This document shows positions 1-47,764 of a DNA stretch of 47,764 bases, one piece after another. This DNA comes from a virus. The position numbers and the translations under genes were made by a program. The notes beneath the pieces were generated by a model, which saw only the letters and a program-made list of their open reading frames with translations, was not told the DNA's origin and did no database searches. The number at the start of each line of letters is the position of its first letter. Position 1 is the stretch's first letter. Where the stretch lies: positions 1 through 47,764 of the IMG/VR virus record IMGVR_UViG_3300049033_000044; one strand, written 5' to 3'.

Positions 1-103
1 GCTCGCTGGAAATGCGTGATCGAAGATGATTGAGAATCTCATCCTCGATACCGATTTTCCGGAAGTCTTCCCAGACTTTCCGAAATTGTTCTTTTTTGCT
101 CAT
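1..103 (-). CDS. Redundant copy (via the contig overlap) of the first 34 codons of the 74-aa gene 47516..47740
   Basis: Same DNA as 47638..47740; ATG = complement of 101-103, RBS AAGGAA 5 nt upstream. Confidence 0.6.
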   Translation of the reverse strand, partial: MSKKEQFRKVWEDFRKIGIEDEILNHLRSRISSE

Positions 104-127
104 GGCGATTCCTTGTTGCGTCCGGCG
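1..127. repeat. Terminal overlap of a circularly closed contig (nt 1-127 identical to nt 47638-47764); unit genome 47,637 bp
   Basis: Base-by-base comparison of both window ends. The ORF 47516..47740 runs through the junction and its ATG reappears at nt 103..101. 127 nt equals a common assembler k-mer, so this is most simply an assembly closure overlap, not proof of physical terminal repeats. Confidence 0.95.
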
Positions 128-354
128 TCGAGCCGTGAGTTTCCCTCGGCATTCCAGTGATTCGATCGGACTGCGCTCCCGGTGACCGCTTCGGCTCGGC
201 TACGCCTCGCCCGGTCACCTCCGCTTGTCCTTCGCTCGAATCACTGGAACCTTTGCCTCGGTGACAACGCTCCGGGCACTAATCGCGTTGCTCCATCCTT
301 CGCCCCTCTGCGAGGGGCTCGGCTGAATCAAGCTTACGTGCCCTCCGGCTTTTG
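104..354 (-). promoter_or_regulatory. 251-nt non-coding, strongly structured leader/intergenic element upstream of the scaffold-capsid gene block
   Basis: No credible ORF on the transcribed strand. Nested perfect inverted repeats at 152-165/236-249 (14 bp) and 181-188/212-219 (8 bp). Hairpin GCCCCTC-tgc-GAGGGGC at 302-318. Confidence 0.5.
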
Positions 355-358
355 TCAA
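331..358 (-). promoter_or_regulatory. sigma70-like promoter candidate TTGACA-N16-TAAGCT
   Basis: -35 TTGACA = complement of 353-358 (overlaps the TGA stop of the 90-aa gene). -10 TAAGCT = complement of 331-336. The spacer is 16 nt. Confidence 0.35.
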
Positions 359-627
359 CTCACTGGTCTCTCCTGGGCCGCCTTGATTTGAGTTGTCGAT
401 TCAAACCAAAAGTGAATAGGCATGACTCGGTGTTGGCTGGGGAGAATATCCTCCTCCCCAGAGCGACGTTCGTAAACGACAAACTTGACGCGTTCGTCGG
501 TCCAGAGCGGATCATCTTTCTTGAGTCTGACTCGGGCTTCACCGAGTTCAGTGGATGATCCGTCCAGCGGTACGGAAGCAAAGAGCAGTCCGTCATCGCA
601 GGGGACGTTGAAGAGTGCGCGCCGCAT
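355..627 (-). CDS. hypothetical protein (90 aa)
   Basis: ORF track 355..678. Start moved to ATG 627..625, directly after the portal stop (629-631), which removes a 50-nt overlap. Confidence 0.55.
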   Translation of the reverse strand: MRRALFNVPCDDGLLFASVPLDGSSTELGEARVRLKKDDPLWTDERVKFVVYERRSGEEDILPSQHRVMPIHFWFESTTQIKAAQERPVS

Positions 628-628
628 T

Positions 629-2569
629 TTATCCCCCGATTCCCGGCATTGCCATTGGTGTTGGACTCGATGCTCCATTTGCCTGCGGCCCTCCTGCGGC
701 AGCTGCCGGATCGACAGGTGCTTCGTTGGTCAGAGTCTTCTGCATGAGGAACTCGCCGAGATCCGTGCCGATACTGAGCAAAGCGGAATACAAGGTCCAG
801 AGTCCCTGCATATCGAATGCCTGCGCTGCAGATGGGTTTTGAATCAGAGCAAAGATCAGGCTGCGCACCTGCTCGGCTGCTGCTTCGCGAACCATCTGGC
901 CGAGACCACTGCTGAGGACGTCGTTGATTTCCTCGGTAGTCATCTCCTTGAATCGACCGGCTTTGGTCTTGTCATTGTTGACGATGTTGCGGAACATAGC
1001 ACGACGAGTCGGCATCATCAGCGAAGAGTCAAGCATTCGGGCGAACATGTGCAGCTTGCGCATGGCACCCTGCATGACAGCCGTCACCTGATTCGTCACG
1101 GCTCGGTCGATCGAAGCAACCTGCTGCGGCAAAGCCTGATTCGGGAAGAACTGGCGCATTAACTCAAGAATGCTGCCGGCATCACGAACGTTGTTCGACG
1201 TGTCGGTTGCGTTGTTCTGCACTTTGGTGAACGCTGTGCGAACATCTTGACCGGGTTTCTTTGTCGGAATCACGCCAGCGACTTCGCCCGGACGAACCTT
1301 GCTTGCGTCGATAACTGACGGGTCGTATACCGTCGTGCCATAAACAGAGCCGCGAAGATTCGCAACGTGCGTGTTGATCAGAAATGATGAAAAGCGACCG
1401 AACGGACGAATCAGCTCGGCCAAACTCCGAGCGGCTTCGTGCAACTGATCCACGCGCATACGTCCGAGATAAATCGGAATCTCGACGGCATTGTCGATTT
1501 CTTCCATGTGCACGACGTACATGCAGTCGACGATCTTGACTCGGTACAACGCAAGCGGATTCAGACCTTCGTAGTCAATGTCAAACTGCTCACGATTGAT
1601 CCAGATGTAGACGTTGATCACTTCGTGGCCGCGCACTTGAATCGACGACGTTGCCTTCGAGCCGAGTCCAAACGAACCCCACTGATCTTCAGTCATCGAC
1701 GCGCCATTCTCGCCCAACTCAGAACGACCGTCGGCGCCATCGGGCTCGATCTTGGATTCGCTATACGGCGAGCGGAAGTGACTCGCGTCGGTCCTGGACT
1801 TGTCGACGTTGTCGCCTTTCTTGGTGTCGAGCAACTTCGTCAGATGCGCAAAGCCCTGCTTGGTTCCTTCGCGAATCAGCCAGAAGCGATTCTTGAGCTC
1901 GATATAGCCGGCCCATTCAGCTTCCTTGTAAACCTTACGGACGTCTTCGACGCTGGGGTCCCAGATGGTATTGTACATGTCAAGACCGCGCAGGACGTTT
2001 CCAGATTCACCGTCCGGATTCGGTTCTTGCCAGCAGAGTTCGAATCCGCCAAGATTGTACTTGCAGAGCGAACGCATCGTGAACGCGACCGACGAGAAAT
2101 AGTCGGAGGACTTAGAATCCTGATTCATGATGTCGACGAGAGTCTTGATGGACTCGGACGATGTGCGCTTGGCTGGATTCGCGTAGAAGCTGCCGCCGAT
2201 CGGAGCGAAGACGTCAGCGAAGAACGCACTCGTGTCTTCGACGTGAGCTTCGGCCACTGGCAGATTCATTGGAATCGCTTGCGAACGGCCGGTTGATTCT
2301 TCGGTCTTGTCCCGGAACGAATCCTCGGGCGAAAGCTTCTGCCAAGTCGACAGCGAAAGATCAGTGCGGCCGTAGCGACCTAGCCGACGGAGTCGCGACG
2401 TCTTATCATCATCGACTCGTGCCAGCACATGGTCACGAATCTGATGGTGGAACATTTCATCTTCTTCCAAGCGCTCATTCAGGCTGGGTGGATTCGCAGC
2501 AGGCTCAAACTGATCCTCCTCGAATTCCATCAGGTGAGCGCCCAGAGTCGTAACATTGGTGCCTAACAT
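629..2569 (-). CDS. portal protein (646 aa)
   Basis: Large ORF immediately downstream of the large terminase and upstream of scaffold and capsid; size typical of podovirus portals. Start set to ATG 2569, preceded by AGGAGG (complement of 2575-2580); the track start 2617 would overlap terL by 38 nt. Assigned by synteny and size, not by motif. Confidence 0.7.
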   Translation of the reverse strand: MLGTNVTTLGAHLMEFEEDQFEPAANPPSLNERLEEDEMFHHQIRDHVLARVDDDKTSRLRRLGRYGRTDLSLSTWQKLSPEDSFRDKTEESTGRSQAIPMNLPVAEAHVEDTSAFFADVFAPIGGSFYANPAKRTSSESIKTLVDIMNQDSKSSDYFSSVAFTMRSLCKYNLGGFELCWQEPNPDGESGNVLRGLDMYNTIWDPSVEDVRKVYKEAEWAGYIELKNRFWLIREGTKQGFAHLTKLLDTKKGDNVDKSRTDASHFRSPYSESKIEPDGADGRSELGENGASMTEDQWGSFGLGSKATSSIQVRGHEVINVYIWINREQFDIDYEGLNPLALYRVKIVDCMYVVHMEEIDNAVEIPIYLGRMRVDQLHEAARSLAELIRPFGRFSSFLINTHVANLRGSVYGTTVYDPSVIDASKVRPGEVAGVIPTKKPGQDVRTAFTKVQNNATDTSNNVRDAGSILELMRQFFPNQALPQQVASIDRAVTNQVTAVMQGAMRKLHMFARMLDSSLMMPTRRAMFRNIVNNDKTKAGRFKEMTTEEINDVLSSGLGQMVREAAAEQVRSLIFALIQNPSAAQAFDMQGLWTLYSALLSIGTDLGEFLMQKTLTNEAPVDPAAAAGGPQANGASSPTPMAMPGIGG

Positions 2570-2579
2570 TAACCCCTCC

Positions 2580-4121
2580 TTAGAACGGGACGTGTTGAAG
2601 TTCATTGACGTAATCACCAGTTGAATCGCCTTGCATTAGCGCCATGCGCTGGTGAAGCAAACCACTCGATTCAATAATGGTGCCGGCATCTGCCCAGACG
2701 ATTGCACCGTAGGCCGCAGAGTCCGGAAGATCGTCTTTGGCCTTTTCCTGCGTTGGATCGTAAAGCGCAAGACTCTGGAAGACTTCTTCCTCTTCTAGGG
2801 CAATGGCGTAGCTGCCAGTTGCCACAGAATTGACAAATGCCAAGATTCGAGACGCCTTGGCCTTACCACCGGATTGCAACCCGATGAACTCAAACAGGTG
2901 ACTCGGAATCTGCATAGCTTCCAGCTTGGCTTTGAACAGCGGAATCAGAAGCCGTTGAGCGGCCTGAGTCTCGATGCCCCATGCTGAAAGATTCCAATAG
3001 TAGCTAAGCTCCAAGAATATGTCCAGAAGCTTATCCTCGCCACAGCGAACCACTCGATGGTCGACGATGATGGGCTGAGTAAGCTCAGGAATCTTGACAT
3101 GCACTGTGAACGCCGAGTAGTCGTTGTACGCATTCTCCCCAAAAGCTGGGTCAAGAATGATAATGCCCTGAGTCACTTGATCCGGAACCGGGCGGCTGGG
3201 CCGATATGAATTGTGCATTTGAGTCTTGAACACGCTGTCGGCCGTGAGATTCATCATCTCATAAACCCAGACATGCCCAATACCCTTGGACCTATAATCA
3301 GCGTAATCAGCAAGTAGCGACTCTAGCGAATGCATACCCGGCCAAAGAGGTCGCAACTGACCGGTCAATCTGTCACGGATAATCGCGCCATAGACCGTTG
3401 GATTCCACTTTGGATCTTTCGACAGACGATAAAGTGCTGTCCGCTTGTTGACCATATTGCCGAGCATGATTCGAACAGATCGTTTTGCGGAGGCCTTCAA
3501 CAATGCGCCAAAAAACCACTGGTCATGCTTTGCTTGAGTCTTGTCGTCAGCACTCGTGTTGTAGTCTTCACAGTCGTCAATGATGACAATCTCTGGACGC
3601 TTATTCCCAATTAGAGTCCCGCGAACCTGTTGATCCGCGCCAAGAGCTTTGAGCAGAATGTACTTGCGCGGATTTGTCGGCGTACCGATTTCCATGATCC
3701 ACAGCTGTTCTGAGTCGTTGGATTTGAGAACTCGCGAAGGACCCCAAACTGTTTGATCGTCATCACTCGTTAGCCAAGCAAGAATGTCTTTGCAGGCATT
3801 CTTTGCAATACCTGCCGTCAGACTCGCGTAAAGCGCAAAACTGAATCGAGAGAAACGCAAAAACAGAATCACCGCTAGCTTGGTAATGGTTGATTTAGCA
3901 TGTCCGCGCGGCACGCAGAACAACTTGTGCAGGTGGCCGACGATGAAATCGGGAGAGTTGACTTGATCTAGAATCTCAAGCAACTCATCCCAAATCTCTT
4001 CGTGCAGCTGCGGGACTTCCAAGTCAAGTTCGTCTTTCAAATAGAAAGCCAGAACCGACACCACATCATTTCGCAGTGCCGTTCGAAGTTCTGCGATGTC
4101 GACTCTGACATTGACTTCCAT
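2580..4121 (-). CDS. terL: terminase large subunit (513 aa)
   Basis: Walker A-like CVPRGHAKST and Walker B-like PEIVIIDDCED in the N-terminal half; C-terminal nuclease-like half (GIIILDPAFGEN...). ATG 4121 overlaps the upstream stop (TGATG) and is preceded by GAGGAAG. Confidence 0.85.
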   Translation of the reverse strand: MEVNVRVDIAELRTALRNDVVSVLAFYLKDELDLEVPQLHEEIWDELLEILDQVNSPDFIVGHLHKLFCVPRGHAKSTITKLAVILFLRFSRFSFALYASLTAGIAKNACKDILAWLTSDDDQTVWGPSRVLKSNDSEQLWIMEIGTPTNPRKYILLKALGADQQVRGTLIGNKRPEIVIIDDCEDYNTSADDKTQAKHDQWFFGALLKASAKRSVRIMLGNMVNKRTALYRLSKDPKWNPTVYGAIIRDRLTGQLRPLWPGMHSLESLLADYADYRSKGIGHVWVYEMMNLTADSVFKTQMHNSYRPSRPVPDQVTQGIIILDPAFGENAYNDYSAFTVHVKIPELTQPIIVDHRVVRCGEDKLLDIFLELSYYWNLSAWGIETQAAQRLLIPLFKAKLEAMQIPSHLFEFIGLQSGGKAKASRILAFVNSVATGSYAIALEEEEVFQSLALYDPTQEKAKDDLPDSAAYGAIVWADAGTIIESSGLLHQRMALMQGDSTGDYVNELQHVPF

Positions 4122-4930
4122 CACTTCCTCACAATATCGTCAGACATGGTAGAAAGAGTCCCGATGTCCTCAGGCCCAAGCATCTCGATCGTGTCCGACA
4201 GTCTTGTCGACTCACCATCAATAACTTTCTCGCGCCCAAGTTGTTTCACGGTTCGCTGAGTCAGAGTCAACTGAATCGTTCCCAGCGAACCGGGGCCTGG
4301 AAGCTCGGGAGGAGAGCCATCCGACCCATACTGATTGATGTTGACCTGGACTCCGCCAGGGACTGTCGGCTGATTCATACCCGTTTTCCTCGTTGCGGAG
4401 TTCGCCACCTTCGCCACAGCCAAGATGTCACTCGCAGTGCTGACTCGCCCAGTCTCTACGAGCTTGGTGAGCTTTTTGAGCGCGGCATGTTCGAGCCGAT
4501 CCCAGTCGAAACCTCTTTTCCTCAGCGATTCCCTCTCAAGAAGCGCATCGAATCGCTTTGCAGACCACTCGGTGGGATTTGTAGCCTCCACCAGCATTTG
4601 AAGCTCGGGAATTGACGTCCGGAGTCGCTTAGCGAGCGCCACCATTGACTCAGAATCCCAATTCTCATCGCCATCCAGATACGCATCGAGGATATGCGTC
4701 TGAATCTCGCCCCAAGGAAGCCAATCGGCCACGGCCCCACCACTTACCGGGGCTATTTCTGCTGGCTGACTCACACGAGTGGGGTCATTTGCGCCTACCC
4801 CCTCCCCTTCCGCATTTTCTCCCTGAATCAGAAGATCAATCTCCTCTTGATTCATAGCCAAAACTTCATCGAGGGCAGCCTCAGCATCAAACGACCCCAT
4901 GGGCGCATCGAACTGACTGAATCTATTCAT
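4121..4930 (-). CDS. hypothetical protein (269 aa); positional candidate for the small terminase subunit
   Basis: Directly upstream of and translationally coupled to terL. Strong RBS GAGGAGG before ATG 4930. No motif-level support for the function. Confidence 0.55.
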   Translation of the reverse strand: MNRFSQFDAPMGSFDAEAALDEVLAMNQEEIDLLIQGENAEGEGVGANDPTRVSQPAEIAPVSGGAVADWLPWGEIQTHILDAYLDGDENWDSESMVALAKRLRTSIPELQMLVEATNPTEWSAKRFDALLERESLRKRGFDWDRLEHAALKKLTKLVETGRVSTASDILAVAKVANSATRKTGMNQPTVPGGVQVNINQYGSDGSPPELPGPGSLGTIQLTLTQRTVKQLGREKVIDGESTRLSDTIEMLGPEDIGTLSTMSDDIVRK

Positions 4931-5250
4931 CTGAGCCTCCTCGACTCTCTAAAATCACTACCACCAACACCCCCTAGGGCGCAGCCCTGAGTCCCGAGTG
5001 CGCACACTACACGTGGAGTTCTAGGGGCCATATTAATCCCGTGGAGTCCGGCGGAGAATTGGGGGGTATACCCCCCGGCACAACCGAAAAGCGACCCAAG
5101 GGGGAGCGTCGCGAATCGAAGATGAGCCAACATGCGTCGCAGACTCCGTTCAAATCGGAGCGAGCGAAGCGAGCGGAGCAAACTGATTCATCGTGATATT
5201 ATGGTATAGAGTCAGACATATATTTCAATGCCTGACTCTACAGGTTCGGT
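4931..5250 (-). promoter_or_regulatory. 320-nt non-coding leader between the leftward early mini-operon and the terminase/structural genes
   Basis: The only ORF here is an Arg/Leu-rich TTG-started shadow ORF (4927..5181). Structures present: G6-TATA-C6 perfect palindrome 5061-5076; hairpin CTCCG-TTCAAAT-CGGAG 5144-5160; 7-bp inverted repeat CCCCTAG/CTAGGGG 4971-4977/5021-5027; 9-bp inverted repeat 5207-5215/5232-5240. Confidence 0.5.
5201..5240 (-). promoter_or_regulatory. promoter candidate TTGAAA-N16-TACCAT bracketed by a 9-bp inverted repeat
   Basis: -35 = complement of 5223-5228. -10 = complement of 5201-5206. Arms TAGAGTCAG (5207-5215) and CTGACTCTA (5232-5240) flank the -35 and spacer; alternatively they form an RNA hairpin after the 62-aa gene. 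Confidence 0.3.
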
Positions 5251-5439
5251 TCATTGCGGCACTGAGGCTTGCCACCATGCGTAATGAGTCAGAAGACCAA
5301 TCGCGCCAAAGAGAAATAGCTTTGCGAGATTCGCATTGCCTTCGAAGGTGCGGCCAACTGCGTGCAACTCAAGAGAGGCAAAGCCGCAAATCAAGGCGGC
5401 GGCGTAAGAAATGATTCCAAGCCAGAATAGGATATCCAT
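5251..5439 (-). CDS. small membrane protein (62 aa, two hydrophobic helices)
   Basis: ORF track; sequences ILFWLGIISYAAALICGFA and LFLFGAIGLLTHYAWW; tightly packed after the upstream gene (stop 5443-5445). Confidence 0.6.
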   Translation of the reverse strand: MDILFWLGIISYAAALICGFASLELHAVGRTFEGNANLAKLFLFGAIGLLTHYAWWQASVPQ

Positions 5440-5442
5440 GAT

Positions 5443-5646
5443 TCAGCGTCCCTGCATCTTGAGTTGGAATTGACGTGCAAGCTCCAAGGCTGATTCGAGC
5501 TCATCGATTGCCTGTTGCAGCATCTGGCCATGCGAATGAACGTTGACCGGTGCAAGCTGCTCGGCATTAGCGAGTTGCACTAGCAAGCGGCTTGCCTGAG
5601 TGGTTGCGTAGCAAGCTTGCAATGGTTTGTTGGTTGTCAGTTTCAT
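5443..5646 (-). CDS. hypothetical protein (67 aa, helical)
   Basis: ORF track 5443..5688. Start moved to ATG 5646 (RBS GGGGAG/GAGAG upstream), 5 nt after the upstream stop (5652-5654). Confidence 0.55.
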   Translation of the reverse strand: MKLTTNKPLQACYATTQASRLLVQLANAEQLAPVNVHSHGQMLQQAIDELESALELARQFQLKMQGR

Positions 5647-5651
5647 GACTC

Positions 5652-5930
5652 TCACTCCCCACAAAGCAGGTTGAAGAGGATGGCCCACGATGTGCCTTCG
5701 AAGGCCTTAGCCTCGATTCGGTGGCTTACTGCAACTTCAAATGATCCATTCTGGATTACGTTGACGTACCAGTCATGCGCGTTCATTGGTCCCTGAGTCC
5801 AGAGGAGATATGTAAGAATCTCCATGTATTCAGCCACGACATTCGGATTCGACGGGCCAAGCGGATACCAACGACCATTCGGGTTGCGGTTGTCGGCGGG
5901 GTTCAATTCACAAGCGATTTGCATATCCAT
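5652..5930 (-). CDS. hypothetical protein (92 aa)
   Basis: ORF track; first gene after the terminator at 5993-6031. Confidence 0.55.
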   Translation of the reverse strand: MDMQIACELNPADNRNPNGRWYPLGPSNPNVVAEYMEILTYLLWTQGPMNAHDWYVNVIQNGSFEVAVSHRIEAKAFEGTSWAILFNLLCGE

Positions 5931-5992
5931 GACTCCAAAGGCGTGATTGCCTTGAATCAGAATACAGGAATCTGCATTGAATACAAGTCTCT

Positions 5993-6031
5993 AAAAACAA
6001 AAAGAGCCGCAAGGTGTTATCCCTGCGACTC
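5993..6031 (-). terminator. rho-independent terminator after the 309-aa early gene
   Basis: On the - strand: 8-bp stem GAGUCGCA/UGCGGCUC (one G-U pair; plus-strand 6024-6031 and 6004-6011), a 12-nt loop, then UUUUUGUUUUU (plus-strand A-run 5993-6003). Confidence 0.6.
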
Positions 6032-6058
6032 TCAAGATTGGTAGATGCTGGCCGATTC

Positions 6059-6988
6059 TTAGAAATCAATCTCGGCGGCGGCAGCAAGAGCCGTTTCATC
6101 GATCTTCGGCATCGTGTAGGTGAGGACCGTCGAATCGCGACCATCAACCCATGCAATGATTGCCGACGGATCAACCGGCGCTGGCTTACCATCGGTGTCC
6201 ATGAAATTCGGAGCGGCGGAGATCATGCCGCGCGCGATCTTCTCCCACATACCGATTGCTTCCATTGCCTGAGTCCGTGGGTTGGCCTTGGCATAGGCGG
6301 AGGAACGAATCGACTTGATAACGTCAGCCTTCGGAATCCCGACAAGCGCACCATGCACGGCCGGGGCCTTCGTCTTGAGAACGCCTTCCTTGAAGGGCTG
6401 CCACAGGGAATCAAAGGCTTCGGTATCGCCGGCGATCGATTCACGGGCGCTGCTGATGATATCTTCGATGGTTGCGGGCATTCCGGCAACAACCGTCTTG
6501 AAGTCGTCGGCGGTGAGGTCGGGCTGGCGCAGATTCGAAAACGCAACGTCAATGGCTTCCCGTTCGATCAGCTTTGCGATCCAGTCGCGAACCTTGGCAT
6601 CTTCGAGTCGTTCAAGGAAGTTGTCGGCGGTCGGGGCTTCGAAGACGACGATTGCCTTGACTCCATTGGTGTTGGACTTCTTGTCGCGGACGCCGACGGT
6701 TGCGACGCAAACCTGCTCGGCGGCTTCGATTCCATCGGCTCGCATAGAGAGTTCGACGCCGAAGAACGGATTGCCTTCGGAATCGGCGGTCTTGGCTGCA
6801 ACGGCTTCAATGTGTGCTGCGGCCTGTTCATAGGCGGATTCAGTCACAGTGGACTTGCCGCCCTTGTCGTCGGTCACTTCGACGTCGCGAGTCGTGAAGA
6901 ATACACGTGCGCCGCCCAATTCGTTGTTCAGGGTGCGAATCTGTTCTTTGTTCAGAAGAACGTTGAGTGCGGAGTTGTTCGTGGTCAT
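6059..6988 (-). CDS. hypothetical early protein (309 aa), C-terminus ...AAAAEIDF
   Basis: ORF track; RBS GAAGGGA before ATG 6988; coding-like GC3-rich codons; followed by its own intrinsic terminator. Confidence 0.75.
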   Translation of the reverse strand: MTTNNSALNVLLNKEQIRTLNNELGGARVFFTTRDVEVTDDKGGKSTVTESAYEQAAAHIEAVAAKTADSEGNPFFGVELSMRADGIEAAEQVCVATVGVRDKKSNTNGVKAIVVFEAPTADNFLERLEDAKVRDWIAKLIEREAIDVAFSNLRQPDLTADDFKTVVAGMPATIEDIISSARESIAGDTEAFDSLWQPFKEGVLKTKAPAVHGALVGIPKADVIKSIRSSAYAKANPRTQAMEAIGMWEKIARGMISAAPNFMDTDGKPAPVDPSAIIAWVDGRDSTVLTYTMPKIDETALAAAAEIDF

Positions 6989-7119
6989 GGTCTGATTCCC
7001 TTCGTGGAATGTTGATGTGAGTCAGTCGACTCGGTTGCGAATCACTCTCTGCGATCCGTGATTAGAAGTATGCCAGCGATTTCGCAGATTGCAAGTACCA
7101 AAATGCGATTTTTCGGCGA

Positions 7120-7848
7120 CTACTCGATTTTTTGCATTTTTTCCGGGCTGGACTCTCCGGCGGGCGCGCCCGGCTGGCCCCGAAATTGGCCCGAGTCTGC
7201 AGCCGTTTTTGGCGCAGCCCCTGAATCACCTGCTAGCAATGGTTTGCCGAGTTGCATTGCAATGTCGTCACGGTCTTGAGTCAGTCGAGCGACGGTTCGG
7301 TTCAGTTGGTCGATGCGAGTGCGATTCAATAGAATCTCTTCGTTCAGAGCCGTCAGCATTTCGGCGAGCCGAGTCTGTTCGCGCTCTCGCATACGATTCT
7401 CTCGCTCCATCCACGTGACATTATTCTTCTCTGCTCGTGCGTCGTCGACGTTGAATGTCCACTGACTCACAATCACGAATGCGTCGAGAAATGTGGGCTG
7501 ACGTTCGATGAGCTGATTCCACAGAATTTCCGATTTCGTGCTCTTGCCCAGCATTCCGAAGCAGGCACGAGTCAGCTGATCGAATCGAACACTTGGTTCA
7601 TTGTCCTCGGGATAGGTATACCCGAGTCTGTGCAAGTTCTCGCGAATAGCAATGTACTGAGTTTTAAGCACTGACTCAGTCTTTGGAATCCCCGGCGATC
7701 CACATGCTGCCGCCAGATACTGCCACTTGTTCATCAACAAACTGATGAATCCAGCGGGTGTTCTCCGATACGAGTGAGAGAGTGTGTGCGTCGTGACTCG
7801 CTGCAATATTCCATGCGCGGCCTCCAACATCGTCATATTGCGTGCCAT
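7120..7848 (-). CDS. hypothetical early protein (242 aa) with C-terminal coiled-coil-like region
   Basis: ORF track 7120..7881 (GTG). Start moved to ATG 7848, preceded by AGGAG 8 nt upstream. First gene of the leftward arm. Confidence 0.7.
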   Translation of the reverse strand: MARNMTMLEAAHGILQRVTTHTLSHSYRRTPAGFISLLMNKWQYLAAACGSPGIPKTESVLKTQYIAIRENLHRLGYTYPEDNEPSVRFDQLTRACFGMLGKSTKSEILWNQLIERQPTFLDAFVIVSQWTFNVDDARAEKNNVTWMERENRMREREQTRLAEMLTALNEEILLNRTRIDQLNRTVARLTQDRDDIAMQLGKPLLAGDSGAAPKTAADSGQFRGQPGAPAGESSPEKMQKIE

Positions 7849-7875
7849 TGAATCGTCTCCTATTTCCGTGTGCAT

Positions 7876-7887
7876 ACGCACGTGCGT
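7876..7887. promoter_or_regulatory. perfect 12-bp palindrome ACGCACGTGCGT in the leftward 5' leader (possible operator)
   Basis: Read directly. Lies between the predicted start site (~7959) and the RBS (7857-7861). Confidence 0.3.
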
Positions 7888-7965
7888 GATTCTAGAATGA
7901 GTAGCGACTATGCAGGTTCAAGGGTGCGGGATTATTGCCTATTTTACCCCTCCCCTACGGCTCAA

Positions 7966-7993
7966 AGTATACGCCTACAGAATTTCCTGTCAA
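7966..7993 (-). promoter_or_regulatory. leftward sigma70-type promoter TTGACA-N16-TATACT
   Basis: -35 = complement of 7988-7993 (consensus). -10 = complement of 7966-7971 (5/6 match to TATAAT). Sits in the divergent control region ~110 nt upstream of the first leftward gene. Confidence 0.6.
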
Positions 7994-8082
7994 TGTTTGA
8001 TCTACTAACAAAAACCCTATTTCTGGGAAGCGAATAAATTCTGTGATTTCACTACGGAAATTCAAGGGCTGGTGACTCAATG

Positions 8083-8273
8083 CACTCGCATGAACTATGC
8101 TGACTCCACTCGTGCTAACTACGCTGCCAATAACACTCGTGCTCACTCGCATGAATCACTCGCAAGGACTGAGTCCTATGATGCACTCGCAATGGCCGCA
8201 CTCAATCGAATCACCAGGCACTCGCAATAGCCACTCACAAGAATGGACTACCGAGTCAGCACGAGTGAGTGCG
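8083..8273 (+). repeat. Array of nine direct CACTC-core repeats (five exact CACTCGCA) plus two inverted cores; iteron/operator-like
   Basis: CACTCGCA at 8083, 8144, 8157, 8184, 8219. CACTCGTG at 8107, 8134. CACTCAAT at 8199. CACTCACA at 8232. Inverted CACGAGTG-AGTGCG at 8260-8273. Spacings are 10-27 nt. Located between the two divergent promoters. Confidence 0.85.
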
Positions 8274-8336
8274 TCCTGCCGCGCTAGATTTGAGATCCGA
8301 ATCAGAGCATCGGACAAAATTTCATCGTACGCGTGG

Positions 8337-8366
8337 TTGCTTATCGTTTTCGAAATAACATATAAT
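8337..8366 (+). promoter_or_regulatory. rightward sigma70-type promoter TTGCTT-N18-TATAAT
   Basis: -35 at 8337-8342; -10 at 8361-8366 (consensus); A/T-rich stretch upstream. The first rightward gene starts at 8392. Confidence 0.6.
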
Positions 8367-8391
8367 GCGTGAGTTAACAACGGAGACGAAC

Positions 8392-8781
8392 ATGCCCCGC
8401 AAACTCGATATCCCTGATTCAGTCGCCGAAGAATGGCGCCGACGCATGAACGAAGGACAGAGCATTGAATCGATCGCCAGAGCCTATGGGCTGAATCACG
8501 GCACGATTCGCAAACGGCTCGGCATCACTGCATTCGAAGGCCGTCTTGGGCGGTCCGCTGAGGGCCGGGAGATTCACAAACACCTCATCCACATGGACGT
8601 GCAAACGCAGCAGTGGATCGCAGACGAATCTCGACGCCTAAACTGCACCCACGGACTCTTCGTGGAGTTCTGCATCGAAGCAATGAAGCGGGCATGTGCA
8701 ACCTTGCCTGTGAGTCGACAAGACCTCAAACAGCACATGGATATGATGCGCGAGAAGGAATCCGGCAATGGCCAAGTCTGA
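8392..8781 (+). CDS. DNA-binding regulator: N-terminal helix-turn-helix plus C-terminal ribbon-helix-helix-like segment (129 aa)
   Basis: GQSIESIARAYGLNHGTIRKRL reads as a classical HTH. HLIHMDVQTQQWIADESRRLNCTHGLFVEFCIEAMKR looks like a strand-helix-helix. Start set to ATG 8392 (GGAG at 8382-8385), because the track start 8365 lies inside the -10 box. Confidence 0.6.
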   Translation: MPRKLDIPDSVAEEWRRRMNEGQSIESIARAYGLNHGTIRKRLGITAFEGRLGRSAEGREIHKHLIHMDVQTQQWIADESRRLNCTHGLFVEFCIEAMKRACATLPVSRQDLKQHMDMMREKESGNGQV

Positions 8782-9739
8782 ATCAACACAGTATGCGACG
8801 AAGTCCGATATCGAGACTTTGCATCAGATGTTCACAGTTCTTGCGAGTGGACTCGATGAAATCCGCAACACGCTGCACACTCGCTTGAACGATGATCTCC
8901 AAGTGATTCTAGAAAACTTTGACCAACTCTCGACTGCGGGCGATCGGCACTATAATGACTTGCTCAACGGCATGGTCAGCATCGACGATCGCATGGAAGG
9001 AGTCGTTGCGGAGACGGTAGAGTTGGCTCGCACGAGTGCCAAGCAATTCGATATCCTCATGGGTATGCTCAATGGCATTGCCGAGGGCCGTCCTGAATCA
9101 CAATCTGCGAATCAGCCAGCTGGAGTTGCTGGTGAATCAGACTTGCGTATTCTGAAGCACAGGCTCGACAGCCAATCGCAAGTCATGGCCGACATGCAGC
9201 TTCGAATCAATGATTTGGAGCACCACGTCGAGAAGCAGAAGAAATTCAATGAATCGATGAACGATCGACTTCGGAATCTCGAAATTCTCATCAACGCACA
9301 AGACCAGATCGTCACACGGCTTCTTGGCCGAATCAATCCTTCGGAGTCCCACCATGAGCCGCAGACCGACAATCTTTCCGAACGGCGTGGAGAAGAGGAG
9401 ACTCCCGAGACCGGAATCTCTATCTCTGCAGGATATCGCGTCGAACGAGTGGCCTACAACCAAGGTAACATCATCGAAGTCGTCCAGCGATGGCTCGATT
9501 CAACCCCAGAGTTCTTCCAAGGACTCAACGGCGGAGTCTGGCCAGTCCCAACAGCGATCAAGAACTTCTCCGAGTGGAGCACAATCGAATTCGCTCTTCT
9601 CTCAGCAGCCGAGCGACTCCGCAGACACCGGGCAGAAAAACTCCGCACTCAACTCGGAGCTTTCGGGCCTGGCAGCCACGCTTATCCGCGCCTTAAGATT
9701 CAAGGAGAAAATGCTCTCAAGGAATCTGACAAAGGCTAG
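8768..9739 (+). CDS. hypothetical protein (323 aa), long coiled-coil-like central region
   Basis: ORF track; RBS GAAGGAA 7 nt upstream; 14-nt overlap with the upstream gene. Confidence 0.7.
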   Translation: MAKSESTQYATKSDIETLHQMFTVLASGLDEIRNTLHTRLNDDLQVILENFDQLSTAGDRHYNDLLNGMVSIDDRMEGVVAETVELARTSAKQFDILMGMLNGIAEGRPESQSANQPAGVAGESDLRILKHRLDSQSQVMADMQLRINDLEHHVEKQKKFNESMNDRLRNLEILINAQDQIVTRLLGRINPSESHHEPQTDNLSERRGEEETPETGISISAGYRVERVAYNQGNIIEVVQRWLDSTPEFFQGLNGGVWPVPTAIKNFSEWSTIEFALLSAAERLRRHRAEKLRTQLGAFGPGSHAYPRLKIQGENALKESDKG

Positions 9740-9857
9740 GGCCAAATGCCATGAGTGCCCATCGGAGTGGCGGGCAATTTTGCTTCCGAATCGCAGGTCA
9801 CCATCCGGCTATCACATCCACATCGCTTGTGATTGCGGATTCCAATTTCACGAATAA
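9711..9857 (+). CDS. possible small zinc-ribbon protein (48 aa)
   Basis: MLSRNLTKARAKCHEC...IACDCGFQFHE carries a CxxC...CxC pattern. AAGGAG at 9702-9707, although only 3 nt from the ATG. It fills an otherwise empty gap (9740-9871). Taken from the 3' part of track ORF 9324..9857. Confidence 0.4.
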   Translation: MLSRNLTKARAKCHECPSEWRAILLPNRRSPSGYHIHIACDCGFQFHE

Positions 9858-9871
9858 CAAGGAATCATCCC

Positions 9872-10327
9872 ATGTCTATCTCTCTCATACTTCACACTCT
9901 CGTTCGATTCGACTATGAGACCTCCATGGCTTCTGAACCTTTGCCGGCATGGATGATTCGACTCATCAGCCTCAACAACATCGAATTCAACATGAATGAT
10001 CGCAAGTGGTACTGGCAGCGCAACACTGTCATCAATGACGGCGACTATATCGTACGAATCGATCCGAAGCTCCTCGAACTGGCTCGACTAGCCAATGGCG
10101 AAGATCCACGAGTCAAGGATCCTTCCGAGGCCTTTCTCAAGACAATCATGGGCCAGATTCAAGGCAAGGAAGACGATGCCTGGCTCGACGGATTCGGCTA
10201 CGGAGTCATGGCCGCCGATAAACTCACATCGATCATTCGTGAAGATGGGATTCTCGCGGAATCGATCGATGCCCAGCTCAAGACCATGTACGATGAACTC
10301 GACGGAGCAAAGGAGACTCGGCAGTGA
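9872..10327 (+). CDS. hypothetical protein (151 aa)
   Basis: ORF track 9833..10327 (TTG). Start moved to ATG 9872 with AAGGAA 7 nt upstream. Confidence 0.65.
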   Translation: MSISLILHTLVRFDYETSMASEPLPAWMIRLISLNNIEFNMNDRKWYWQRNTVINDGDYIVRIDPKLLELARLANGEDPRVKDPSEAFLKTIMGQIQGKEDDAWLDGFGYGVMAADKLTSIIREDGILAESIDAQLKTMYDELDGAKETRQ

Positions 10328-10656
10328 CGACTCTCTCCGCATCTGACACACTCGATCGACTCATTGAGGCTGGATTTACATTCAGCCTCGAATTTCCTCA
10401 TCCTTCGAATGAACTTGAAGTCGAGTGCGAGTTCGAGATTGACTCATGGGGCAGCTCCAGCAACGGATGGGACGATCCGGGTGATGCGGCTGAATTCCAC
10501 CTCATCGACGTCACAGTCACGAACAAAGCCGACGAGCTGATTCACACCAAGGCTGAATTCAGCCAAGCGCAGTGTGAGTGGCTTGAGCAGCATTTCAACG
10601 ATGCGATTCAGCAGAAGTGCGCTGAATATGACGGGTTTAATGACCATGACGACTGA
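10324..10656 (+). CDS. strongly acidic small protein (110 aa; 26 Asp+Glu versus 4 Lys+Arg)
   Basis: ORF track. The GTG start overlaps the upstream stop (GTGA), with AAGGAG 8 nt upstream. Confidence 0.7.
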   Translation: MTTLSASDTLDRLIEAGFTFSLEFPHPSNELEVECEFEIDSWGSSSNGWDDPGDAAEFHLIDVTVTNKADELIHTKAEFSQAQCEWLEQHFNDAIQQKCAEYDGFNDHDD

Positions 10657-11518
10657 AATCGATCTCAAGCACTTTCCGGGTCCGGGGCACTATGCCTCGG
10701 ATTCCCTCGGCCCGACTCGCTCCGCTCATCTCCCTATCTCCATATTTGCACTACATGTGCAGCTGGTGACTCAGGACGGCAACATTCTGAGCAGTGAGCA
10801 GAGCAAGGGGTATTACTTCTTCCGCGACTCACACATCCCTCTGCCGCGCGCATGTACTGTGCTGGCATGGAATCGCATTTGTGTGCTCGGCAAACCGGAT
10901 TCGAAGCAATACTATCTCCCATTCCTCCCATCGCTGCGAGAAGAGGATGAAGTCGGGTCGGCTATCGGTGAGCGTGGCTCGCGAATCGCATCTCTGAGTC
11001 GCAAAAGCAAATATCATATGCGTGACTCCGAAGATCGAGTCGTGTGGGGCCCAGTCTACGGTTCCCAACTCGGCGCAAGCAATGTTCTGTGGCAAACCGA
11101 GCGCAGTGACTTTGCTGAATCACTCGTAACGGACTCCATGAACTTCATCGCCCCAGCCACCCACGAATCAATCCGCGATCGTATGACCTTCCTGGCTCAG
11201 CACGGATTCCCAGCCACTAATGCACTGATGAAGCACCTCAACATTCCGCGCATCTATCGACTCTTGTTTCAGTTTCTTGATCGATCGGCTGTGCAAGCCT
11301 GGGTGAGTCACTATAATTCATCGATGGCGCTGGTTAAGGTGGATCCAGACTCCATCGCGGCGGATTTCAAAGACATGACTCATCAGATGGTCGAAGCTCG
11401 GAAGACTCAGAAAGAGGAATCCGATGAAGTAAGTGATGACAATTTCGCTGATTCGCCACGGCGGAATAAAATTCCAAAAAATGGCCGTTTTTCGGGTATT
11501 GGCGACATGGATTTTTAA
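10646..11518 (+). CDS. hypothetical protein (~290 aa), C-terminus ...KNGRFSGIGDMDF
   Basis: ORF track 10574..11518. The start is uncertain: in-frame ATGs at 10601, 10628, 10640 and 10646, none with a clear RBS. 10646 minimises overlap with the upstream gene (stop 10654-10656). Confidence 0.6.
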   Translation: MTTEIDLKHFPGPGHYASDSLGPTRSAHLPISIFALHVQLVTQDGNILSSEQSKGYYFFRDSHIPLPRACTVLAWNRICVLGKPDSKQYYLPFLPSLREEDEVGSAIGERGSRIASLSRKSKYHMRDSEDRVVWGPVYGSQLGASNVLWQTERSDFAESLVTDSMNFIAPATHESIRDRMTFLAQHGFPATNALMKHLNIPRIYRLLFQFLDRSAVQAWVSHYNSSMALVKVDPDSIAADFKDMTHQMVEARKTQKEESDEVSDDNFADSPRRNKIPKNGRFSGIGDMDF

Positions 11519-11560
11519 TTTTTTCGGGGCTTGGCGCAAAAATTTTCTAAAATTTCACCC

Positions 11561-11589
11561 TTGCCCCTCTTTGGAAATTTTCGTATTAT
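11561..11589 (+). promoter_or_regulatory. internal sigma70-type promoter candidate TTGCCC-N17-TATTAT
   Basis: -35 at 11561-11566; -10 at 11584-11589; A/T-rich upstream tract. Lies in the 111-nt gap before gene 11630. Confidence 0.4.
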
Positions 11590-11629
11590 TGGCGCGTCGA
11601 AACAACGTAAAACCTAGGAAAATAGTCCC

Positions 11630-11821
11630 ATGCTCGCTAAGTCTGAATCAGTCAAAATCCGCCCCAACATGAAAGCAACCGCTCTATACTTTGCTCCTGA
11701 ATCGGGCGATTTGGTAGAGCGCAACTTCGATCTTTGGCGCGAAGAGCATCGCAAGAACTTTTTCCGCCTGATTCAGTGGGCGGTTTGCAATAAGATTGAA
11801 GTACGCGTTCGCCATTACTGA
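11630..11821 (+). CDS. hypothetical protein (63 aa)
   Basis: ORF track; AGGAAAA upstream. Confidence 0.55.
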   Translation: MLAKSESVKIRPNMKATALYFAPESGDLVERNFDLWREEHRKNFFRLIQWAVCNKIEVRVRHY

Positions 11822-11862
11822 GTCGGTCCTAAACCCTACTGCATACAAGAAAGGCTTACACC

Positions 11863-12894
11863 ATGTTCTCCGATTCTACAACTTTCGACTTCAACATTCT
11901 CGGAAACGACGACGCATTTACTGCGATTCAGGAAGCTGGATTGCATTATATTCGTTGCAGCGAATCTGGACAGATTGTCGCGGTTATGTCCGACGATTCA
12001 ATCCAGAAAGCAATCGAATTTGAGGTGTTCCAGAATCCCACAATGTCGGTTGAAGAGATTGTTGATTCAATGCAGATGCGTTGGTTCATTCAGTCTTCAC
12101 GCCCGGCCCCACACTTGACCGCAATTAAATCCCGCGATTCAATGCTTTACCTGCATTCGAATCATCCGCTGGACGCATTCGCTATTCTGGTTGGCCGTAT
12201 GCTTTTTGACTCGCCGCGTTACCGCAAGCAAATGTCGGAAAAAGATGCGCGATTCCAAAAGATGCTTTGGCTCACTGAGTTGGACAATGCTAAGCATCGT
12301 TTGGTTCAGGCGGAATACAAGCTCACCGAGAAATTCACGGCCGCTTGTGAAGCGTTGATTCGCATCGACGCTATCCATGACGTGCGTCAATGCCTTTACA
12401 CGGACATGATGCGTGAGACCGCCGAACTGATTCGCGACAATCCGCTTGATCTTGCTAACTTGCTGGACTTTATCGCGCACGTTGAATCAGATGCTCTCGA
12501 AGCTCTGACCAAGATGAAGCGCACTCCGCAAGGGAATCGCATGTCCATGTCGGCCGCTTCAGTTCTCGACATTGACGACGAATTGGTCACAGCACAGAAC
12601 GATTCAGCCGAAGACATGCGTCGTGCGAATCTCCGCAAGATTGAGCAGGCTCAACTCTACGCACGCCAACGCAATTCCGGCACTGTGCAGGTGATTCGAG
12701 GCAAACGCCCGGTTGTGCACCTTGCGGAAATTACAGGTGTCTTGCCGCCGGAATTGGCCGCTAAGTATAAGATTCAGGCTAAAGGTGCAGGTGCTAGCAA
12801 GGCACCGACTGAGCCCAAGGCTGGCAAGTCTAAAAAAGAAACTAAGGTTGCAAAAGCGCTCGCTCGCTTCGGCAATCTGAATCTTGATTTTTGA
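11863..12894 (+). CDS. hypothetical protein (343 aa), Lys-rich tail ending ...ALARFGNLNLDF
   Basis: ORF track; coding-like codon usage. Confidence 0.75.
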   Translation: MFSDSTTFDFNILGNDDAFTAIQEAGLHYIRCSESGQIVAVMSDDSIQKAIEFEVFQNPTMSVEEIVDSMQMRWFIQSSRPAPHLTAIKSRDSMLYLHSNHPLDAFAILVGRMLFDSPRYRKQMSEKDARFQKMLWLTELDNAKHRLVQAEYKLTEKFTAACEALIRIDAIHDVRQCLYTDMMRETAELIRDNPLDLANLLDFIAHVESDALEALTKMKRTPQGNRMSMSAASVLDIDDELVTAQNDSAEDMRRANLRKIEQAQLYARQRNSGTVQVIRGKRPVVHLAEITGVLPPELAAKYKIQAKGAGASKAPTEPKAGKSKKETKVAKALARFGNLNLDF

Positions 12895-12907
12895 TTGGAG
12901 TTGAGTC

Positions 12908-14914
12908 ATGAACAATCCTATGCCGCGTCGCTCCAATTTCTTGGATCAATTTAAGTCTGGAATCAAGACCAGTGAGCAGAAAGCAGCTGAAATCGACACT
13001 GGACTCTCGGCCGTAGATGAGGCCCGAGTCAATAAGATGGTCGGGCGTCTTTTAGACGAAATGCCCGAAGAAATCAAGGAATCAATGGGCATTGCTGACT
13101 ATGACGCCACGGCACCTGTTGATTCAGAGGCTGTGATCAATGTCGATCTGCGTCGTGCCCCGGCGACTAATGGTTTCCAGTTGCCGACTCGCGAAGAGGC
13201 TGGCCTCTCCAACCCAAACATCGTGCTTGACGAGTCGCAGGAGATTGCTGTCGGCCGACTCGCGAACGAGCAGTACGGTTGCCTTATTGGTGCAGCTGGC
13301 ACTGGTAAGACTACGGTTCTCAAGTACGTTCTCGATCGAATCATCTACGAAGATCAGTCCTTCGACGTTCGTATGCTTGCCGCCAACCAAGGACTCAACA
13401 TTGCCATGGTATCCTTTACGGGCATGGCAGTGCAGGTCATGAAGTCGAATCTTCCATCGTGGATGCACATTGCGTGCAAGACCATTCACTCGCTTCTGGA
13501 ATTCGCTCCAGAGCAAGTTGAGTCGAAAGATGGTGGCATGTCTCGTCGATTCGTTCCACAGCGCAACAATCTGCGCAAGCTGGATCACGATATCATCATG
13601 ATTGACGAAGCATCCATGGTCGGTGTCGAGCTTTGGACTCAGATTCTCGCTGCTTGCCGCTTCGGCACTCGCATCTACATGATTGGTGACTTGAATCAGC
13701 TCCCTCCGATCGTCGGCCAGTCTGTCTTCGGATTCGCTCTCGGTCAGTGGCATGTCTGCGAACTCACCAAGGTGCACCGCCAGAAAGACCCAGGTGCGAA
13801 TCGCATCGTCGAAGTCGCTCACGAAGTGCTCAATGGCAAGCCACTCACGTTTGATCAGGCCAAGGGGAATCCGGACTGGCGAGTCATCTTTCAGCCGATC
13901 CACGATGATCCGATCAAGGCGCATAACCAGATTTTGCAGATTCTCGATCAGCTACGCAAGCGCCGAGTCGATGCTGCAAATCCGGACAGCCCGATCATCT
14001 ATGATCCGTATCGTGATCGAGTCATGACAGCCGGCAACGGGTATGAGCAGGTTAACACATCTGCGATTCACCAGTTCCCGATCAACGACTCACTCTCGAC
14101 GCTGATCGAACCGCCGACGGATGAAAATCCTCGGATTCTTATAGACGGTGGTCGCGAACAGACTAAGAAGTTTGCGGTCAATCTGCGAATCATGGCGACG
14201 AAAAACGAACCGCCGGATATGGTCGATCGTGTTACCAATGGCATGACTGGCGTGATCACGTCGATTCGCCGCAATGGTAACTACACTGGCCGCTGGGATA
14301 ACTTCGGCACTGAAGATGAAGTGCGGGCTGCAACGGCTGCCAAGCTTGCCGCTCTGCGTTCTGGCGCTTCGAATCAGCAGACGATGCTCGAAGAGGTAGC
14401 AAACTTCGAACTGGAAGGTTTCGGTGATGACGTCGAACTATCGGGTGGCCAGAGTCAAGAAGAAATCGAAGGTGGCGGAGCTAGTAGCCATGTTATCGAC
14501 GTTACCTTTGACAATGGAGCAAGCCGAACCTTTGCGTCTAAAGCAGGAGTCGGTAGTCTCCAACTCGCCTACGCATCCACGGTCGCCAAGTGCCAAGGAT
14601 CGCAGTTTGACACGGCAATCATCATTTGCCACCCGGCTGCGAAAGCCATGCTGAGTCGAGAATGGCTCTACACGGCAATCACTCGTGCGACCCAGCGAGT
14701 CATCATCTTGGGGACCGAGTTCGCTATCAGACAAGCGGTGTCCAAGCAAAAGATTCGAGGTGCCAACTTGCAGGAAAAGGTCAACCGGTATCTGCAAATG
14801 TCCGCCGAGGGCGAACGTGTCGGCCAAGTGCGAGTCAGAATGAACGTTCCGTTGCGAGTCGAAGACTACAACGGCCAGACCGTCAAGACGCGTTACGAGT
14901 ATGATCTTGAGTGA
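12908..14914 (+). CDS. SF1 RecD/Dda-like DNA helicase (668 aa)
   Basis: Walker A GAAGTGKTT; Walker B IIMIDEASMV; C-terminal SF1 motifs ASTVAKCQGSQFDTAIII and LYTAITRAT. GGAG 7 nt before the ATG. Confidence 0.8.
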   Translation: MNNPMPRRSNFLDQFKSGIKTSEQKAAEIDTGLSAVDEARVNKMVGRLLDEMPEEIKESMGIADYDATAPVDSEAVINVDLRRAPATNGFQLPTREEAGLSNPNIVLDESQEIAVGRLANEQYGCLIGAAGTGKTTVLKYVLDRIIYEDQSFDVRMLAANQGLNIAMVSFTGMAVQVMKSNLPSWMHIACKTIHSLLEFAPEQVESKDGGMSRRFVPQRNNLRKLDHDIIMIDEASMVGVELWTQILAACRFGTRIYMIGDLNQLPPIVGQSVFGFALGQWHVCELTKVHRQKDPGANRIVEVAHEVLNGKPLTFDQAKGNPDWRVIFQPIHDDPIKAHNQILQILDQLRKRRVDAANPDSPIIYDPYRDRVMTAGNGYEQVNTSAIHQFPINDSLSTLIEPPTDENPRILIDGGREQTKKFAVNLRIMATKNEPPDMVDRVTNGMTGVITSIRRNGNYTGRWDNFGTEDEVRAATAAKLAALRSGASNQQTMLEEVANFELEGFGDDVELSGGQSQEEIEGGGASSHVIDVTFDNGASRTFASKAGVGSLQLAYASTVAKCQGSQFDTAIIICHPAAKAMLSREWLYTAITRATQRVIILGTEFAIRQAVSKQKIRGANLQEKVNRYLQMSAEGERVGQVRVRMNVPLRVEDYNGQTVKTRYEYDLE

Positions 14915-15138
14915 CGGCCATGTTGATTCCGATTGTGTGCGACTACTGCGCAAATTCATTCGGCGTCGACTGGGAACCTAGGCAGAAGCGGGACTTAGGG
15001 CGGGTCTTGCGCTTTCCATCTGTGACTCTCCACAGAGGTTGTGCGCAAGACTTCCTCCATCTGCTCTGCATCGAGATTCCCGAAGCCAAAAATTCACCAT
15101 TCATTAAGCACTTCCGTGCGGGAGTAGACCATGTTTAA
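14911..15138 (+). CDS. hypothetical protein (75 aa, one CxxC pair)
   Basis: ORF track. The GTG start overlaps the helicase stop (GTGA); alternative ATG at 14920. Confidence 0.45.
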   Translation: MTAMLIPIVCDYCANSFGVDWEPRQKRDLGRVLRFPSVTLHRGCAQDFLHLLCIEIPEAKNSPFIKHFRAGVDHV

Positions 15139-15535
15139 ACCGACTCGCATACAAGCAGCAACCCATGACTTTGTACATCCGGAGGGATTCACCGTCCCTG
15201 CCCGGGTAAGCCCGCAATACTTGACTTGCTTCGGAGAGAAGCGAACGGTTGTTGACACGCATTGGAATCCTTCCGACCGCGATATCATCAACCTCATCAA
15301 CGGCGGATTCATCAGCATCCGTAACGTCGGTGATCGACTCCCAGCATTGTGGCTCACTACTACCGAGGCTGAGCCGCAATTCTCCATGAGCAATGATCGC
15401 AAGCACTACGCAGAGCACATGCTAGCTATGTGCGCTATGATTCGAAAGCTCGACGTCGGCTGCCGACCAGCTCAAGTAGCAATGGACCAAGTCGTCATTG
15501 CACTCAAAGACTACTGCGAAGGATTCACCAAGTGA
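15131..15535 (+). CDS. hypothetical protein (134 aa)
   Basis: ORF track; GGAG 6 nt before ATG 15131. Confidence 0.65.
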   Translation: MFKPTRIQAATHDFVHPEGFTVPARVSPQYLTCFGEKRTVVDTHWNPSDRDIINLINGGFISIRNVGDRLPALWLTTTEAEPQFSMSNDRKHYAEHMLAMCAMIRKLDVGCRPAQVAMDQVVIALKDYCEGFTK

Positions 15536-15897
15536 AACCCAAACAAAACATGAAGATGATCGACACGACGATTCATCAACTCACAGCCGCTCAAGTTCTC
15601 GCCGAAGTGATTCAGTGCTTCAGCGAGGACACGACACGTGATGTGATCATCGCGACCGCCAAGGGGCGCGGTGATCAGATGGTAGCTCAGATTCGTGTGG
15701 AGCTATCACGCGCCAAAGCAGAACACAAGCGAGCCAAGCGTCCGTTCCGGCATTTCGGATTCACTGCAACGAATCTCGATCTTGTCGTTGCCGGGCAAGA
15801 CGGGGTTAAGCGTGAGCATCGACTCCTCAGTTACCGAGTCACGCCGTTGCAGGCCATGAAGAACTACGCAGATCGAATCGATGGAGTTGACGCATGA
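15532..15897 (+). CDS. hypothetical protein (121 aa; 115 aa if ATG 15550 is used)
   Basis: 3' part of track ORF 15430..15897. GTG 15532 overlaps the upstream stop (GTGA), with AAGGA upstream. Confidence 0.5.
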   Translation: MKPKQNMKMIDTTIHQLTAAQVLAEVIQCFSEDTTRDVIIATAKGRGDQMVAQIRVELSRAKAEHKRAKRPFRHFGFTATNLDLVVAGQDGVKREHRLLSYRVTPLQAMKNYADRIDGVDA

Positions 15898-16577
15898 GTG
15901 ATATCAGGAAACCATCTTTGCTGGATTCGATCCGGGCGAAGAACGCAGCAACTCCGCCAGCGGCCCCAGCCAAGGTCGACGAGCCGCGCAAGCCTGTATT
16001 CCCGAATCTTCAACGAAACAAGCCAGCGATTCAAGCTGCGGTTGCGGAACAGCCCAAGCCAGTCGCCAGTCCAGCACTCGCTGCTCTTGCTGCGACGAAG
16101 CCAAGCCCGACTCCGCCGGCGGCACCCAAGCCCAATCTGCTCGCAGCTGCGGCAGCTAAGGGAGTCGAGAAGAAGCAAGCTATGGATCAGGATTACTCCT
16201 ATCTCCACGCCGAGCTTCCGACCGATATCAAGGAGCTGTGTCAGCGATTCGACGACATGATTGTGCGCGACGGAGGTATCGGACTCATCAACATCGACCT
16301 CGGCCGCGCATACGTCAAAAAGATCATGGTCATGCTCAAGGAGAATCCTGAGTTTGACGGCATGATTATCGACCGCGACGTGCATAATGTTATGGCATTT
16401 GTTCGCAAGACTCGCGAAGCTGCTATCGACACGATTAACGTCAAGGTCGAAAAAGCAACCAAGGCAGCCAAAAACAAGGCCGCCAAGACCGGACGATTCG
16501 GCAGCATCGAAGCTATCGACTTCGGCGCAACAGGCCCAGCAGTGAGTCTCGAAGACTTGCGCGACGTGGAGTTTTGA
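15894..16577 (+). CDS. hypothetical protein (227 aa): Pro/Ala-rich N-terminus, Lys-rich tail with ...TGRFGSIEAIDF... and terminal ...DVEF
   Basis: ORF track; ATGA start/stop coupling; GGAG 8 nt upstream. Confidence 0.7.
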   Translation: MSDIRKPSLLDSIRAKNAATPPAAPAKVDEPRKPVFPNLQRNKPAIQAAVAEQPKPVASPALAALAATKPSPTPPAAPKPNLLAAAAAKGVEKKQAMDQDYSYLHAELPTDIKELCQRFDDMIVRDGGIGLINIDLGRAYVKKIMVMLKENPEFDGMIIDRDVHNVMAFVRKTREAAIDTINVKVEKATKAAKNKAAKTGRFGSIEAIDFGATGPAVSLEDLRDVEF

Positions 16578-16578
16578 T

Positions 16579-17595
16579 ATGACCCAGCTTATTTTGGCGC
16601 GCAAGCCAGACGTGAATCAGTATCCTGTTGACCACATGGGTCGCAGGTTCATCGTCACCAGCCACAGCATCGACGGCACATTCGAATCCTGCCCGCGCCG
16701 CTTCGAGTTTCGCCACATCTATCAGCGACTCCCGTTGACTGAGCCTCGCGGACTCGCAGCTGACGTCGGCACTGCCTTGCATGAAGCGACGCAGGAATGG
16801 ACCAAGGAACGCGACACGACTGCCGCATACATGACTCTGCTCAAGTGGTGGCCGTGGCGTCTCGAATCTCAACGCAAGGAAGCAGGACTCAATGACCATA
16901 AACGTACTCTCGGCAATGCCATCTTGCTTCTTGAGCAGATCCAAGCAGACCCCTTCTGGGACGACTGGGAAGTGGCCCGTCTCCCCAATGGGGAATATGC
17001 CATTGAGTTGGCGTGGCGAATCAACCACGTCAGTCTTGGCAGTTTCCCTCATCCGGTCGACGGTGGACCCGTCTATCTTGCAACTCAAGGCAAGATCGAC
17101 TGGATTCTACGGCATCGCAGGGATCGGAGTCGATTCATGGTCTGCGACCTGAAGACTACTGTGCAGGATGAGCCGGCTCAGCAAGCCAGCTTCCGATTCA
17201 GTGGTCAGGCAGGTCAGTATGGACTCGTCCTTGCTCAGGCCATTAACAGCCCGTGGCGTACCGAAGGCATGGATGTTACCTACTTCATCGCCGAGTTCTC
17301 GGACCATGGGCAGCCCATCACGAATCCGATGGAGCACCACCTTGAGCCAGAAGAAATCTACGAGTCGATCGAAGCCAAGAACGAACGGCTTCAACGCATG
17401 ATTCGCATGGGCAACAGCGGCTTCTGGCCTCGTCGCTCTCATGGGTGTGCATTCTATGGCACGCCTTGCGGATTCCTCGAAATCTGCCCGCGCAGGGATC
17501 CAGAGTATCTGGAGAACTGGTTTACATTCGACCGCGACCTAGAATTCGTGCGTGAATCACGAGTCTATGAGCCGCTCTGGACTCTGGAGGCATGA
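16579..17595 (+). CDS. Cas4/RecB-family PD-(D/E)XK nuclease with Fe-S cysteine cluster (338 aa)
   Basis: N-terminal Cys (FESCPRRFEF); GKIDW...FMVCDLKTT (D...D/ExK); QAGQYGL (QxxxY); C-terminal CAFYGTPCGFLEIC cluster. Confidence 0.7.
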   Translation: MTQLILARKPDVNQYPVDHMGRRFIVTSHSIDGTFESCPRRFEFRHIYQRLPLTEPRGLAADVGTALHEATQEWTKERDTTAAYMTLLKWWPWRLESQRKEAGLNDHKRTLGNAILLLEQIQADPFWDDWEVARLPNGEYAIELAWRINHVSLGSFPHPVDGGPVYLATQGKIDWILRHRRDRSRFMVCDLKTTVQDEPAQQASFRFSGQAGQYGLVLAQAINSPWRTEGMDVTYFIAEFSDHGQPITNPMEHHLEPEEIYESIEAKNERLQRMIRMGNSGFWPRRSHGCAFYGTPCGFLEICPRRDPEYLENWFTFDRDLEFVRESRVYEPLWTLEA

Positions 17596-17873
17596 CAATG
17601 GCAGACCCATTAGTAGAGGCATACGAGCGCGGCCTCGACAAACAGCGCGCAGACGATGAAGAGTTTGCTGCGTCGATTCGTACTGCGATGGATGACCGCA
17701 TGACTCAGTTCGTCAATCTTGATGCGCAAGACAAGCTGCATCACTATACCATGCTGCTTGCTCAGATGGGCGGCATGGGAATCCGATGGCCTAAGTCTTT
17801 GAATGCGTTTGAAGAACTCGCTAGTAAAATGTCAAAGCACATTGTCGATCGAATGATCAGCGGGGGAGGGTGA
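17592..17873 (+). CDS. hypothetical protein (93 aa)
   Basis: ORF track; ATGA coupling with the nuclease gene. Confidence 0.6.
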   Translation: MTMADPLVEAYERGLDKQRADDEEFAASIRTAMDDRMTQFVNLDAQDKLHHYTMLLAQMGGMGIRWPKSLNAFEELASKMSKHIVDRMISGGG

Positions 17874-18007
17874 TGACCTCTTATACCATTGCTAGGGTCT
17901 ACGACGCATCGACTCGTGAGTGGGTCATCGTATATTCGGTCTTCCGGTACTATGCCGGAGGACTCAGCAGAGTCAAACGGTTCTTCGAGCCAACACTGGG
18001 GATTTGA
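17873..18007 (+). CDS. hypothetical small protein (44 aa)
   Basis: Hand-translated: MTSYTIARVYDASTREWVIVYSVFRYYAGGLSRVKRFFEPTLGI. TGATG coupling to the upstream gene, with a GGGGGAGGG RBS. Below the track length cutoff. Confidence 0.45.
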   Translation: MTSYTIARVYDASTREWVIVYSVFRYYAGGLSRVKRFFEPTLGI

Positions 18008-18010
18008 ATC

Positions 18011-18163
18011 ATGAGCAATGAAGTGTTGAGACTCTTTAATTTGTTTTTGCTGGCAATAGTCTGTGCTCTGTTCTTCATTTTGTGGGGCAGTATTCGCTAC
18101 GACGCCAATCAGAACAAGCGTATTGAGAATCTGGAGAGAATCAATGGACTTGCACTGGACTGA
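18011..18163 (+). CDS. small single-pass membrane protein (50 aa)
   Basis: Hand-translated: MSNEVLRLFNLFLLAIVCALFFILWGSIRYDANQNKRIENLERINGLALD. Below the track cutoff. Confidence 0.45.
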   Translation: MSNEVLRLFNLFLLAIVCALFFILWGSIRYDANQNKRIENLERINGLALD

Positions 18164-18260
18164 CTACATCTCATTCGCCGGATGGGCATTGATGTTCATC
18201 TTTTTCGTCATCGATCTCCCGACTCAGCTCGCGAAGATCAAGAATCGCAGGAGAAAATAG
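18144..18260 (+). CDS. small single-pass membrane protein (38 aa)
   Basis: 3' part of track ORF 18063..18260: MDLHWTDYISFAGWALMFIFFVIDLPTQLAKIKNRRRK. GGAGAG 5 nt before ATG 18144. Confidence 0.45.
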   Translation: MDLHWTDYISFAGWALMFIFFVIDLPTQLAKIKNRRRK

Positions 18261-18679
18261 TGGGTGACACTCCAAACATTCTCATGGTCGGCCCGTTCTT
18301 TCCCAAGATTCTTCGGAAGAACGGCGGCGTCATGCCCGATCTGTCACTTGAACAAATGGTTGACTCCTACTGTGCATGGTATGTTGCTCGCAACTGCATG
18401 ATCGCACTCAAGGAGATTCCAGAGCAGGTGACTCTCGAAGGTGATCTCGATATCACCGTCAACCTCAAAGACGTCATGCGCGGTGCATTCATCGCGTATG
18501 GAATCGACCCCGACGTGGGTGACAATCTCAACCGAGTCATGGGACTCATGCCGTTGGTGCGTCGTCAGGCGTTCAATGACAAGCTGTTCTGGGATTCACG
18601 TTTTCAAGCGTTCCTCGACTCGGGTGGGCATGCCTATCGCATCATCACTCGTGATCCGGACAAACTCAACGAGAGCTAG
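18260..18679 (+). CDS. hypothetical protein (139 aa)
   Basis: Track ORF 18182..18679. Start moved to GTG 18260 (AGGAG 6 nt upstream, overlapping the upstream stop); alternative ATG at 18284. Confidence 0.55.
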   Translation: MGDTPNILMVGPFFPKILRKNGGVMPDLSLEQMVDSYCAWYVARNCMIALKEIPEQVTLEGDLDITVNLKDVMRGAFIAYGIDPDVGDNLNRVMGLMPLVRRQAFNDKLFWDSRFQAFLDSGGHAYRIITRDPDKLNES

Positions 18680-18680
18680 T

Positions 18681-18890
18681 ATGCGCAAGGGTAAGTACTC
18701 CAACTTCATCGAGGAGCCCGGACTCTTGGGGACTCTATGGAACATGATCTACGGTCTGTTCCTCTTTATTCTCGTCGGCGGCGGATTCTTTGTCATCATG
18801 TATGCAATCATGATTGGGCTCGCCGTTATCTTTATCTGGGCTGTTGACATGTTCCGTGCCGGAGCTGCCATCGGCTCACCCTATATCTGA
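18681..18890 (+). CDS. small membrane protein (69 aa, two hydrophobic helices)
   Basis: 3' part of track ORF 18441..18890. ATG 18681 lies 1 nt after the upstream stop. Sequence LWNMIYGLFLFILVGGGFFVIMYAIMIGLAVIFIWAV. Confidence 0.6.
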   Translation: MRKGKYSNFIEEPGLLGTLWNMIYGLFLFILVGGGFFVIMYAIMIGLAVIFIWAVDMFRAGAAIGSPYI

Positions 18891-18949
18891 CTCGCTAGCG
18901 CAACGAGACCAGATTCAACATCGCGCAATCAAAAACGAAGGAAACCACA

Positions 18950-19426
18950 ATGACCACAACTGACATCATGGTGTATCTGCACTCGCTCGAACATGGCCAT
19001 ATCAAGATTGGCACCAACAAGATTCCGATCAACGCCATCAACCTCTCGGTCTTTGACGTCAAGCTCACCAACATCGGCGATGCGCACGGCCGAATCATGC
19101 TGACTCTCGATCGTCGTCTTGCCGAGCGGCACGGACTGGTATTGCCGCCAGCTCAGGCCCAGGCTGCTCGCCCGATTCCGCAGCCGACTCCGACGCGGGT
19201 GATTGAACAGCCCAAGGCGGCACCAATGCCATCCACAGATGGGAGCCGTTCTGAACCAAAGCGTGCGATTCCCGACAAGGATTTCGACCTCGAAGCCGAC
19301 CTCAAGGATATCCTGGATTCAGAGCTTGGCGACGACGAACCGTACAAGCGAGTCGAACGCGCAAGTCCAGCTATGCCTCGCACGAGTCTTCTGGCTGCTG
19401 CCGGCATCAAGCGTCCGACTGCCTGA
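18950..19426 (+). CDS. hypothetical protein (158 aa)
   Basis: ORF track; RBS GAAGGAA. Confidence 0.65.
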   Translation: MTTTDIMVYLHSLEHGHIKIGTNKIPINAINLSVFDVKLTNIGDAHGRIMLTLDRRLAERHGLVLPPAQAQAARPIPQPTPTRVIEQPKAAPMPSTDGSRSEPKRAIPDKDFDLEADLKDILDSELGDDEPYKRVERASPAMPRTSLLAAAGIKRPTA

Positions 19427-19455
19427 TCTACAACTTCTAACTTAATGAGGGTAAC

Positions 19456-20493
19456 ATGCCACTCCTGAATCAAGTCCGTGACCAGCAAGCATTCTCTGTG
19501 CATCTGTTGCTTTGCGGACGTAGCAAGACCGGGAAGACCAAATACATAGCTGATATGCTCAAGCTTGGATTCATGGTCTTCTATGTCGACAACGATAACG
19601 GTGCGGCGACTCTCATTCGCGACACCAAAGATTCTCCCGAAGCCATGCAGCGTTGCTACTATGTGCGGACGGAGAATCTTTGGGAGTTCACGCAGACGTT
19701 CTTCGCTCGAATCATCCACCAGTGGAACATGACTCAGGATTGCATCTATGAAAAGGGCAAAGCAAGCCCCGACGATGTGATCATGACAATCAACCGCAAC
19801 AAGATTCCGAGCGGCGTTGTCTTCGTGTTCGACTCGTGGACTTCGCTCTGCATCCAGCTCATCAACAAAGCGTCGGGCGGAGTCGATGCCGAAGCTGCTC
19901 GTCTGGATCAGGATATCTACGGTTCGATGAATCGCAGCGCGAATACTGTGGGCATGAACATTCAGTCATTCCCGCATCATGTCGTTTATCTGGCGCACAC
20001 CGATTATTACGAGCGCCGGGAATCTCCGCCCGGACTCGCTAAAGAGATGGCCAAGCAGGCGAATCAGATCATCAAGGAAAATGTTGAAATCCCTTGGTCT
20101 GTGAGTCGCCCGCATGGCTATTCGATTCCCAAGTTCTTCACCGATATCGGCTATATGGGTATCGACAACATAGGAAATTTCACGCTTGACTTCCGACAGT
20201 CGAAAGATAGAGTAGGCGCTGGATCACCGAGGAAAATCGGCGACCCAACCAAAGACCTTCGATTCGACAATGCTTTCTTTGAAGGCAAAGTGCCTGTCGT
20301 GAGTCAACCATTTGCAGATTGGGTCATTGAAGAACCTGCTTCAGTGATTCTTGCACGACTCGAAGCTGAGGCCGAAGAAAAGCGGCTCAAGGCGGAAGAG
20401 GCTAAGGCAGCTAAGGCAGCAGCGAATCCCGCTCCTGTCGCTGCGGCGAAACCGGGATTGTCGCTCCCCGGTAAGTCACTGCTCGGAAAGTAA
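19456..20493 (+). CDS. P-loop ATPase, Sak4/AAA_24-like recombination ATPase candidate (345 aa)
   Basis: Walker A GRSKTGKT near the N-terminus; Walker B-like VVFVFDSWTSL; Ala/Lys/Glu-rich tail; sits next to an SSB-like gene. The family assignment is inferred. Confidence 0.55.
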   Translation: MPLLNQVRDQQAFSVHLLLCGRSKTGKTKYIADMLKLGFMVFYVDNDNGAATLIRDTKDSPEAMQRCYYVRTENLWEFTQTFFARIIHQWNMTQDCIYEKGKASPDDVIMTINRNKIPSGVVFVFDSWTSLCIQLINKASGGVDAEAARLDQDIYGSMNRSANTVGMNIQSFPHHVVYLAHTDYYERRESPPGLAKEMAKQANQIIKENVEIPWSVSRPHGYSIPKFFTDIGYMGIDNIGNFTLDFRQSKDRVGAGSPRKIGDPTKDLRFDNAFFEGKVPVVSQPFADWVIEEPASVILARLEAEAEEKRLKAEEAKAAKAAANPAPVAAAKPGLSLPGKSLLGK

Positions 20494-20560
20494 AATCTCT
20501 GAGTCGTAGAATGCGACTGATCAAACCACACTCAACTCAAAGTAACGAAGGAACTACCAA

Positions 20561-21154
20561 ATGTCTTCTATCATTCGCCCGAATCTGCTGAGCACTGCTT
20601 CGTTGATGATGTTCCAGAACTTCTCGATGCCTGAAGTCGGCTCCGGCGGACTGAATCTCGCAGAACTCGCGGACATGGATACCGAAGAAGTCAAGGGTAT
20701 CACCACGATTCTCTTCCCGACCGGCATCGTCGCCGCTAAGATCACTGAAGCTCGTCTCGGTCAGACCGAAGTTCGCGAAGGTGAAGTCGACGACAAGGGC
20801 AACCCGAAGATTCCGCAGCCGTTCGTTCAGTTCGGATTCGAAGTCGCGGATTTCCAGCCGGTCGACAAGTCGCTGAACGGTGAAGAATACATCGGCCGCA
20901 AGCTTTCGGAACGTCACACGCTCTGGACTTCTGAACTCAAGGATCGAATCGCTCTCCTCAAGGGCACGTTCGAGAAGTGCGGACTCGATACGTCGGGCAA
21001 GCTCGGCGGACTCGAAGGCGGTGAACCTGGCTGGCTCGATCGCGCTGTCGACGAACTGGTCATGCTGCGTATCTCGCACACCCGTCCTCGGAATCCCGGC
21101 GACGAACCGCGCGCTCGCTACAAGTGGGAAAAGCTGGAAACCAACCAGGAATAA
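20561..21154 (+). CDS. hypothetical protein (197 aa); positional candidate for a single-strand DNA-binding protein (DUF669-like)
   Basis: ORF track; RBS GAAGGAA; very coding-like codon usage; immediately followed by a strong terminator. The function is suggested only by its position after a Sak4-like ATPase. Confidence 0.4.
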   Translation: MSSIIRPNLLSTASLMMFQNFSMPEVGSGGLNLAELADMDTEEVKGITTILFPTGIVAAKITEARLGQTEVREGEVDDKGNPKIPQPFVQFGFEVADFQPVDKSLNGEEYIGRKLSERHTLWTSELKDRIALLKGTFEKCGLDTSGKLGGLEGGEPGWLDRAVDELVMLRISHTRPRNPGDEPRARYKWEKLETNQE

Positions 21155-21172
21155 TCCCAGGCGATTCGGCAG

Positions 21173-21204
21173 GGCGGGGGAGAGGAATCTCTCCCGCCTT
21201 TTTT
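21173..21204 (+). terminator. rho-independent terminator
   Basis: GGCGGGGGAGAG-gaat-CUCUCCCGCC stem (2-nt bulge) followed by a T6 run (21199-21204), 19 nt after the stop at 21152-21154. Confidence 0.75.
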
Positions 21205-21226
21205 GTTTCACGAATGGAGAAGTAAG

Positions 21227-21727
21227 ATGTTTGCGGGAATCAAATCCGTCAACTTCAACGACCTCCACAATCGAGAGACTTTCATGGTGTTTGACTCCAA
21301 GGAAAAGCAGAAAGCCTTGGACTTCCACTATGCTCTCATTGTTGGCAGAGAGAAAGAAAACATTGCGAGGACTCCGTACGTTTGCTACTACGTCGGACTC
21401 ACGCAAGTGGAATTCGCGCGGCTCAGGCTGTGCCCCGACGCTTTGCTCGATGAGTTCTCTTTCATCGGCATTCCCAACGATACGATCGATGTGAGTCACG
21501 ACGTCTACAAAGTCTTCCTGCAAGACAAGCCGATGGCTTGGGTGGGAATCGATCGTCCACAGTACGACCATGATGAGTTTGTTGAGTTCATTCGAATCGT
21601 ACTCGAAATGAAAGAGATGTTGTCATGCAACAAGAAAGACCTGTCCTTCTTATCTTCGAGGATGCCGTTGGAATCACTGAAGGCTACAAGGGAATCCTCC
21701 GACGCATCGCCGGCTCCGCTGGAATGA
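21227..21727 (+). CDS. hypothetical protein (166 aa)
   Basis: Track ORF 21203..21727. ATG 21227 with GGAGA 6 nt upstream. The last ~34 codons overlap the next gene and have poor codon usage (TTA, TCA, AGG). Confidence 0.6.
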   Translation: MFAGIKSVNFNDLHNRETFMVFDSKEKQKALDFHYALIVGREKENIARTPYVCYYVGLTQVEFARLRLCPDALLDEFSFIGIPNDTIDVSHDVYKVFLQDKPMAWVGIDRPQYDHDEFVEFIRIVLEMKEMLSCNKKDLSFLSSRMPLESLKATRESSDASPAPLE

Positions 21728-22449
21728 GTGATGATCGGGTGCGAATCGTGCACCGGTCAATCTACAAGACATTCCAGCGGAAGTCAATTCTCCAATACCT
21801 GCCTCGGAAAACGCAGCCTCGATTCGTCGACAGCTACCAAATGCAGCAGCGTATGAAGGCATGGATTAGCGAGGCGATTCGACAGCACAGAGCCAGTGCC
21901 GTGATCTGCATGGACCCATCTATGCTCTTCATGATGACGGACGATTTAGAGATTGCGAGCCTGGAAAAGTTGCGCGGCGGTGTCTATGTTCTCTTCGGGA
22001 TTCCATGGATCGTCTCGCTGCCGCTGACCGCCTATCACAAGTCGGCCAAGGCCAAAGACGTCGCCAAGCTCAACGAAGGATTCACCGAGAAAGGTGACTT
22101 CGAAGATTTCATGAACGACGAGATGGGGTCTGACGATGATGACGAGGATTCAGAGACTGATAGCGATGACAACGGTGATACTGGCGATTCAGATAGTGAT
22201 TCAACATTTAGCTCCGAGTCAGCAGCACGAGACAAAGAAGAAAACTATCGACCACAATGGTTCGATCCAGTCATCGTGCCCATGGGCCGAGTCACACTAG
22301 AATTCGATTTCGCAAAGGCTGGTATTTTGCTGAATCGACAACATGTATACGAGGTACAGAATGGAAAGAGAGCGGCTGATTTGCTGGGATCCGAAGAGCC
22401 TGCAGGAAGCGTACAACTTCCTGGCCTCATCACCCCTGAAATGCACTGA
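21625..22449 (+). CDS. UDG-fold-like (degenerate family-4 uracil-DNA-glycosylase-like) protein with acidic low-complexity region (274 aa); possible polymerase accessory domain
   Basis: PVLLIFEDAVGITEGYKGILRRIAGSAGMSDDRVRIVHRSIYK resembles the GEAPG...G...L...GL.R..VYITN layout with catalytic residues not conserved. Acidic tract GSDDDDEDSETDSDDNGDTGDSDSDS. GC3-rich codons from 21625 onward. The fold call is tentative. Confidence 0.4.
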   Translation: MQQERPVLLIFEDAVGITEGYKGILRRIAGSAGMSDDRVRIVHRSIYKTFQRKSILQYLPRKTQPRFVDSYQMQQRMKAWISEAIRQHRASAVICMDPSMLFMMTDDLEIASLEKLRGGVYVLFGIPWIVSLPLTAYHKSAKAKDVAKLNEGFTEKGDFEDFMNDEMGSDDDDEDSETDSDDNGDTGDSDSDSTFSSESAARDKEENYRPQWFDPVIVPMGRVTLEFDFAKAGILLNRQHVYEVQNGKRAADLLGSEEPAGSVQLPGLITPEMH

Positions 22450-24556
22450 CATCGAGACGATTCCCCACAAGAAGTTGACGAAGAAGCAACAACGATCATT
22501 CTTCGATCGCATGGGATTCGACCCGAACTCCGGCTTCGCGCAGAAAATGCCGTGGCGGATGACAGTGGTTTCATACAGCGGATACTCTCCTGATTCCAAA
22601 CGAATCCATTCTTACTTGCTGCCGTTTGTGACAGCCAAGGATAGATTCGCTGAGGTGCCTCTGCACTTCGACGAGATTTTCAAAACCGCAGTCGCGATCA
22701 ACGATCTGCCGAATCCAACCACTCTCCAGAACGGAGTCTACGATGCGTCGTGGTTTCTCTGGATGAACATGCCGTTGCGCAACTATGCTTACGACAGCAT
22801 GACTCTTTGGTGGTCTGTGTATCCGGATCTCCCACGCCGACTCGACTATATCTCTTCGGTTCTGCTCACCGACTACGTGTACTGGAAAGCGAATCGAAAA
22901 GCAGAAGACTTCATGGACTATTGCAACTATGCGATGGACGACACGGAGTCAACTCTGCGCAACACAGTCAAGCTGATTGAAATGGCTTGTAACGATGATC
23001 GAATCATGCGCAATTTCTACCATGCGCACCTTCGTTGCTTAGCCAGCCTCGAAATGTCGGCCGCCGGGATGGCTGTTGACGAATCCGTGATGGATGAAAT
23101 CAGGAAGACTCTCGATGCCAAAGCAATCAAAGCGCTCGAACGCCTCAGATACGTCGTGGCAGACCCTAACTTCAATCCTAACTCTGCCCCGCAGAAGAAG
23201 GATCTTATCTATTCGATTCTTAACGCGAAACCCCGAGGACCTAAGGGTAAATTCGTCAAGCGAATCGAGGACGCTTCCACCGGAGCTATCGCCCTTCGCG
23301 CAATGCGTTCTGACCACCCGGTCTTTCGACGAGTCATTGATGCTACGCTCGACGCTATCGCACCTGCCAAGCAAATCTCCAATGTTGTGGGACTCGCGCG
23401 ATTTCCTGGTGGATCAACGGGCTCTCGATTCGTCACCACTTATGACGGCGTCGCAACGACAACTTCTCGACTCGGTTCTCGCGGTAACGCACTTGGATTT
23501 GGTGGTAACGCTCAGAATATCCGCAAGGATTACCGTCGATTCGCACGCGCGGACGTTGGCCATTTCCTGCTTGAAATCGACTTGTCCGCCAGTGACGATG
23601 TGTTTGTTGCATTCGAGTCAGCCGAGCCAAAGAAAATTGAGTTGGTGCGAAGCGGCAAAGATGCCCATGCTACCAATGCTCTGATCTTCTTCCCGAACTG
23701 GACCTACGATGGAATCGTGGCTGGGAAGAAAGCCAAAGATGATCGAGTCGTGCACCCGATTACGGGCGTTCGTCAGATCACCAAGAAAGTTGTGCACGGG
23801 ACTCACTATCTTATGGCTGGCTTGACTCTGCTTATGAGTGCCGGTCGCGAAGCTATTGTGGCCGCAGCCAAGGAACTGGGGTATGAAGATGCTAACTCGT
23901 GGACTCAGGAAAAACTCGTGGCTTTTTGCGACCAGCTTTCTCACAAGTTCCGACTACATTACCCAAGATTCCAGTTGGAGCATGACTCCCCAGACTCTTG
24001 GTATCGTGAGCTTCGTCGAGAAGTTGTTACCACGGGAGGATTCACTACCCCATTTGAGTTCTTCCAGCGATTCTCCAGCGACCCAAGGGATGATGCTACG
24101 CTCCGTGCTGTGGCGGCAACTGCTGGGCAAGCCGGCACTGCCGGTCGAATCAACATGGTCATGGAAGAACTGTTCCACGGATACATCCCGCCTCGATTCA
24201 GAGACGGTCCAAACCCTCATCGAGATGCTCGACCACTCACGGTTGGTCCTAGTCTCAACGGAGTTTCTACTCGACTACAAACGCATGACTCACTCACTTT
24301 TGACGTCAACCCAATGCATCCCAAGTGGCTGCAGGGAGTCAGAGATGTTTTCGAAGTCTTTTCCCGACCGGTGGTTATCAAGGGAGAGACGGTGGTTGTT
24401 GGAATCGAAGCTGACGTCAGCATTTGGTGGGCCGGTAAAGAGACCTACGGGATTCACTGTGCCGAAGATCTCCTGAAACCTATCAAGGACGATCCAGACG
24501 GATTCAACTGGCTACAAAAAATGTCAATTGATTACGTCCAGCCCGAGCTTGCTTGA
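22361..24556 (+). CDS. family A DNA polymerase with 3'-5' exonuclease domain (731 aa)
   Basis: ExoI-like LKCTDIETIP; motif A-like EIDLSASDD; motif B-like RQITKKVVHGTHYLMAG; motif C-like LQTHDSLTF. Start set at ATG 22361 (GAGG 6 nt upstream); the track start is 22343. Confidence 0.85.
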   Translation: MERERLICWDPKSLQEAYNFLASSPLKCTDIETIPHKKLTKKQQRSFFDRMGFDPNSGFAQKMPWRMTVVSYSGYSPDSKRIHSYLLPFVTAKDRFAEVPLHFDEIFKTAVAINDLPNPTTLQNGVYDASWFLWMNMPLRNYAYDSMTLWWSVYPDLPRRLDYISSVLLTDYVYWKANRKAEDFMDYCNYAMDDTESTLRNTVKLIEMACNDDRIMRNFYHAHLRCLASLEMSAAGMAVDESVMDEIRKTLDAKAIKALERLRYVVADPNFNPNSAPQKKDLIYSILNAKPRGPKGKFVKRIEDASTGAIALRAMRSDHPVFRRVIDATLDAIAPAKQISNVVGLARFPGGSTGSRFVTTYDGVATTTSRLGSRGNALGFGGNAQNIRKDYRRFARADVGHFLLEIDLSASDDVFVAFESAEPKKIELVRSGKDAHATNALIFFPNWTYDGIVAGKKAKDDRVVHPITGVRQITKKVVHGTHYLMAGLTLLMSAGREAIVAAAKELGYEDANSWTQEKLVAFCDQLSHKFRLHYPRFQLEHDSPDSWYRELRREVVTTGGFTTPFEFFQRFSSDPRDDATLRAVAATAGQAGTAGRINMVMEELFHGYIPPRFRDGPNPHRDARPLTVGPSLNGVSTRLQTHDSLTFDVNPMHPKWLQGVRDVFEVFSRPVVIKGETVVVGIEADVSIWWAGKETYGIHCAEDLLKPIKDDPDGFNWLQKMSIDYVQPELA

Positions 24557-24625
24557 AATTTCTTTCTGCGCTAGGTTCATAATCGTGATCCACCGCCACA
24601 TGCAATCAACAGAAAGGAACGATTC

Positions 24626-24853
24626 ATGGCCAAGGTTAACAGCAAGATGGCAGTCCTTGTTAAGGGACTCGAGAATCCGATCAACTTCGCCGGCGCGGCC
24701 AATGACAAGGCCCGTGTCCGACTCCTCCGCGACATGATCTCCAACGAGGAAATGAACCAGAGCGAGGTGCGATTCTATCTCGACAAAATGCAGCCGGAAT
24801 GCCGCGCGTCTCTGTACGTGATGCTGACGGCTTTGGAAGCAGCAGTTACCTGA
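24626..24853 (+). CDS. hypothetical protein (75 aa)
   Basis: ORF track; RBS AAAGGAA. Confidence 0.6.
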   Translation: MAKVNSKMAVLVKGLENPINFAGAANDKARVRLLRDMISNEEMNQSEVRFYLDKMQPECRASLYVMLTALEAAVT

Positions 24854-24880
24854 TTCGATTTCTGGCGACGTCGAATCAGG
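24849..24880 (+). promoter_or_regulatory. perfect 10-bp stem / 12-nt loop at the stop codon of gene 24626..24853
   Basis: CCTGATTCGA (24849-24858) pairs with TCGAATCAGG (24871-24880). There is no downstream T-run, so it is not a canonical terminator. Confidence 0.4.
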
Positions 24881-25011
24881 AATCAGGTTGGCTGGCACGA
24901 GTATCGGAGGGAGGCTTCTCACCCTTCTAAAGCGTGCAGGGTTTCTGGTTTACCCTCGGGCAGATGATTCCCAATCTGATCAACGCATCAACAAGTAGAA
25001 GGGACTTGACG

Positions 25012-25584
25012 ATGACAAAGATTCGCATACTCACGCTGAACGGACCTCTCGGCTCCGGAAAGACGTGGATCAAGAAGCAACTTGCTAGTACGCTGGCGAG
25101 TCACAGCATCAAGATGGCTTCCGCTAGCTGGCAGGACCCACTGCGTCGAGCATGTTACGCGTTGCTCAATGTGTCGGAATCAGTCGACTACGACACTTTC
25201 AAGGTTACGGACTATTTCGGCCGCACCGGACGTCAATGGATGATTGCTATGAGCGAAGACTTCGCCAAGCAATTTGATCCGCTGTTCTTCTCTCGAGTCT
25301 TGGCAGATACTCTCCGCAGCAGTCCTCTACCACATTACGGTCGGCACCTATTCATTGCCGATTCAAACGGCTTTGATACTGAGCTTTCTTTTCTGCGAGC
25401 GCAGACCGATATCGAAGTCTTAGCCGGCTGCATTTGTCCGCCTGACTCACCGCCTCCCGGTGAACGTTGGCGCCCAGACGACAGTCGACTCAATCTTTCG
25501 CACATGTGTGCTCAAGTCGCACCAACTTCGGGAGAGTTGCTTCCGAAGCTCATGAAATCATTGCAAATACGGGGATGGATTTAA
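25012..25584 (+). CDS. P-loop kinase-like protein, dNMP-kinase-like candidate (190 aa)
   Basis: N-terminal Walker A LNGPLGSGKTW and small size. Start moved to ATG 25012 (GAAGGGA upstream) from track start 24934. The substrate is unknown. Confidence 0.45.
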   Translation: MTKIRILTLNGPLGSGKTWIKKQLASTLASHSIKMASASWQDPLRRACYALLNVSESVDYDTFKVTDYFGRTGRQWMIAMSEDFAKQFDPLFFSRVLADTLRSSPLPHYGRHLFIADSNGFDTELSFLRAQTDIEVLAGCICPPDSPPPGERWRPDDSRLNLSHMCAQVAPTSGELLPKLMKSLQIRGWI

Positions 25585-25586
25585 CC

Positions 25587-27023
25587 ATGAATCGTTCGGC
25601 CAACACCGCATATACTAAATGGCATGAGTTGTTGGCCGATCCTCGCTTTGCCCCCTCGTCGCAAGCGATTCGAGACTATCTCTCGCTTTGCGACGGCTTG
25701 GAGTCACCGACTCCTTACCACATCTGGTCGTTCTTGTCTATGACCGCGGCACTCTGCGGAGAGCGCGTGACAATTGAACATGGGCCGATGGGAAATCTCC
25801 GACTGAATCTCGGCGTGGTACTCACTGGTGTACCCGCAGTTCGCAAGTCCACGGCTTTGACCATTGTGCAGAAATTTGCCGAAGGACTCCCGGTCAGTTA
25901 CGGCCCGACTGACACAGCAGGTCAGCGTCAGGGAATCATGTCTGCTATGCTTCCGCGCTGGCAGAAAGAACCCAAGGACGAAGTCAATGACTTTGAGATC
26001 AGCACCGAAATGCTGAGTCAACTTGCTGAGATGGACACTGATTCCATTCATGCCAAGCTGCCTGATCCTGTGGAACGCAAAGCCAGCGAAATCTATTTCG
26101 TCTCAAAAGAACTAGGTCGACTCATTGCATCTACATCGCGTGAGCTATTCGACTTCTTTACCGACGGCATGGACGGCGAGACGTTTCACTATCAGCTCAA
26201 GAATCAAGTCATCAAAATCCACAAGCCTTTGATGAATTTGCTTGGCGCCACGACTCCGTCCAGCCTCGGCAACATGATCCCCAAGGGTGGTGAGTCTCAC
26301 GGATTCCTATCTCGTCTAATCTTCGTCCACGCTCCGCATGTCGACAAGCCCGTTCCGATTCCACTGCAATGGTCCGAAGACCAACTGGCAATTCGCCAAA
26401 GCCTGCACGACCGCATGATGGAAAGCTACCTGAATCCGCATCAAACTCTGAAGTTGTCTGAATCGGCAGAGCAAACCTACGTAGACCTTTATAGTTATGT
26501 ACCTGCTACGTCGGATATCAGGCTCTCCGCTTATGCCGGGCGTCGGGCGGTCCATTTGCTCAAGTTGGCGGGGCTGCTGGCATTCTTGCGTTGCGACCCG
26601 TCCAGAACAGTCACAGCGGCTGACGTGCGGCTTTCCCATGCGTTGTTGGTGCTCACAGAGGCCAACATGGAACGGTCACTCAGCGGCCTTGATTTGGGCT
26701 TTTACGGGCGGTTTATGTGCGCCCTTATTGAGTTGCTGGAAATGCAACCCGACGGCATTGTAACTTTACAAGATATCCAACTTCAATTGGGCCATCTCGC
26801 CCCTAAGATGGATTTGAATACTCTTCTGGATTCGCTTGTGGTGCAAGGCAAGTTGACCGCAAAGAAGAACGATGCGTGGCAACTGCAAACAATGCACGCT
26901 GATCACAGTTTGATTCAACTGCGAACAGCCTTCACGGCAGGGGGTGTGCCGTCGGCAGACGAATATCGTACTCACAAAGCCGGTATCCAAGGCATAGTAA
27001 AAGAAAAGGGGAACGCTGGTTGA
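25587..27023 (+). CDS. DUF3987-like (primase-associated helicase-type) ATPase with deviant Walker motifs (478 aa)
   Basis: GVPAVRKST in place of GxxxxGK[ST]; LLGATTP...GFLSRLIFV resembles the DUF3987 core. Start at ATG 25587, 2 nt after the upstream stop; the track start is 25467. Confidence 0.45.
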   Translation: MNRSANTAYTKWHELLADPRFAPSSQAIRDYLSLCDGLESPTPYHIWSFLSMTAALCGERVTIEHGPMGNLRLNLGVVLTGVPAVRKSTALTIVQKFAEGLPVSYGPTDTAGQRQGIMSAMLPRWQKEPKDEVNDFEISTEMLSQLAEMDTDSIHAKLPDPVERKASEIYFVSKELGRLIASTSRELFDFFTDGMDGETFHYQLKNQVIKIHKPLMNLLGATTPSSLGNMIPKGGESHGFLSRLIFVHAPHVDKPVPIPLQWSEDQLAIRQSLHDRMMESYLNPHQTLKLSESAEQTYVDLYSYVPATSDIRLSAYAGRRAVHLLKLAGLLAFLRCDPSRTVTAADVRLSHALLVLTEANMERSLSGLDLGFYGRFMCALIELLEMQPDGIVTLQDIQLQLGHLAPKMDLNTLLDSLVVQGKLTAKKNDAWQLQTMHADHSLIQLRTAFTAGGVPSADEYRTHKAGIQGIVKEKGNAG

Positions 27024-27045
27024 ATCCGGCGCTCCCCTTTTTTTT
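27001..27045. terminator. bidirectional rho-independent terminator where the two transcription arms converge
   Basis: Stem GGGGAACGCTGG (27008-27019) / CCGGCGCTCCCC (27026-27037), flanked by an A-rich run (27001-27007) and a T8 run (27038-27045). Lies between stop 27021-27023 (+) and stop 27050-27052 (-). Confidence 0.8.
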
Positions 27046-27049
27046 GTGC

Positions 27050-30000
27050 TTAACGCATTTCGTAGCGCCACGCCTCAAGTTGGGAATTCTCCGACTTGAG
27101 ACTCTTGACGAGTTCTCGCATACCGCGAGTCGACTGCGTTGTCTTTACCTGCTCTTCGATCCACCGTTTGAAGTGAGCCGGAGAACCACCATTCTCGACG
27201 TACTTGTTGAACACGTCCATCGGGTTATACGGTTCGCCACTGCGAATCAGCGCCCGTGTCTCCTCACGCAGAGTCTCCATCCGCCCAGCCTGCCTACGAC
27301 GCATTGTCGTGTTGGCATAGTAGGCGTCGATTTCACCCTGCTGTCGACTCGACCGAAGTCCCAGCAACCGGAGTCCTGTCTCCAGACCAGACTGAGTCTC
27401 AGAGATAATTTCGCCGGATGCTGAAACATCCTGTCCGCCATTTGCCAGCACGGTGATCGCACCCTTGAGTGCTCGATTCGGCATAGAGCGAGCCAAGATT
27501 TCCGTCAAGTACCGCTGCGTGACCTGCCCTTCCTCGCCATCTGTGATTCCATTTAGAATCGCACCGGCTGCTTCAAGCGTGCCACCTGCAACGTTCTTCA
27601 CCATGCTGAGACCTGCCATCAGCTGAGTTGGGTCAAGACTCGGAGAGCGGAAGTTCATGTCACCACGTGTGTAAATGGCAACTCCTTCCCCACCCAAAAT
27701 CTTGGTGATCTCTTGGAATCCACCGTTCGCAACGATGGACCCAACTGTTGGCCCGTACTTCGCATAGATCGCATCGGTGAGAGTCGCTTCCGGATTGGAG
27801 TTCGGCCCTACACCCATGCTCTGCATCAAGTTCTCGACTGCATTGTAGCCGGGCATTGATGCGACTCCGAAGAACGCCGACTGCATAGCCAGCTGGCGTC
27901 CGACGCTTGCATAGTCACCAGTTTCCATCCAGCGGAAGAGTCGCTGGTTGTACTGCTGCACCCAACTCGTAAACAATCCGAACATCGAACCGAATGACGT
28001 CTGGAAAAGCTCCGGACGATTCAACGGATTGTAGTTCGCGATGGCCTGATTGGCGACGTTACGAGCGAAGCTATGGCGGGCTTCAGTCCCAACGATGCCG
28101 TTCAAATCAGCTAGTCGCAGACCCACAAAGTGTGACCATGTGCGAGACATGGACTCAGAGGTATCTGCGGCAAGAGCAGCAAGACCGCCCACACCCTTGT
28201 TCGCAACCCAGTCCTTCAACTCCTTAGGCGACTTCGGCAACTTGCCGGGAGCAACCCTGCGAGTCTTATCACCCGACATCACTCGCATGAATGTCGTCTT
28301 CGAGTCGATCAGCGAAAGCTGCTTGTTTAACTCTGCAATAGACTGAGTCGTATCCCCGTTCTTGACCATGACATCCCAGTCGGCGTGCTTGGCCGCGTTG
28401 AGCATGTCTTTGAATCCGCCGGCGAGAATGCGATAAGAGTCAACAACTCCAACTTTGGCGCCGGAGTTAAGTCCGATCGACGCCATCAGCGGAGTGTTGG
28501 GGCTGCGCAGAATGCTCGGCATGTTGGTGACGATACCGACCAGATTCATAGCAGCGTTGGGGATTTCGAGCCAACGCAAGAGGATGTTTGCGGTGAGTCG
28601 GTTGACCCCATTTGCGAGGTCCTTGACTTCAGGCGGCACACTGACTCGCAGATTTGACTCCGCAAAGTCCATAGCGTTCTTGTAGGGTGTGTACGGACCC
28701 AGCTGCTCTGCCAACTCGTCAAAGGTTTTGAACCCCTTGATTCGTGACATGCCCAGCTTGTGAGTCAGGTCTTCGATCCACTTCGAAAGCTGCGTCGAGC
28801 CGATAGCCTTTGCGAGTGGCCAACCGGAGTCAATCACAGATTGCGTCAGAGATTCGACAGCGCGAACTGCTTTCGTCCCCTGACCCGGCTTGACACTCGT
28901 GAGAGGCTTGCCAAGAATCGTGGCTTCCCATTCATCCCAGATCGTCCGTCGCTCGACTCCACCAACTGCGTTCTCAGCAGCGGCACGGGCGCGAGCAATT
29001 GAAATCTGCGAGTCATAGAGCGAACGCACGGTCCCATTCGTGATGGCCTTGACTTTTTCCTGGACCCACTCGAGCGATTCTTCCAGAGCATTGTTGTTGA
29101 CTCGGTCGCCAAAGATAGCGCCGCTCTGCCCTGCTTTTTTTGACCCAACGAATCCAGGATCGACCCAGTTCATTTCCGCAAGGTCCCAAAGATCATCAGT
29201 CGCTTCAATTTCGCTTTGCGAGTAGAATCGATGTCCTTCGCCTTCCGCATCCAATTGCTGGATTTTGACTCGGCGAAGCTCATCAAATTCGGCCTGATTG
29301 TTCGCCACAATGGCACCACCAGGAACTGTTTTGCCAGTGCGATCGATCGTGAAGCCAATGATTTTCCCCTTTGTATTCGGTGGAGGAATGTACCACTCTT
29401 TTGAATCGAGTGGGCTAAGCCCTCGGCTCATTCTCACTGCGTTGGTATCCTTCAGGAGTCCACGAGCAGCGATCTGGAATCGCTCCACGTAGTCTAGTCC
29501 GACTTGATCCAACACAATCGGGCGGCCAGTTGCAGCATCTGCCAGCAACTCACCTTCTTGCACCGGACGACCGAGTCGCTTGGCATTGCGAGGCGTAGGC
29601 AGAAGTTCGAAGGCTGCAAAGCCATCATCCACCTGTACTGTGCCGCGCTTCAAGTCCCAACCACCAGCCTTGGAAAACCACTGGTCGACGAGAGTCTTGC
29701 TGCCGCGATTCGCCACTGTGGCAAGCCGGTCCTGGGCGCCGTTGAAGACGTTTGTCAGAATCCGGTTTGTGTTTTCCTCAGTGATTCGATCGATAACTTG
29801 CCGTGTGCCCAGTGTGCTGAGCATCTGCTTCTGATCCCTGTACCGCTGACTGCGAGTCAGAGCAGTACCGAGTCCTTGATCAAATGCTCCGCCGGCACCG
29901 GTGATCTGATCCCGGGCCATTCCGAGAATATTCATCGACTCCCGATACTCCGGAAGCTGATCAAGCGTGTCGACCAGTTCCCTTGTGAGGAATCCCTTGC

Positions 30001-32116
30001 GCAGCTGTTGATGCCGATACATCTTGTTTTCGGCCTGCGCAATGACGAGGTGATCACGAGTGCCATGCAACTCAGGCTGGACTCGACTCAGATCGGCAAA
30101 CCCAACGATGACCGGACGCCACTCACCAGTCTCTGCCGACCGGTTGAAGTTGAACATGTCACCGAGAATCTCCGGATCCTTCGTCTTGATTCCAGTCCGC
30201 AAATCGCTCATGTCGAGCAACTGCTTGCGAATCTCCTTGAGTTCTTGCGCCGTGACCTTTTGCTCTTTGAGCACGGTGTTGAGCACCTTGATCATGGATT
30301 CGCCGGCACCATCATGCAACCGCTCAAGACTGCCCGGCAGCGGAAGATTCAGCTTGGCACGATCCCAGAACGTGAGGGCGCCTTTCGTCTGCTGAATCGA
30401 CACAGCTTCCTTCGCCTTGAGACGCAGGGACTGCACAACGGCTGAGTCAGTCCCGTCGATTCCTGCGTACGAGTTGAAGTCAACCTTGCCACCCTTCTTC
30501 TGATATTCCAAACCGAAGTCGATCTGGAGCCAAGTCGGATTCTTCGGCAGCGTGAAGACCTGATCGTTCGCCCGCATACGCGAAGCAACCTGAGTCAAAC
30601 CTTCGTAGACCTGAAGCTGATCCCCAAAAGACATCTTGCCGAAGTCCTTGAGATTGGCGCTTTCATTGACACTGACTCGCTTGCCACTCGAAAGATCGAT
30701 TCGGTAGTCAAAGTTCCCGCCGCCCTTGACCGAACTCTTCAACGTGACTCGACCCGGCTCGAACTTCGAGAACTCCTCCAGCTCTCGGCTAAGCGGCATC
30801 CACGACCCATTGACGAGTCCCAGCGCCTCCTGGCTTTCCAACCTACGACCAAGCCTTTTCATCTCAATCGAATCGGAATTGAGCAACCCCTTGATATGCT
30901 CCGCGCGCATTTCTTTGACGCGAGTCACATCGGCAATGCCCATCGAATCAATGCCCAAGAACGTGGACGGATCGGCGTGCCCAGCTTCAGTGAGGTGACG
31001 GCCAGCGGCGGCAGTGCGGGCGTCACTGATGCTGAAGCTGCTGTTCGGGACTCCCGGAAGACCCTTTGTGGTGATCTTCTGAAAGCTCTGGCGTGCCTGC
31101 ATTTCAACCTGTTTGGACTCGGCATCGATAAGTGCGCGCCGATTCGCAGGAAGATTCTCAGGCGCCAGCTGCCTTGCCTGCATGAGCAGACCTGTGAGAT
31201 TCGCCGACTCCTTGTACTCGGACTTATCAGCCAACTTGGCCAACTCTTCCGCATCCGGAGCAAATGCACGAATCGCAGCGAAGCCATACGGATCACTCGC
31301 AGCAGCCCGACGACCCATTACCTCTTCCGAGTTAGCGATCTGTCGGACTTCATACCGTGCACCGAGTGCGCCGAGTCCACCCGTGATACCCACGCCAAGA
31401 GCCAGTGCCACCAAATTGGTCGACGTATCATCAGACCACAGCTCACTGTTCGTGTGAGTCACGGCAGCGACCGCAGCTTCCTGCACTACGCCAGAGCCTA
31501 CACCCTTAGCGACTCGCGCGGCCAAAAGCTGTCGGCCCCCTGCCGTGCCCAACACACTCATGAGCTGACCGTCGACTGCGGCAACGACTGCGGAGTCCAT
31601 AGCCGCAGCGCGCGCCCCACCAAGCATCTGCTCGCCCATCTTCCAGAGTCGAGTGTTGCTGAGCGCAGTGCTGGATGCAAGCCTTGCTCCCAGTGCCGGC
31701 ACGAGGTATGCCTCAGCGAGTCCAGCTGTAGCCACTGCGGCCACGATACCACTCGTGAGTTCGACCCCAGACTTATTGCGTTGTGCAAAGTCCGCGAGTC
31801 CCGAAGCTCCCATCCCGCGCGCCCCACTCCACACATCGCCACGCTGCATCGGAGTCACAGCACTCGTGACCATGTCCGCCATGTCAACACCGGCAGCTGC
31901 GAGGAACTTGCCGGCGCGGACGATGGAGGATTCAGTGGGGTCTTCGCCGTATTGAGTGGCAAAGAGGTTGGTGGTCATCTGGCTGCGACGCTCGAGTGCC
32001 TCCGGAGAATTATCGTCCGGAGTCATCCCAGTCATCCCGCCTGGAGTCATACCAACTTTCGGCGTTATGAACTGGGCAGAGCGAACGCCTTGATTCAGTA
32101 GATTAAGATCTACCAT
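27050..32116 (-). CDS. giant virion-internal/ejection-type protein (1688 aa; T7 gp16-like by size and position)
   Basis: Last gene of the late arm, after 250-aa and 796-aa genes; this mirrors the gp14/gp15/gp16 size series. Gly/Ala-rich hydrophobic N-terminal segments. I could read no catalytic motif. Confidence 0.5.
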   Translation of the reverse strand: MVDLNLLNQGVRSAQFITPKVGMTPGGMTGMTPDDNSPEALERRSQMTTNLFATQYGEDPTESSIVRAGKFLAAAGVDMADMVTSAVTPMQRGDVWSGARGMGASGLADFAQRNKSGVELTSGIVAAVATAGLAEAYLVPALGARLASSTALSNTRLWKMGEQMLGGARAAAMDSAVVAAVDGQLMSVLGTAGGRQLLAARVAKGVGSGVVQEAAVAAVTHTNSELWSDDTSTNLVALALGVGITGGLGALGARYEVRQIANSEEVMGRRAAASDPYGFAAIRAFAPDAEELAKLADKSEYKESANLTGLLMQARQLAPENLPANRRALIDAESKQVEMQARQSFQKITTKGLPGVPNSSFSISDARTAAAGRHLTEAGHADPSTFLGIDSMGIADVTRVKEMRAEHIKGLLNSDSIEMKRLGRRLESQEALGLVNGSWMPLSRELEEFSKFEPGRVTLKSSVKGGGNFDYRIDLSSGKRVSVNESANLKDFGKMSFGDQLQVYEGLTQVASRMRANDQVFTLPKNPTWLQIDFGLEYQKKGGKVDFNSYAGIDGTDSAVVQSLRLKAKEAVSIQQTKGALTFWDRAKLNLPLPGSLERLHDGAGESMIKVLNTVLKEQKVTAQELKEIRKQLLDMSDLRTGIKTKDPEILGDMFNFNRSAETGEWRPVIVGFADLSRVQPELHGTRDHLVIAQAENKMYRHQQLRKGFLTRELVDTLDQLPEYRESMNILGMARDQITGAGGAFDQGLGTALTRSQRYRDQKQMLSTLGTRQVIDRITEENTNRILTNVFNGAQDRLATVANRGSKTLVDQWFSKAGGWDLKRGTVQVDDGFAAFELLPTPRNAKRLGRPVQEGELLADAATGRPIVLDQVGLDYVERFQIAARGLLKDTNAVRMSRGLSPLDSKEWYIPPPNTKGKIIGFTIDRTGKTVPGGAIVANNQAEFDELRRVKIQQLDAEGEGHRFYSQSEIEATDDLWDLAEMNWVDPGFVGSKKAGQSGAIFGDRVNNNALEESLEWVQEKVKAITNGTVRSLYDSQISIARARAAAENAVGGVERRTIWDEWEATILGKPLTSVKPGQGTKAVRAVESLTQSVIDSGWPLAKAIGSTQLSKWIEDLTHKLGMSRIKGFKTFDELAEQLGPYTPYKNAMDFAESNLRVSVPPEVKDLANGVNRLTANILLRWLEIPNAAMNLVGIVTNMPSILRSPNTPLMASIGLNSGAKVGVVDSYRILAGGFKDMLNAAKHADWDVMVKNGDTTQSIAELNKQLSLIDSKTTFMRVMSGDKTRRVAPGKLPKSPKELKDWVANKGVGGLAALAADTSESMSRTWSHFVGLRLADLNGIVGTEARHSFARNVANQAIANYNPLNRPELFQTSFGSMFGLFTSWVQQYNQRLFRWMETGDYASVGRQLAMQSAFFGVASMPGYNAVENLMQSMGVGPNSNPEATLTDAIYAKYGPTVGSIVANGGFQEITKILGGEGVAIYTRGDMNFRSPSLDPTQLMAGLSMVKNVAGGTLEAAGAILNGITDGEEGQVTQRYLTEILARSMPNRALKGAITVLANGGQDVSASGEIISETQSGLETGLRLLGLRSSRQQGEIDAYYANTTMRRRQAGRMETLREETRALIRSGEPYNPMDVFNKYVENGGSPAHFKRWIEEQVKTTQSTRGMRELVKSLKSENSQLEAWRYEMR

Positions 32117-32117
32117 G

Positions 32118-34508
32118 TTACTTCCCTTCTTGCATCAGCTGCTCATACCAGCCATAGCTGCGCTGAGCAACGGTTCGACGAAGCCATGCGTGGGGCTGGA
32201 ATCCCATGCGAGGCTGTCCGGGTCCTGGCCGCCAGAAAGTGTTGCCCATTACCGATTCCAAGTTATTGACAATCTTGGGGCGGTTTTGAGCGACCTTCTT
32301 CAGAATCTTGGCGACCTGAGGGTCTTGAGTCATGTTGGCGTCGATCGCCTGTTCGATCAGGGTGTTGATATCGTCGTAGTCGCGATTCGCCTTCTGGGCT
32401 TCCGCAACGATCGGCAGCACAAAACCCTTCATAAAGGTCTGACGTTCGCCATCGGTCAGCGAGTCGTCAAATTGAAGCAGGGCGGCCTGTCGATGGCTGG
32501 GATTCAGATCAAACGAAATCATCTGCTGATATCGCTCGGATTTCTTCCCATCATAGTCCTCAGCAGCACTCGCTAGAATCATCGAATAAGCACCCATCTG
32601 CTCAGTCTCGATCTTGTTCGCGAATCCTTCCATGACCTGTGCCTGCACACCCGTAGCACTCGCAACTTGCGCATTCTTCTGCTGAGTCTGCTGCACGTAG
32701 CCGCTGCCGTTCTTGACCCACCAATCCGCATAGCGTTTGCCAAGCCCGGACTCGCGCGAGTCGAGATCCATCATCAGCTCTTGCGTCTGGATACGGGCGA
32801 GGACTGCAGCGTCGGCTTGAGTCACCTTGCCAGGCACTGGATTCCCACTCAGAAACGTTGCCATTTCCTCGTCATTCAACCCGTAGGTCTGCTGGAAGCT
32901 TGCGAGTCCACGCTGGTCGGCGGACCCGATGAGCCCAACCAAGCTTTCCGGTGTGAATCGGCCAGCGAGTGGATGATCCGGAGCAAACACCTGGCCACTC
33001 ACAATTGCTTCTGAGCGTTGGGTAATCGATTCCTTGACTCCCTGCTCCAGCGCTTGCTGAATCGCCATCTGCTTAATATCGTCATCCTTCAGATCGCCGT
33101 TGAACTGGTTCGCCTTCTTGATCGTCTGGTACTTCTCGTTGTAAAGCTGGCTGACTCGCTTAGCTTCTTTCGCTGGCAGCACGTCTTCGAGTGGAGCACC
33201 CTTCTTCAAGCGAGTCTGGATCGCCGATTCCACAGAGGCCTGCGGAGGTTGATTCCCGCGATAGGTCTCCAAATAGATATCGTTCATGTCCTTGTCGCCC
33301 TTGGACTTGAACTTGGCTTCCTGCTCGATTCGCTTGTCGAAAGACTCGCGAGCCGCAACCAGAGTTTTGTTGGCTGAGTCAATCAGCTCAACTGGGATCG
33401 GCTGACCGCTCTTCTGGTATTCCTGCAAACTGGATGTCACAGCCACCAGCATAGAGCGATAACCCTGCGCTGCCGACTCCAACGGCGAACCCTTCGGGAT
33501 GTTCGGAAGAGTGCGTTCCAGATCTTGAATCGCAGGAGCCAAAACGCTGGCGCCGAAATCAGTGAACTGGAAGATCTTGGAATCGCGCTCGATCGCAGCC
33601 GACATAGCAGTCTGCTTCGTCTGATATACCGACTGGATATCAGCCAGCGAGTACTTGTCTGATCCGTTGAGCAACATCGGACGAAGTTCCTCGACCGACA
33701 TGGTCTCCAACTCTTTCTTTGCCAACTTGGCATCGAGATCGAGTCGATTGGCCTGACGAGCAAGCGCACGATTTTCGGAAATCAGCTCTCGCTCATCAAC
33801 AGCTTCCATGCGCGCCTGAAGAATCCCAGGCTGAATCATGATACCATCGACGTCGATCGGCTGCCCATTGGACTTGGTCGCCAGAGCCTTGAGCTGCTGA
33901 GTCGACATCTGCATCAGCGCAGTTTCCTGCATTGCTGCCTGAGTCTGCAGAACTCCAGCCTTGGTCGATACCGCCTTGACCTGGCTGTCAAGCAACTCGT
34001 TCTGCTGCTGCAACGTGAGAGTCGCTGCATTGAGCTCTCCCTGCCCTGCGGCAAAGTTCGCCTCAACCGCCTTGCCCAAGTCCGCCATCGCCGCCTGCTT
34101 GAGTCCAGCGACCTGCGTGCTGACATTCATCATCTGCGTGGCTTCGGCGACTCGCTTGCTGCGACCGCTAGCCGTGTACTTGCCGGGATCGACAATCTCG
34201 TTGCCGATCGACGTCAGGAAGTCCAACGGATTCCCAGAACTGCGAAGAGCTTCCTGCTCCTCTTTGCCGGCCTGCGTATCCGACACCGTCTTCAGAATCG
34301 GAGCGAGTGAGTCAACCAGCTGCTGCGAAACCGATGCCTGCTGAGAAGCGATCTCCGCAAGCTGCTGATTGGCTTGTTCGCGCTGTTGATTCGTCTGCAA
34401 CTCTGCCTGCTGCTTGACTCGCAACGCATTGGCACTTGCAGCGATGGCATCGGTGAGTCCACCAAGACCGAAGTCCATGGTAGTGCCGTTTTGCTTTTTC
34501 TCGGCCAT
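32118..34508 (-). CDS. internal virion protein candidate (796 aa; gp15-like by size and position), Gln/Ala-rich helical
   Basis: ORF track; RBS GGGGAGAA; 1-nt gap to the next gene. Confidence 0.5.
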   Translation of the reverse strand: MAEKKQNGTTMDFGLGGLTDAIAASANALRVKQQAELQTNQQREQANQQLAEIASQQASVSQQLVDSLAPILKTVSDTQAGKEEQEALRSSGNPLDFLTSIGNEIVDPGKYTASGRSKRVAEATQMMNVSTQVAGLKQAAMADLGKAVEANFAAGQGELNAATLTLQQQNELLDSQVKAVSTKAGVLQTQAAMQETALMQMSTQQLKALATKSNGQPIDVDGIMIQPGILQARMEAVDERELISENRALARQANRLDLDAKLAKKELETMSVEELRPMLLNGSDKYSLADIQSVYQTKQTAMSAAIERDSKIFQFTDFGASVLAPAIQDLERTLPNIPKGSPLESAAQGYRSMLVAVTSSLQEYQKSGQPIPVELIDSANKTLVAARESFDKRIEQEAKFKSKGDKDMNDIYLETYRGNQPPQASVESAIQTRLKKGAPLEDVLPAKEAKRVSQLYNEKYQTIKKANQFNGDLKDDDIKQMAIQQALEQGVKESITQRSEAIVSGQVFAPDHPLAGRFTPESLVGLIGSADQRGLASFQQTYGLNDEEMATFLSGNPVPGKVTQADAAVLARIQTQELMMDLDSRESGLGKRYADWWVKNGSGYVQQTQQKNAQVASATGVQAQVMEGFANKIETEQMGAYSMILASAAEDYDGKKSERYQQMISFDLNPSHRQAALLQFDDSLTDGERQTFMKGFVLPIVAEAQKANRDYDDINTLIEQAIDANMTQDPQVAKILKKVAQNRPKIVNNLESVMGNTFWRPGPGQPRMGFQPHAWLRRTVAQRSYGWYEQLMQEGK

Positions 34509-34511
34509 TGA

Positions 34512-35264
34512 TTAGTTCTCCCCGATTCCCTCGAACAAATTCCCAAAGCCGGAAGCCCAGTTGAAAGGCTTCGATTCCTTGCCTGTGGCTTTGCTGGATG
34601 TATTGGTTTTGCTGGTCTGCTCCTGAACCGATGTTGTCTTTTGATCGACTTTCTCGGTCGTAAGAGCTTCGCCGCCTTTGAGCGCGCCCAGCAGACTCGC
34701 CATGTTGGCGTCCAAGCTAGTTGTCAGTTGCGTCAAAGTAGTTGCTCGATTCCGGCCAATCTCCGCCGCCCGAGCCGTAGCGTCTCCGCGAATGCCGGCA
34801 ATGTTTGCGGCATCTTCGTTTCTGATTCGACTCTCGAGAAGTTGAACGGCCGAGTTGCCAGTAGACCCACCCGCAGCCATGCGGACAGCATTTGTCGCTG
34901 ATTCAGTTCGAGGACGCAGTGCAGATTCGGCAGCGTTCACCGTCGATCGAATGTAAGCATCCGAGTCGAATCCACCTGTACCAGACTGCGCAGCGAGTTC
35001 AGCGGCGATAGCGCCCCCAGCATCCTGCGAACGGCCGAGGCTCTCTGCAGTTGCCTGCTCAAGAAGCTTCAGGAATCCGTCCGAGAATTGCTGGGAGTTC
35101 GCCGATCCGACCGATTGCGCAGCTTCGACGCCAGCCGATTTGGTTTGAGTCGATTGCGAACCGGTAGAGCTCTGAGTCGCATTCGTCGTATCGCCGGCTC
35201 CACCACCGATGAAGTTAGACAGAAGCTTGGTGCCCCCGAGAATCGTAGAAAGCCAGCCCGACAT
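34512..35264 (-). CDS. internal virion protein candidate (250 aa; gp14-like by position), Gly/Ser/Thr/Ala-rich
   Basis: ORF track; RBS AAGGAG. Confidence 0.45.
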   Translation of the reverse strand: MSGWLSTILGGTKLLSNFIGGGAGDTTNATQSSTGSQSTQTKSAGVEAAQSVGSANSQQFSDGFLKLLEQATAESLGRSQDAGGAIAAELAAQSGTGGFDSDAYIRSTVNAAESALRPRTESATNAVRMAAGGSTGNSAVQLLESRIRNEDAANIAGIRGDATARAAEIGRNRATTLTQLTTSLDANMASLLGALKGGEALTTEKVDQKTTSVQEQTSKTNTSSKATGKESKPFNWASGFGNLFEGIGEN

Positions 35265-35277
35265 GATTCAGATCTCC

Positions 35278-35568
35278 TTAGATTTTCGGCTCATAGCTGA
35301 TCACATCAGCCGCATCGACGGTGATGGCAGCAATTGCCGTGTTGTTGACTGCGGCCGACGAATCGACGATCGGAGCCAGTGAGTAGTCGACGACCATGAC
35401 CATGTTGATCGGGTCAGGATTGGTCGGAATCGACGGAAAAAACCAGAACGGCTTGCCGAGACCCGGCCGCGTGATGACACTGTTTCCGACATTGAGCGCC
35501 GGATTCGTCGTGATCAGCTTGTTGATCGTTTCGCCGTTCTGCAGAGTTTCATAAATGAGTTTGCCCAT
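35278..35568 (-). CDS. hypothetical virion-module protein (96 aa)
   Basis: ORF track; tight packing. Confidence 0.6.
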   Translation of the reverse strand: MGKLIYETLQNGETINKLITTNPALNVGNSVITRPGLGKPFWFFPSIPTNPDPINMVMVVDYSLAPIVDSSAAVNNTAIAAITVDAADVISYEPKI

Positions 35569-35571
35569 GAG

Positions 35572-36042
35572 TCACCTGATTGCTGTAATCTCGACGTTGA
35601 ACTTCTCCGGATCAGCGGAATTGCCGTTGCTGTCCGTCGATTCGACAACAAAGTAATCCGGATACTTTTCGATCACACGCATAGACATGTCGTGATCATA
35701 GACTTTGGGGTAGTAATCCAGATTCTCGAAGTAATCAACCAAGTACACTTCGTAGAGTCCGGGCGCCACCCATGCGATTCCCATGATGCTGGAATCCACG
35801 GCCGTCACGCTGGTGATCTCACCTTCGAGAATCTCCAGATCGTAAGCAGCCGCGTAGAATTGAACTTCGACTTCTGCCGGAATCTCCTCCGGCGGAACAT
35901 ACGGCGGAATGACGTTGCCGAGGGCTTCCCACTCGGCAATTTCACGGCGATGACGATTCGACATATCATCTGGGACAAACAAGGTCTGTTCGTCCAAGAT
36001 AACGACAATCAAACCAAATTCATTGAATCCAGCAACTTCCAT
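35572..36042 (-). CDS. hypothetical virion-module protein (156 aa)
   Basis: Track ORF 35572..36048 (GTG). ATG 36042 is preferred because GGAG lies 8 nt upstream. Confidence 0.6.
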   Translation of the reverse strand: MEVAGFNEFGLIVVILDEQTLFVPDDMSNRHRREIAEWEALGNVIPPYVPPEEIPAEVEVQFYAAAYDLEILEGEITSVTAVDSSIMGIAWVAPGLYEVYLVDYFENLDYYPKVYDHDMSMRVIEKYPDYFVVESTDSNGNSADPEKFNVEITAIR

Positions 36043-36044
36043 GA

Positions 36045-37706
36045 TCACAACTCCGCATCAGCTTGATACGTGCCAGAATTTTGGCGCGCGGCATTTGTCG
36101 TGGATCGACCGAGACCTGCGCTATATATGTTGACTTGAGAGCTTGAGAAAGTTCCGTAGTCGGATGTACCAGTTACGGTCGGAGTCGTTCTTTTTTGTGT
36201 GCGCCAATTCACATTTGCGTACACAGATGCAATAATGTCACCATTATTGCCGCCATAAACATCAATCCATTCGCCACGTTCATAGAATCGCTCGCAGAGA
36301 ACTTTTTCTTGTGCAAGCAAACGAGGAATAAACGGATCAGCTTCATTTCTTGCATCGCCGATTCGAAACGAAACGTGTTGAATGTCAAATGTGCCGCTTT
36401 GGTGGCCAAGATTCTGTGTTCGAGCATTGAGTGTAGACCCAGCGTCAAACCAAAACCAGACAGCCGTAAAGTCATTCAGATTAGTGCCGAGAGTTTTTCC
36501 GCTGACAGATGGCAAGTCAAACACCAATGAGTACTTTTGCCAGGTTGTGTTGAGCGTTACTCGTTGTGCTCCGATTCCTTGAATTTCAGCCGACGGCGCT
36601 CCGCCGGTGCCGAAATTCTGGTCGAGGCTCACAGCAATATCTTTTGACGAGTCAGCTTTGGCTTCAAATGTGACAGTAATTCGCTTACCGGCCCACTTAG
36701 CTACTTGCTCCACTCGTTGAGTCATGCCGACGTAATTGGCAGCACCTGCGACTGACGTAGCAACGTGGCGCATGAAGTATTTTGCGCCATGTGACCGATC
36801 ACCTAGCACGTTGACTTGTCGACTCGCTACTTTAGTCGAGCCAGCATTACCGCAAAGCCACCGATCGGTGCTGCCATAGTTTGAGCCTGTTTGACTCGTG
36901 GCTCGCTCCCAAAAATCAAAGTCACCGTTGATGCACTCATTCGCAGCGTGCACCGGGCCGCCGTTGATCGAAAGAATCTTGCTAATCGCTTGACTGCCCA
37001 TATCAAGCGGACCGGACATGGTATCACCCGACTTGCTGACCTTGGTAGCCAAATCACCAGACGTCACACCAGTAGCAAGCACCCAAGCCTGCCATACGCC
37101 GTCGAGTCGTACGCGAACCCAAATCTTCGCAGAGTTGTCGCGCTCGACCAACATTTGCATGACGTTATCGGTGGACTGCGCGGAGACAATCAGCGCAAGA
37201 TTCCGAGTTACGCCAGTGTCGATCGACCCAGGCAAATTCGCAGCCGACGAAGGATCGACGGTGTAGAATCCGTCATACCATGCATCGTCCAGATCCGAGA
37301 TTGGCTGAGCAGCCAGTTGCAACGCATCCGGCATAGCCTGGTCAAGAATCCGCCACGTACCGGCAGTCGCGGTATTAGCGATCTTTTCGAACAACGAACG
37401 AATCACCAGAGGTGACCAAGGGCGAACCTGCGCAGATGCCGCAATCAACTCAGGTGTGCCAGCATCATCGGCAACTTCAACGCTGAGTCGTGTGCCCTGA
37501 GTCACCACAGCAGGGTTGACAAAAATCTCAGCAAAATCCCGAAGGTGCACGACCGGAAAACCGCCAGGAGTCACGCCGTCCATCAGACGGAGAGTCCACG
37601 TTTGCGTGTCGATCAGCACCTGACGTGGAAAACCATTGTATACATCCAAAACACCGGTCGTTGAACCGGGGAATCGGACAACTTTATAATCGCTCGGAAA
37701 GGTCAT
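36045..37706 (-). CDS. tail fibre / receptor-binding protein (553 aa)
   Basis: N-terminal motif VYNGFPRQVLIDTQTWTLRLMDGVTPGG matches the common fibre N-terminal signature (...DT....LR..DG...GG), seen for example in Mtd-type and many podovirus fibres. RBS AGGAGAA. Confidence 0.6.
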   Translation of the reverse strand: MTFPSDYKVVRFPGSTTGVLDVYNGFPRQVLIDTQTWTLRLMDGVTPGGFPVVHLRDFAEIFVNPAVVTQGTRLSVEVADDAGTPELIAASAQVRPWSPLVIRSLFEKIANTATAGTWRILDQAMPDALQLAAQPISDLDDAWYDGFYTVDPSSAANLPGSIDTGVTRNLALIVSAQSTDNVMQMLVERDNSAKIWVRVRLDGVWQAWVLATGVTSGDLATKVSKSGDTMSGPLDMGSQAISKILSINGGPVHAANECINGDFDFWERATSQTGSNYGSTDRWLCGNAGSTKVASRQVNVLGDRSHGAKYFMRHVATSVAGAANYVGMTQRVEQVAKWAGKRITVTFEAKADSSKDIAVSLDQNFGTGGAPSAEIQGIGAQRVTLNTTWQKYSLVFDLPSVSGKTLGTNLNDFTAVWFWFDAGSTLNARTQNLGHQSGTFDIQHVSFRIGDARNEADPFIPRLLAQEKVLCERFYERGEWIDVYGGNNGDIIASVYANVNWRTQKRTTPTVTGTSDYGTFSSSQVNIYSAGLGRSTTNAARQNSGTYQADAEL

Positions 37707-37720
37707 TTTTGATTCTCCTA

Positions 37721-38326
37721 TTACGACCAGGACGACCAGGTTCCGGCGGTGCGTCGGCGTGTGTAGATGGTATTGGTTGCGTCAGTCATCGAAATGACTC
37801 GTTGAATGATGACCTCAACATCTGTCTCGGTCACACCGGCAAAAACAGTCAGTGCGCCACTCTGCGCTCCGAGTCCTGCCGGCTTGTTATCTGCGGTTGG
37901 GTTGGCAACATAATTGCCAGACTCCAAAGCTTGATTATAGTCCGCGATCTGAGACTCGACCTTAGCAGAAAGACGACCACTAAGTCGAATCACAGGATCA
38001 GCAGCGCCGTTCCCATTATCGACCAAGACTCCGCCTTCACCTTTCAGTGTGCGGAGTCGATAGGTCCCTTTGGCTGTACGAGCCATGAATCCCCGAAGGT
38101 CTGAAGCGAACTTCACTTGGCCGAGATCGTGGTCGACGGACATAAAGAGTCGCTTCAGCTGCTCCAAGTTCGGGAGTCGCCAACCACCTTTCCGGCGGCC
38201 GTCGTGAAGACGCAACTCATTCCGCTGCGTATCCACAGTAAGCTGACGCGCTGGCCCAGTATACGCGTCCTGAATCGCCGTGATGTCACCCGGCTGCTGG
38301 ACCTTCTTATCGATAGGTGTCACCAT
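37721..38326 (-). CDS. second tail fibre-like protein (201 aa) sharing the N-terminal adaptor motif
   Basis: AYTGPARQLTVDTQRNELRLHDGRRKGG aligns with the N-terminus of the 553-aa fibre. Confidence 0.55.
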   Translation of the reverse strand: MVTPIDKKVQQPGDITAIQDAYTGPARQLTVDTQRNELRLHDGRRKGGWRLPNLEQLKRLFMSVDHDLGQVKFASDLRGFMARTAKGTYRLRTLKGEGGVLVDNGNGAADPVIRLSGRLSAKVESQIADYNQALESGNYVANPTADNKPAGLGAQSGALTVFAGVTETDVEVIIQRVISMTDATNTIYTRRRTAGTWSSWS

Positions 38327-38339
38327 GGTCTGAGTCCCA

Positions 38340-40187
38340 TTAAATTTGCTGTCCGGCCGAATGTACGGTCAGCGCCAGCGTGCGAATGTGAAATTTATCG
38401 CCGATCTGACTTGTCGAATAGCGTAATCGATGATTATGTCCATGCGAGAAGCAAGTCCAGAAATCGATATCAGCCTTTCGAATCGCCAGTGCCGGCTCGA
38501 CCACCAACTCGCCATCATACCCGTCAAGGTCTGAGATGACTTCCAACTGGTAATCGTATTGATTCAGGCAAGCTTGCGGCCCACCCCAATCTTCGTCTTC
38601 TTCGGTCGACTGATTCCAGTCATCGAGGCCAATCGGCTCAACACCGCCTTCCGGAGTATCTCCCCAGTCCTCAGCAATGCCGAAGTTATTCCAGTCAAAC
38701 GACGTTGGGCCAATGACTGAATCGTTGTAGTCGACCGACTCCGAAGACCCAATCAAGTTCCAGTCCTCTTCCGGTCCTGAAATAGCTGCCACGTCATCCC
38801 AGTCATCAGAGTAATCCAAAAGACCAAACTTGTTCCAGTCTTCAGCATCCGAATAGAACCCAATGTTCCAGCTGACCGCCGCATTCGGGCCGTTCCAGTC
38901 TTCAAGAATCCCTTCTTCGATCGCACGAGTTGTGTTAACCGTGGTTTGGATTTCCTGAATCTCAAAGTTCAGATCAGCAGCGGGAGCACCTTCAGTGGGC
39001 CGAATGAACGCTAATTCAACCCACGAATCCAACGCCGACTGCAAGCCTTCCGCAGATTCATTGAATGGGCCTTCGTGAATCTGTCGAACGAATCCGTCAA
39101 TATCCACATACCCGAAAGCGTAGTCATCAGTGGCAATGCGAATGAATCCATAGTGATTTTCCGAAAAGAATCCCCACTTGTCGATGTTGACACTCAGCAC
39201 TGGCGTCTGGTTGAACACGCCAGTTCGATCCATGACTTGCAAAAAGAGTAAGTCCTCTTCCTGTAAATACACCGGCCGAACCACGATATCGGATTTCCCT
39301 TTCAAGAATCCGCGCAACCACTCATTGAACGCAGGTGCGATTGGCTCGATCTGCCCAGACGACGTTACACGCTGGAGTCCAGACTTTGTGACCACAAGCG
39401 TAGACCCGTCGGCCATATCACACCAAGCTGCCCCTGCGAGAAGCAACTGCTCAGTGTTGACTCGGTCCCAGCGATACACCGTGTCAGTCGCCGTGTATTC
39501 TGCAATGATGACTCCGCCGTCAGTCCAAACCAAGAATCCACCCTCGAAGCTGGTGATTGCTCTGGGCAAACCAGGAATCAACTCAGCAATGACCTGGAAG
39601 CCGGCACCACCAAGAGCAGGAGTCAAATCATCGCCATTAAACGGCGCTGACCAACTAACGAGGAACTTTGACAGAATCACCAGACGGCCATTGTTTTCGA
39701 TGATCGCTAGCACATCTTCCGGAGTGTCCGTGGTTCCAGCATACGGAGTCAACGTGTCGTCAGCAACTTTGCTGAGTCCGTGCTGCGGATGGCAAACATA
39801 GTTGGCATAGCCGACATACGCATGAGTCCACTTTTCATCCGCAGGCGCGGGAGAATACGGCGTTTCCAGCTCTGCCATCTGATGCCAGTACTGAATCAAC
39901 GCAGGGGCATCCGACGACATTGCAAACGGCCACCGACGTTCGATGATGCGTTCACTGGAAAACACCAGAGTCCGATCAGACATCGTCAGCGATTCAACAG
40001 GATAAATCCCATCGCTGATTTTCAGATCGCCGAGCGTTGTCGTGCCGTAAAACGAGCGAGGCCCGCGACTCGTGAAGAAATAGTTCTTGCCGTCACGAAC
40101 AAAAAGACTCCCACTCTCGGAAGCTTTCACTTCGACAGCAGGAGTCCAGGATTGGATCTCAGGGAATGAAATCAGAGCCGAGGGCAT
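38340..40187 (-). CDS. tail structural protein (615 aa; nozzle / tubular-B-like by size and position) with C-terminal acidic DW-repeat region
   Basis: ORF track. Located just upstream of the fibre genes. Nine [DS]W[NDG] repeats lie between aa 429 and 534. Confidence 0.45.
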   Translation of the reverse strand: MPSALISFPEIQSWTPAVEVKASESGSLFVRDGKNYFFTSRGPRSFYGTTTLGDLKISDGIYPVESLTMSDRTLVFSSERIIERRWPFAMSSDAPALIQYWHQMAELETPYSPAPADEKWTHAYVGYANYVCHPQHGLSKVADDTLTPYAGTTDTPEDVLAIIENNGRLVILSKFLVSWSAPFNGDDLTPALGGAGFQVIAELIPGLPRAITSFEGGFLVWTDGGVIIAEYTATDTVYRWDRVNTEQLLLAGAAWCDMADGSTLVVTKSGLQRVTSSGQIEPIAPAFNEWLRGFLKGKSDIVVRPVYLQEEDLLFLQVMDRTGVFNQTPVLSVNIDKWGFFSENHYGFIRIATDDYAFGYVDIDGFVRQIHEGPFNESAEGLQSALDSWVELAFIRPTEGAPAADLNFEIQEIQTTVNTTRAIEEGILEDWNGPNAAVSWNIGFYSDAEDWNKFGLLDYSDDWDDVAAISGPEEDWNLIGSSESVDYNDSVIGPTSFDWNNFGIAEDWGDTPEGGVEPIGLDDWNQSTEEDEDWGGPQACLNQYDYQLEVISDLDGYDGELVVEPALAIRKADIDFWTCFSHGHNHRLRYSTSQIGDKFHIRTLALTVHSAGQQI

Positions 40188-40357
40188 TAAGGGCCTCCTT
40201 CTAGCACTTCGATTCGCTTCAGAAGTGCGTCTTGAGTTTTCATCAAATCATCGATGAGCTTTGATTGAGTCGTCACCAAAGCATCAAGGTCCCGGCAATC
40301 CTTGATGATCTCATCGAGGTCGACTTTGCGACCGAATCGCCGGAACCTATTGCTCAT
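40187..40357 (-). CDS. small helical protein (56 aa)
   Basis: Track ORF 40187..40369 (TTG). ATG 40357 is preferred because it overlaps the upstream stop as ATGA. Confidence 0.5.
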   Translation of the reverse strand: MSNRFRRFGRKVDLDEIIKDCRDLDALVTTQSKLIDDLMKTQDALLKRIEVLEGGP

Positions 40358-41949
40358 AACGTACTCCAATCATACGGCTCGTTCTTGGTTGGTGCCGCAG
40401 TATCCAGCGTGAACGCATTCAGCTGCTTCAACAACATTGCATAGAAATCCGCATTTGTGTTTGCGGATTCAACGACAGGATCTGCCATCCCGTCAGTAGC
40501 TGGCCTAGACTCAGACTTCGGCTTATTTCTGTCCTGAGAACCGCTGTTCCCAGAACCGAGTCCATACCGAGCACCGCTATTTTCGCGATAGCTCTGATCA
40601 ACAGTCGAAGAGTTGAAAAACCCTGCGATTCGTTCGCCAATGCTGTTAATCGGCTGGCCTTCCGGGCCCTCCGAATTCCATTCGGGCGAATTGCGAATCC
40701 CGTCTTGAATCGTGTCAAGCATATACCCAACAGGATTCATTACAGCGCCGACCACATTCTTGCCGACAGCCAAAGGATCTTGAGTCTTCAACCCAACTTC
40801 AAGTGCCCCAAAACCGCCACGTCGAGTAGTCTTCGGCTGAGTCGGAGCAGCAGGTTCAGGTTGGCCTCGCGCTTTTCGACCATCCGGAGTCGTGACCATC
40901 GGATCTCGATAGCCAGGCATTGGCTGCGATTCCTTTGGCATTTCACCAGCAAAGGCATTCTTTGACCCCAGCAACTCGTCGAACGCGCTGGTGAGCGCAT
41001 CAGTGATTCGACTGACACCGCCCGAGTACGCAACTGAAACCGGCGCGCTATTTTGAAAGTCTTTTTTGCCTGCTTCGTACGGACTTTCTTTGCCGGGCTT
41101 AAACCCTTCGACTCGCTCCATCGAATCCAGCATGGCCGTACGCTGTGCAGGAGACAGATCAGAGAGTCGAGTGTTGGGGTCAACACCAATGTCCTTGGCT
41201 ACTGTTTTGGTGTAACCCTTGGTATTGTTCTCGTGCGGCGGAGCATACCGAGAAATTGCCTCGGCAAGAGTCTTGTCTTTGTAATTCTTGCCTTCAAACA
41301 GCAACGATTCTTTGGCTTTGCGGCCAGCTTCGTAGCTTTCGTAAACTGCGAATCGACCATCGGTACCAATAGCCCCAGTTTTTTTAGCGAACTCGCCATA
41401 CTCGATGTTGCCGGGGTTGTTGTTGCGCCAGTTGCGAGCGCCCTGTCGAGTCACGATTGAACCGTCAGCTAGCTGCACCGTGGTGTACCCAGCGCCAGCT
41501 TCGATGACCGACCTGAAGCTGTTTACAGGATCGCCGACTCCAAAAGCTGAAGCTAATCCGCCAATGGCTTTGTCGATCGCAGGCGAAGTCGCACTGCGCA
41601 AACCACCAGTAATGCTGGCTCCGATCGACGAAAGTGCATCGCCGACTCGAGAAGCAAGTCCAGAAGTGCGTTGATCACGCTGACTGCCTCGACCATCGGA
41701 GTTACCACCGCCAAGACTCGCCTTGCCCTGACTAGCTGAATTGCGCGAATCACGCTGGGAACCACGGCCATCGGAATTTCCATCCCCTTTGCCGATTCCG
41801 CTACCGCCTACACTGCGAGCCGACTGAACTTGGTCTCGTTGACTCCCGCGACCGTCATTGTTGCTAGGAGATTTACTGCCGCCACCGCCGCCAGGAGTCG
41901 ACTTGGAACCGCCACCGCGATTCGCGTTTTCTGGATCTGTCATACCCAT
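40354..41949 (-). CDS. virion-associated protein (531 aa) with N-terminal Gly/Ser/Arg peptide repeats and a conserved-looking NWRNNNPGNIEYG core
   Basis: ORF track. Three copies of N[NS]DGRGSQRD and two of GGGSKS in the first 92 aa. The function is unknown (a wall-degrading or internal protein is possible). Confidence 0.5.
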   Translation of the reverse strand: MGMTDPENANRGGGSKSTPGGGGGSKSPSNNDGRGSQRDQVQSARSVGGSGIGKGDGNSDGRGSQRDSRNSASQGKASLGGGNSDGRGSQRDQRTSGLASRVGDALSSIGASITGGLRSATSPAIDKAIGGLASAFGVGDPVNSFRSVIEAGAGYTTVQLADGSIVTRQGARNWRNNNPGNIEYGEFAKKTGAIGTDGRFAVYESYEAGRKAKESLLFEGKNYKDKTLAEAISRYAPPHENNTKGYTKTVAKDIGVDPNTRLSDLSPAQRTAMLDSMERVEGFKPGKESPYEAGKKDFQNSAPVSVAYSGGVSRITDALTSAFDELLGSKNAFAGEMPKESQPMPGYRDPMVTTPDGRKARGQPEPAAPTQPKTTRRGGFGALEVGLKTQDPLAVGKNVVGAVMNPVGYMLDTIQDGIRNSPEWNSEGPEGQPINSIGERIAGFFNSSTVDQSYRENSGARYGLGSGNSGSQDRNKPKSESRPATDGMADPVVESANTNADFYAMLLKQLNAFTLDTAAPTKNEPYDWSTL

Positions 41950-41951
41950 AG

Positions 41952-42305
41952 TCAGACACCCTTCTCGGTTAGCGCACTTTTCAAATAATGAATGAGTCGC
42001 CGAATATCATCAGACAACTCTTCAATGACTTCCCGCTCGCGCTTTTCCTTACGAGCGGTGTCATCGTGTATTTCAATCAACCGATCGATCAGCAACTGAA
42101 TCGCTTTGGTAAGCTGCGCAATTGCTTCGTTTCCGGCCGCATTCGGCACAGACGGAACTTGTACGTCTTCCGGTTTGATATGCTTGGCTTTCACCCACCC
42201 AAGACTCACTGCGAGTCCACTGATAACAGCAACGACAAATGCACTAGCGTACTGAATCAGCTGGGAGATTTCATTTGCCGACAATACGACGGTCTCGCCT
42301 GCCAT
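41952..42305 (-). CDS. single-pass membrane protein (117 aa); holin/antiholin candidate
   Basis: Hydrophobic helix ASAFVVAVISGLAVSLGWV; last gene of the lysis cluster. Confidence 0.45.
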   Translation of the reverse strand: MAGETVVLSANEISQLIQYASAFVVAVISGLAVSLGWVKAKHIKPEDVQVPSVPNAAGNEAIAQLTKAIQLLIDRLIEIHDDTARKEKREREVIEELSDDIRRLIHYLKSALTEKGV

Positions 42306-42756
42306 TTTGGTAAATCCTTGCGTCCATGATTCCGTAGTAGATCGCGCCGAACTCGGAAGCTACCATAGGCAGCGAGAATCCCAGCATGACCGCAAGTAAG
42401 TTGTCATAGACTTGATACGAGATAAAAAGTCCAACCGACAGCATTGAAAATGTGACTACCCCCATTATAGCCCTGGCTACTCGAATCCATGGCGTCACCG
42501 ACTCCATCGATCCATTTACCAGCAAGCCAATGATTCCGAGCGCCCCCGTGCCCGTCAGCAAATAAGCCCAACAATACTCAGGCATCCACACCGCCATAGC
42601 AATAAAGACACGGCTGTTATCGAACGAATCCTGAGGATGCCACAAGATTAGCCCAATCGCAAGCAGTTGACTCGCTGCCAACCACTCCAAAGCGCGGTCG
42701 CGAAACTTGTGTTTGATTCGGCACAAGATCGCTTTCATGAGTCCGCGCTTCGGCAT
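42271..42756 (-). CDS. polytopic membrane protein (161 aa, ~4 TM helices); holin candidate
   Basis: Track ORF 42271..42876. Start moved to ATG 42756 (GGAGGAG 8 nt upstream), downstream of the o-spanin stop at 42785. Confidence 0.5.
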   Translation of the reverse strand: MPKRGLMKAILCRIKHKFRDRALEWLAASQLLAIGLILWHPQDSFDNSRVFIAMAVWMPEYCWAYLLTGTGALGIIGLLVNGSMESVTPWIRVARAIMGVVTFSMLSVGLFISYQVYDNLLAVMLGFSLPMVASEFGAIYYGIMDARIYQNGRRDRRIVGK

Positions 42757-42784
42757 TTCGTCGTCTCCTCCGTACACAAACCAC

Positions 42785-43027
42785 TCAGGGGAGGGAAGTT
42801 GTCCGGCTGTCCTTATAACACCCGAACTCTTGAACACGGAGTTGATTCCGCGCAATTGCTCGTGCTGCTGGTTCATCGTTTTTCACCAAGTATCTGTTGG
42901 TCGACGGCTGAGTCTTGATGTTGACTAGCACGTCGCACGGTTGAATTCCAGTCGTACAGCTAACAACCACCAAGGATGTCGCAGAGAGCAGACTCATCCG
43001 CATCGAAAACGAGATTATCGATTTCAC
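42785..43027 (-). CDS. outer-membrane lipoprotein spanin (o-spanin, 80 aa)
   Basis: Signal peptide MKSIISFSMRMSLLSATSLVVVSC with lipobox VVS|C. GTG start with AAGGAG 7 nt upstream. Begins inside the 3' end of the i-spanin gene in another frame (overlapped spanin architecture). Confidence 0.7.
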   Translation of the reverse strand: MKSIISFSMRMSLLSATSLVVVSCTTGIQPCDVLVNIKTQPSTNRYLVKNDEPAARAIARNQLRVQEFGCYKDSRTTSLP

Positions 43028-43172
43028 TGATTTGCTCCTTGGTTACGAGTCGCTCTTTGACCAGTGCATTCTTGACTGCCTGCTTCCCTTGCGCAGAACC
43101 GACAAGATACACTGGAATCGAAACTAGGGGCACCGCGATAAGTGCCCCCAGCCCCATCCAAAGCCATTTCAT
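42960..43172 (-). CDS. inner-membrane spanin (i-spanin, 70 aa)
   Basis: N-terminal TM helix WLWMGLGALIAVPLVSIPVYLV followed by a charged helical periplasmic part. The ATG overlaps the lysin stop. Confidence 0.6.
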   Translation of the reverse strand: MKWLWMGLGALIAVPLVSIPVYLVGSAQGKQAVKNALVKERLVTKEQISEIDNLVFDADESALCDILGGC

Positions 43173-44053
43173 CAGATGACTTCTTCCGAACGAATCCGGC
43201 GATAGAAGTAGTACGCCGCAGTGGCGCCCATGATGACGACAACGCCGGCCAGGCCGTATTGCAACGGCGGTGAATCCGCAGTAGCCGAAATGATGGTCGT
43301 GATCAACGCTGCGATAGCCGACAGGGATTCGGGCTTCGAGATTGCGTCGGTTGCGGTGGGCTTGCTCGGAATCGCAGGTGCTTCCATCTGCGGTGCGAGC
43401 TCTTCGGGCTGCTCCATCGGAGTCGACGGAGTCTTCTGCGTGTTCGGGAAGTCAGCAACCTGACGAACGTATTCGTCGTAGATCTGAATGCCGAATCCAA
43501 TGACACCAGGCTGACGCTTGAACACGCCCTTGGGATCGACGCCGGTGAGTCGATACTCCCAGCCACGACCATTGGATGCCCAGCCTTGCTTGCCCTTGAT
43601 CTGTCGGCAGAATTCGAGATGCCGGAGAACAAAAGCAGTGATCAGCGCCGGGACTCCCTCAGACCACTTCGTCACGCCATTCATTGTGGCAGGACCAAAA
43701 TGGCCGTCGATCTTTTCGTTGTAGAGCCCATAAGCTTGCAGAACGATCTGCAGGATCTTGACTCCGCGACTTGGTCCGGACATGACTGCTGTGTTGAACA
43801 TGGCGTAGTCGAGACCTGCAGGAAGCTGATCGCAGCCAGCCATCGGCCAGTAGAATCGACGATAGATTTCTTCAGCGACCGCCAACGTGAGGTTCTTGAC
43901 CTCATCCACTGTTGCCTGGCGGCCATAGAATCGGCTCAGAGTGCCGATTGTGATTCCGTACTTGGTCGGGCCACCCCGATCCGTTTTTGCATTGACGTAA
44001 CCACCTTCATGCCCGAAGTTAATCACCAATGCTTTTTTCAGCGTTTGTCGCAT
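43172..44053 (-). CDS. GH108-family muramidase (endolysin) with PG_binding_3-like region and C-terminal membrane segment (293 aa)
   Basis: GHEGGYVNAKTDRGGPTKYGIT is the GH108 EGGY catalytic motif. The downstream region resembles the usual peptidoglycan-binding domain. The last ~55 aa contain two hydrophobic helices (LSAIAALITTIISATA, GLAGVVVIMGATAAYYFY). Confidence 0.8.
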   Translation of the reverse strand: MRQTLKKALVINFGHEGGYVNAKTDRGGPTKYGITIGTLSRFYGRQATVDEVKNLTLAVAEEIYRRFYWPMAGCDQLPAGLDYAMFNTAVMSGPSRGVKILQIVLQAYGLYNEKIDGHFGPATMNGVTKWSEGVPALITAFVLRHLEFCRQIKGKQGWASNGRGWEYRLTGVDPKGVFKRQPGVIGFGIQIYDEYVRQVADFPNTQKTPSTPMEQPEELAPQMEAPAIPSKPTATDAISKPESLSAIAALITTIISATADSPPLQYGLAGVVVIMGATAAYYFYRRIRSEEVI

Positions 44054-44065
44054 ATTGATTCCCTT

Positions 44066-44785
44066 CTACGACGAGCCAAATGTCCCGATGTTGGAAGCTT
44101 CAGTCTCCTGCATACCTTCCAACGCCGACATGTACTGCGAGTAGTTGGAGCGCGCACGATTCTGATCATCCATACGCGTGTAAGCCTTGGCTCGCAGACC
44201 AGACTTCAACATTTCCTCGTGACGCTGAATCAACCAGTTCGTGGTCTTCTCCATTGCGTCGGCGAGATTCTCAGTTGCGCTGTCTGGCTGAGTGTAAAGC
44301 CCGGTTCGCAAATCGTAAATCAGCGGACGAACCTCTGACTTCTTGTAGTACGACAAAGACTTAAGATACTCAAACCACGACAGTCGAATCTTGGCTCCTG
44401 TTCTGCCGGCGCCAAACATGGCGATCATCGGACCAGAACGGTACCAGCGATAGAGATCGCTGAGATTCGACGTAACCGGGCGCATAGCCACGGTAGGATC
44501 GCGATGAGTCGCATACTGACGTGGGCCCATGAAATACACTGCTTCCATGGCCTGCCATCTCGCGACTCGTGGGATAGCCCACAGAAAACTGCCGTTGTCT
44601 TGCACTGAATCAATTACGACTTCGAGTTCGAGTCGATTGTCGTTGAAGAACACCGGCAGTTTTGTCTGGGCGTGCGTATGCACCTCCCGCATAACCTGAT
44701 TGAGGAAGCCCGGCAACATATTGATAATGTCAGGACGAATCAGCTCGATAGCAATTTCGTCGATGATTTGGCTGAACGTTGTCAT
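44066..44785 (-). CDS. virion structural protein (239 aa); head-tail adaptor / tubular-A candidate by position
   Basis: ORF track; RBS GAGGAAG. No motif-level support. Confidence 0.4.
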   Translation of the reverse strand: MTTFSQIIDEIAIELIRPDIINMLPGFLNQVMREVHTHAQTKLPVFFNDNRLELEVVIDSVQDNGSFLWAIPRVARWQAMEAVYFMGPRQYATHRDPTVAMRPVTSNLSDLYRWYRSGPMIAMFGAGRTGAKIRLSWFEYLKSLSYYKKSEVRPLIYDLRTGLYTQPDSATENLADAMEKTTNWLIQRHEEMLKSGLRAKAYTRMDDQNRARSNYSQYMSALEGMQETEASNIGTFGSS

Positions 44786-44816
44786 GGCTTCCTCAATTAG
44801 TCTGCGGAAAGTCGAA

Positions 44817-45326
44817 TCAGGAATTCTTGATCGACTTGGGGTCCTTAATCGACCGGCTGGTCAGCATACCGCGAATTGCCGACGATGCATCGGATTCGAC
44901 AGCGGCCGCGGCCTGCCAGTTGTAGGCGACGATGTTGACCTTGTCCTGGCCACCGAGAGTCTTGTAAAGTTCGGCGAAGAGCTCGAGTTCTTCCATCGTG
45001 TAGATGTAGAGAATCGAATCGTAGAAAACGAACTGGCCGACCTGGAAAAGCCGAACCTGCTTGTGCCGAAATGCGGCGATCGGCTCCTTCGGGGATTCGT
45101 CGGGCTCTGCTCCGTCTTCGCGGAGATCGGGAAACAGAGTCTTCATCTTCTGCTGGACTTCCGGCGACATTGCAGCCGGAGCGCCAAACAGATTGGCATT
45201 GAGAGTCTCGGCCAGCTGATCGCCAGGATTCTCGTTCTTGACTTCCACGACGTCGGTCGAGGCAGTCGAATCGGTGGGCTTGTCCGTGCTATTGGCGGTA
45301 GCGCCAGCCTGTTGCAAAAGGCTCAT
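44817..45326 (-). CDS. hypothetical virion-module protein (169 aa)
   Basis: Track ORF 44817..45404. Start moved to ATG 45326 (AAGGAA upstream), because the upstream part overlaps the capsid-gene terminator. Confidence 0.55.
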   Translation of the reverse strand: MSLLQQAGATANSTDKPTDSTASTDVVEVKNENPGDQLAETLNANLFGAPAAMSPEVQQKMKTLFPDLREDGAEPDESPKEPIAAFRHKQVRLFQVGQFVFYDSILYIYTMEELELFAELYKTLGGQDKVNIVAYNWQAAAAVESDASSAIRGMLTSRSIKDPKSIKNS

Positions 45327-45352
45327 GACATGATTCCTTGTGTTGATGGATG

Positions 45353-45395
45353 AAATTAAAATGCCGGCTGACTCCGAAGGGGAAAGCCAGCCGGC
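45353..45395 (-). terminator. rho-independent terminator after the major capsid gene
   Basis: On the - strand: GCCGGCUG...CAGCCGGC (plus-strand 45388-45395 and 45363-45370) followed by AUUUUAAUUU (plus-strand 45353-45362). Confidence 0.7.
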
Positions 45396-45440
45396 ACCCG
45401 TCATAACGTCTGCGATGAGGCAGCAGACGAAGACGTCGAA

Positions 45441-46643
45441 TCAGACCGAAGCAGCAGCGGTCTGGATGTTGCGCATGATGCCGCAGAGAGGCGCGCCTTT
45501 GAGCTGGAATCCCAGTTCGTCGGCGATGTAGCCTTCGTCGGCGTCGACACCGTTGTTGGTGTTGTTATCGATCGTGAAATCCTGAGTCCAGGTGTCACGA
45601 AGCACGCGCTTGGAGACGAGGCCGGGATGCATGACGTAGAGTTCCTTCGACCAGGTCGGGTTCTCAGTCATCATCGGATGCGTCAGCAGAGTCAGGCTGT
45701 TCGTGATAAACGTCAGCTTGGTGACCTTGAAGCCGAATTCCGAATCCTCGACCGTGAGATCGTAGCGGGTGTCCTTGCGGACCATCTGCTGCACCAGATT
45801 CAGCACGAACGTGCTGGTGAATGCGATTCGCTCGTTCGGAAGACCCTTGGCATTCCGATTGAAGATGACTCGCATAAAGTCCTGGATGCCGGCCGTCGAC
45901 ATGGCGCCGCCAACTGCGTTGTAAGCTGCCGACTGAACCAGACCGCCGTAGTCTTCGATCTGAGCCAGAACGCCGTTGGACGTGCGCATTTCCTTCGAGT
46001 TGCGAGTCGTGACCGACCGGCGACCCCAGAGGAACGAACGTTCGATATCCTCGGCATGGTACTGAGCGCACTGCTGCTTGGAGTCGGCAAGCTTGCTGCC
46101 GGTCAAGTAGCTGATTGCCTTGACAGTCCCGGTGACAGACCAGCCGTTCTTGAAAATCTGCACGTAGTTGACGTACGATTCGCCGGCCTGCATGACAGGA
46201 GTGGGCTTGCCGCCGCCTTCTTCGAAAGCCGTGCCGATCAACTGGAGAGTCGCGTTGGCGGCGACAGCAGCAGCGGTCGTGCCTGCGAATCCACGGAGAA
46301 CCGTCATCGAGGTGTTGGAAGCAATGCCGGTGATGAAGATCATTTCACCGGTCGACTCGACCAGGAGGATCGAATTCGGAGTCCAGATACCGGTATCGAC
46401 GACGGTGAAGGTCGTGTCACCGATAAGCTGGCCGGCTGCGGAAACCGCACCATTGCCCGAGATGTGAGAATCTTCGATCCAGCTGTACGAAGTGTCGCTG
46501 ACTCGCTCCTCCTTCATGCCGGCGGAGAGAGCGAGAAGCGGAGCCGTGCCGCCGAAGTCCATGCGCAGAATCCGGCTGGAGAGAGTCGGCTGTCGATCCC
46601 CCACGATGCTGGAATGCGAAGCAAATACGCCACGAATTGCCAT
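45441..46643 (-). CDS. major capsid protein (400 aa)
   Basis: Follows the scaffold gene and is followed by a terminator. Size and strongly biased codon usage fit an abundant HK97-fold capsid protein. Start moved to ATG 46643 (AAAGGAA upstream) from track start 46691. Confidence 0.75.
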   Translation of the reverse strand: MAIRGVFASHSSIVGDRQPTLSSRILRMDFGGTAPLLALSAGMKEERVSDTSYSWIEDSHISGNGAVSAAGQLIGDTTFTVVDTGIWTPNSILLVESTGEMIFITGIASNTSMTVLRGFAGTTAAAVAANATLQLIGTAFEEGGGKPTPVMQAGESYVNYVQIFKNGWSVTGTVKAISYLTGSKLADSKQQCAQYHAEDIERSFLWGRRSVTTRNSKEMRTSNGVLAQIEDYGGLVQSAAYNAVGGAMSTAGIQDFMRVIFNRNAKGLPNERIAFTSTFVLNLVQQMVRKDTRYDLTVEDSEFGFKVTKLTFITNSLTLLTHPMMTENPTWSKELYVMHPGLVSKRVLRDTWTQDFTIDNNTNNGVDADEGYIADELGFQLKGAPLCGIMRNIQTAAASV

Positions 46644-46667
46644 TGTTGTGTTCCTTTCAAGAATCCA

Positions 46668-46699
46668 GGCCATCCATTTCATTCCAGACACGGATGGCC
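46668..46699 (-). promoter_or_regulatory. intercistronic stem-loop between the scaffold and capsid genes
   Basis: GGCCATCC (46668-46675) pairs with GGATGGCC (46692-46699); the loop is 16 nt. Possible processing site or attenuator. Confidence 0.4.
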
Positions 46700-46715
46700 T
46701 AGACCCGTGTTGGAA

Positions 46716-47519
46716 TCACGATTTTCCGAACATTGCATCCAAGGCATTTGCGCCCGTCTTCATGCCGGATTTGTTGTCACCACCGGAACGGTTGTTTCCG
46801 TTGGAATTGAAGCTCTGATTCGAGCCACCGCGCAACTGAGCAAGAGCCTTGCCGGTAGCTTTCGCAGCTTTCTCCGGCGTCATACCCTTACCAAGTGCGC
46901 TCTTGTAAACTTGGAGTCCAAGAGCTTTGTCGGCGCCCTTGAGTCCCAGGCTGTTGAACGACTTGTTCAGCTCGGCTTTCTTGTTGGTCGAAACCGACGC
47001 CGTTTGAATCTTCTTTTCCAGCTTCGGCACGATGATGCCGAGTGCGTGCTTCAGCACCTCAGGAATCACCGAGATGACTTCCTTGGCCAAGTTCTGATTC
47101 GTCGTGGTCAGCAACTTAGCGACCTGGGCCGAATCAGATGCGTCGAAGTCGGCCGGGATATCTTCCGGCTTGAGACCGATGCCGTTGATCTTGGAGTTCA
47201 GCAACTCGCCGAGAGTCTTGGTCGAATTCTGAATGCGGGCAGCTTCGTCCGGATCGTCATCATCCGAATCGTCGTCATTGCCGAAATCCAGTTCGCCGTC
47301 ATCGTCGTCTTCGTCATTGCCCAGCAGATCGTCGACCAGGTTTTCCGATTCAAGATCGATCTCACCCGGTTTGCCGCCCTGATTGCCAGGCTGCTGTTGC
47401 TGATTCCCATTTTGATTGTTGTCGTCGGATCCTCCGCCGGTGCCACCATTGGAGTTATCGACCGGCGCGAAAATGGGCAAGAACGACCAAAACGAAATTT
47501 TGCCATTGTTCAGTTTCAT
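46716..47519 (-). CDS. scaffolding protein (267 aa)
   Basis: Immediately upstream of the capsid gene. Gly/Asn/Gln-rich N-terminus and an extremely acidic tract (DDLLGNDEDDDDGELDFGNDDDSDDDDPDE), then a helical C-terminal half. Confidence 0.6.
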   Translation of the reverse strand: MKLNNGKISFWSFLPIFAPVDNSNGGTGGGSDDNNQNGNQQQQPGNQGGKPGEIDLESENLVDDLLGNDEDDDDGELDFGNDDDSDDDDPDEAARIQNSTKTLGELLNSKINGIGLKPEDIPADFDASDSAQVAKLLTTTNQNLAKEVISVIPEVLKHALGIIVPKLEKKIQTASVSTNKKAELNKSFNSLGLKGADKALGLQVYKSALGKGMTPEKAAKATGKALAQLRGGSNQSFNSNGNNRSGGDNKSGMKTGANALDAMFGKS

Positions 47520-47740
47520 GACTGCTTATTCCCTTCGTCAAGATTCAGGACTTCGTCGATTATACTAGGCAGCTGCTCCACGAGCTGAAACTGCATAGCG
47601 ACTTTGAATGCATCCTCAGGAGTCTTCACTTGATGAAGCTCGCTGGAAATGCGTGATCGAAGATGATTGAGAATCTCATCCTCGATACCGATTTTCCGGA
47701 AGTCTTCCCAGACTTTCCGAAATTGTTCTTTTTTGCTCAT
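47516..47740 (-). CDS. hypothetical protein (74 aa), spans the contig junction
   Basis: ORF track; RBS AAGGAA; its stop overlaps the scaffold start (ATGA). Confidence 0.6.
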   Translation of the reverse strand: MSKKEQFRKVWEDFRKIGIEDEILNHLRSRISSELHQVKTPEDAFKVAMQFQLVEQLPSIIDEVLNLDEGNKQS

Positions 47741-47764
47741 GGCGATTCCTTGTTGCGTCCGGCG
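47638..47764. repeat. Second copy of the terminal overlap (identical to nt 1-127)
   Basis: See the first feature. Confidence 0.95.

Follow-up and report, generated by a model that had tools for sequence, protein, structure and literature searches.

Our data support the notion that the palindrome GANTC is a selected DNA-level feature of this phage genome and no by-product of amino-acid or codon composition. The dense and regularly spaced array that it forms implies that some protein reads the entire genome at the DNA level. We propose, with a probability of roughly 0.4, that the sites are a genome-wide docking and methylation array for a conserved GANTC reader of the host. By exact count the window (the whole stretch of 47,764 nt analysed here) contains 842 GANTC sites. 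The unit of 47,637 bp accounts for 840 of them, as the final 127 bp are an exact copy of the first 127; this copy is the assembly overlap of a circular or terminally redundant genome. No earlier report of a dense, regular GANTC array in a phage was found in the literature.

The mean density is one site per 56.7 bp. The original prediction had extrapolated a slightly lower one (one per 60-65 bp) from four regional hand counts that all proved exact, namely 11 sites in 1-720, 8 in 7861-8390, 10 in 20521-21180 and 11 in 35281-35940, and its roughly four-fold excess is even stronger on the full count, with 4.5 times the expectation from base composition. All four central bases do occur as had been stated (A 245, T 236, G 192, C 169), and their joint enrichment fits a CcrM/HinfI-type specificity. 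When all 512 canonical 5-mers are compared, GAATC/GATTC ranks first (5.6x) and GACTC/GAGTC second (3.7x), each pair being 2.7x over a first-order Markov model, and unrelated palindromes stand at about 1. Under a maximal-order Markov model both pairs still reach 1.24-1.33x; with the signal already inside its 4-mers (GANT/ANTC), this model is uninformative for the question.

Shuffling confirms the claim of the original prediction that selection acts on the DNA itself. Synonymous-codon shuffles within genes retain 371 +/- 13 GANTC (observed ratio 2.27, z=35) and whole-codon shuffles 269 +/- 13 (ratio 3.13, z=44), which argues against a plain compositional effect. The genome-wide control words stay near unity (GATC 1.03, TCNGA 1.1, GANNTC 0.87, GTNAC 1.03); TCGA is mildly raised (1.2-1.4 genome-wide), as are some overlapping words. 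The sites use all three codon phases (177/259/364), and non-coding DNA is even denser, with 40 sites in 1,592 nt or one per 40 nt. The flanks show a weak YGANTCR preference and are symmetric, which agrees with a dimer that binds a palindrome; since the preference is weak, the suggestion that the true unit is longer than GANTC did not hold. None of the one-mismatch variants of GANTC is strongly depleted (ratios 0.55-1.5, similar in the sister lineage described below).

Beyond the original prediction, we observe a quasi-regular spacing of the sites, a conservation of their number and not of their position, a sister lineage with the opposite bias and a conserved GANTC-free island. The coefficient of variation of the gaps is 0.58 compared to 0.99 under random placement (z=-12.9), and the sites are under-dispersed along the genome (10-27 per kb; index of dispersion 0.46). 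A gap of 24 bp occurs most often, and nothing below 21 bp rises above background. Pair frequency is at background for distances of 5-20, 31-37 and 58-62 bp, dropping in the troughs to 0.38 of expectation (z=-12.7), and has its maxima at 24, 42-55 and 67-82 bp. The preferred gaps, 24 bp and then a lattice of about 13/26 bp, stay coherent over about 110 bp; multiples of about 13 bp are preferred even where no site intervenes, and 24+24 triplets are under-represented (0.5x). This order is lost in shuffled genomes, and the pair-correlation profile is alike in the window and, independently, in its relatives.

Several known systems resemble this array in part. The SeqA/Dam GATC clusters (oriC, P1 pac) are likewise palindromes of an adenine methylase, with a reader that binds pairs of sites and polymerises; however, they are confined to stretches of tens to hundreds of bp and phased by helical turns, whereas the GANTC array is genome-wide and its pair distances of 10-11, 21 and 31-32 bp stay at background level. 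Chi, DUS/USS, KOPS and cyanobacterial HIP1 are likewise short words that DNA-level selection keeps far above expectation in coding DNA, and through them a protein classifies or processes the molecule. They measure 8-12 nt (Chi 5-8 nt), are mostly strand-oriented and occur in cellular genomes once per 0.3-5 kb without regular spacing, in contrast to a 5-bp palindrome placed every 57 bp with footprint-scale order in a phage clade.

The trait belongs to a large uncultured clade. All 13 further contigs of it that were sampled, which are uncultured and share 30-70% protein identity with the window (44-70% in TerL, MCP or PolA), are enriched 3.6-4.9x at a GC content of 48-56%, and the spacing order is the same in those relatives where it was tested. 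The preferred central base varies by genome, GAATC being highest in most and GACTC in L006/L024, which agrees with a reader that does not distinguish between the central bases. In four independent lineages the terminase gene has 24-25 GANTC, and only 3-8 of these share an aligned column; therefore, selection acts on number and spacing and not on individual sites. A sister lineage at 47% capsid identity is depleted in GANTC (0.4x), with GAWTC nearly absent and GTAC missing from 38 kb. The sister thus represents classical restriction-site avoidance, in which the same class of sequence (a short palindrome of a restriction-modification system or methylase) is under strong selection; in the clade of the window the direction of this selection is reversed. 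Cultured distant relatives show no GANTC enrichment; the distant capsid relatives include the Pseudomonas phages 119X and PaP2. In a gene comparison that covers all but about 5.4 kb of the sister contig, the sister also has the exonuclease, Sak4, g20561, g21730, PolA, the 75-aa g24626, the dNMP kinase and the primase-helicase.

The DUF3987 primase/helicase gene has the longest gap of the genome in its C-terminal third (Table 1). The same stretch of about 100 codons lacks GANTC in L026 (318 bp), L027 (402 bp) and L028 (361 bp), so that an island of 320-400 bp is conserved in four genomes; L029 does not cover the region, and the island is missing from L013 and L030, which are enriched but more distant. 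No excess of synonymous conservation was seen inside it. The three perfect inverted repeats listed in the original prediction are all present, each with a GANTC in every arm.

Table 1. Positions of the GANTC array, its landmarks and the genes referred to in the text (window coordinates)
Feature	Coordinates	Strand	Details
Genome-wide array, 840 GANTC	1..47637		Spans coding and non-coding DNA and both gene blocks
Perfect 14-nt inverted repeat (152-165 / 236-249)	152..249		GATTC in one arm, GAATC in the other; sites about 80 bp apart
Large terminase, 25 GANTC	2580..4124	-	Marker for relatives; orthologues have 24-25 sites
Perfect 9-nt inverted repeat	5207..5240		GAGTC and GACTC in the arms; sites 25 bp apart
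Divergent control region, 8 GANTC	7861..8390		Between minus- and plus-strand gene blocks; limits from the original prediction
Divergent family-A DNA polymerase (PolA)	22343..24556	+	Marker; retrieves at least 185 homologues
Perfect 10-nt inverted repeat	24849..24880		GATTC and GAATC in the arms; sites 22 bp apart
dNMP kinase homologue	24934..25584	+	phrog_139, E=1e-11
DUF3987 primase/helicase	25467..27023	+	Houses the GANTC-free island
GANTC-free island	26465..26828		369-bp gap between sites 26460 and 26829
Endolysin	43172..44053	-	Pfam match; GH108 and peptidoglycan-binding domains
SU10-type major capsid protein	45441..46691	-	Marker gene; boundary between enriched clade and depleted sister
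Exact copy of bases 1-127	47638..47764		Adds 2 duplicate sites

The gene content gives indications on the origin of the reader. As had been noted before, the phage has no methyltransferase gene: neither a methyltransferase domain nor a (D/N/S)PP(Y/F/W) motif was found in any real ORF of the window. Full-length homologues of the endolysin occur almost all in Rhizobiales/Hyphomicrobiales genomes, and also in Paracoccus; by this indirect evidence the host is probably an alphaproteobacterium of Rhizobiales type, which would carry CcrM. The dNMP kinase homologue gives a hint that nucleotides of degraded host DNA are salvaged. The early genes are mostly orphans without a family match. Altogether, the original interpretation stands as to DNA-level selection, the lacking methyltransferase and an alphaproteobacterial host factor as a reasonable candidate; it does not hold as to a longer unit, and the phage enzymes that it listed gained no specific support.

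We suggest that the reader would be one conserved, two-fold symmetric protein of CcrM/HinfI-type specificity that accepts any central base. It would most likely be host-derived, because the phage lacks a methyltransferase and CcrM is well conserved in hosts of the Rhizobiales type; CcrM would bind, open and N6-methylate each site. Alphaproteobacteria conserve CcrM well, and in their genomes GANTC is under-represented by a factor of at least 2 (PMC8919816). The enzyme binds as a dimer that bends the DNA, unwinds it and creates an open bubble of 4 bp (PMC6787082). Selection would maintain a site roughly every 57 bp, neighbouring sites would be placed so as not to share one protein footprint (below 21 bp nothing exceeds background), and sites in register (24 bp, then the 13/26-bp lattice over about 110 bp) would be favoured. 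Such exclusion and register are as expected if bulky readers occupy adjacent sites side by side.

One would argue that this proposal runs against the known behaviour of GANTC. The CcrM/M.HinfI target is the identical palindromic word with a degenerate central base, the host here is probably alphaproteobacterial, and earlier work has shown the motif to be under selection in both hosts and phages (PMC8919816, PMC9516812); however, all reported cases are under-represented or depleted, whereas this clade, with a phage that has no methyltransferase, is 4.5x over and regularly spaced. Other CcrM-bearing hosts and their phages are thus biased the opposite way (Caulobacter phage Kuura has GANTC at 0.31x), and the host reader leaves the positive selection unexplained. 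Half of the pelagiphages are depleted in GANTC (PMC9516812). Additionally, merely marking sites gives no obvious need for lattice-like spacing, and the preferred multiples of about 13 bp without intervening sites point to a polymer on the DNA, which is no known property of CcrM. The conserved island is likewise left unexplained. Model species restrict CcrM to a portion of the cell cycle, and an infection may therefore proceed for much of its length without the enzyme.

It is possible, though rather doubtful, that the reader is an unrecognised architectural protein of the phage itself, which would polymerise on GANTC as a filament with alternating two-fold axes and thereby organise, protect or activate the phage DNA or tell it apart from host DNA. 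The p6 protein of phi29 places one dimer per 24 bp (a monomer per 12 bp) in a head-to-head/tail-to-tail filament that covers the genome (PMC10899789), and the virtual lattice of preferred distances, as deduced here from sequence statistics only, resembles it. The restriction of the trait to one clade and the many orphans among the early genes agree with such a protein, and the island without GANTC could be a place that has to be kept free of the protein, e.g., a replication origin or a packaging site. However, p6 recognises bendability, phi29 DNA has no motif enrichment, and neither a p6-like nor any other DNA-binding family was detected among the phage genes. No candidate emerged; all clade-conserved genes of the replication module are also present in the GAWTC-depleted sister; because part of the sister contig lies outside that comparison, a clade-specific early gene could still exist. 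The early genes are poorly conserved even inside the clade (g11863, with an all-alpha predicted model and no fold match, has only 10 detectable homologues), but motif and spacing do not vary. This constancy beside fast-evolving early genes, together with replication genes shared with the sister, favours a host reader over a clade-specific phage protein.

An unlikely variant is that the sites, hundreds in each genome and multiplied by the many replicating copies, act as a decoy that sequesters CcrM of the host and/or GcrA, the reader of methyl-GANTC, so that cell-cycle transcription and division of the host are blocked or the GcrA-RNA polymerase is drawn to phage DNA. Caulobacter cells depleted of CcrM fail to divide, and genes for inhibitors of host division are found in many phages. 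The probable alphaproteobacterial host and a site density 10-15 times that of GANTC-poor alphaproteobacterial genomes speak for it, and the background level below 21 bp with 24 bp as the commonest gap is expected if simultaneously occupiable sites are maximised. However, a decoy needs many sites and no order past the nearest neighbour: it does not explain the troughs at 31-37 and 58-62 bp or the scarcity of 24+24 triplets, the island would be purposeless in it, and other phages of CcrM-bearing hosts avoid GANTC.

It is improbable that the sites are frequent entry points for a DNA transaction of the phage, be it primase recognition, site-specific nicking or a Chi-like signal for its RecD-like helicase and PD-(D/E)XK nuclease. 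The phage does encode a Dda/RecD-like helicase, a PD-(D/E)XK exonuclease, a Sak4-like annealing protein, a DUF3987 primase-helicase and a dNMP kinase, and a palindrome can be used in both orientations. Sequence-specific nicks occur in the distantly related LUZ24/tf-like podoviruses, and the group of 119X and PaP2 is known for localised ones. Yet nicking at 840 two-strand sites would shred the genome, priming and Chi-like signals are needed per kilobase and not per 57 bp, and the known ones are strand-specific and not palindromic. Neither a footprint-sized exclusion zone nor a lattice is predicted, the depleted sister has these enzymes too, and the primase, nickase and packaging enzyme named in the original prediction gained no specific support. 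Finally, a very improbable absence of function (a compositional by-product, or a mutational or repair drive turning near-cognate words into GANTC, as very-short-patch repair raises CCWGG in E. coli) could appeal to the low maximal-order Markov ratio and the raised TCGA and overlapping words, but it is already largely refuted by the 2.3-3.1x excess over protein- and codon-usage-preserving shuffles, by unrelated palindromes at about 1, by the lack of a strongly depleted one-mismatch variant, as a conversion donor would be, and by the ordered spacing, the equal counts at different positions in orthologues and the conserved site-free island, which no drive can give.

If a host GANTC reader docks along the genome as we propose, the phage DNA would be evenly coated or marked, at 10-15 times the GANTC density of a GANTC-poor alphaproteobacterial chromosome. 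The phage may thereby gain a self-mark or a shield against silencers or nucleases, or it may capture CcrM/GcrA.

Our data show that the palindrome GANTC, which has the CcrM/HinfI specificity, is under positive selection at the DNA level in this phage. The window (GC 53%) contains 842 sites, or 840 per genome unit and one per 56.7 bp, which amounts to a 4.5-fold enrichment; the original prediction of an approximately four-fold excess was extrapolated from hand counts in four regions, all of which were exact on recount. The two most over-represented of all 5-mers are GAATC/GATTC (5.6-fold) followed by GACTC/GAGTC (3.7-fold), all four central-base variants are enriched, and the favoured central base varies among relatives, while the one-mismatch variants of the motif show no enrichment. 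The control palindromes GATC, TCNGA, GANNTC and GTNAC lie at 0.87-1.1 and TCGA is mildly raised. The excess also survives the codon-preserving shuffling that had been proposed as its refutation test: synonymous shuffling within each gene, which keeps the proteins and the codon usage, reduces the count to 371 +/- 13 (ratio 2.27, z=35), and whole-codon shuffling reduces it to 269 +/- 13 (ratio 3.13, z=44). These expectations are conservative, because the preserved codon usage is itself inflated by the motif. GANTC is found in all three codon phases and is denser in non-coding than in coding DNA. It had been suggested that the true unit might be longer, but the flanks show only a weak, symmetric YGANTCR preference and the unit is therefore the 5-mer. 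Three perfect inverted repeats described with the prediction were found exactly as reported, with a GANTC in each arm.

The sites are also regularly spaced, a feature that the first reading of the sequence did not see. The coefficient of variation (CV) of the gaps between successive sites is 0.58 compared with 0.99 for random placement (z=-12.9), the counts per kb are under-dispersed (index 0.46), and the counts per gene follow gene length more tightly than a Poisson process (chi-square per degree of freedom 0.55). This order is lost on synonymous shuffling (gap CV 0.97), and GANTC is the only one of all short palindromes that combines enrichment with a low gap CV. From 2,852 sites in eight genomes taken together we calculated a pair-correlation function g, in which the frequency of pairs is divided by its expectation. 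It is about 0.35 at 5-20 bp with a minor bump at 13 bp, rises to a sharp peak of 1.8 at 24 bp, falls to 0.3 at 31-37 bp, returns to about 1.0-1.2 at 42-43 and 48-55 bp, drops to 0.55 at 58-62 bp and peaks again at 1.5 at 67-69 bp with a shoulder to 82 bp, followed by weak troughs at 83-89 and 110-114 bp. The trough values equal the neutral background, taken as shuffled density divided by observed density; therefore sites at those distances are not favoured, as opposed to being forbidden.

The nearest-neighbour gaps themselves show the same multimodal pattern and peak at 24 bp; a minor peak lies at 13 bp, and further ones at approximately 42, 53, 68, 80, 94 and 105 bp. Successive gaps are nearly independent, approximating a near-renewal process, save that 24+24 triplets are half as frequent as expected; thus the preferred distances arise without intervening sites. 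GANTC sites therefore follow a virtual lattice with steps of about 13/26 bp, coherent over about 110 bp. In the Fourier spectrum, power is broadly raised at about 13.1-13.6 and 25 bp, with no sharp genome-wide line, so the order is short-range, and a genome-wide periodic lattice was rejected. Taken together, selection acts on density and on spacing at the scale of a protein footprint.

Several other sources of the spacing were considered and discarded. Sites 24 bp apart do not belong to a longer motif or repeat, as the sequences between them have nothing in common, nor are they hidden hairpins, as their central bases lack complementarity. The empty lattice points are not filled by any other sequence feature, and no other k-mer keeps a constant distance to GANTC. 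If the spacing were built from two basic gaps of 24 and 43 bp, peaks would be expected at 86 and 110 bp, but the profile has troughs there. By arithmetic on the pooled profile, the preferred distances have no common helical phase at 10.5-10.9 bp per turn, and at 10-11, 21 and 31-32 bp, where phasing by helical turns of the SeqA type would appear, g is at the background of about 0.3-0.6.

The trait is conserved in a large clade of uncultured phages. Terminase, capsid and polymerase probes were used to find relatives, and 13 further contigs were sampled (11 from IMG/VR and one each from JGI, ENA and NCBI metagenome records) with 30-70% protein identity to the window and GC of 48-56%. All 13 are enriched 3.6- to 4.9-fold, with one site per 52-73 bp; the gap CV, computed for nine of them, is 0.41-0.74, and the spacing profile is seen again when the relatives are analysed without the window. 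The terminase genes of four independent lineages contain 24, 25, 24 and 25 sites, of which only 3-8 fall at a common aligned column. Therefore the number and spacing of sites are kept by selection, and the individual sites turn over. At least 185 polymerase homologues were found, many on contigs of 46-52 kb. About one fifth of those listed (P0062, P0064, P0071, P0075, P0077, P0084 and others) are 880-928 aa long and the rest about 700 aa, which suggests that in some of the clade the gene has fused with its neighbour.

The boundary of the trait is phylogenetically sharp, and a sister phage (IMGVR_UViG_3300025018_000242) with the same gene order and 47% capsid, 40% terminase and 40% polymerase identity is in the opposite state. 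Its GANTC frequency is 0.35-0.40 of expectation and its gap CV is 1.05. The depletion is wholly due to GAWTC, with 1-3 GAATC and GATTC per 20 kb against 27-29 GAGTC and GACTC, the latter pair being at normal frequency; GTAC is entirely missing from 38 kb. This is the pattern of classical restriction-type avoidance. Depletion of GANTC is found likewise in Caulobacter phage Kuura (0.31) and not in the window; Polaromonas phage Tiera and Microcystis phage Mel-JY34 are at about 1. The sister is also strongly depleted in ATGCAT, TGATCA, TCATGA, ACATGT and GAATTC, and its pattern suggests a host with many restriction systems, a GAWTC-specific one included. Methyltransferase variants specific for GAWTC exist in Rhizobiales and SAR11 (PMC8919816), which fits the avoidance. 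In the window, other palindromes are depleted after codon-preserving shuffles (GGNCC 0.5-0.6, CCNGG 0.6 and TANTA 0.3 of expectation), there is no CCCNGGG, ACTAGT, CTATAG or TACNGTA, and GCATGC and TACGTA are each present as a single copy; the host probably left these traces of restriction avoidance. The sister was compared over 38 kb, a span outside which lie about 5.4 kb with the helicase and early genes, and the conserved replication-module genes are all common to it and the enriched clade. Thus none of these genes explains the trait, and they were rejected as readers of the motif.

The genome belongs to a podovirus-like phage whose features are collected in the table. The copy of its first bases at the end of the window is exact, the mark left when an assembler closes a circular or terminally redundant genome; 127 bp is a common assembler k-mer size, and without the copy the genome unit measures 47,637 bp. 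No cultured phage matches it at the nucleotide level, and the nearest by capsid (24-30% identity) are Pseudomonas 119X/PaP2, Kuura, Tiera and Mel-JY34. The hairpin between the convergent gene blocks resembles a terminator acting in both directions, and its loop contains a GANTC. Many long ORFs run antisense to real genes, one of 653 aa lying opposite the capsid and scaffold genes, and at 6014-7015 the conserved frame is that of the minus strand; they are probably shadow ORFs resulting from the rarity of stop-codon complements (low TA, CTAG and TTAA content). Kinases of the dNMP type are typical of phages with unusual nucleotides or with degradation of host DNA. No nucleotide-modifying enzyme was recognised in the window, and the dNMP kinase homologue hints at degradation of host DNA.

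Features of the phage genome, with positions in the window
Feature	Position	Strand	Description
Terminal direct repeat	1-127 and 47638-47764		127 bp, exact copy
Candidate portal gene	629-2617		662-aa ORF; resembles annotated portal of phage Tiera
Minus-strand gene block	27,050 through end to 7,881	-	SU10-type major capsid protein, adaptor, GH108 endolysin, 1,688-aa virion protein, candidate portal, large terminase
Plus-strand gene block	8,097-27,023	+	Dda/RecD-like helicase, PD-(D/E)XK exonuclease, Sak4-like annealing protein, divergent family-A polymerase, dNMP kinase, DUF3987 primase-helicase
Gene of basic protein	15894-16577	+	227 aa, pI 9.2; N-terminal 95 residues Ala/Pro/Lys-rich; upstream of exonuclease
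Gene of conserved protein	24626-24853		75 aa
dNMP kinase homologue (phrog_139)	24934-25584	+	adjoins polymerase and the conserved 75-aa protein
GANTC-free island	26465-26828		longest gap, between sites 26,460 and 26,829 (369 bp); C-terminal third of primase-helicase gene
Hairpin	27000-27045		20 nt, 85% complementary; A-/T-runs either side
Antisense ORFs (examples)	45627-47588; 6014-7015	+	
Antisense ORFs (examples)	20537-21571; 13124-13924	-	

The array is interrupted by one GANTC-free island. It recurs at the same approximately 100 codons in three relatives (L026 14132-14450, 318 bp; L027 13999-14401, 402 bp; L028 5890-6251, 361 bp), although the proteins at this place are only 43-63% identical, and by arithmetic an island would be expected to hold about 6 sites at the density of the clade or about 3 at the shuffled background. 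No excess synonymous conservation was found in it, and it is missing in the more distant enriched genomes L013 and L030. The island may be a replication origin, an entry site for packaging or some other stretch that has to be kept free.

The phage itself encodes no methyltransferase, as had been predicted: none was found among about 50 ORFs scanned against Pfam and PHROGs, the (D/N/S)PP(Y/F/W) motif occurs in no real ORF of the window, and the called genes of two relatives (L031 and L034) contain none either. The product of gene 6059-6988 was rejected as a reader, being conserved in the clade, but acidic and present in the sister too. The products of the genes starting at 10574, 11863, 15894 and 20561 have no sequence match in the PDB, and the AlphaFold model of the second (pLDDT 71.6) has no fold match. 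The basic protein listed in the table is conserved in five of six relatives, has no family match, and may bind DNA.

As for the host, the window contains no tRNA genes and no relative of the terminase was found among 185,579 species genomes. Full-length homologues of the endolysin (residues 2-290 of 293, 33-44% identity) come almost only from Rhizobiales/Hyphomicrobiales, with genera such as Shinella, Rhizobium, Agrobacterium, Ensifer, Mesorhizobium, Pseudochrobactrum and Kaistia, and additionally from Paracoccus. This evidence, indirect but consistent, points to an alphaproteobacterial host. One homologue lies on a contig labelled Bacillus subtilis SK6B4 (JAHREI010000004.1) and resembles the Pseudochrobactrum homologues in length and similarity; contamination or mislabelling of that assembly is the probable cause. 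In Alphaproteobacteria, CcrM is well conserved and GANTC is under-represented at least 2-fold (PMC8919816).

What, then, reads the sites? A palindrome with symmetric flanks would imply a reader with two-fold symmetry, the background frequency below 21 bp a footprint of about 20 bp, and the 24-bp peak together with the virtual 13/26-bp lattice a cooperative, side-by-side occupancy. Across this deep clade the motif and its spacing are invariant while the early genes evolve fast, and the conserved genes are common to the sister, which favours a conserved host reader. We therefore prefer, at a probability of roughly 40%, the reading that a conserved host protein, most simply CcrM, would bind and methylate the sites. 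As a dimer, CcrM bends the DNA, unwinds it and opens a bubble of 4 bp (PMC6787082). The phage could gain a uniform mark or coat that separates its DNA from the GANTC-poor chromosome, for example against silencers or nucleases; alternatively, the gain might be the capture of CcrM or GcrA.

The main rival is an architectural protein encoded by the phage itself, of a kind not yet recognised, which would form a filament like that of phi29 p6. Protein p6 covers the entire phi29 genome as a head-to-head/tail-to-tail polymer with a dimer every 24 bp and a monomer every 12 bp (PMC10899789), and the numerical likeness is striking, although the 24-bp peak here is a statistic of the sequence and not a footprint. 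Family searches among the window ORFs returned no p6-family match and no candidate protein emerged, and we regard this rival as unlikely. That the array serves purely as a sponge for host factors is improbable, since order beyond the nearest neighbour would be left unexplained. Still more improbable are nicking, priming or Chi-like signals, which fit the density, symmetry and spacing poorly: GANTC is its own reverse complement with symmetric flanks, and strand asymmetry of the Chi/KOPS type was not found. A compositional or repair-drive origin is hardly credible, being contradicted by the codon- and protein-preserving shuffles (neither a ratio of about 1-1.5 nor an equal enrichment of many unrelated words was seen), by the spacing order and by the equal terminase counts at differing positions, and a repair or conversion drive would have depleted its donor word, which is seen for none of the one-mismatch variants.

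It is conceivable, albeit doubtful, that this podovirus clade wrote a quasi-crystalline code, with a 5-bp palindrome per approximately 57 bp and a virtual lattice of approximately 13/26 bp, which would template a chromosome-wide cooperative filament of a host CcrM-family or other protein. Phage DNA would then be set apart from the GANTC-poor host by motif density and register instead of by a phage-made base modification, and the island would be the one uncoated place, such as an origin or packaging entry.

The observation behind the original prediction is thus confirmed and considerably extended, and its interpretation is partly supported. Functional words known to be over-represented, such as Chi, uptake sequences, KOPS and HIP1, differ from the GANTC array in being longer and rarer, in mostly having an orientation and in lacking regular spacing. 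Clusters of GATC read by SeqA are local and phased by helical turns, whereas the array is genome-wide with its peak at 24 bp, and p6 reads no motif. Therefore we rate the feature as outside the known kinds. Open-access papers and preprints yielded no report of enrichment and regular spacing of GANTC, or of any methylase palindrome, across a phage genome; those found describe depletion of GANTC only, for instance in about half of pelagiphages (PMC9516812).

The signal is very strong, replicated in independent genomes, against expectation and directly testable. Phages are expected to lose short methylase and restriction palindromes, and this clade, with its numerous polymerase homologues in public metagenomes, reverses the expectation by holding GANTC number and spacing constant over deep divergence. 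It becomes testable why Alphaproteobacteria and most of their phages counter-select GANTC, and what occupies the sites during infection. The signature itself, a ratio above 3.5 with a gap CV below 0.75, offers a simple screen for similar systems with other motifs. If a protein array reads the sites, this would be a rare DNA-protein architecture legible from sequence statistics alone, a new role in infection for the host's CcrM-type epigenetic machinery, and a new viral way to organise or label a chromosome: self-marking by motif density and register without a modification enzyme encoded by the virus.

Follow-up and report, generated by a model that had tools for sequence, protein, structure and literature searches.

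Three orphan early proteins encoded by an uncultured phage of 47.6 kb, here called A, B and C, carry one short C-terminal peptide, and a fourth, D, carries its last residues only (positions are those of the window, the whole stretch of 47,764 nucleotides that was analyzed). Gene A (10646..11518, plus strand) codes for 290 aa counted from the ATG, within an open reading frame that opens at a GTG at 10574, and gave no match against Pfam, PHROG and NCBIfam. Its tail (11456..11515, plus strand) ends PRRNKIPKNGRFSGIGDMDF before the stop codon and consists of a basic run, RF and then I-G-D-M-D-F, with the core RFSGIGDMDF at 11486-11515 (plus strand). Gene B (11863..12894, plus strand; 343 aa), which is always encoded immediately 5′ of a Dda-like helicase gene, has a tail (12826..12891, plus strand) that ends KSKKETKVAKALARFGNLNLDF before the stop, with the core RFGNLNLDF at 12865-12891 (plus strand). 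Gene C (15894..16577, plus strand; 227 aa) always adjoins a PD-(D/E)XK exonuclease gene, here ending 1 nt 5′ of its start, and has no above-threshold family match in Pfam, PHROG or NCBIfam. Its copy of the motif is internal: KAAKNKAAKTGRFGSIEAIDF (16461..16523, plus strand), including the core RFGSIEAIDF (16494-16523, plus strand), is followed by 17 residues ending DVEF, which form a second acidic-hydrophobic end, GATGPAVSLEDLRDVEF (16524..16574, plus strand).

Gene D (6059..6988, minus strand; 309 aa) lies second in a short, leftward early operon, and its tail, ALAAAAEIDF (6062..6091, minus strand), has the hydrophobic-[DE]-F end alone. Its description as an early gene in the first-pass annotation is backed by two features, both of them consensus matches only: a sigma-70-like candidate promoter, TTGACA-16-TATACT, matching at 11/12 positions (7966..7993, minus strand) and located 5′ of a 253-aa gene and D, and a strong terminator-like hairpin with a 13-bp stem and a T run (6002..6033, minus strand) directly 3′ of the D stop codon. 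The ends of all four proteins proved to be as that annotation had described them.

A peptide motif shared beyond chance and conserved among relatives

The strict expression [GA]RF.?G.{3,4}[LIM]DF has exactly 3 matches in the six-frame translation, solely at the A, B and C sites. When the 52 called proteins were shuffled internally 20,000 times, at least one match arose in 17 shuffles and at least two in none; a C-terminal [LIMV][DE]F, which ends 4 of the 52 proteins, was reached three times over by one of the 20,000 shuffles and four times by none, figures that overstate significance because the pattern was picked post hoc from the data. Independent confirmation of the motif is provided by its conservation in relatives. 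The cores (A, CGTTTTTCGGGTATTGGCGACATGGATTTT; B, CGCTTCGGCAATCTGAATCTTGATTTT; C, CGATTCGGCAGCATCGAAGCTATCGACTTC) differ in their codons and so are no DNA repeat, which upholds the earlier view that the likeness lies at the peptide level. The shared tail is real and is not a product of chance.

Syntenic homologues from about 14 related genomes of uncultured phages keep the tail, while the protein bodies have diverged to 25-40% identity. We collected 67 homologue tails (15 of A, 19 of B, 9 of C and 24 of D; the A3 alignment held 11 homologues of A). The full motif reads, in order, as some 10-15 residues rich in Lys/Arg, a near-invariant Arg-Phe-[Gly/Ala], after which Asp or Asn is frequent, and hydrophobic-x(1-3)-hydrophobic-[Asp/Glu/Asn]-[Phe/Leu]. 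It stands at the protein end in A and B and before the second acidic-hydrophobic end in C. RF is present in 19/19 B tails, in which R335 and F336 are invariant, in 8/9 C tails and in 9/15 A tails; hydrophobic-[DENQST]-F ends occur in 8/15 A, 11/19 B and 16/24 D tails, and 17 of the 19 B tails have a hydrophobic-x-[FL] end. Some B tails run on for 2 residues past the motif (..LDFNL, ..GDFKM). Homologues of A end, for example, in GRFGALSDIEF, GRFSGLADIEF, SRFGDIDLLNL, SRFGDMSGINF, SRFSSIDDINF, GRFADLGDISF, GRFGPNQVDF and NRFDGMKDLNLEF, and degraded A tails are found in the L020, L023, L024, L003, L006 and L015 lineages. RF has been lost from 6/15 members of family A, so there the motif is dispensable or replaceable. 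The basic run and [NGD]RF[GA] are kept in 8/9 C homologues, which also keep a similar second end with a conserved Pro (..LP..L.D[MLI]SD[FL]..[FL]).

Selection acts on the peptide: the codons of the relatives' tails vary synonymously (CGC/CGT/CGA/AGA, TTC/TTT, GAT/GAC). Mean column identity in family B is 0.73 in the tail, 0.51 in the linker and 0.57 in the folded body, and conservation of tail versus linker is 0.44 vs 0.31 in A, 0.54 vs 0.49 in C and 0.55 vs 0.43 in D. Within genomes, one relative (L003) has RFAA in B and C alike, the L020/L023/L024 lineage has Leu for the terminal Phe in its A and B tails and in the C tail that was recovered (L020), and in L006 the tails of all four proteins are altered. 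Few independent evolutionary events underlie this co-variation, which phylogeny confounds.

Two statements of the first-pass annotation needed trimming. D had been listed as a fourth carrier through its EIDF end, and the full motif holds for A, B and C; D tails have a hydrophobic-x-[FL] end in 21/24 homologues (e.g. LAGLDF, LAGIEF, LAAIQF, LAALEF, IVLEL) but lack the basic run and RF. D shares 3-6 residues with the other tails, and its conserved end could serve another purpose. A, B and C had also been said to have no other visible similarity. This stands for A-B and C-B, where hhalign aligned 14-18 tail columns and nothing else, but the A-C alignment took in the final ~77 columns (probability 64%, E = 6.6e-5). 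To judge from this profile match, A and C may share a C-terminal module of about 80 residues, so that part of the tail sharing could stem from a common ancestor and not from separate recruitment. When IMG/VR was scanned at the DNA level with a degenerate form of RFG[ND]-hydrophobic-x-hydrophobic-DF-stop, the only matches were 3 known relatives and one chance match, and on this sequence evidence the motif is restricted to the present phage clade.

In the AlphaFold model of B, residues 11-270 are helical (pLDDT 72) and residues 273-343 are of low confidence save for a short helix at 329-336, with pLDDT <50 over 273-294, 307-328 and 337-343; the tail is undocked from the body and its region is apparently disordered in the model. 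Foldseek found no PDB match for the B model. The model of D (mean pLDDT 86) has a strand-strand-strand-helix-strand-strand order over residues 27-116, followed by a helical domain. Foldseek returned nothing significant for D and no clamp-like match (all probabilities ≤0.38), with weak matches to STN1 and several SSBs (0.06-0.09), and no match emerged when D was compared by hhalign with T7 gp2.5 and with the SSB of Polaromonas phage Tiera. The strand order and the weak matches only suggest an OB fold.

Proposed docking onto a common partner and the degradation-signal alternative

With modest confidence, we lean towards the four tails being copies of one clade-specific short linear motif that docks early proteins onto one partner. 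The motif is short and conserved against a variable background, lies in an apparently disordered region and sits on non-homologous carriers, save for the possible A-C module, and its internal placement in C and extension in some B tails amount to the position tolerance typical of docking motifs. Presented on flexible linkers, it would serve as a docking peptide through which several early proteins converge on a single site of one partner. A groove would take up the Phe of RF together with the alternating hydrophobic residues, and the basic run would strengthen binding electrostatically, either to an acidic surface or to DNA. The common hub proposed at first pass survives in general form, in that a conserved peptide-level motif recurs on dissimilar early proteins and exceeds its linkers in conservation, but the hubs then named, the clamp and T7-type docking on the polymerase, are not supported (see below). 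Since B adjoins the helicase gene, C adjoins the nuclease gene and the motif was not found outside the clade, we favor, from gene context, one of the phage's own replication or recombination proteins as the partner, the candidates being the Dda-like helicase, the PD-(D/E)XK nuclease, a Sak4-like ATPase, the family A polymerase and the primase.

Rather than docking, the tail could be a degradation signal shared by early proteins, which would deliver them to a host AAA+ protease (FtsH-like, ClpXP or Lon) and clear them at the late switch; we regard this reading, which was not raised at first pass, as unlikely but as a serious rival, and it suits the charge layout no less well than docking does. 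The protease would read the hydrophobic-[DE]-F end, and an adaptor could read the basic run with RFG. AAA+ proteases need unstructured tails as initiation sites, and the B tail is predicted to lie on a long low-confidence linker; moreover, all four carriers are early proteins. FtsH recognition of C-termini is generally described as loose and non-polar, however, which leaves unexplained a near-invariant RF[GA][DN] 6-9 residues from the end, and C carries its RFG motif internally.

A precedent for such a signal is lambda CII, which ends in its FtsH degron, ..NKKRPAATERSEQIQMEF / ..KKRPAATERSEQIQMEF, and RSEQIQMEF is listed as an FtsH degron (PMC8138137). CII is likewise an early phage protein with a flexible tail in which a basic run precedes hydrophobic-x-hydrophobic-Glu-Phe-COOH, and the charge layout agrees: CII carries +1 in its final 20 residues and -2 in its final 7, and the corresponding values are +0.3 and -1.6 in A and +1.6 and -1.3 in B, T7 tails being quite different. 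D-type ends such as ..LAAIQF, and ..AAIQSEF of gp44 of Pseudomonas phage 119X, also resemble ..IQMEF. Unlike the present motif, the CII degron is known from one protein only and lacks the RF[GA] element. The phage appears lytic, as no integrase or repressor was noticed, so that the lysis-lysogeny rationale of CII falls away, and no phage CIII-like inhibitor was noticed.

Clamp, polymerase and virion readings

That the tails bind within the hydrophobic cleft of the host beta clamp (DnaN), recruiting their carriers to replicating DNA or blocking clamp clients, we consider improbable. Clamp-client motifs are frequently C-terminal, and the B-type ends N-L-D-I-D-F, N-L-N-L-D-F and D-I-N-F-D-F recall the alternating hydrophobic spacing of the QLxLxL hexapeptide class. 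Nevertheless, the host clamp, the first of the two hubs named at first pass, found no support in the tails: 0/67 fit QL[SD]LF, QLxLxL or a loosened expression (Q-hydrophobic-x-hydrophobic-[FLW], or Q-hydrophobic-x-hydrophobic-x-hydrophobic), the consensus Gln being absent. The last three residues are hydrophobic-acid-Phe where the clamp motif has acid-Leu-Phe, the spacing in A, C and D differs (hydrophobic-x-x-hydrophobic-x-F), and clamp-binding motifs contain nothing equivalent to the invariant RF and the basic run. The beta-clamp cleft is highly conserved among bacteria, whereas the motif is limited to one phage clade and remodeled in L006 and L003. Phage proteins do use the host clamp, as exemplified by Mu C with its near-consensus motifs QHDLF and QPDLF (PMC12867686); such motifs are, like the present tails, short, often C-terminal and built on alternating hydrophobic residues, but the tails here are without the defining Gln and have the acid/hydrophobic order swapped. 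As to the host itself, the phage has no tRNA genes and no match in bacterial genomes, and its tail-fiber matches are scattered over Proteobacteria.

Phage T4 offers a precedent for three proteins sharing one clamp, since gp43, gp55 and gp33 have interchangeable hydrophobic-acidic clamp-binding C-termini that function even when internal (PMC2988020). The likeness to the present tails is one of layout only: a flexible linker, itself variable, bears a short hydrophobic-acidic epitope, one tag for several functionally different clients. The T4 tails bind a clamp that the phage itself encodes, gp45. The motif here adds the basic run and the invariant RF[GA]. No phage clamp or clamp loader was detected at family level (PHROGs, Pfam or NCBIfam, not every orphan being compared with all three) in a scan that took in the remaining orphans of at least 190 aa, including the whole 8.3-27 kb early region, and left out several virion ORFs and small ORFs. 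A T4-type own-clamp system found no support, there being neither a gp45-like clamp or loader family match in that scan nor a clamp-like Foldseek match for the D model, although a remote homologue could have escaped it.

The phage replicates with a family A polymerase (22343-24556), and binding of hydrophobic-D-F-COOH tips to a basic patch on this enzyme, in the manner of T7, was also considered; we assign it a low probability. Two different T7 replication proteins end in Asp-Phe (gp2.5, ..EDGDF; gp4, ..NDTDF), PDB 6P7E contains a DTDF peptide mimicking the gp4 tail, and the front basic patch of T7 polymerase (K587, K589, R590, R591) is a described contact on which the gp2.5 acidic tail has been modeled (PMC12339929). 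D, with its acidic tip, OB-like strand order and weak SSB/STN1 matches, could be a gp2.5 analogue, but its case as an SSB is weakened by the low Foldseek probabilities and the negative hhalign comparisons. The T7 tails are strongly acidic, with a net charge over the last 20 residues of -14 in gp2.5 and -7 in gp4, against +0.3 in A, +1.6 in B and -2.2 in D, so that the earlier comparison to T7-like acidic docking tails does not hold; upstream of the tip the A-C tails are net basic, opposing an electrostatic fit to a basic patch. T7 tails depend on their C-terminal Phe, according to papers cited in PMC12339929, whereas here a free terminal Phe does not appear to be required: the terminal carboxylate is not conserved, given the internal version in C and the extended B versions, and whole lineages have Leu for the terminal Phe. 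The phage polymerase is too diverged from T7 gp5 for the basic patch to be located.

The tip of bacterial SSB (D-[IL]-P-F after an acidic run, as in ..DDDIPF) was tried and rejected as a model, as no tail has Pro-Phe and A-C are without the acidic run. It is alike in being a hydrophobic-aromatic C-terminal hub address on a disordered tail, but in SSB one protein addresses many partners, whereas here many proteins bear one address.

It is highly improbable that the tail is a procapsid-targeting address, like encapsulin cargo-loading peptides, or an amphipathic-helix membrane tether, even though a protein of the virion module (34512-35264, minus strand) ends ..KPFNWASGFGNLFEGIGEN with FGNL as in B, one of its homologues ends GIGNLFDGIDF, and some scaffolding proteins bind coat proteins through a basic C-terminus: the virion motif (PFNWxxG-hydrophobic-GN-hydrophobic-F) is that of a far broader family extending outside the clade and lacks the basic run and RF layout, the carriers are early genes beside replication genes, and the C-terminal half of the tail, which contains Gly, Asn and 2-3 acidic residues and is non-helical in the B model, is unfavorable for membrane binding.

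A possible address-tag system

Returning to the preferred reading, docking onto a common partner, recurrent tips also occur in distant phages with the same replication module: proteins of phage Tiera end ATDF, PSDF and TSDF, its SSB ends DDDIPF, and gp01 and gp57 of phage 119X end ELDW and EMDW. We tentatively suggest, as a possibility that we hold with some doubt, an undescribed address-tag system in this uncultured clade of SU10-capsid podophages, in which a bipartite tail (basic run with RF[GA], then hydrophobic-x-hydrophobic-D-F) on at least 3, perhaps 4, early protein families would be recognized by one dedicated receptor. If this is so, the receptor could be a new replisome-organizing hub among the orphan and replication proteins of the phage, or the tag could instead mark a programmed-turnover pathway in a lytic phage, and related groups (Tiera, 119X and Aeromonas P5) would each have a lineage-specific form of such a tag.

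A peptide shared by the ends of early proteins

The first-pass annotation had reported that three early proteins, encoded by genes 10646-11518 (+) (A), 11863-12894 (+) (B) and 15894-16577 (+) (C), share a peptide that is terminal in A and B and internal in C, and that a fourth protein, encoded by 6059-6988 (-) (D), ends with a reduced version of it. The four protein ends read exactly as they had been given, and a scan with the strict pattern [GA]RF.?G.{3,4}[LIM]DF returned three matches in the six-frame translation, located only at 11483-11515, 12862-12891 and 16491-16523. Upon shuffling of each of the 52 called proteins 20,000 times, one strict match occurred in 17 of 20,000 shuffles and more than one in none, and the three matches of the window are thus more than chance would yield. 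The end [LIMV][DE]F is present on four proteins, a number reached by no shuffle (one shuffle reached three). Since the pattern was defined post hoc, we took conservation in relatives, rather than the shuffle figures, as the real test. The likeness lies at the peptide level, as also proposed, the cores of A, B and C being written in different codons; these, together with the differing genomic contexts, ruled out a DNA repeat or a regulatory overlap. The codons of orthologous tails vary synonymously, which shows that selection acts on the peptide.

All four carriers had been assumed to be early proteins. D and a gene coding for 253 aa appear to form a short leftward early operon, framed by a near-consensus sigma-70 promoter at 7993-7966(-) and by a terminator with a 13-bp stem at 6033-6002(-), directly after the stop codon of D. 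Based on this framing, all four carriers are plausibly early.

The genome, its relatives and the conservation of the tail

Positions 1-127 are exactly duplicated at 47638-47764. This assembly overlap marks the window as a complete genome (about 47.6 kb) that is either terminally redundant or was assembled as a circle. The rightward early/replication block, at about 8.3-27 kb, codes for a Dda-like helicase (SF1B Dda/RecD-like, 12908-14914 (+)), a Cas4-like PD-(D/E)XK nuclease (16579-17595 (+)), a Sak4-like ATPase (19456-20493 (+)), a family A polymerase (22343-24556), a dNMP kinase and a primase (25467-27023). Leftward genes code for TerL (2580-4124), a likely portal (629-2617), a scaffold-like protein (46716-47519) and the major capsid protein (45441-46691); Pfam families of SU10-type capsid, portal and adaptor are present in relatives. 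No tRNA genes were found in the window. The nuclease carries a C-terminal Cys cluster (..HGCAFYGTPCGFLEICPRR) and lies near the SF1B helicase, and the two resemble a split Dna2-like helicase-nuclease pair. A 274-aa ORF at 21625-22449 (+) shares about 100 nt with the start of the polymerase gene and contains a long acidic insert, rich in Asp and Ser (DDDDEDSETDSDDNGDTGDSDSDS), which its 217-222-aa homologues in relatives lack.

A 15-kb megablast query had no match among phage records, hence no close cultured relative; the polymerase is ~26% identical to those of Pseudomonas phages 119X and PaP2, EBPR podovirus 3 and Polaromonas phage Tiera. Six IMG/VR contigs were recovered with helicase and B-family queries, and a scan of IMG/VR returned the same six. 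Protein searches yielded ten homologues of B and 22 of D, around which eight more loci were taken. A scan of JGI metagenomes found three contigs, two of them already among the known relatives, and a scan of bacterial genomes for relatives or a host gave zero matches. Members of the clade are also contained in the Logan runs SRR16126873, SRR8571172, SRR10686863, SRR28521186, SRR32051693, SRR33317124 and SRR20064708. Except for the closest pair, the bodies of the A-D homologues are 25-40% identical to the window proteins.

The prediction that the tail would be kept despite such divergence was borne out: families A to C mostly keep RF, and D keeps only a hydrophobic-x-[FL] end. In family B, encoded directly upstream of the helicase in every case, RF is found in 19/19 tails (R335 and F336 are invariant), with typical ends KALARFGNLDIDF, AERFGDINFDF, AARFGDFDFTL and ASRFGDLSSLDFNL. 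Family A retains RF in 9/15 tails (e.g., GRFGALSDIEF, SRFGDMSGINF, GRFADLGDISF and GRFGPNQVDF); degraded tails include KQDFSMIDL, AGFGDSLSSLSL and MFKALDLPETLL. Family C, encoded directly upstream of the nuclease, shows a basic run and [NGD]RF[GA] in 8/9 members. The RFG motif of C is followed by a second element (16524-16574 (+) in the window; homologues in L001, L002, L003, L005, L017, L019 and L020), composed of an invariant Pro and an acidic-hydrophobic end such as ..LEDLRDVEF, ..DAFADMKDIEL or ..LKEISDFGDLS. A hydrophobic-x-[FL] end is found in 21/24 family D tails (e.g., LAGLDF, LAGIEF, LAAIQF and IVLEL), and a basic run or RF in 0/24. In all four families, conservation is higher in the tail columns than in the linker before them; in B, column conservation is 0.73 for the tail versus 0.51 for the linker and 0.57 for the folded body.

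The full motif consists of a basic run, RF[GA], often with D or N next, and hydrophobic-x(1-3)-hydrophobic-[DEN]-[FL], the spacing being hydrophobic-x-hydrophobic-x-F in B versus hydrophobic-x-x-hydrophobic-x-F in A, C and D. Its position is tolerant, as it is internal in C and followed by two extra residues in ..LDFNL and ..GDFKM. Variants travel together within genomes: RFAA occurs in both B and C of the relative L003, a Leu end occurs in A and B of the L020/L023/L024 lineage and also in C where recovered (L020), and in L006, the most divergent genome, the tails of A, B, C and D are all remodelled. This joint variation, although it represents few independent events, would fit the prediction of a common receptor.

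IMG/VR was scanned at the DNA level with a degenerate pattern for RFG[ND]-hydrophobic-x-hydrophobic-DF-stop. Apart from one chance match (L025), all matches fell in three known relatives, which indicates that the motif is, by its sequence distribution, specific to this clade. A 22-aa tail consensus had zero tblastn matches in phages. The tail is thus confirmed as a short linear motif, conserved and specific to the clade, that three early protein families carry at their flexible ends and a fourth carries in reduced form.

The carrier proteins and tails on other proteins

The carriers had been described as having no other similarity. This holds for A and B and for C and B, for which profile-profile comparison aligned the tail alone (18 columns, E = 0.0014, and 14 columns, E = 0.0023, respectively), but it is not secure for A and C, for which hhalign aligned about 77 C-terminal columns (probability 64%, E = 6.6e-5). 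What A and C have in common may therefore be a wider, mobile C-terminal module and not only the tail; a D-P...D.D element, which precedes the basic linker, lies within the alignment. Profile comparison of D with A, B and C revealed nothing in common beyond the last residues. None of the four had a match above threshold in PHROGs, Pfam, NCBIfam or profile searches of PDB sequences, or homology by hhalign to 119X gp57, gp56, gp44 and gp01, which occupy equivalent positions. A, a small ORF, B and the helicase form a fixed cassette in all relatives; the small ORF (11630-11821 (+), 63 aa here and 68-72 aa in relatives) may serve as partner or adaptor.

The structural model of B (pLDDT 72) is helical over residues 11-270 and falls below a confidence of 50 over 273-294, 307-328 and 337-343; a short helix (329-336) immediately precedes RF. 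The tail of B is accordingly modelled as a flexible appendage that is not docked back onto the body. Its composition and the lack of a predicted helix over the last 7 residues of this model led us to reject a role as a membrane-targeting helix. No significant Foldseek match to B was found in PDB. In the model of D (pLDDT 86), residues 27-116 adopt the order strand-strand-strand-helix-strand-strand, which is that of an OB-fold, followed by a helical domain and low-confidence last residues. Foldseek gave no significant match in PDB or BFVD, and weak matches (probabilities 0.06-0.09) to STN1 and to several bacterial and mitochondrial SSBs; hhalign of D against T7 gp2.5 and the Tiera SSB was negative. 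From strand order and these weak matches, an SSB-like nature of D is a lead only.

Recurrent C-terminal tips were also found in distant phages sharing the replication module (Tiera, 119X and Aeromonas phage P5), on proteins without detectable homology to A-D. Three Tiera proteins, two of them encoded at the left edge of the locus and the third next to the SSB gene, end with ATDF, PSDF and TSDF, like the ..DTDF end of T7 gp4, and the Tiera SSB has the bacterial-type end DDDIPF (tip genes and SSB at 143-814(-), 1937-2356, 8781-9146 and 9156-9593). In 119X, gp01 ends with ..AELDW and gp57 with ..SEMDW. The C-like proteins of Tiera, 119X and P5 show a basic run followed by an acidic-hydrophobic end, namely ..LTAEELSQKFADL in the 280-aa protein of Tiera and ..EEMAAIQSEF in gp44 of 119X. 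In P5, the protein encoded upstream of the helicase (15022-16155) ends with ..PTQLAALRARLQRG and the helicase (16158-18077) with ..PEQLAALQKPLIGDN; both tails end P-[TE]-Q-L-A-A-L, a different shared tail at the same genomic position that is closer to a clamp-binding-like QLxxL. These sequences hint that phages of this kind commonly carry lineage-specific tail tags.

Other conserved ends were observed as well. The Sak4-like ATPase likewise ends in a conserved tail of its own (..LPGKSLLGK, GGLLSGKK, GGLLSAK and SGIFGKK; window 19456-20493 (+), L001 8697-9746, L002 16498-17505, L003 16598-17728 and L031 30913-31869 (-)), and gp36 of 119X ends with SFLAGLKKK, a second and different tail motif that persists across distant phages. 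In a 165-aa orphan (18182-18679 (+)), the C-terminal RFQA[WF]LDSGG[HR].Y..[VI]TR[ED]P is near-invariant in all relatives examined, whereas the remainder of the protein is much less conserved. A low-complexity virion-module protein (34512-35264 (-)) ending KPFNWASGFGNLFEGIGEN was considered as a fifth carrier and rejected, as its FGNLF element is a different, much wider family motif: PFNWxxG[LF]GN[LI]F is a conserved feature of a wide family (92 representatives, E <= 0.001), one member of which ends GIGNLFDGIDF, a superficial likeness to the early tail. From its sequence this element appears separate from the early-protein motif.

Candidate partners of the tail

Our best reading, which we hold to be somewhat more probable than its alternatives taken together, is that the tail is a putative docking tag for one common partner. 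Gene context favours a phage replication or recombination protein in that role. The best parallel for the tag principle is found in the clamp-binding tails of T4 (PMC2988020); the tail would be a variant of this known principle that falls in none of the sequence-defined motif classes tested.

A rival missed by the first-pass annotation is that the tails share a protease degron. The last 16 residues of lambda CII, which ends with ..NKKRPAATERSEQIQMEF, are necessary and sufficient for degradation by FtsH (PMC5869508; degron table in PMC8138137), and CII agrees with the A and B tails in both layout and charge (+1 over the last 20 residues, -2 over the last 7). A degron would also account for one tag on unrelated early proteins. 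However, the near-invariance of RF[GA], the internal position of the motif in C and the apparently lytic lifestyle argue against it, and we regard it as unlikely.

The two hubs originally proposed, the phage polymerase and the host sliding clamp, fared worse. Docking on the polymerase in the manner of T7 is suggested by the ..GDF end of gp2.5 and the ..TDF end of gp4, and PDB 6P7E contains a DTDF peptide that mimics the gp4 tail, a front basic patch being described as the contact for the acidic tail of gp2.5 (PMC12339929). The T7 tails are, however, strongly acidic (net charge over 20 residues of -14 for gp2.5 and -7 for gp4, versus +0.3 for A and +1.6 for B), which makes such docking improbable. 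BLASTP of T7 gp5 against the window polymerase gave no usable alignment, the two being too diverged for the basic patch to be located. The polymerase may still be the partner. The host clamp is an equally poor candidate, since the beta-clamp-binding consensus QL[SD]LF or QLxLxL (PMC12867686) fits 0/67 of the tails even in relaxed form. As for a clamp encoded by the phage, no clamp or clamp loader family was matched, and the remaining orphans of at least 190 aa, among them the whole early region, had no clamp match in the libraries against which each was scanned.

As the sole functional clue to four orphan carriers, the shared tail predicts that they act through one partner, and a tail peptide of 10-20 residues is a small and cheap reagent for fishing it out. 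If the partner is a replication protein, the tail would show how accessory factors assemble without a clamp in a phage that has a Dda-like helicase, a Cas4-like nuclease, a Sak4-like ATPase and a family A polymerase. If it is a protease, the tail would offer a rare example of a lytic phage that turns over several substrates in a programmed way. Given the differing tips that recur in the distantly related Tiera, 119X and P5, tagging of early proteins with lineage-specific tails may be a general trait that has received little notice.
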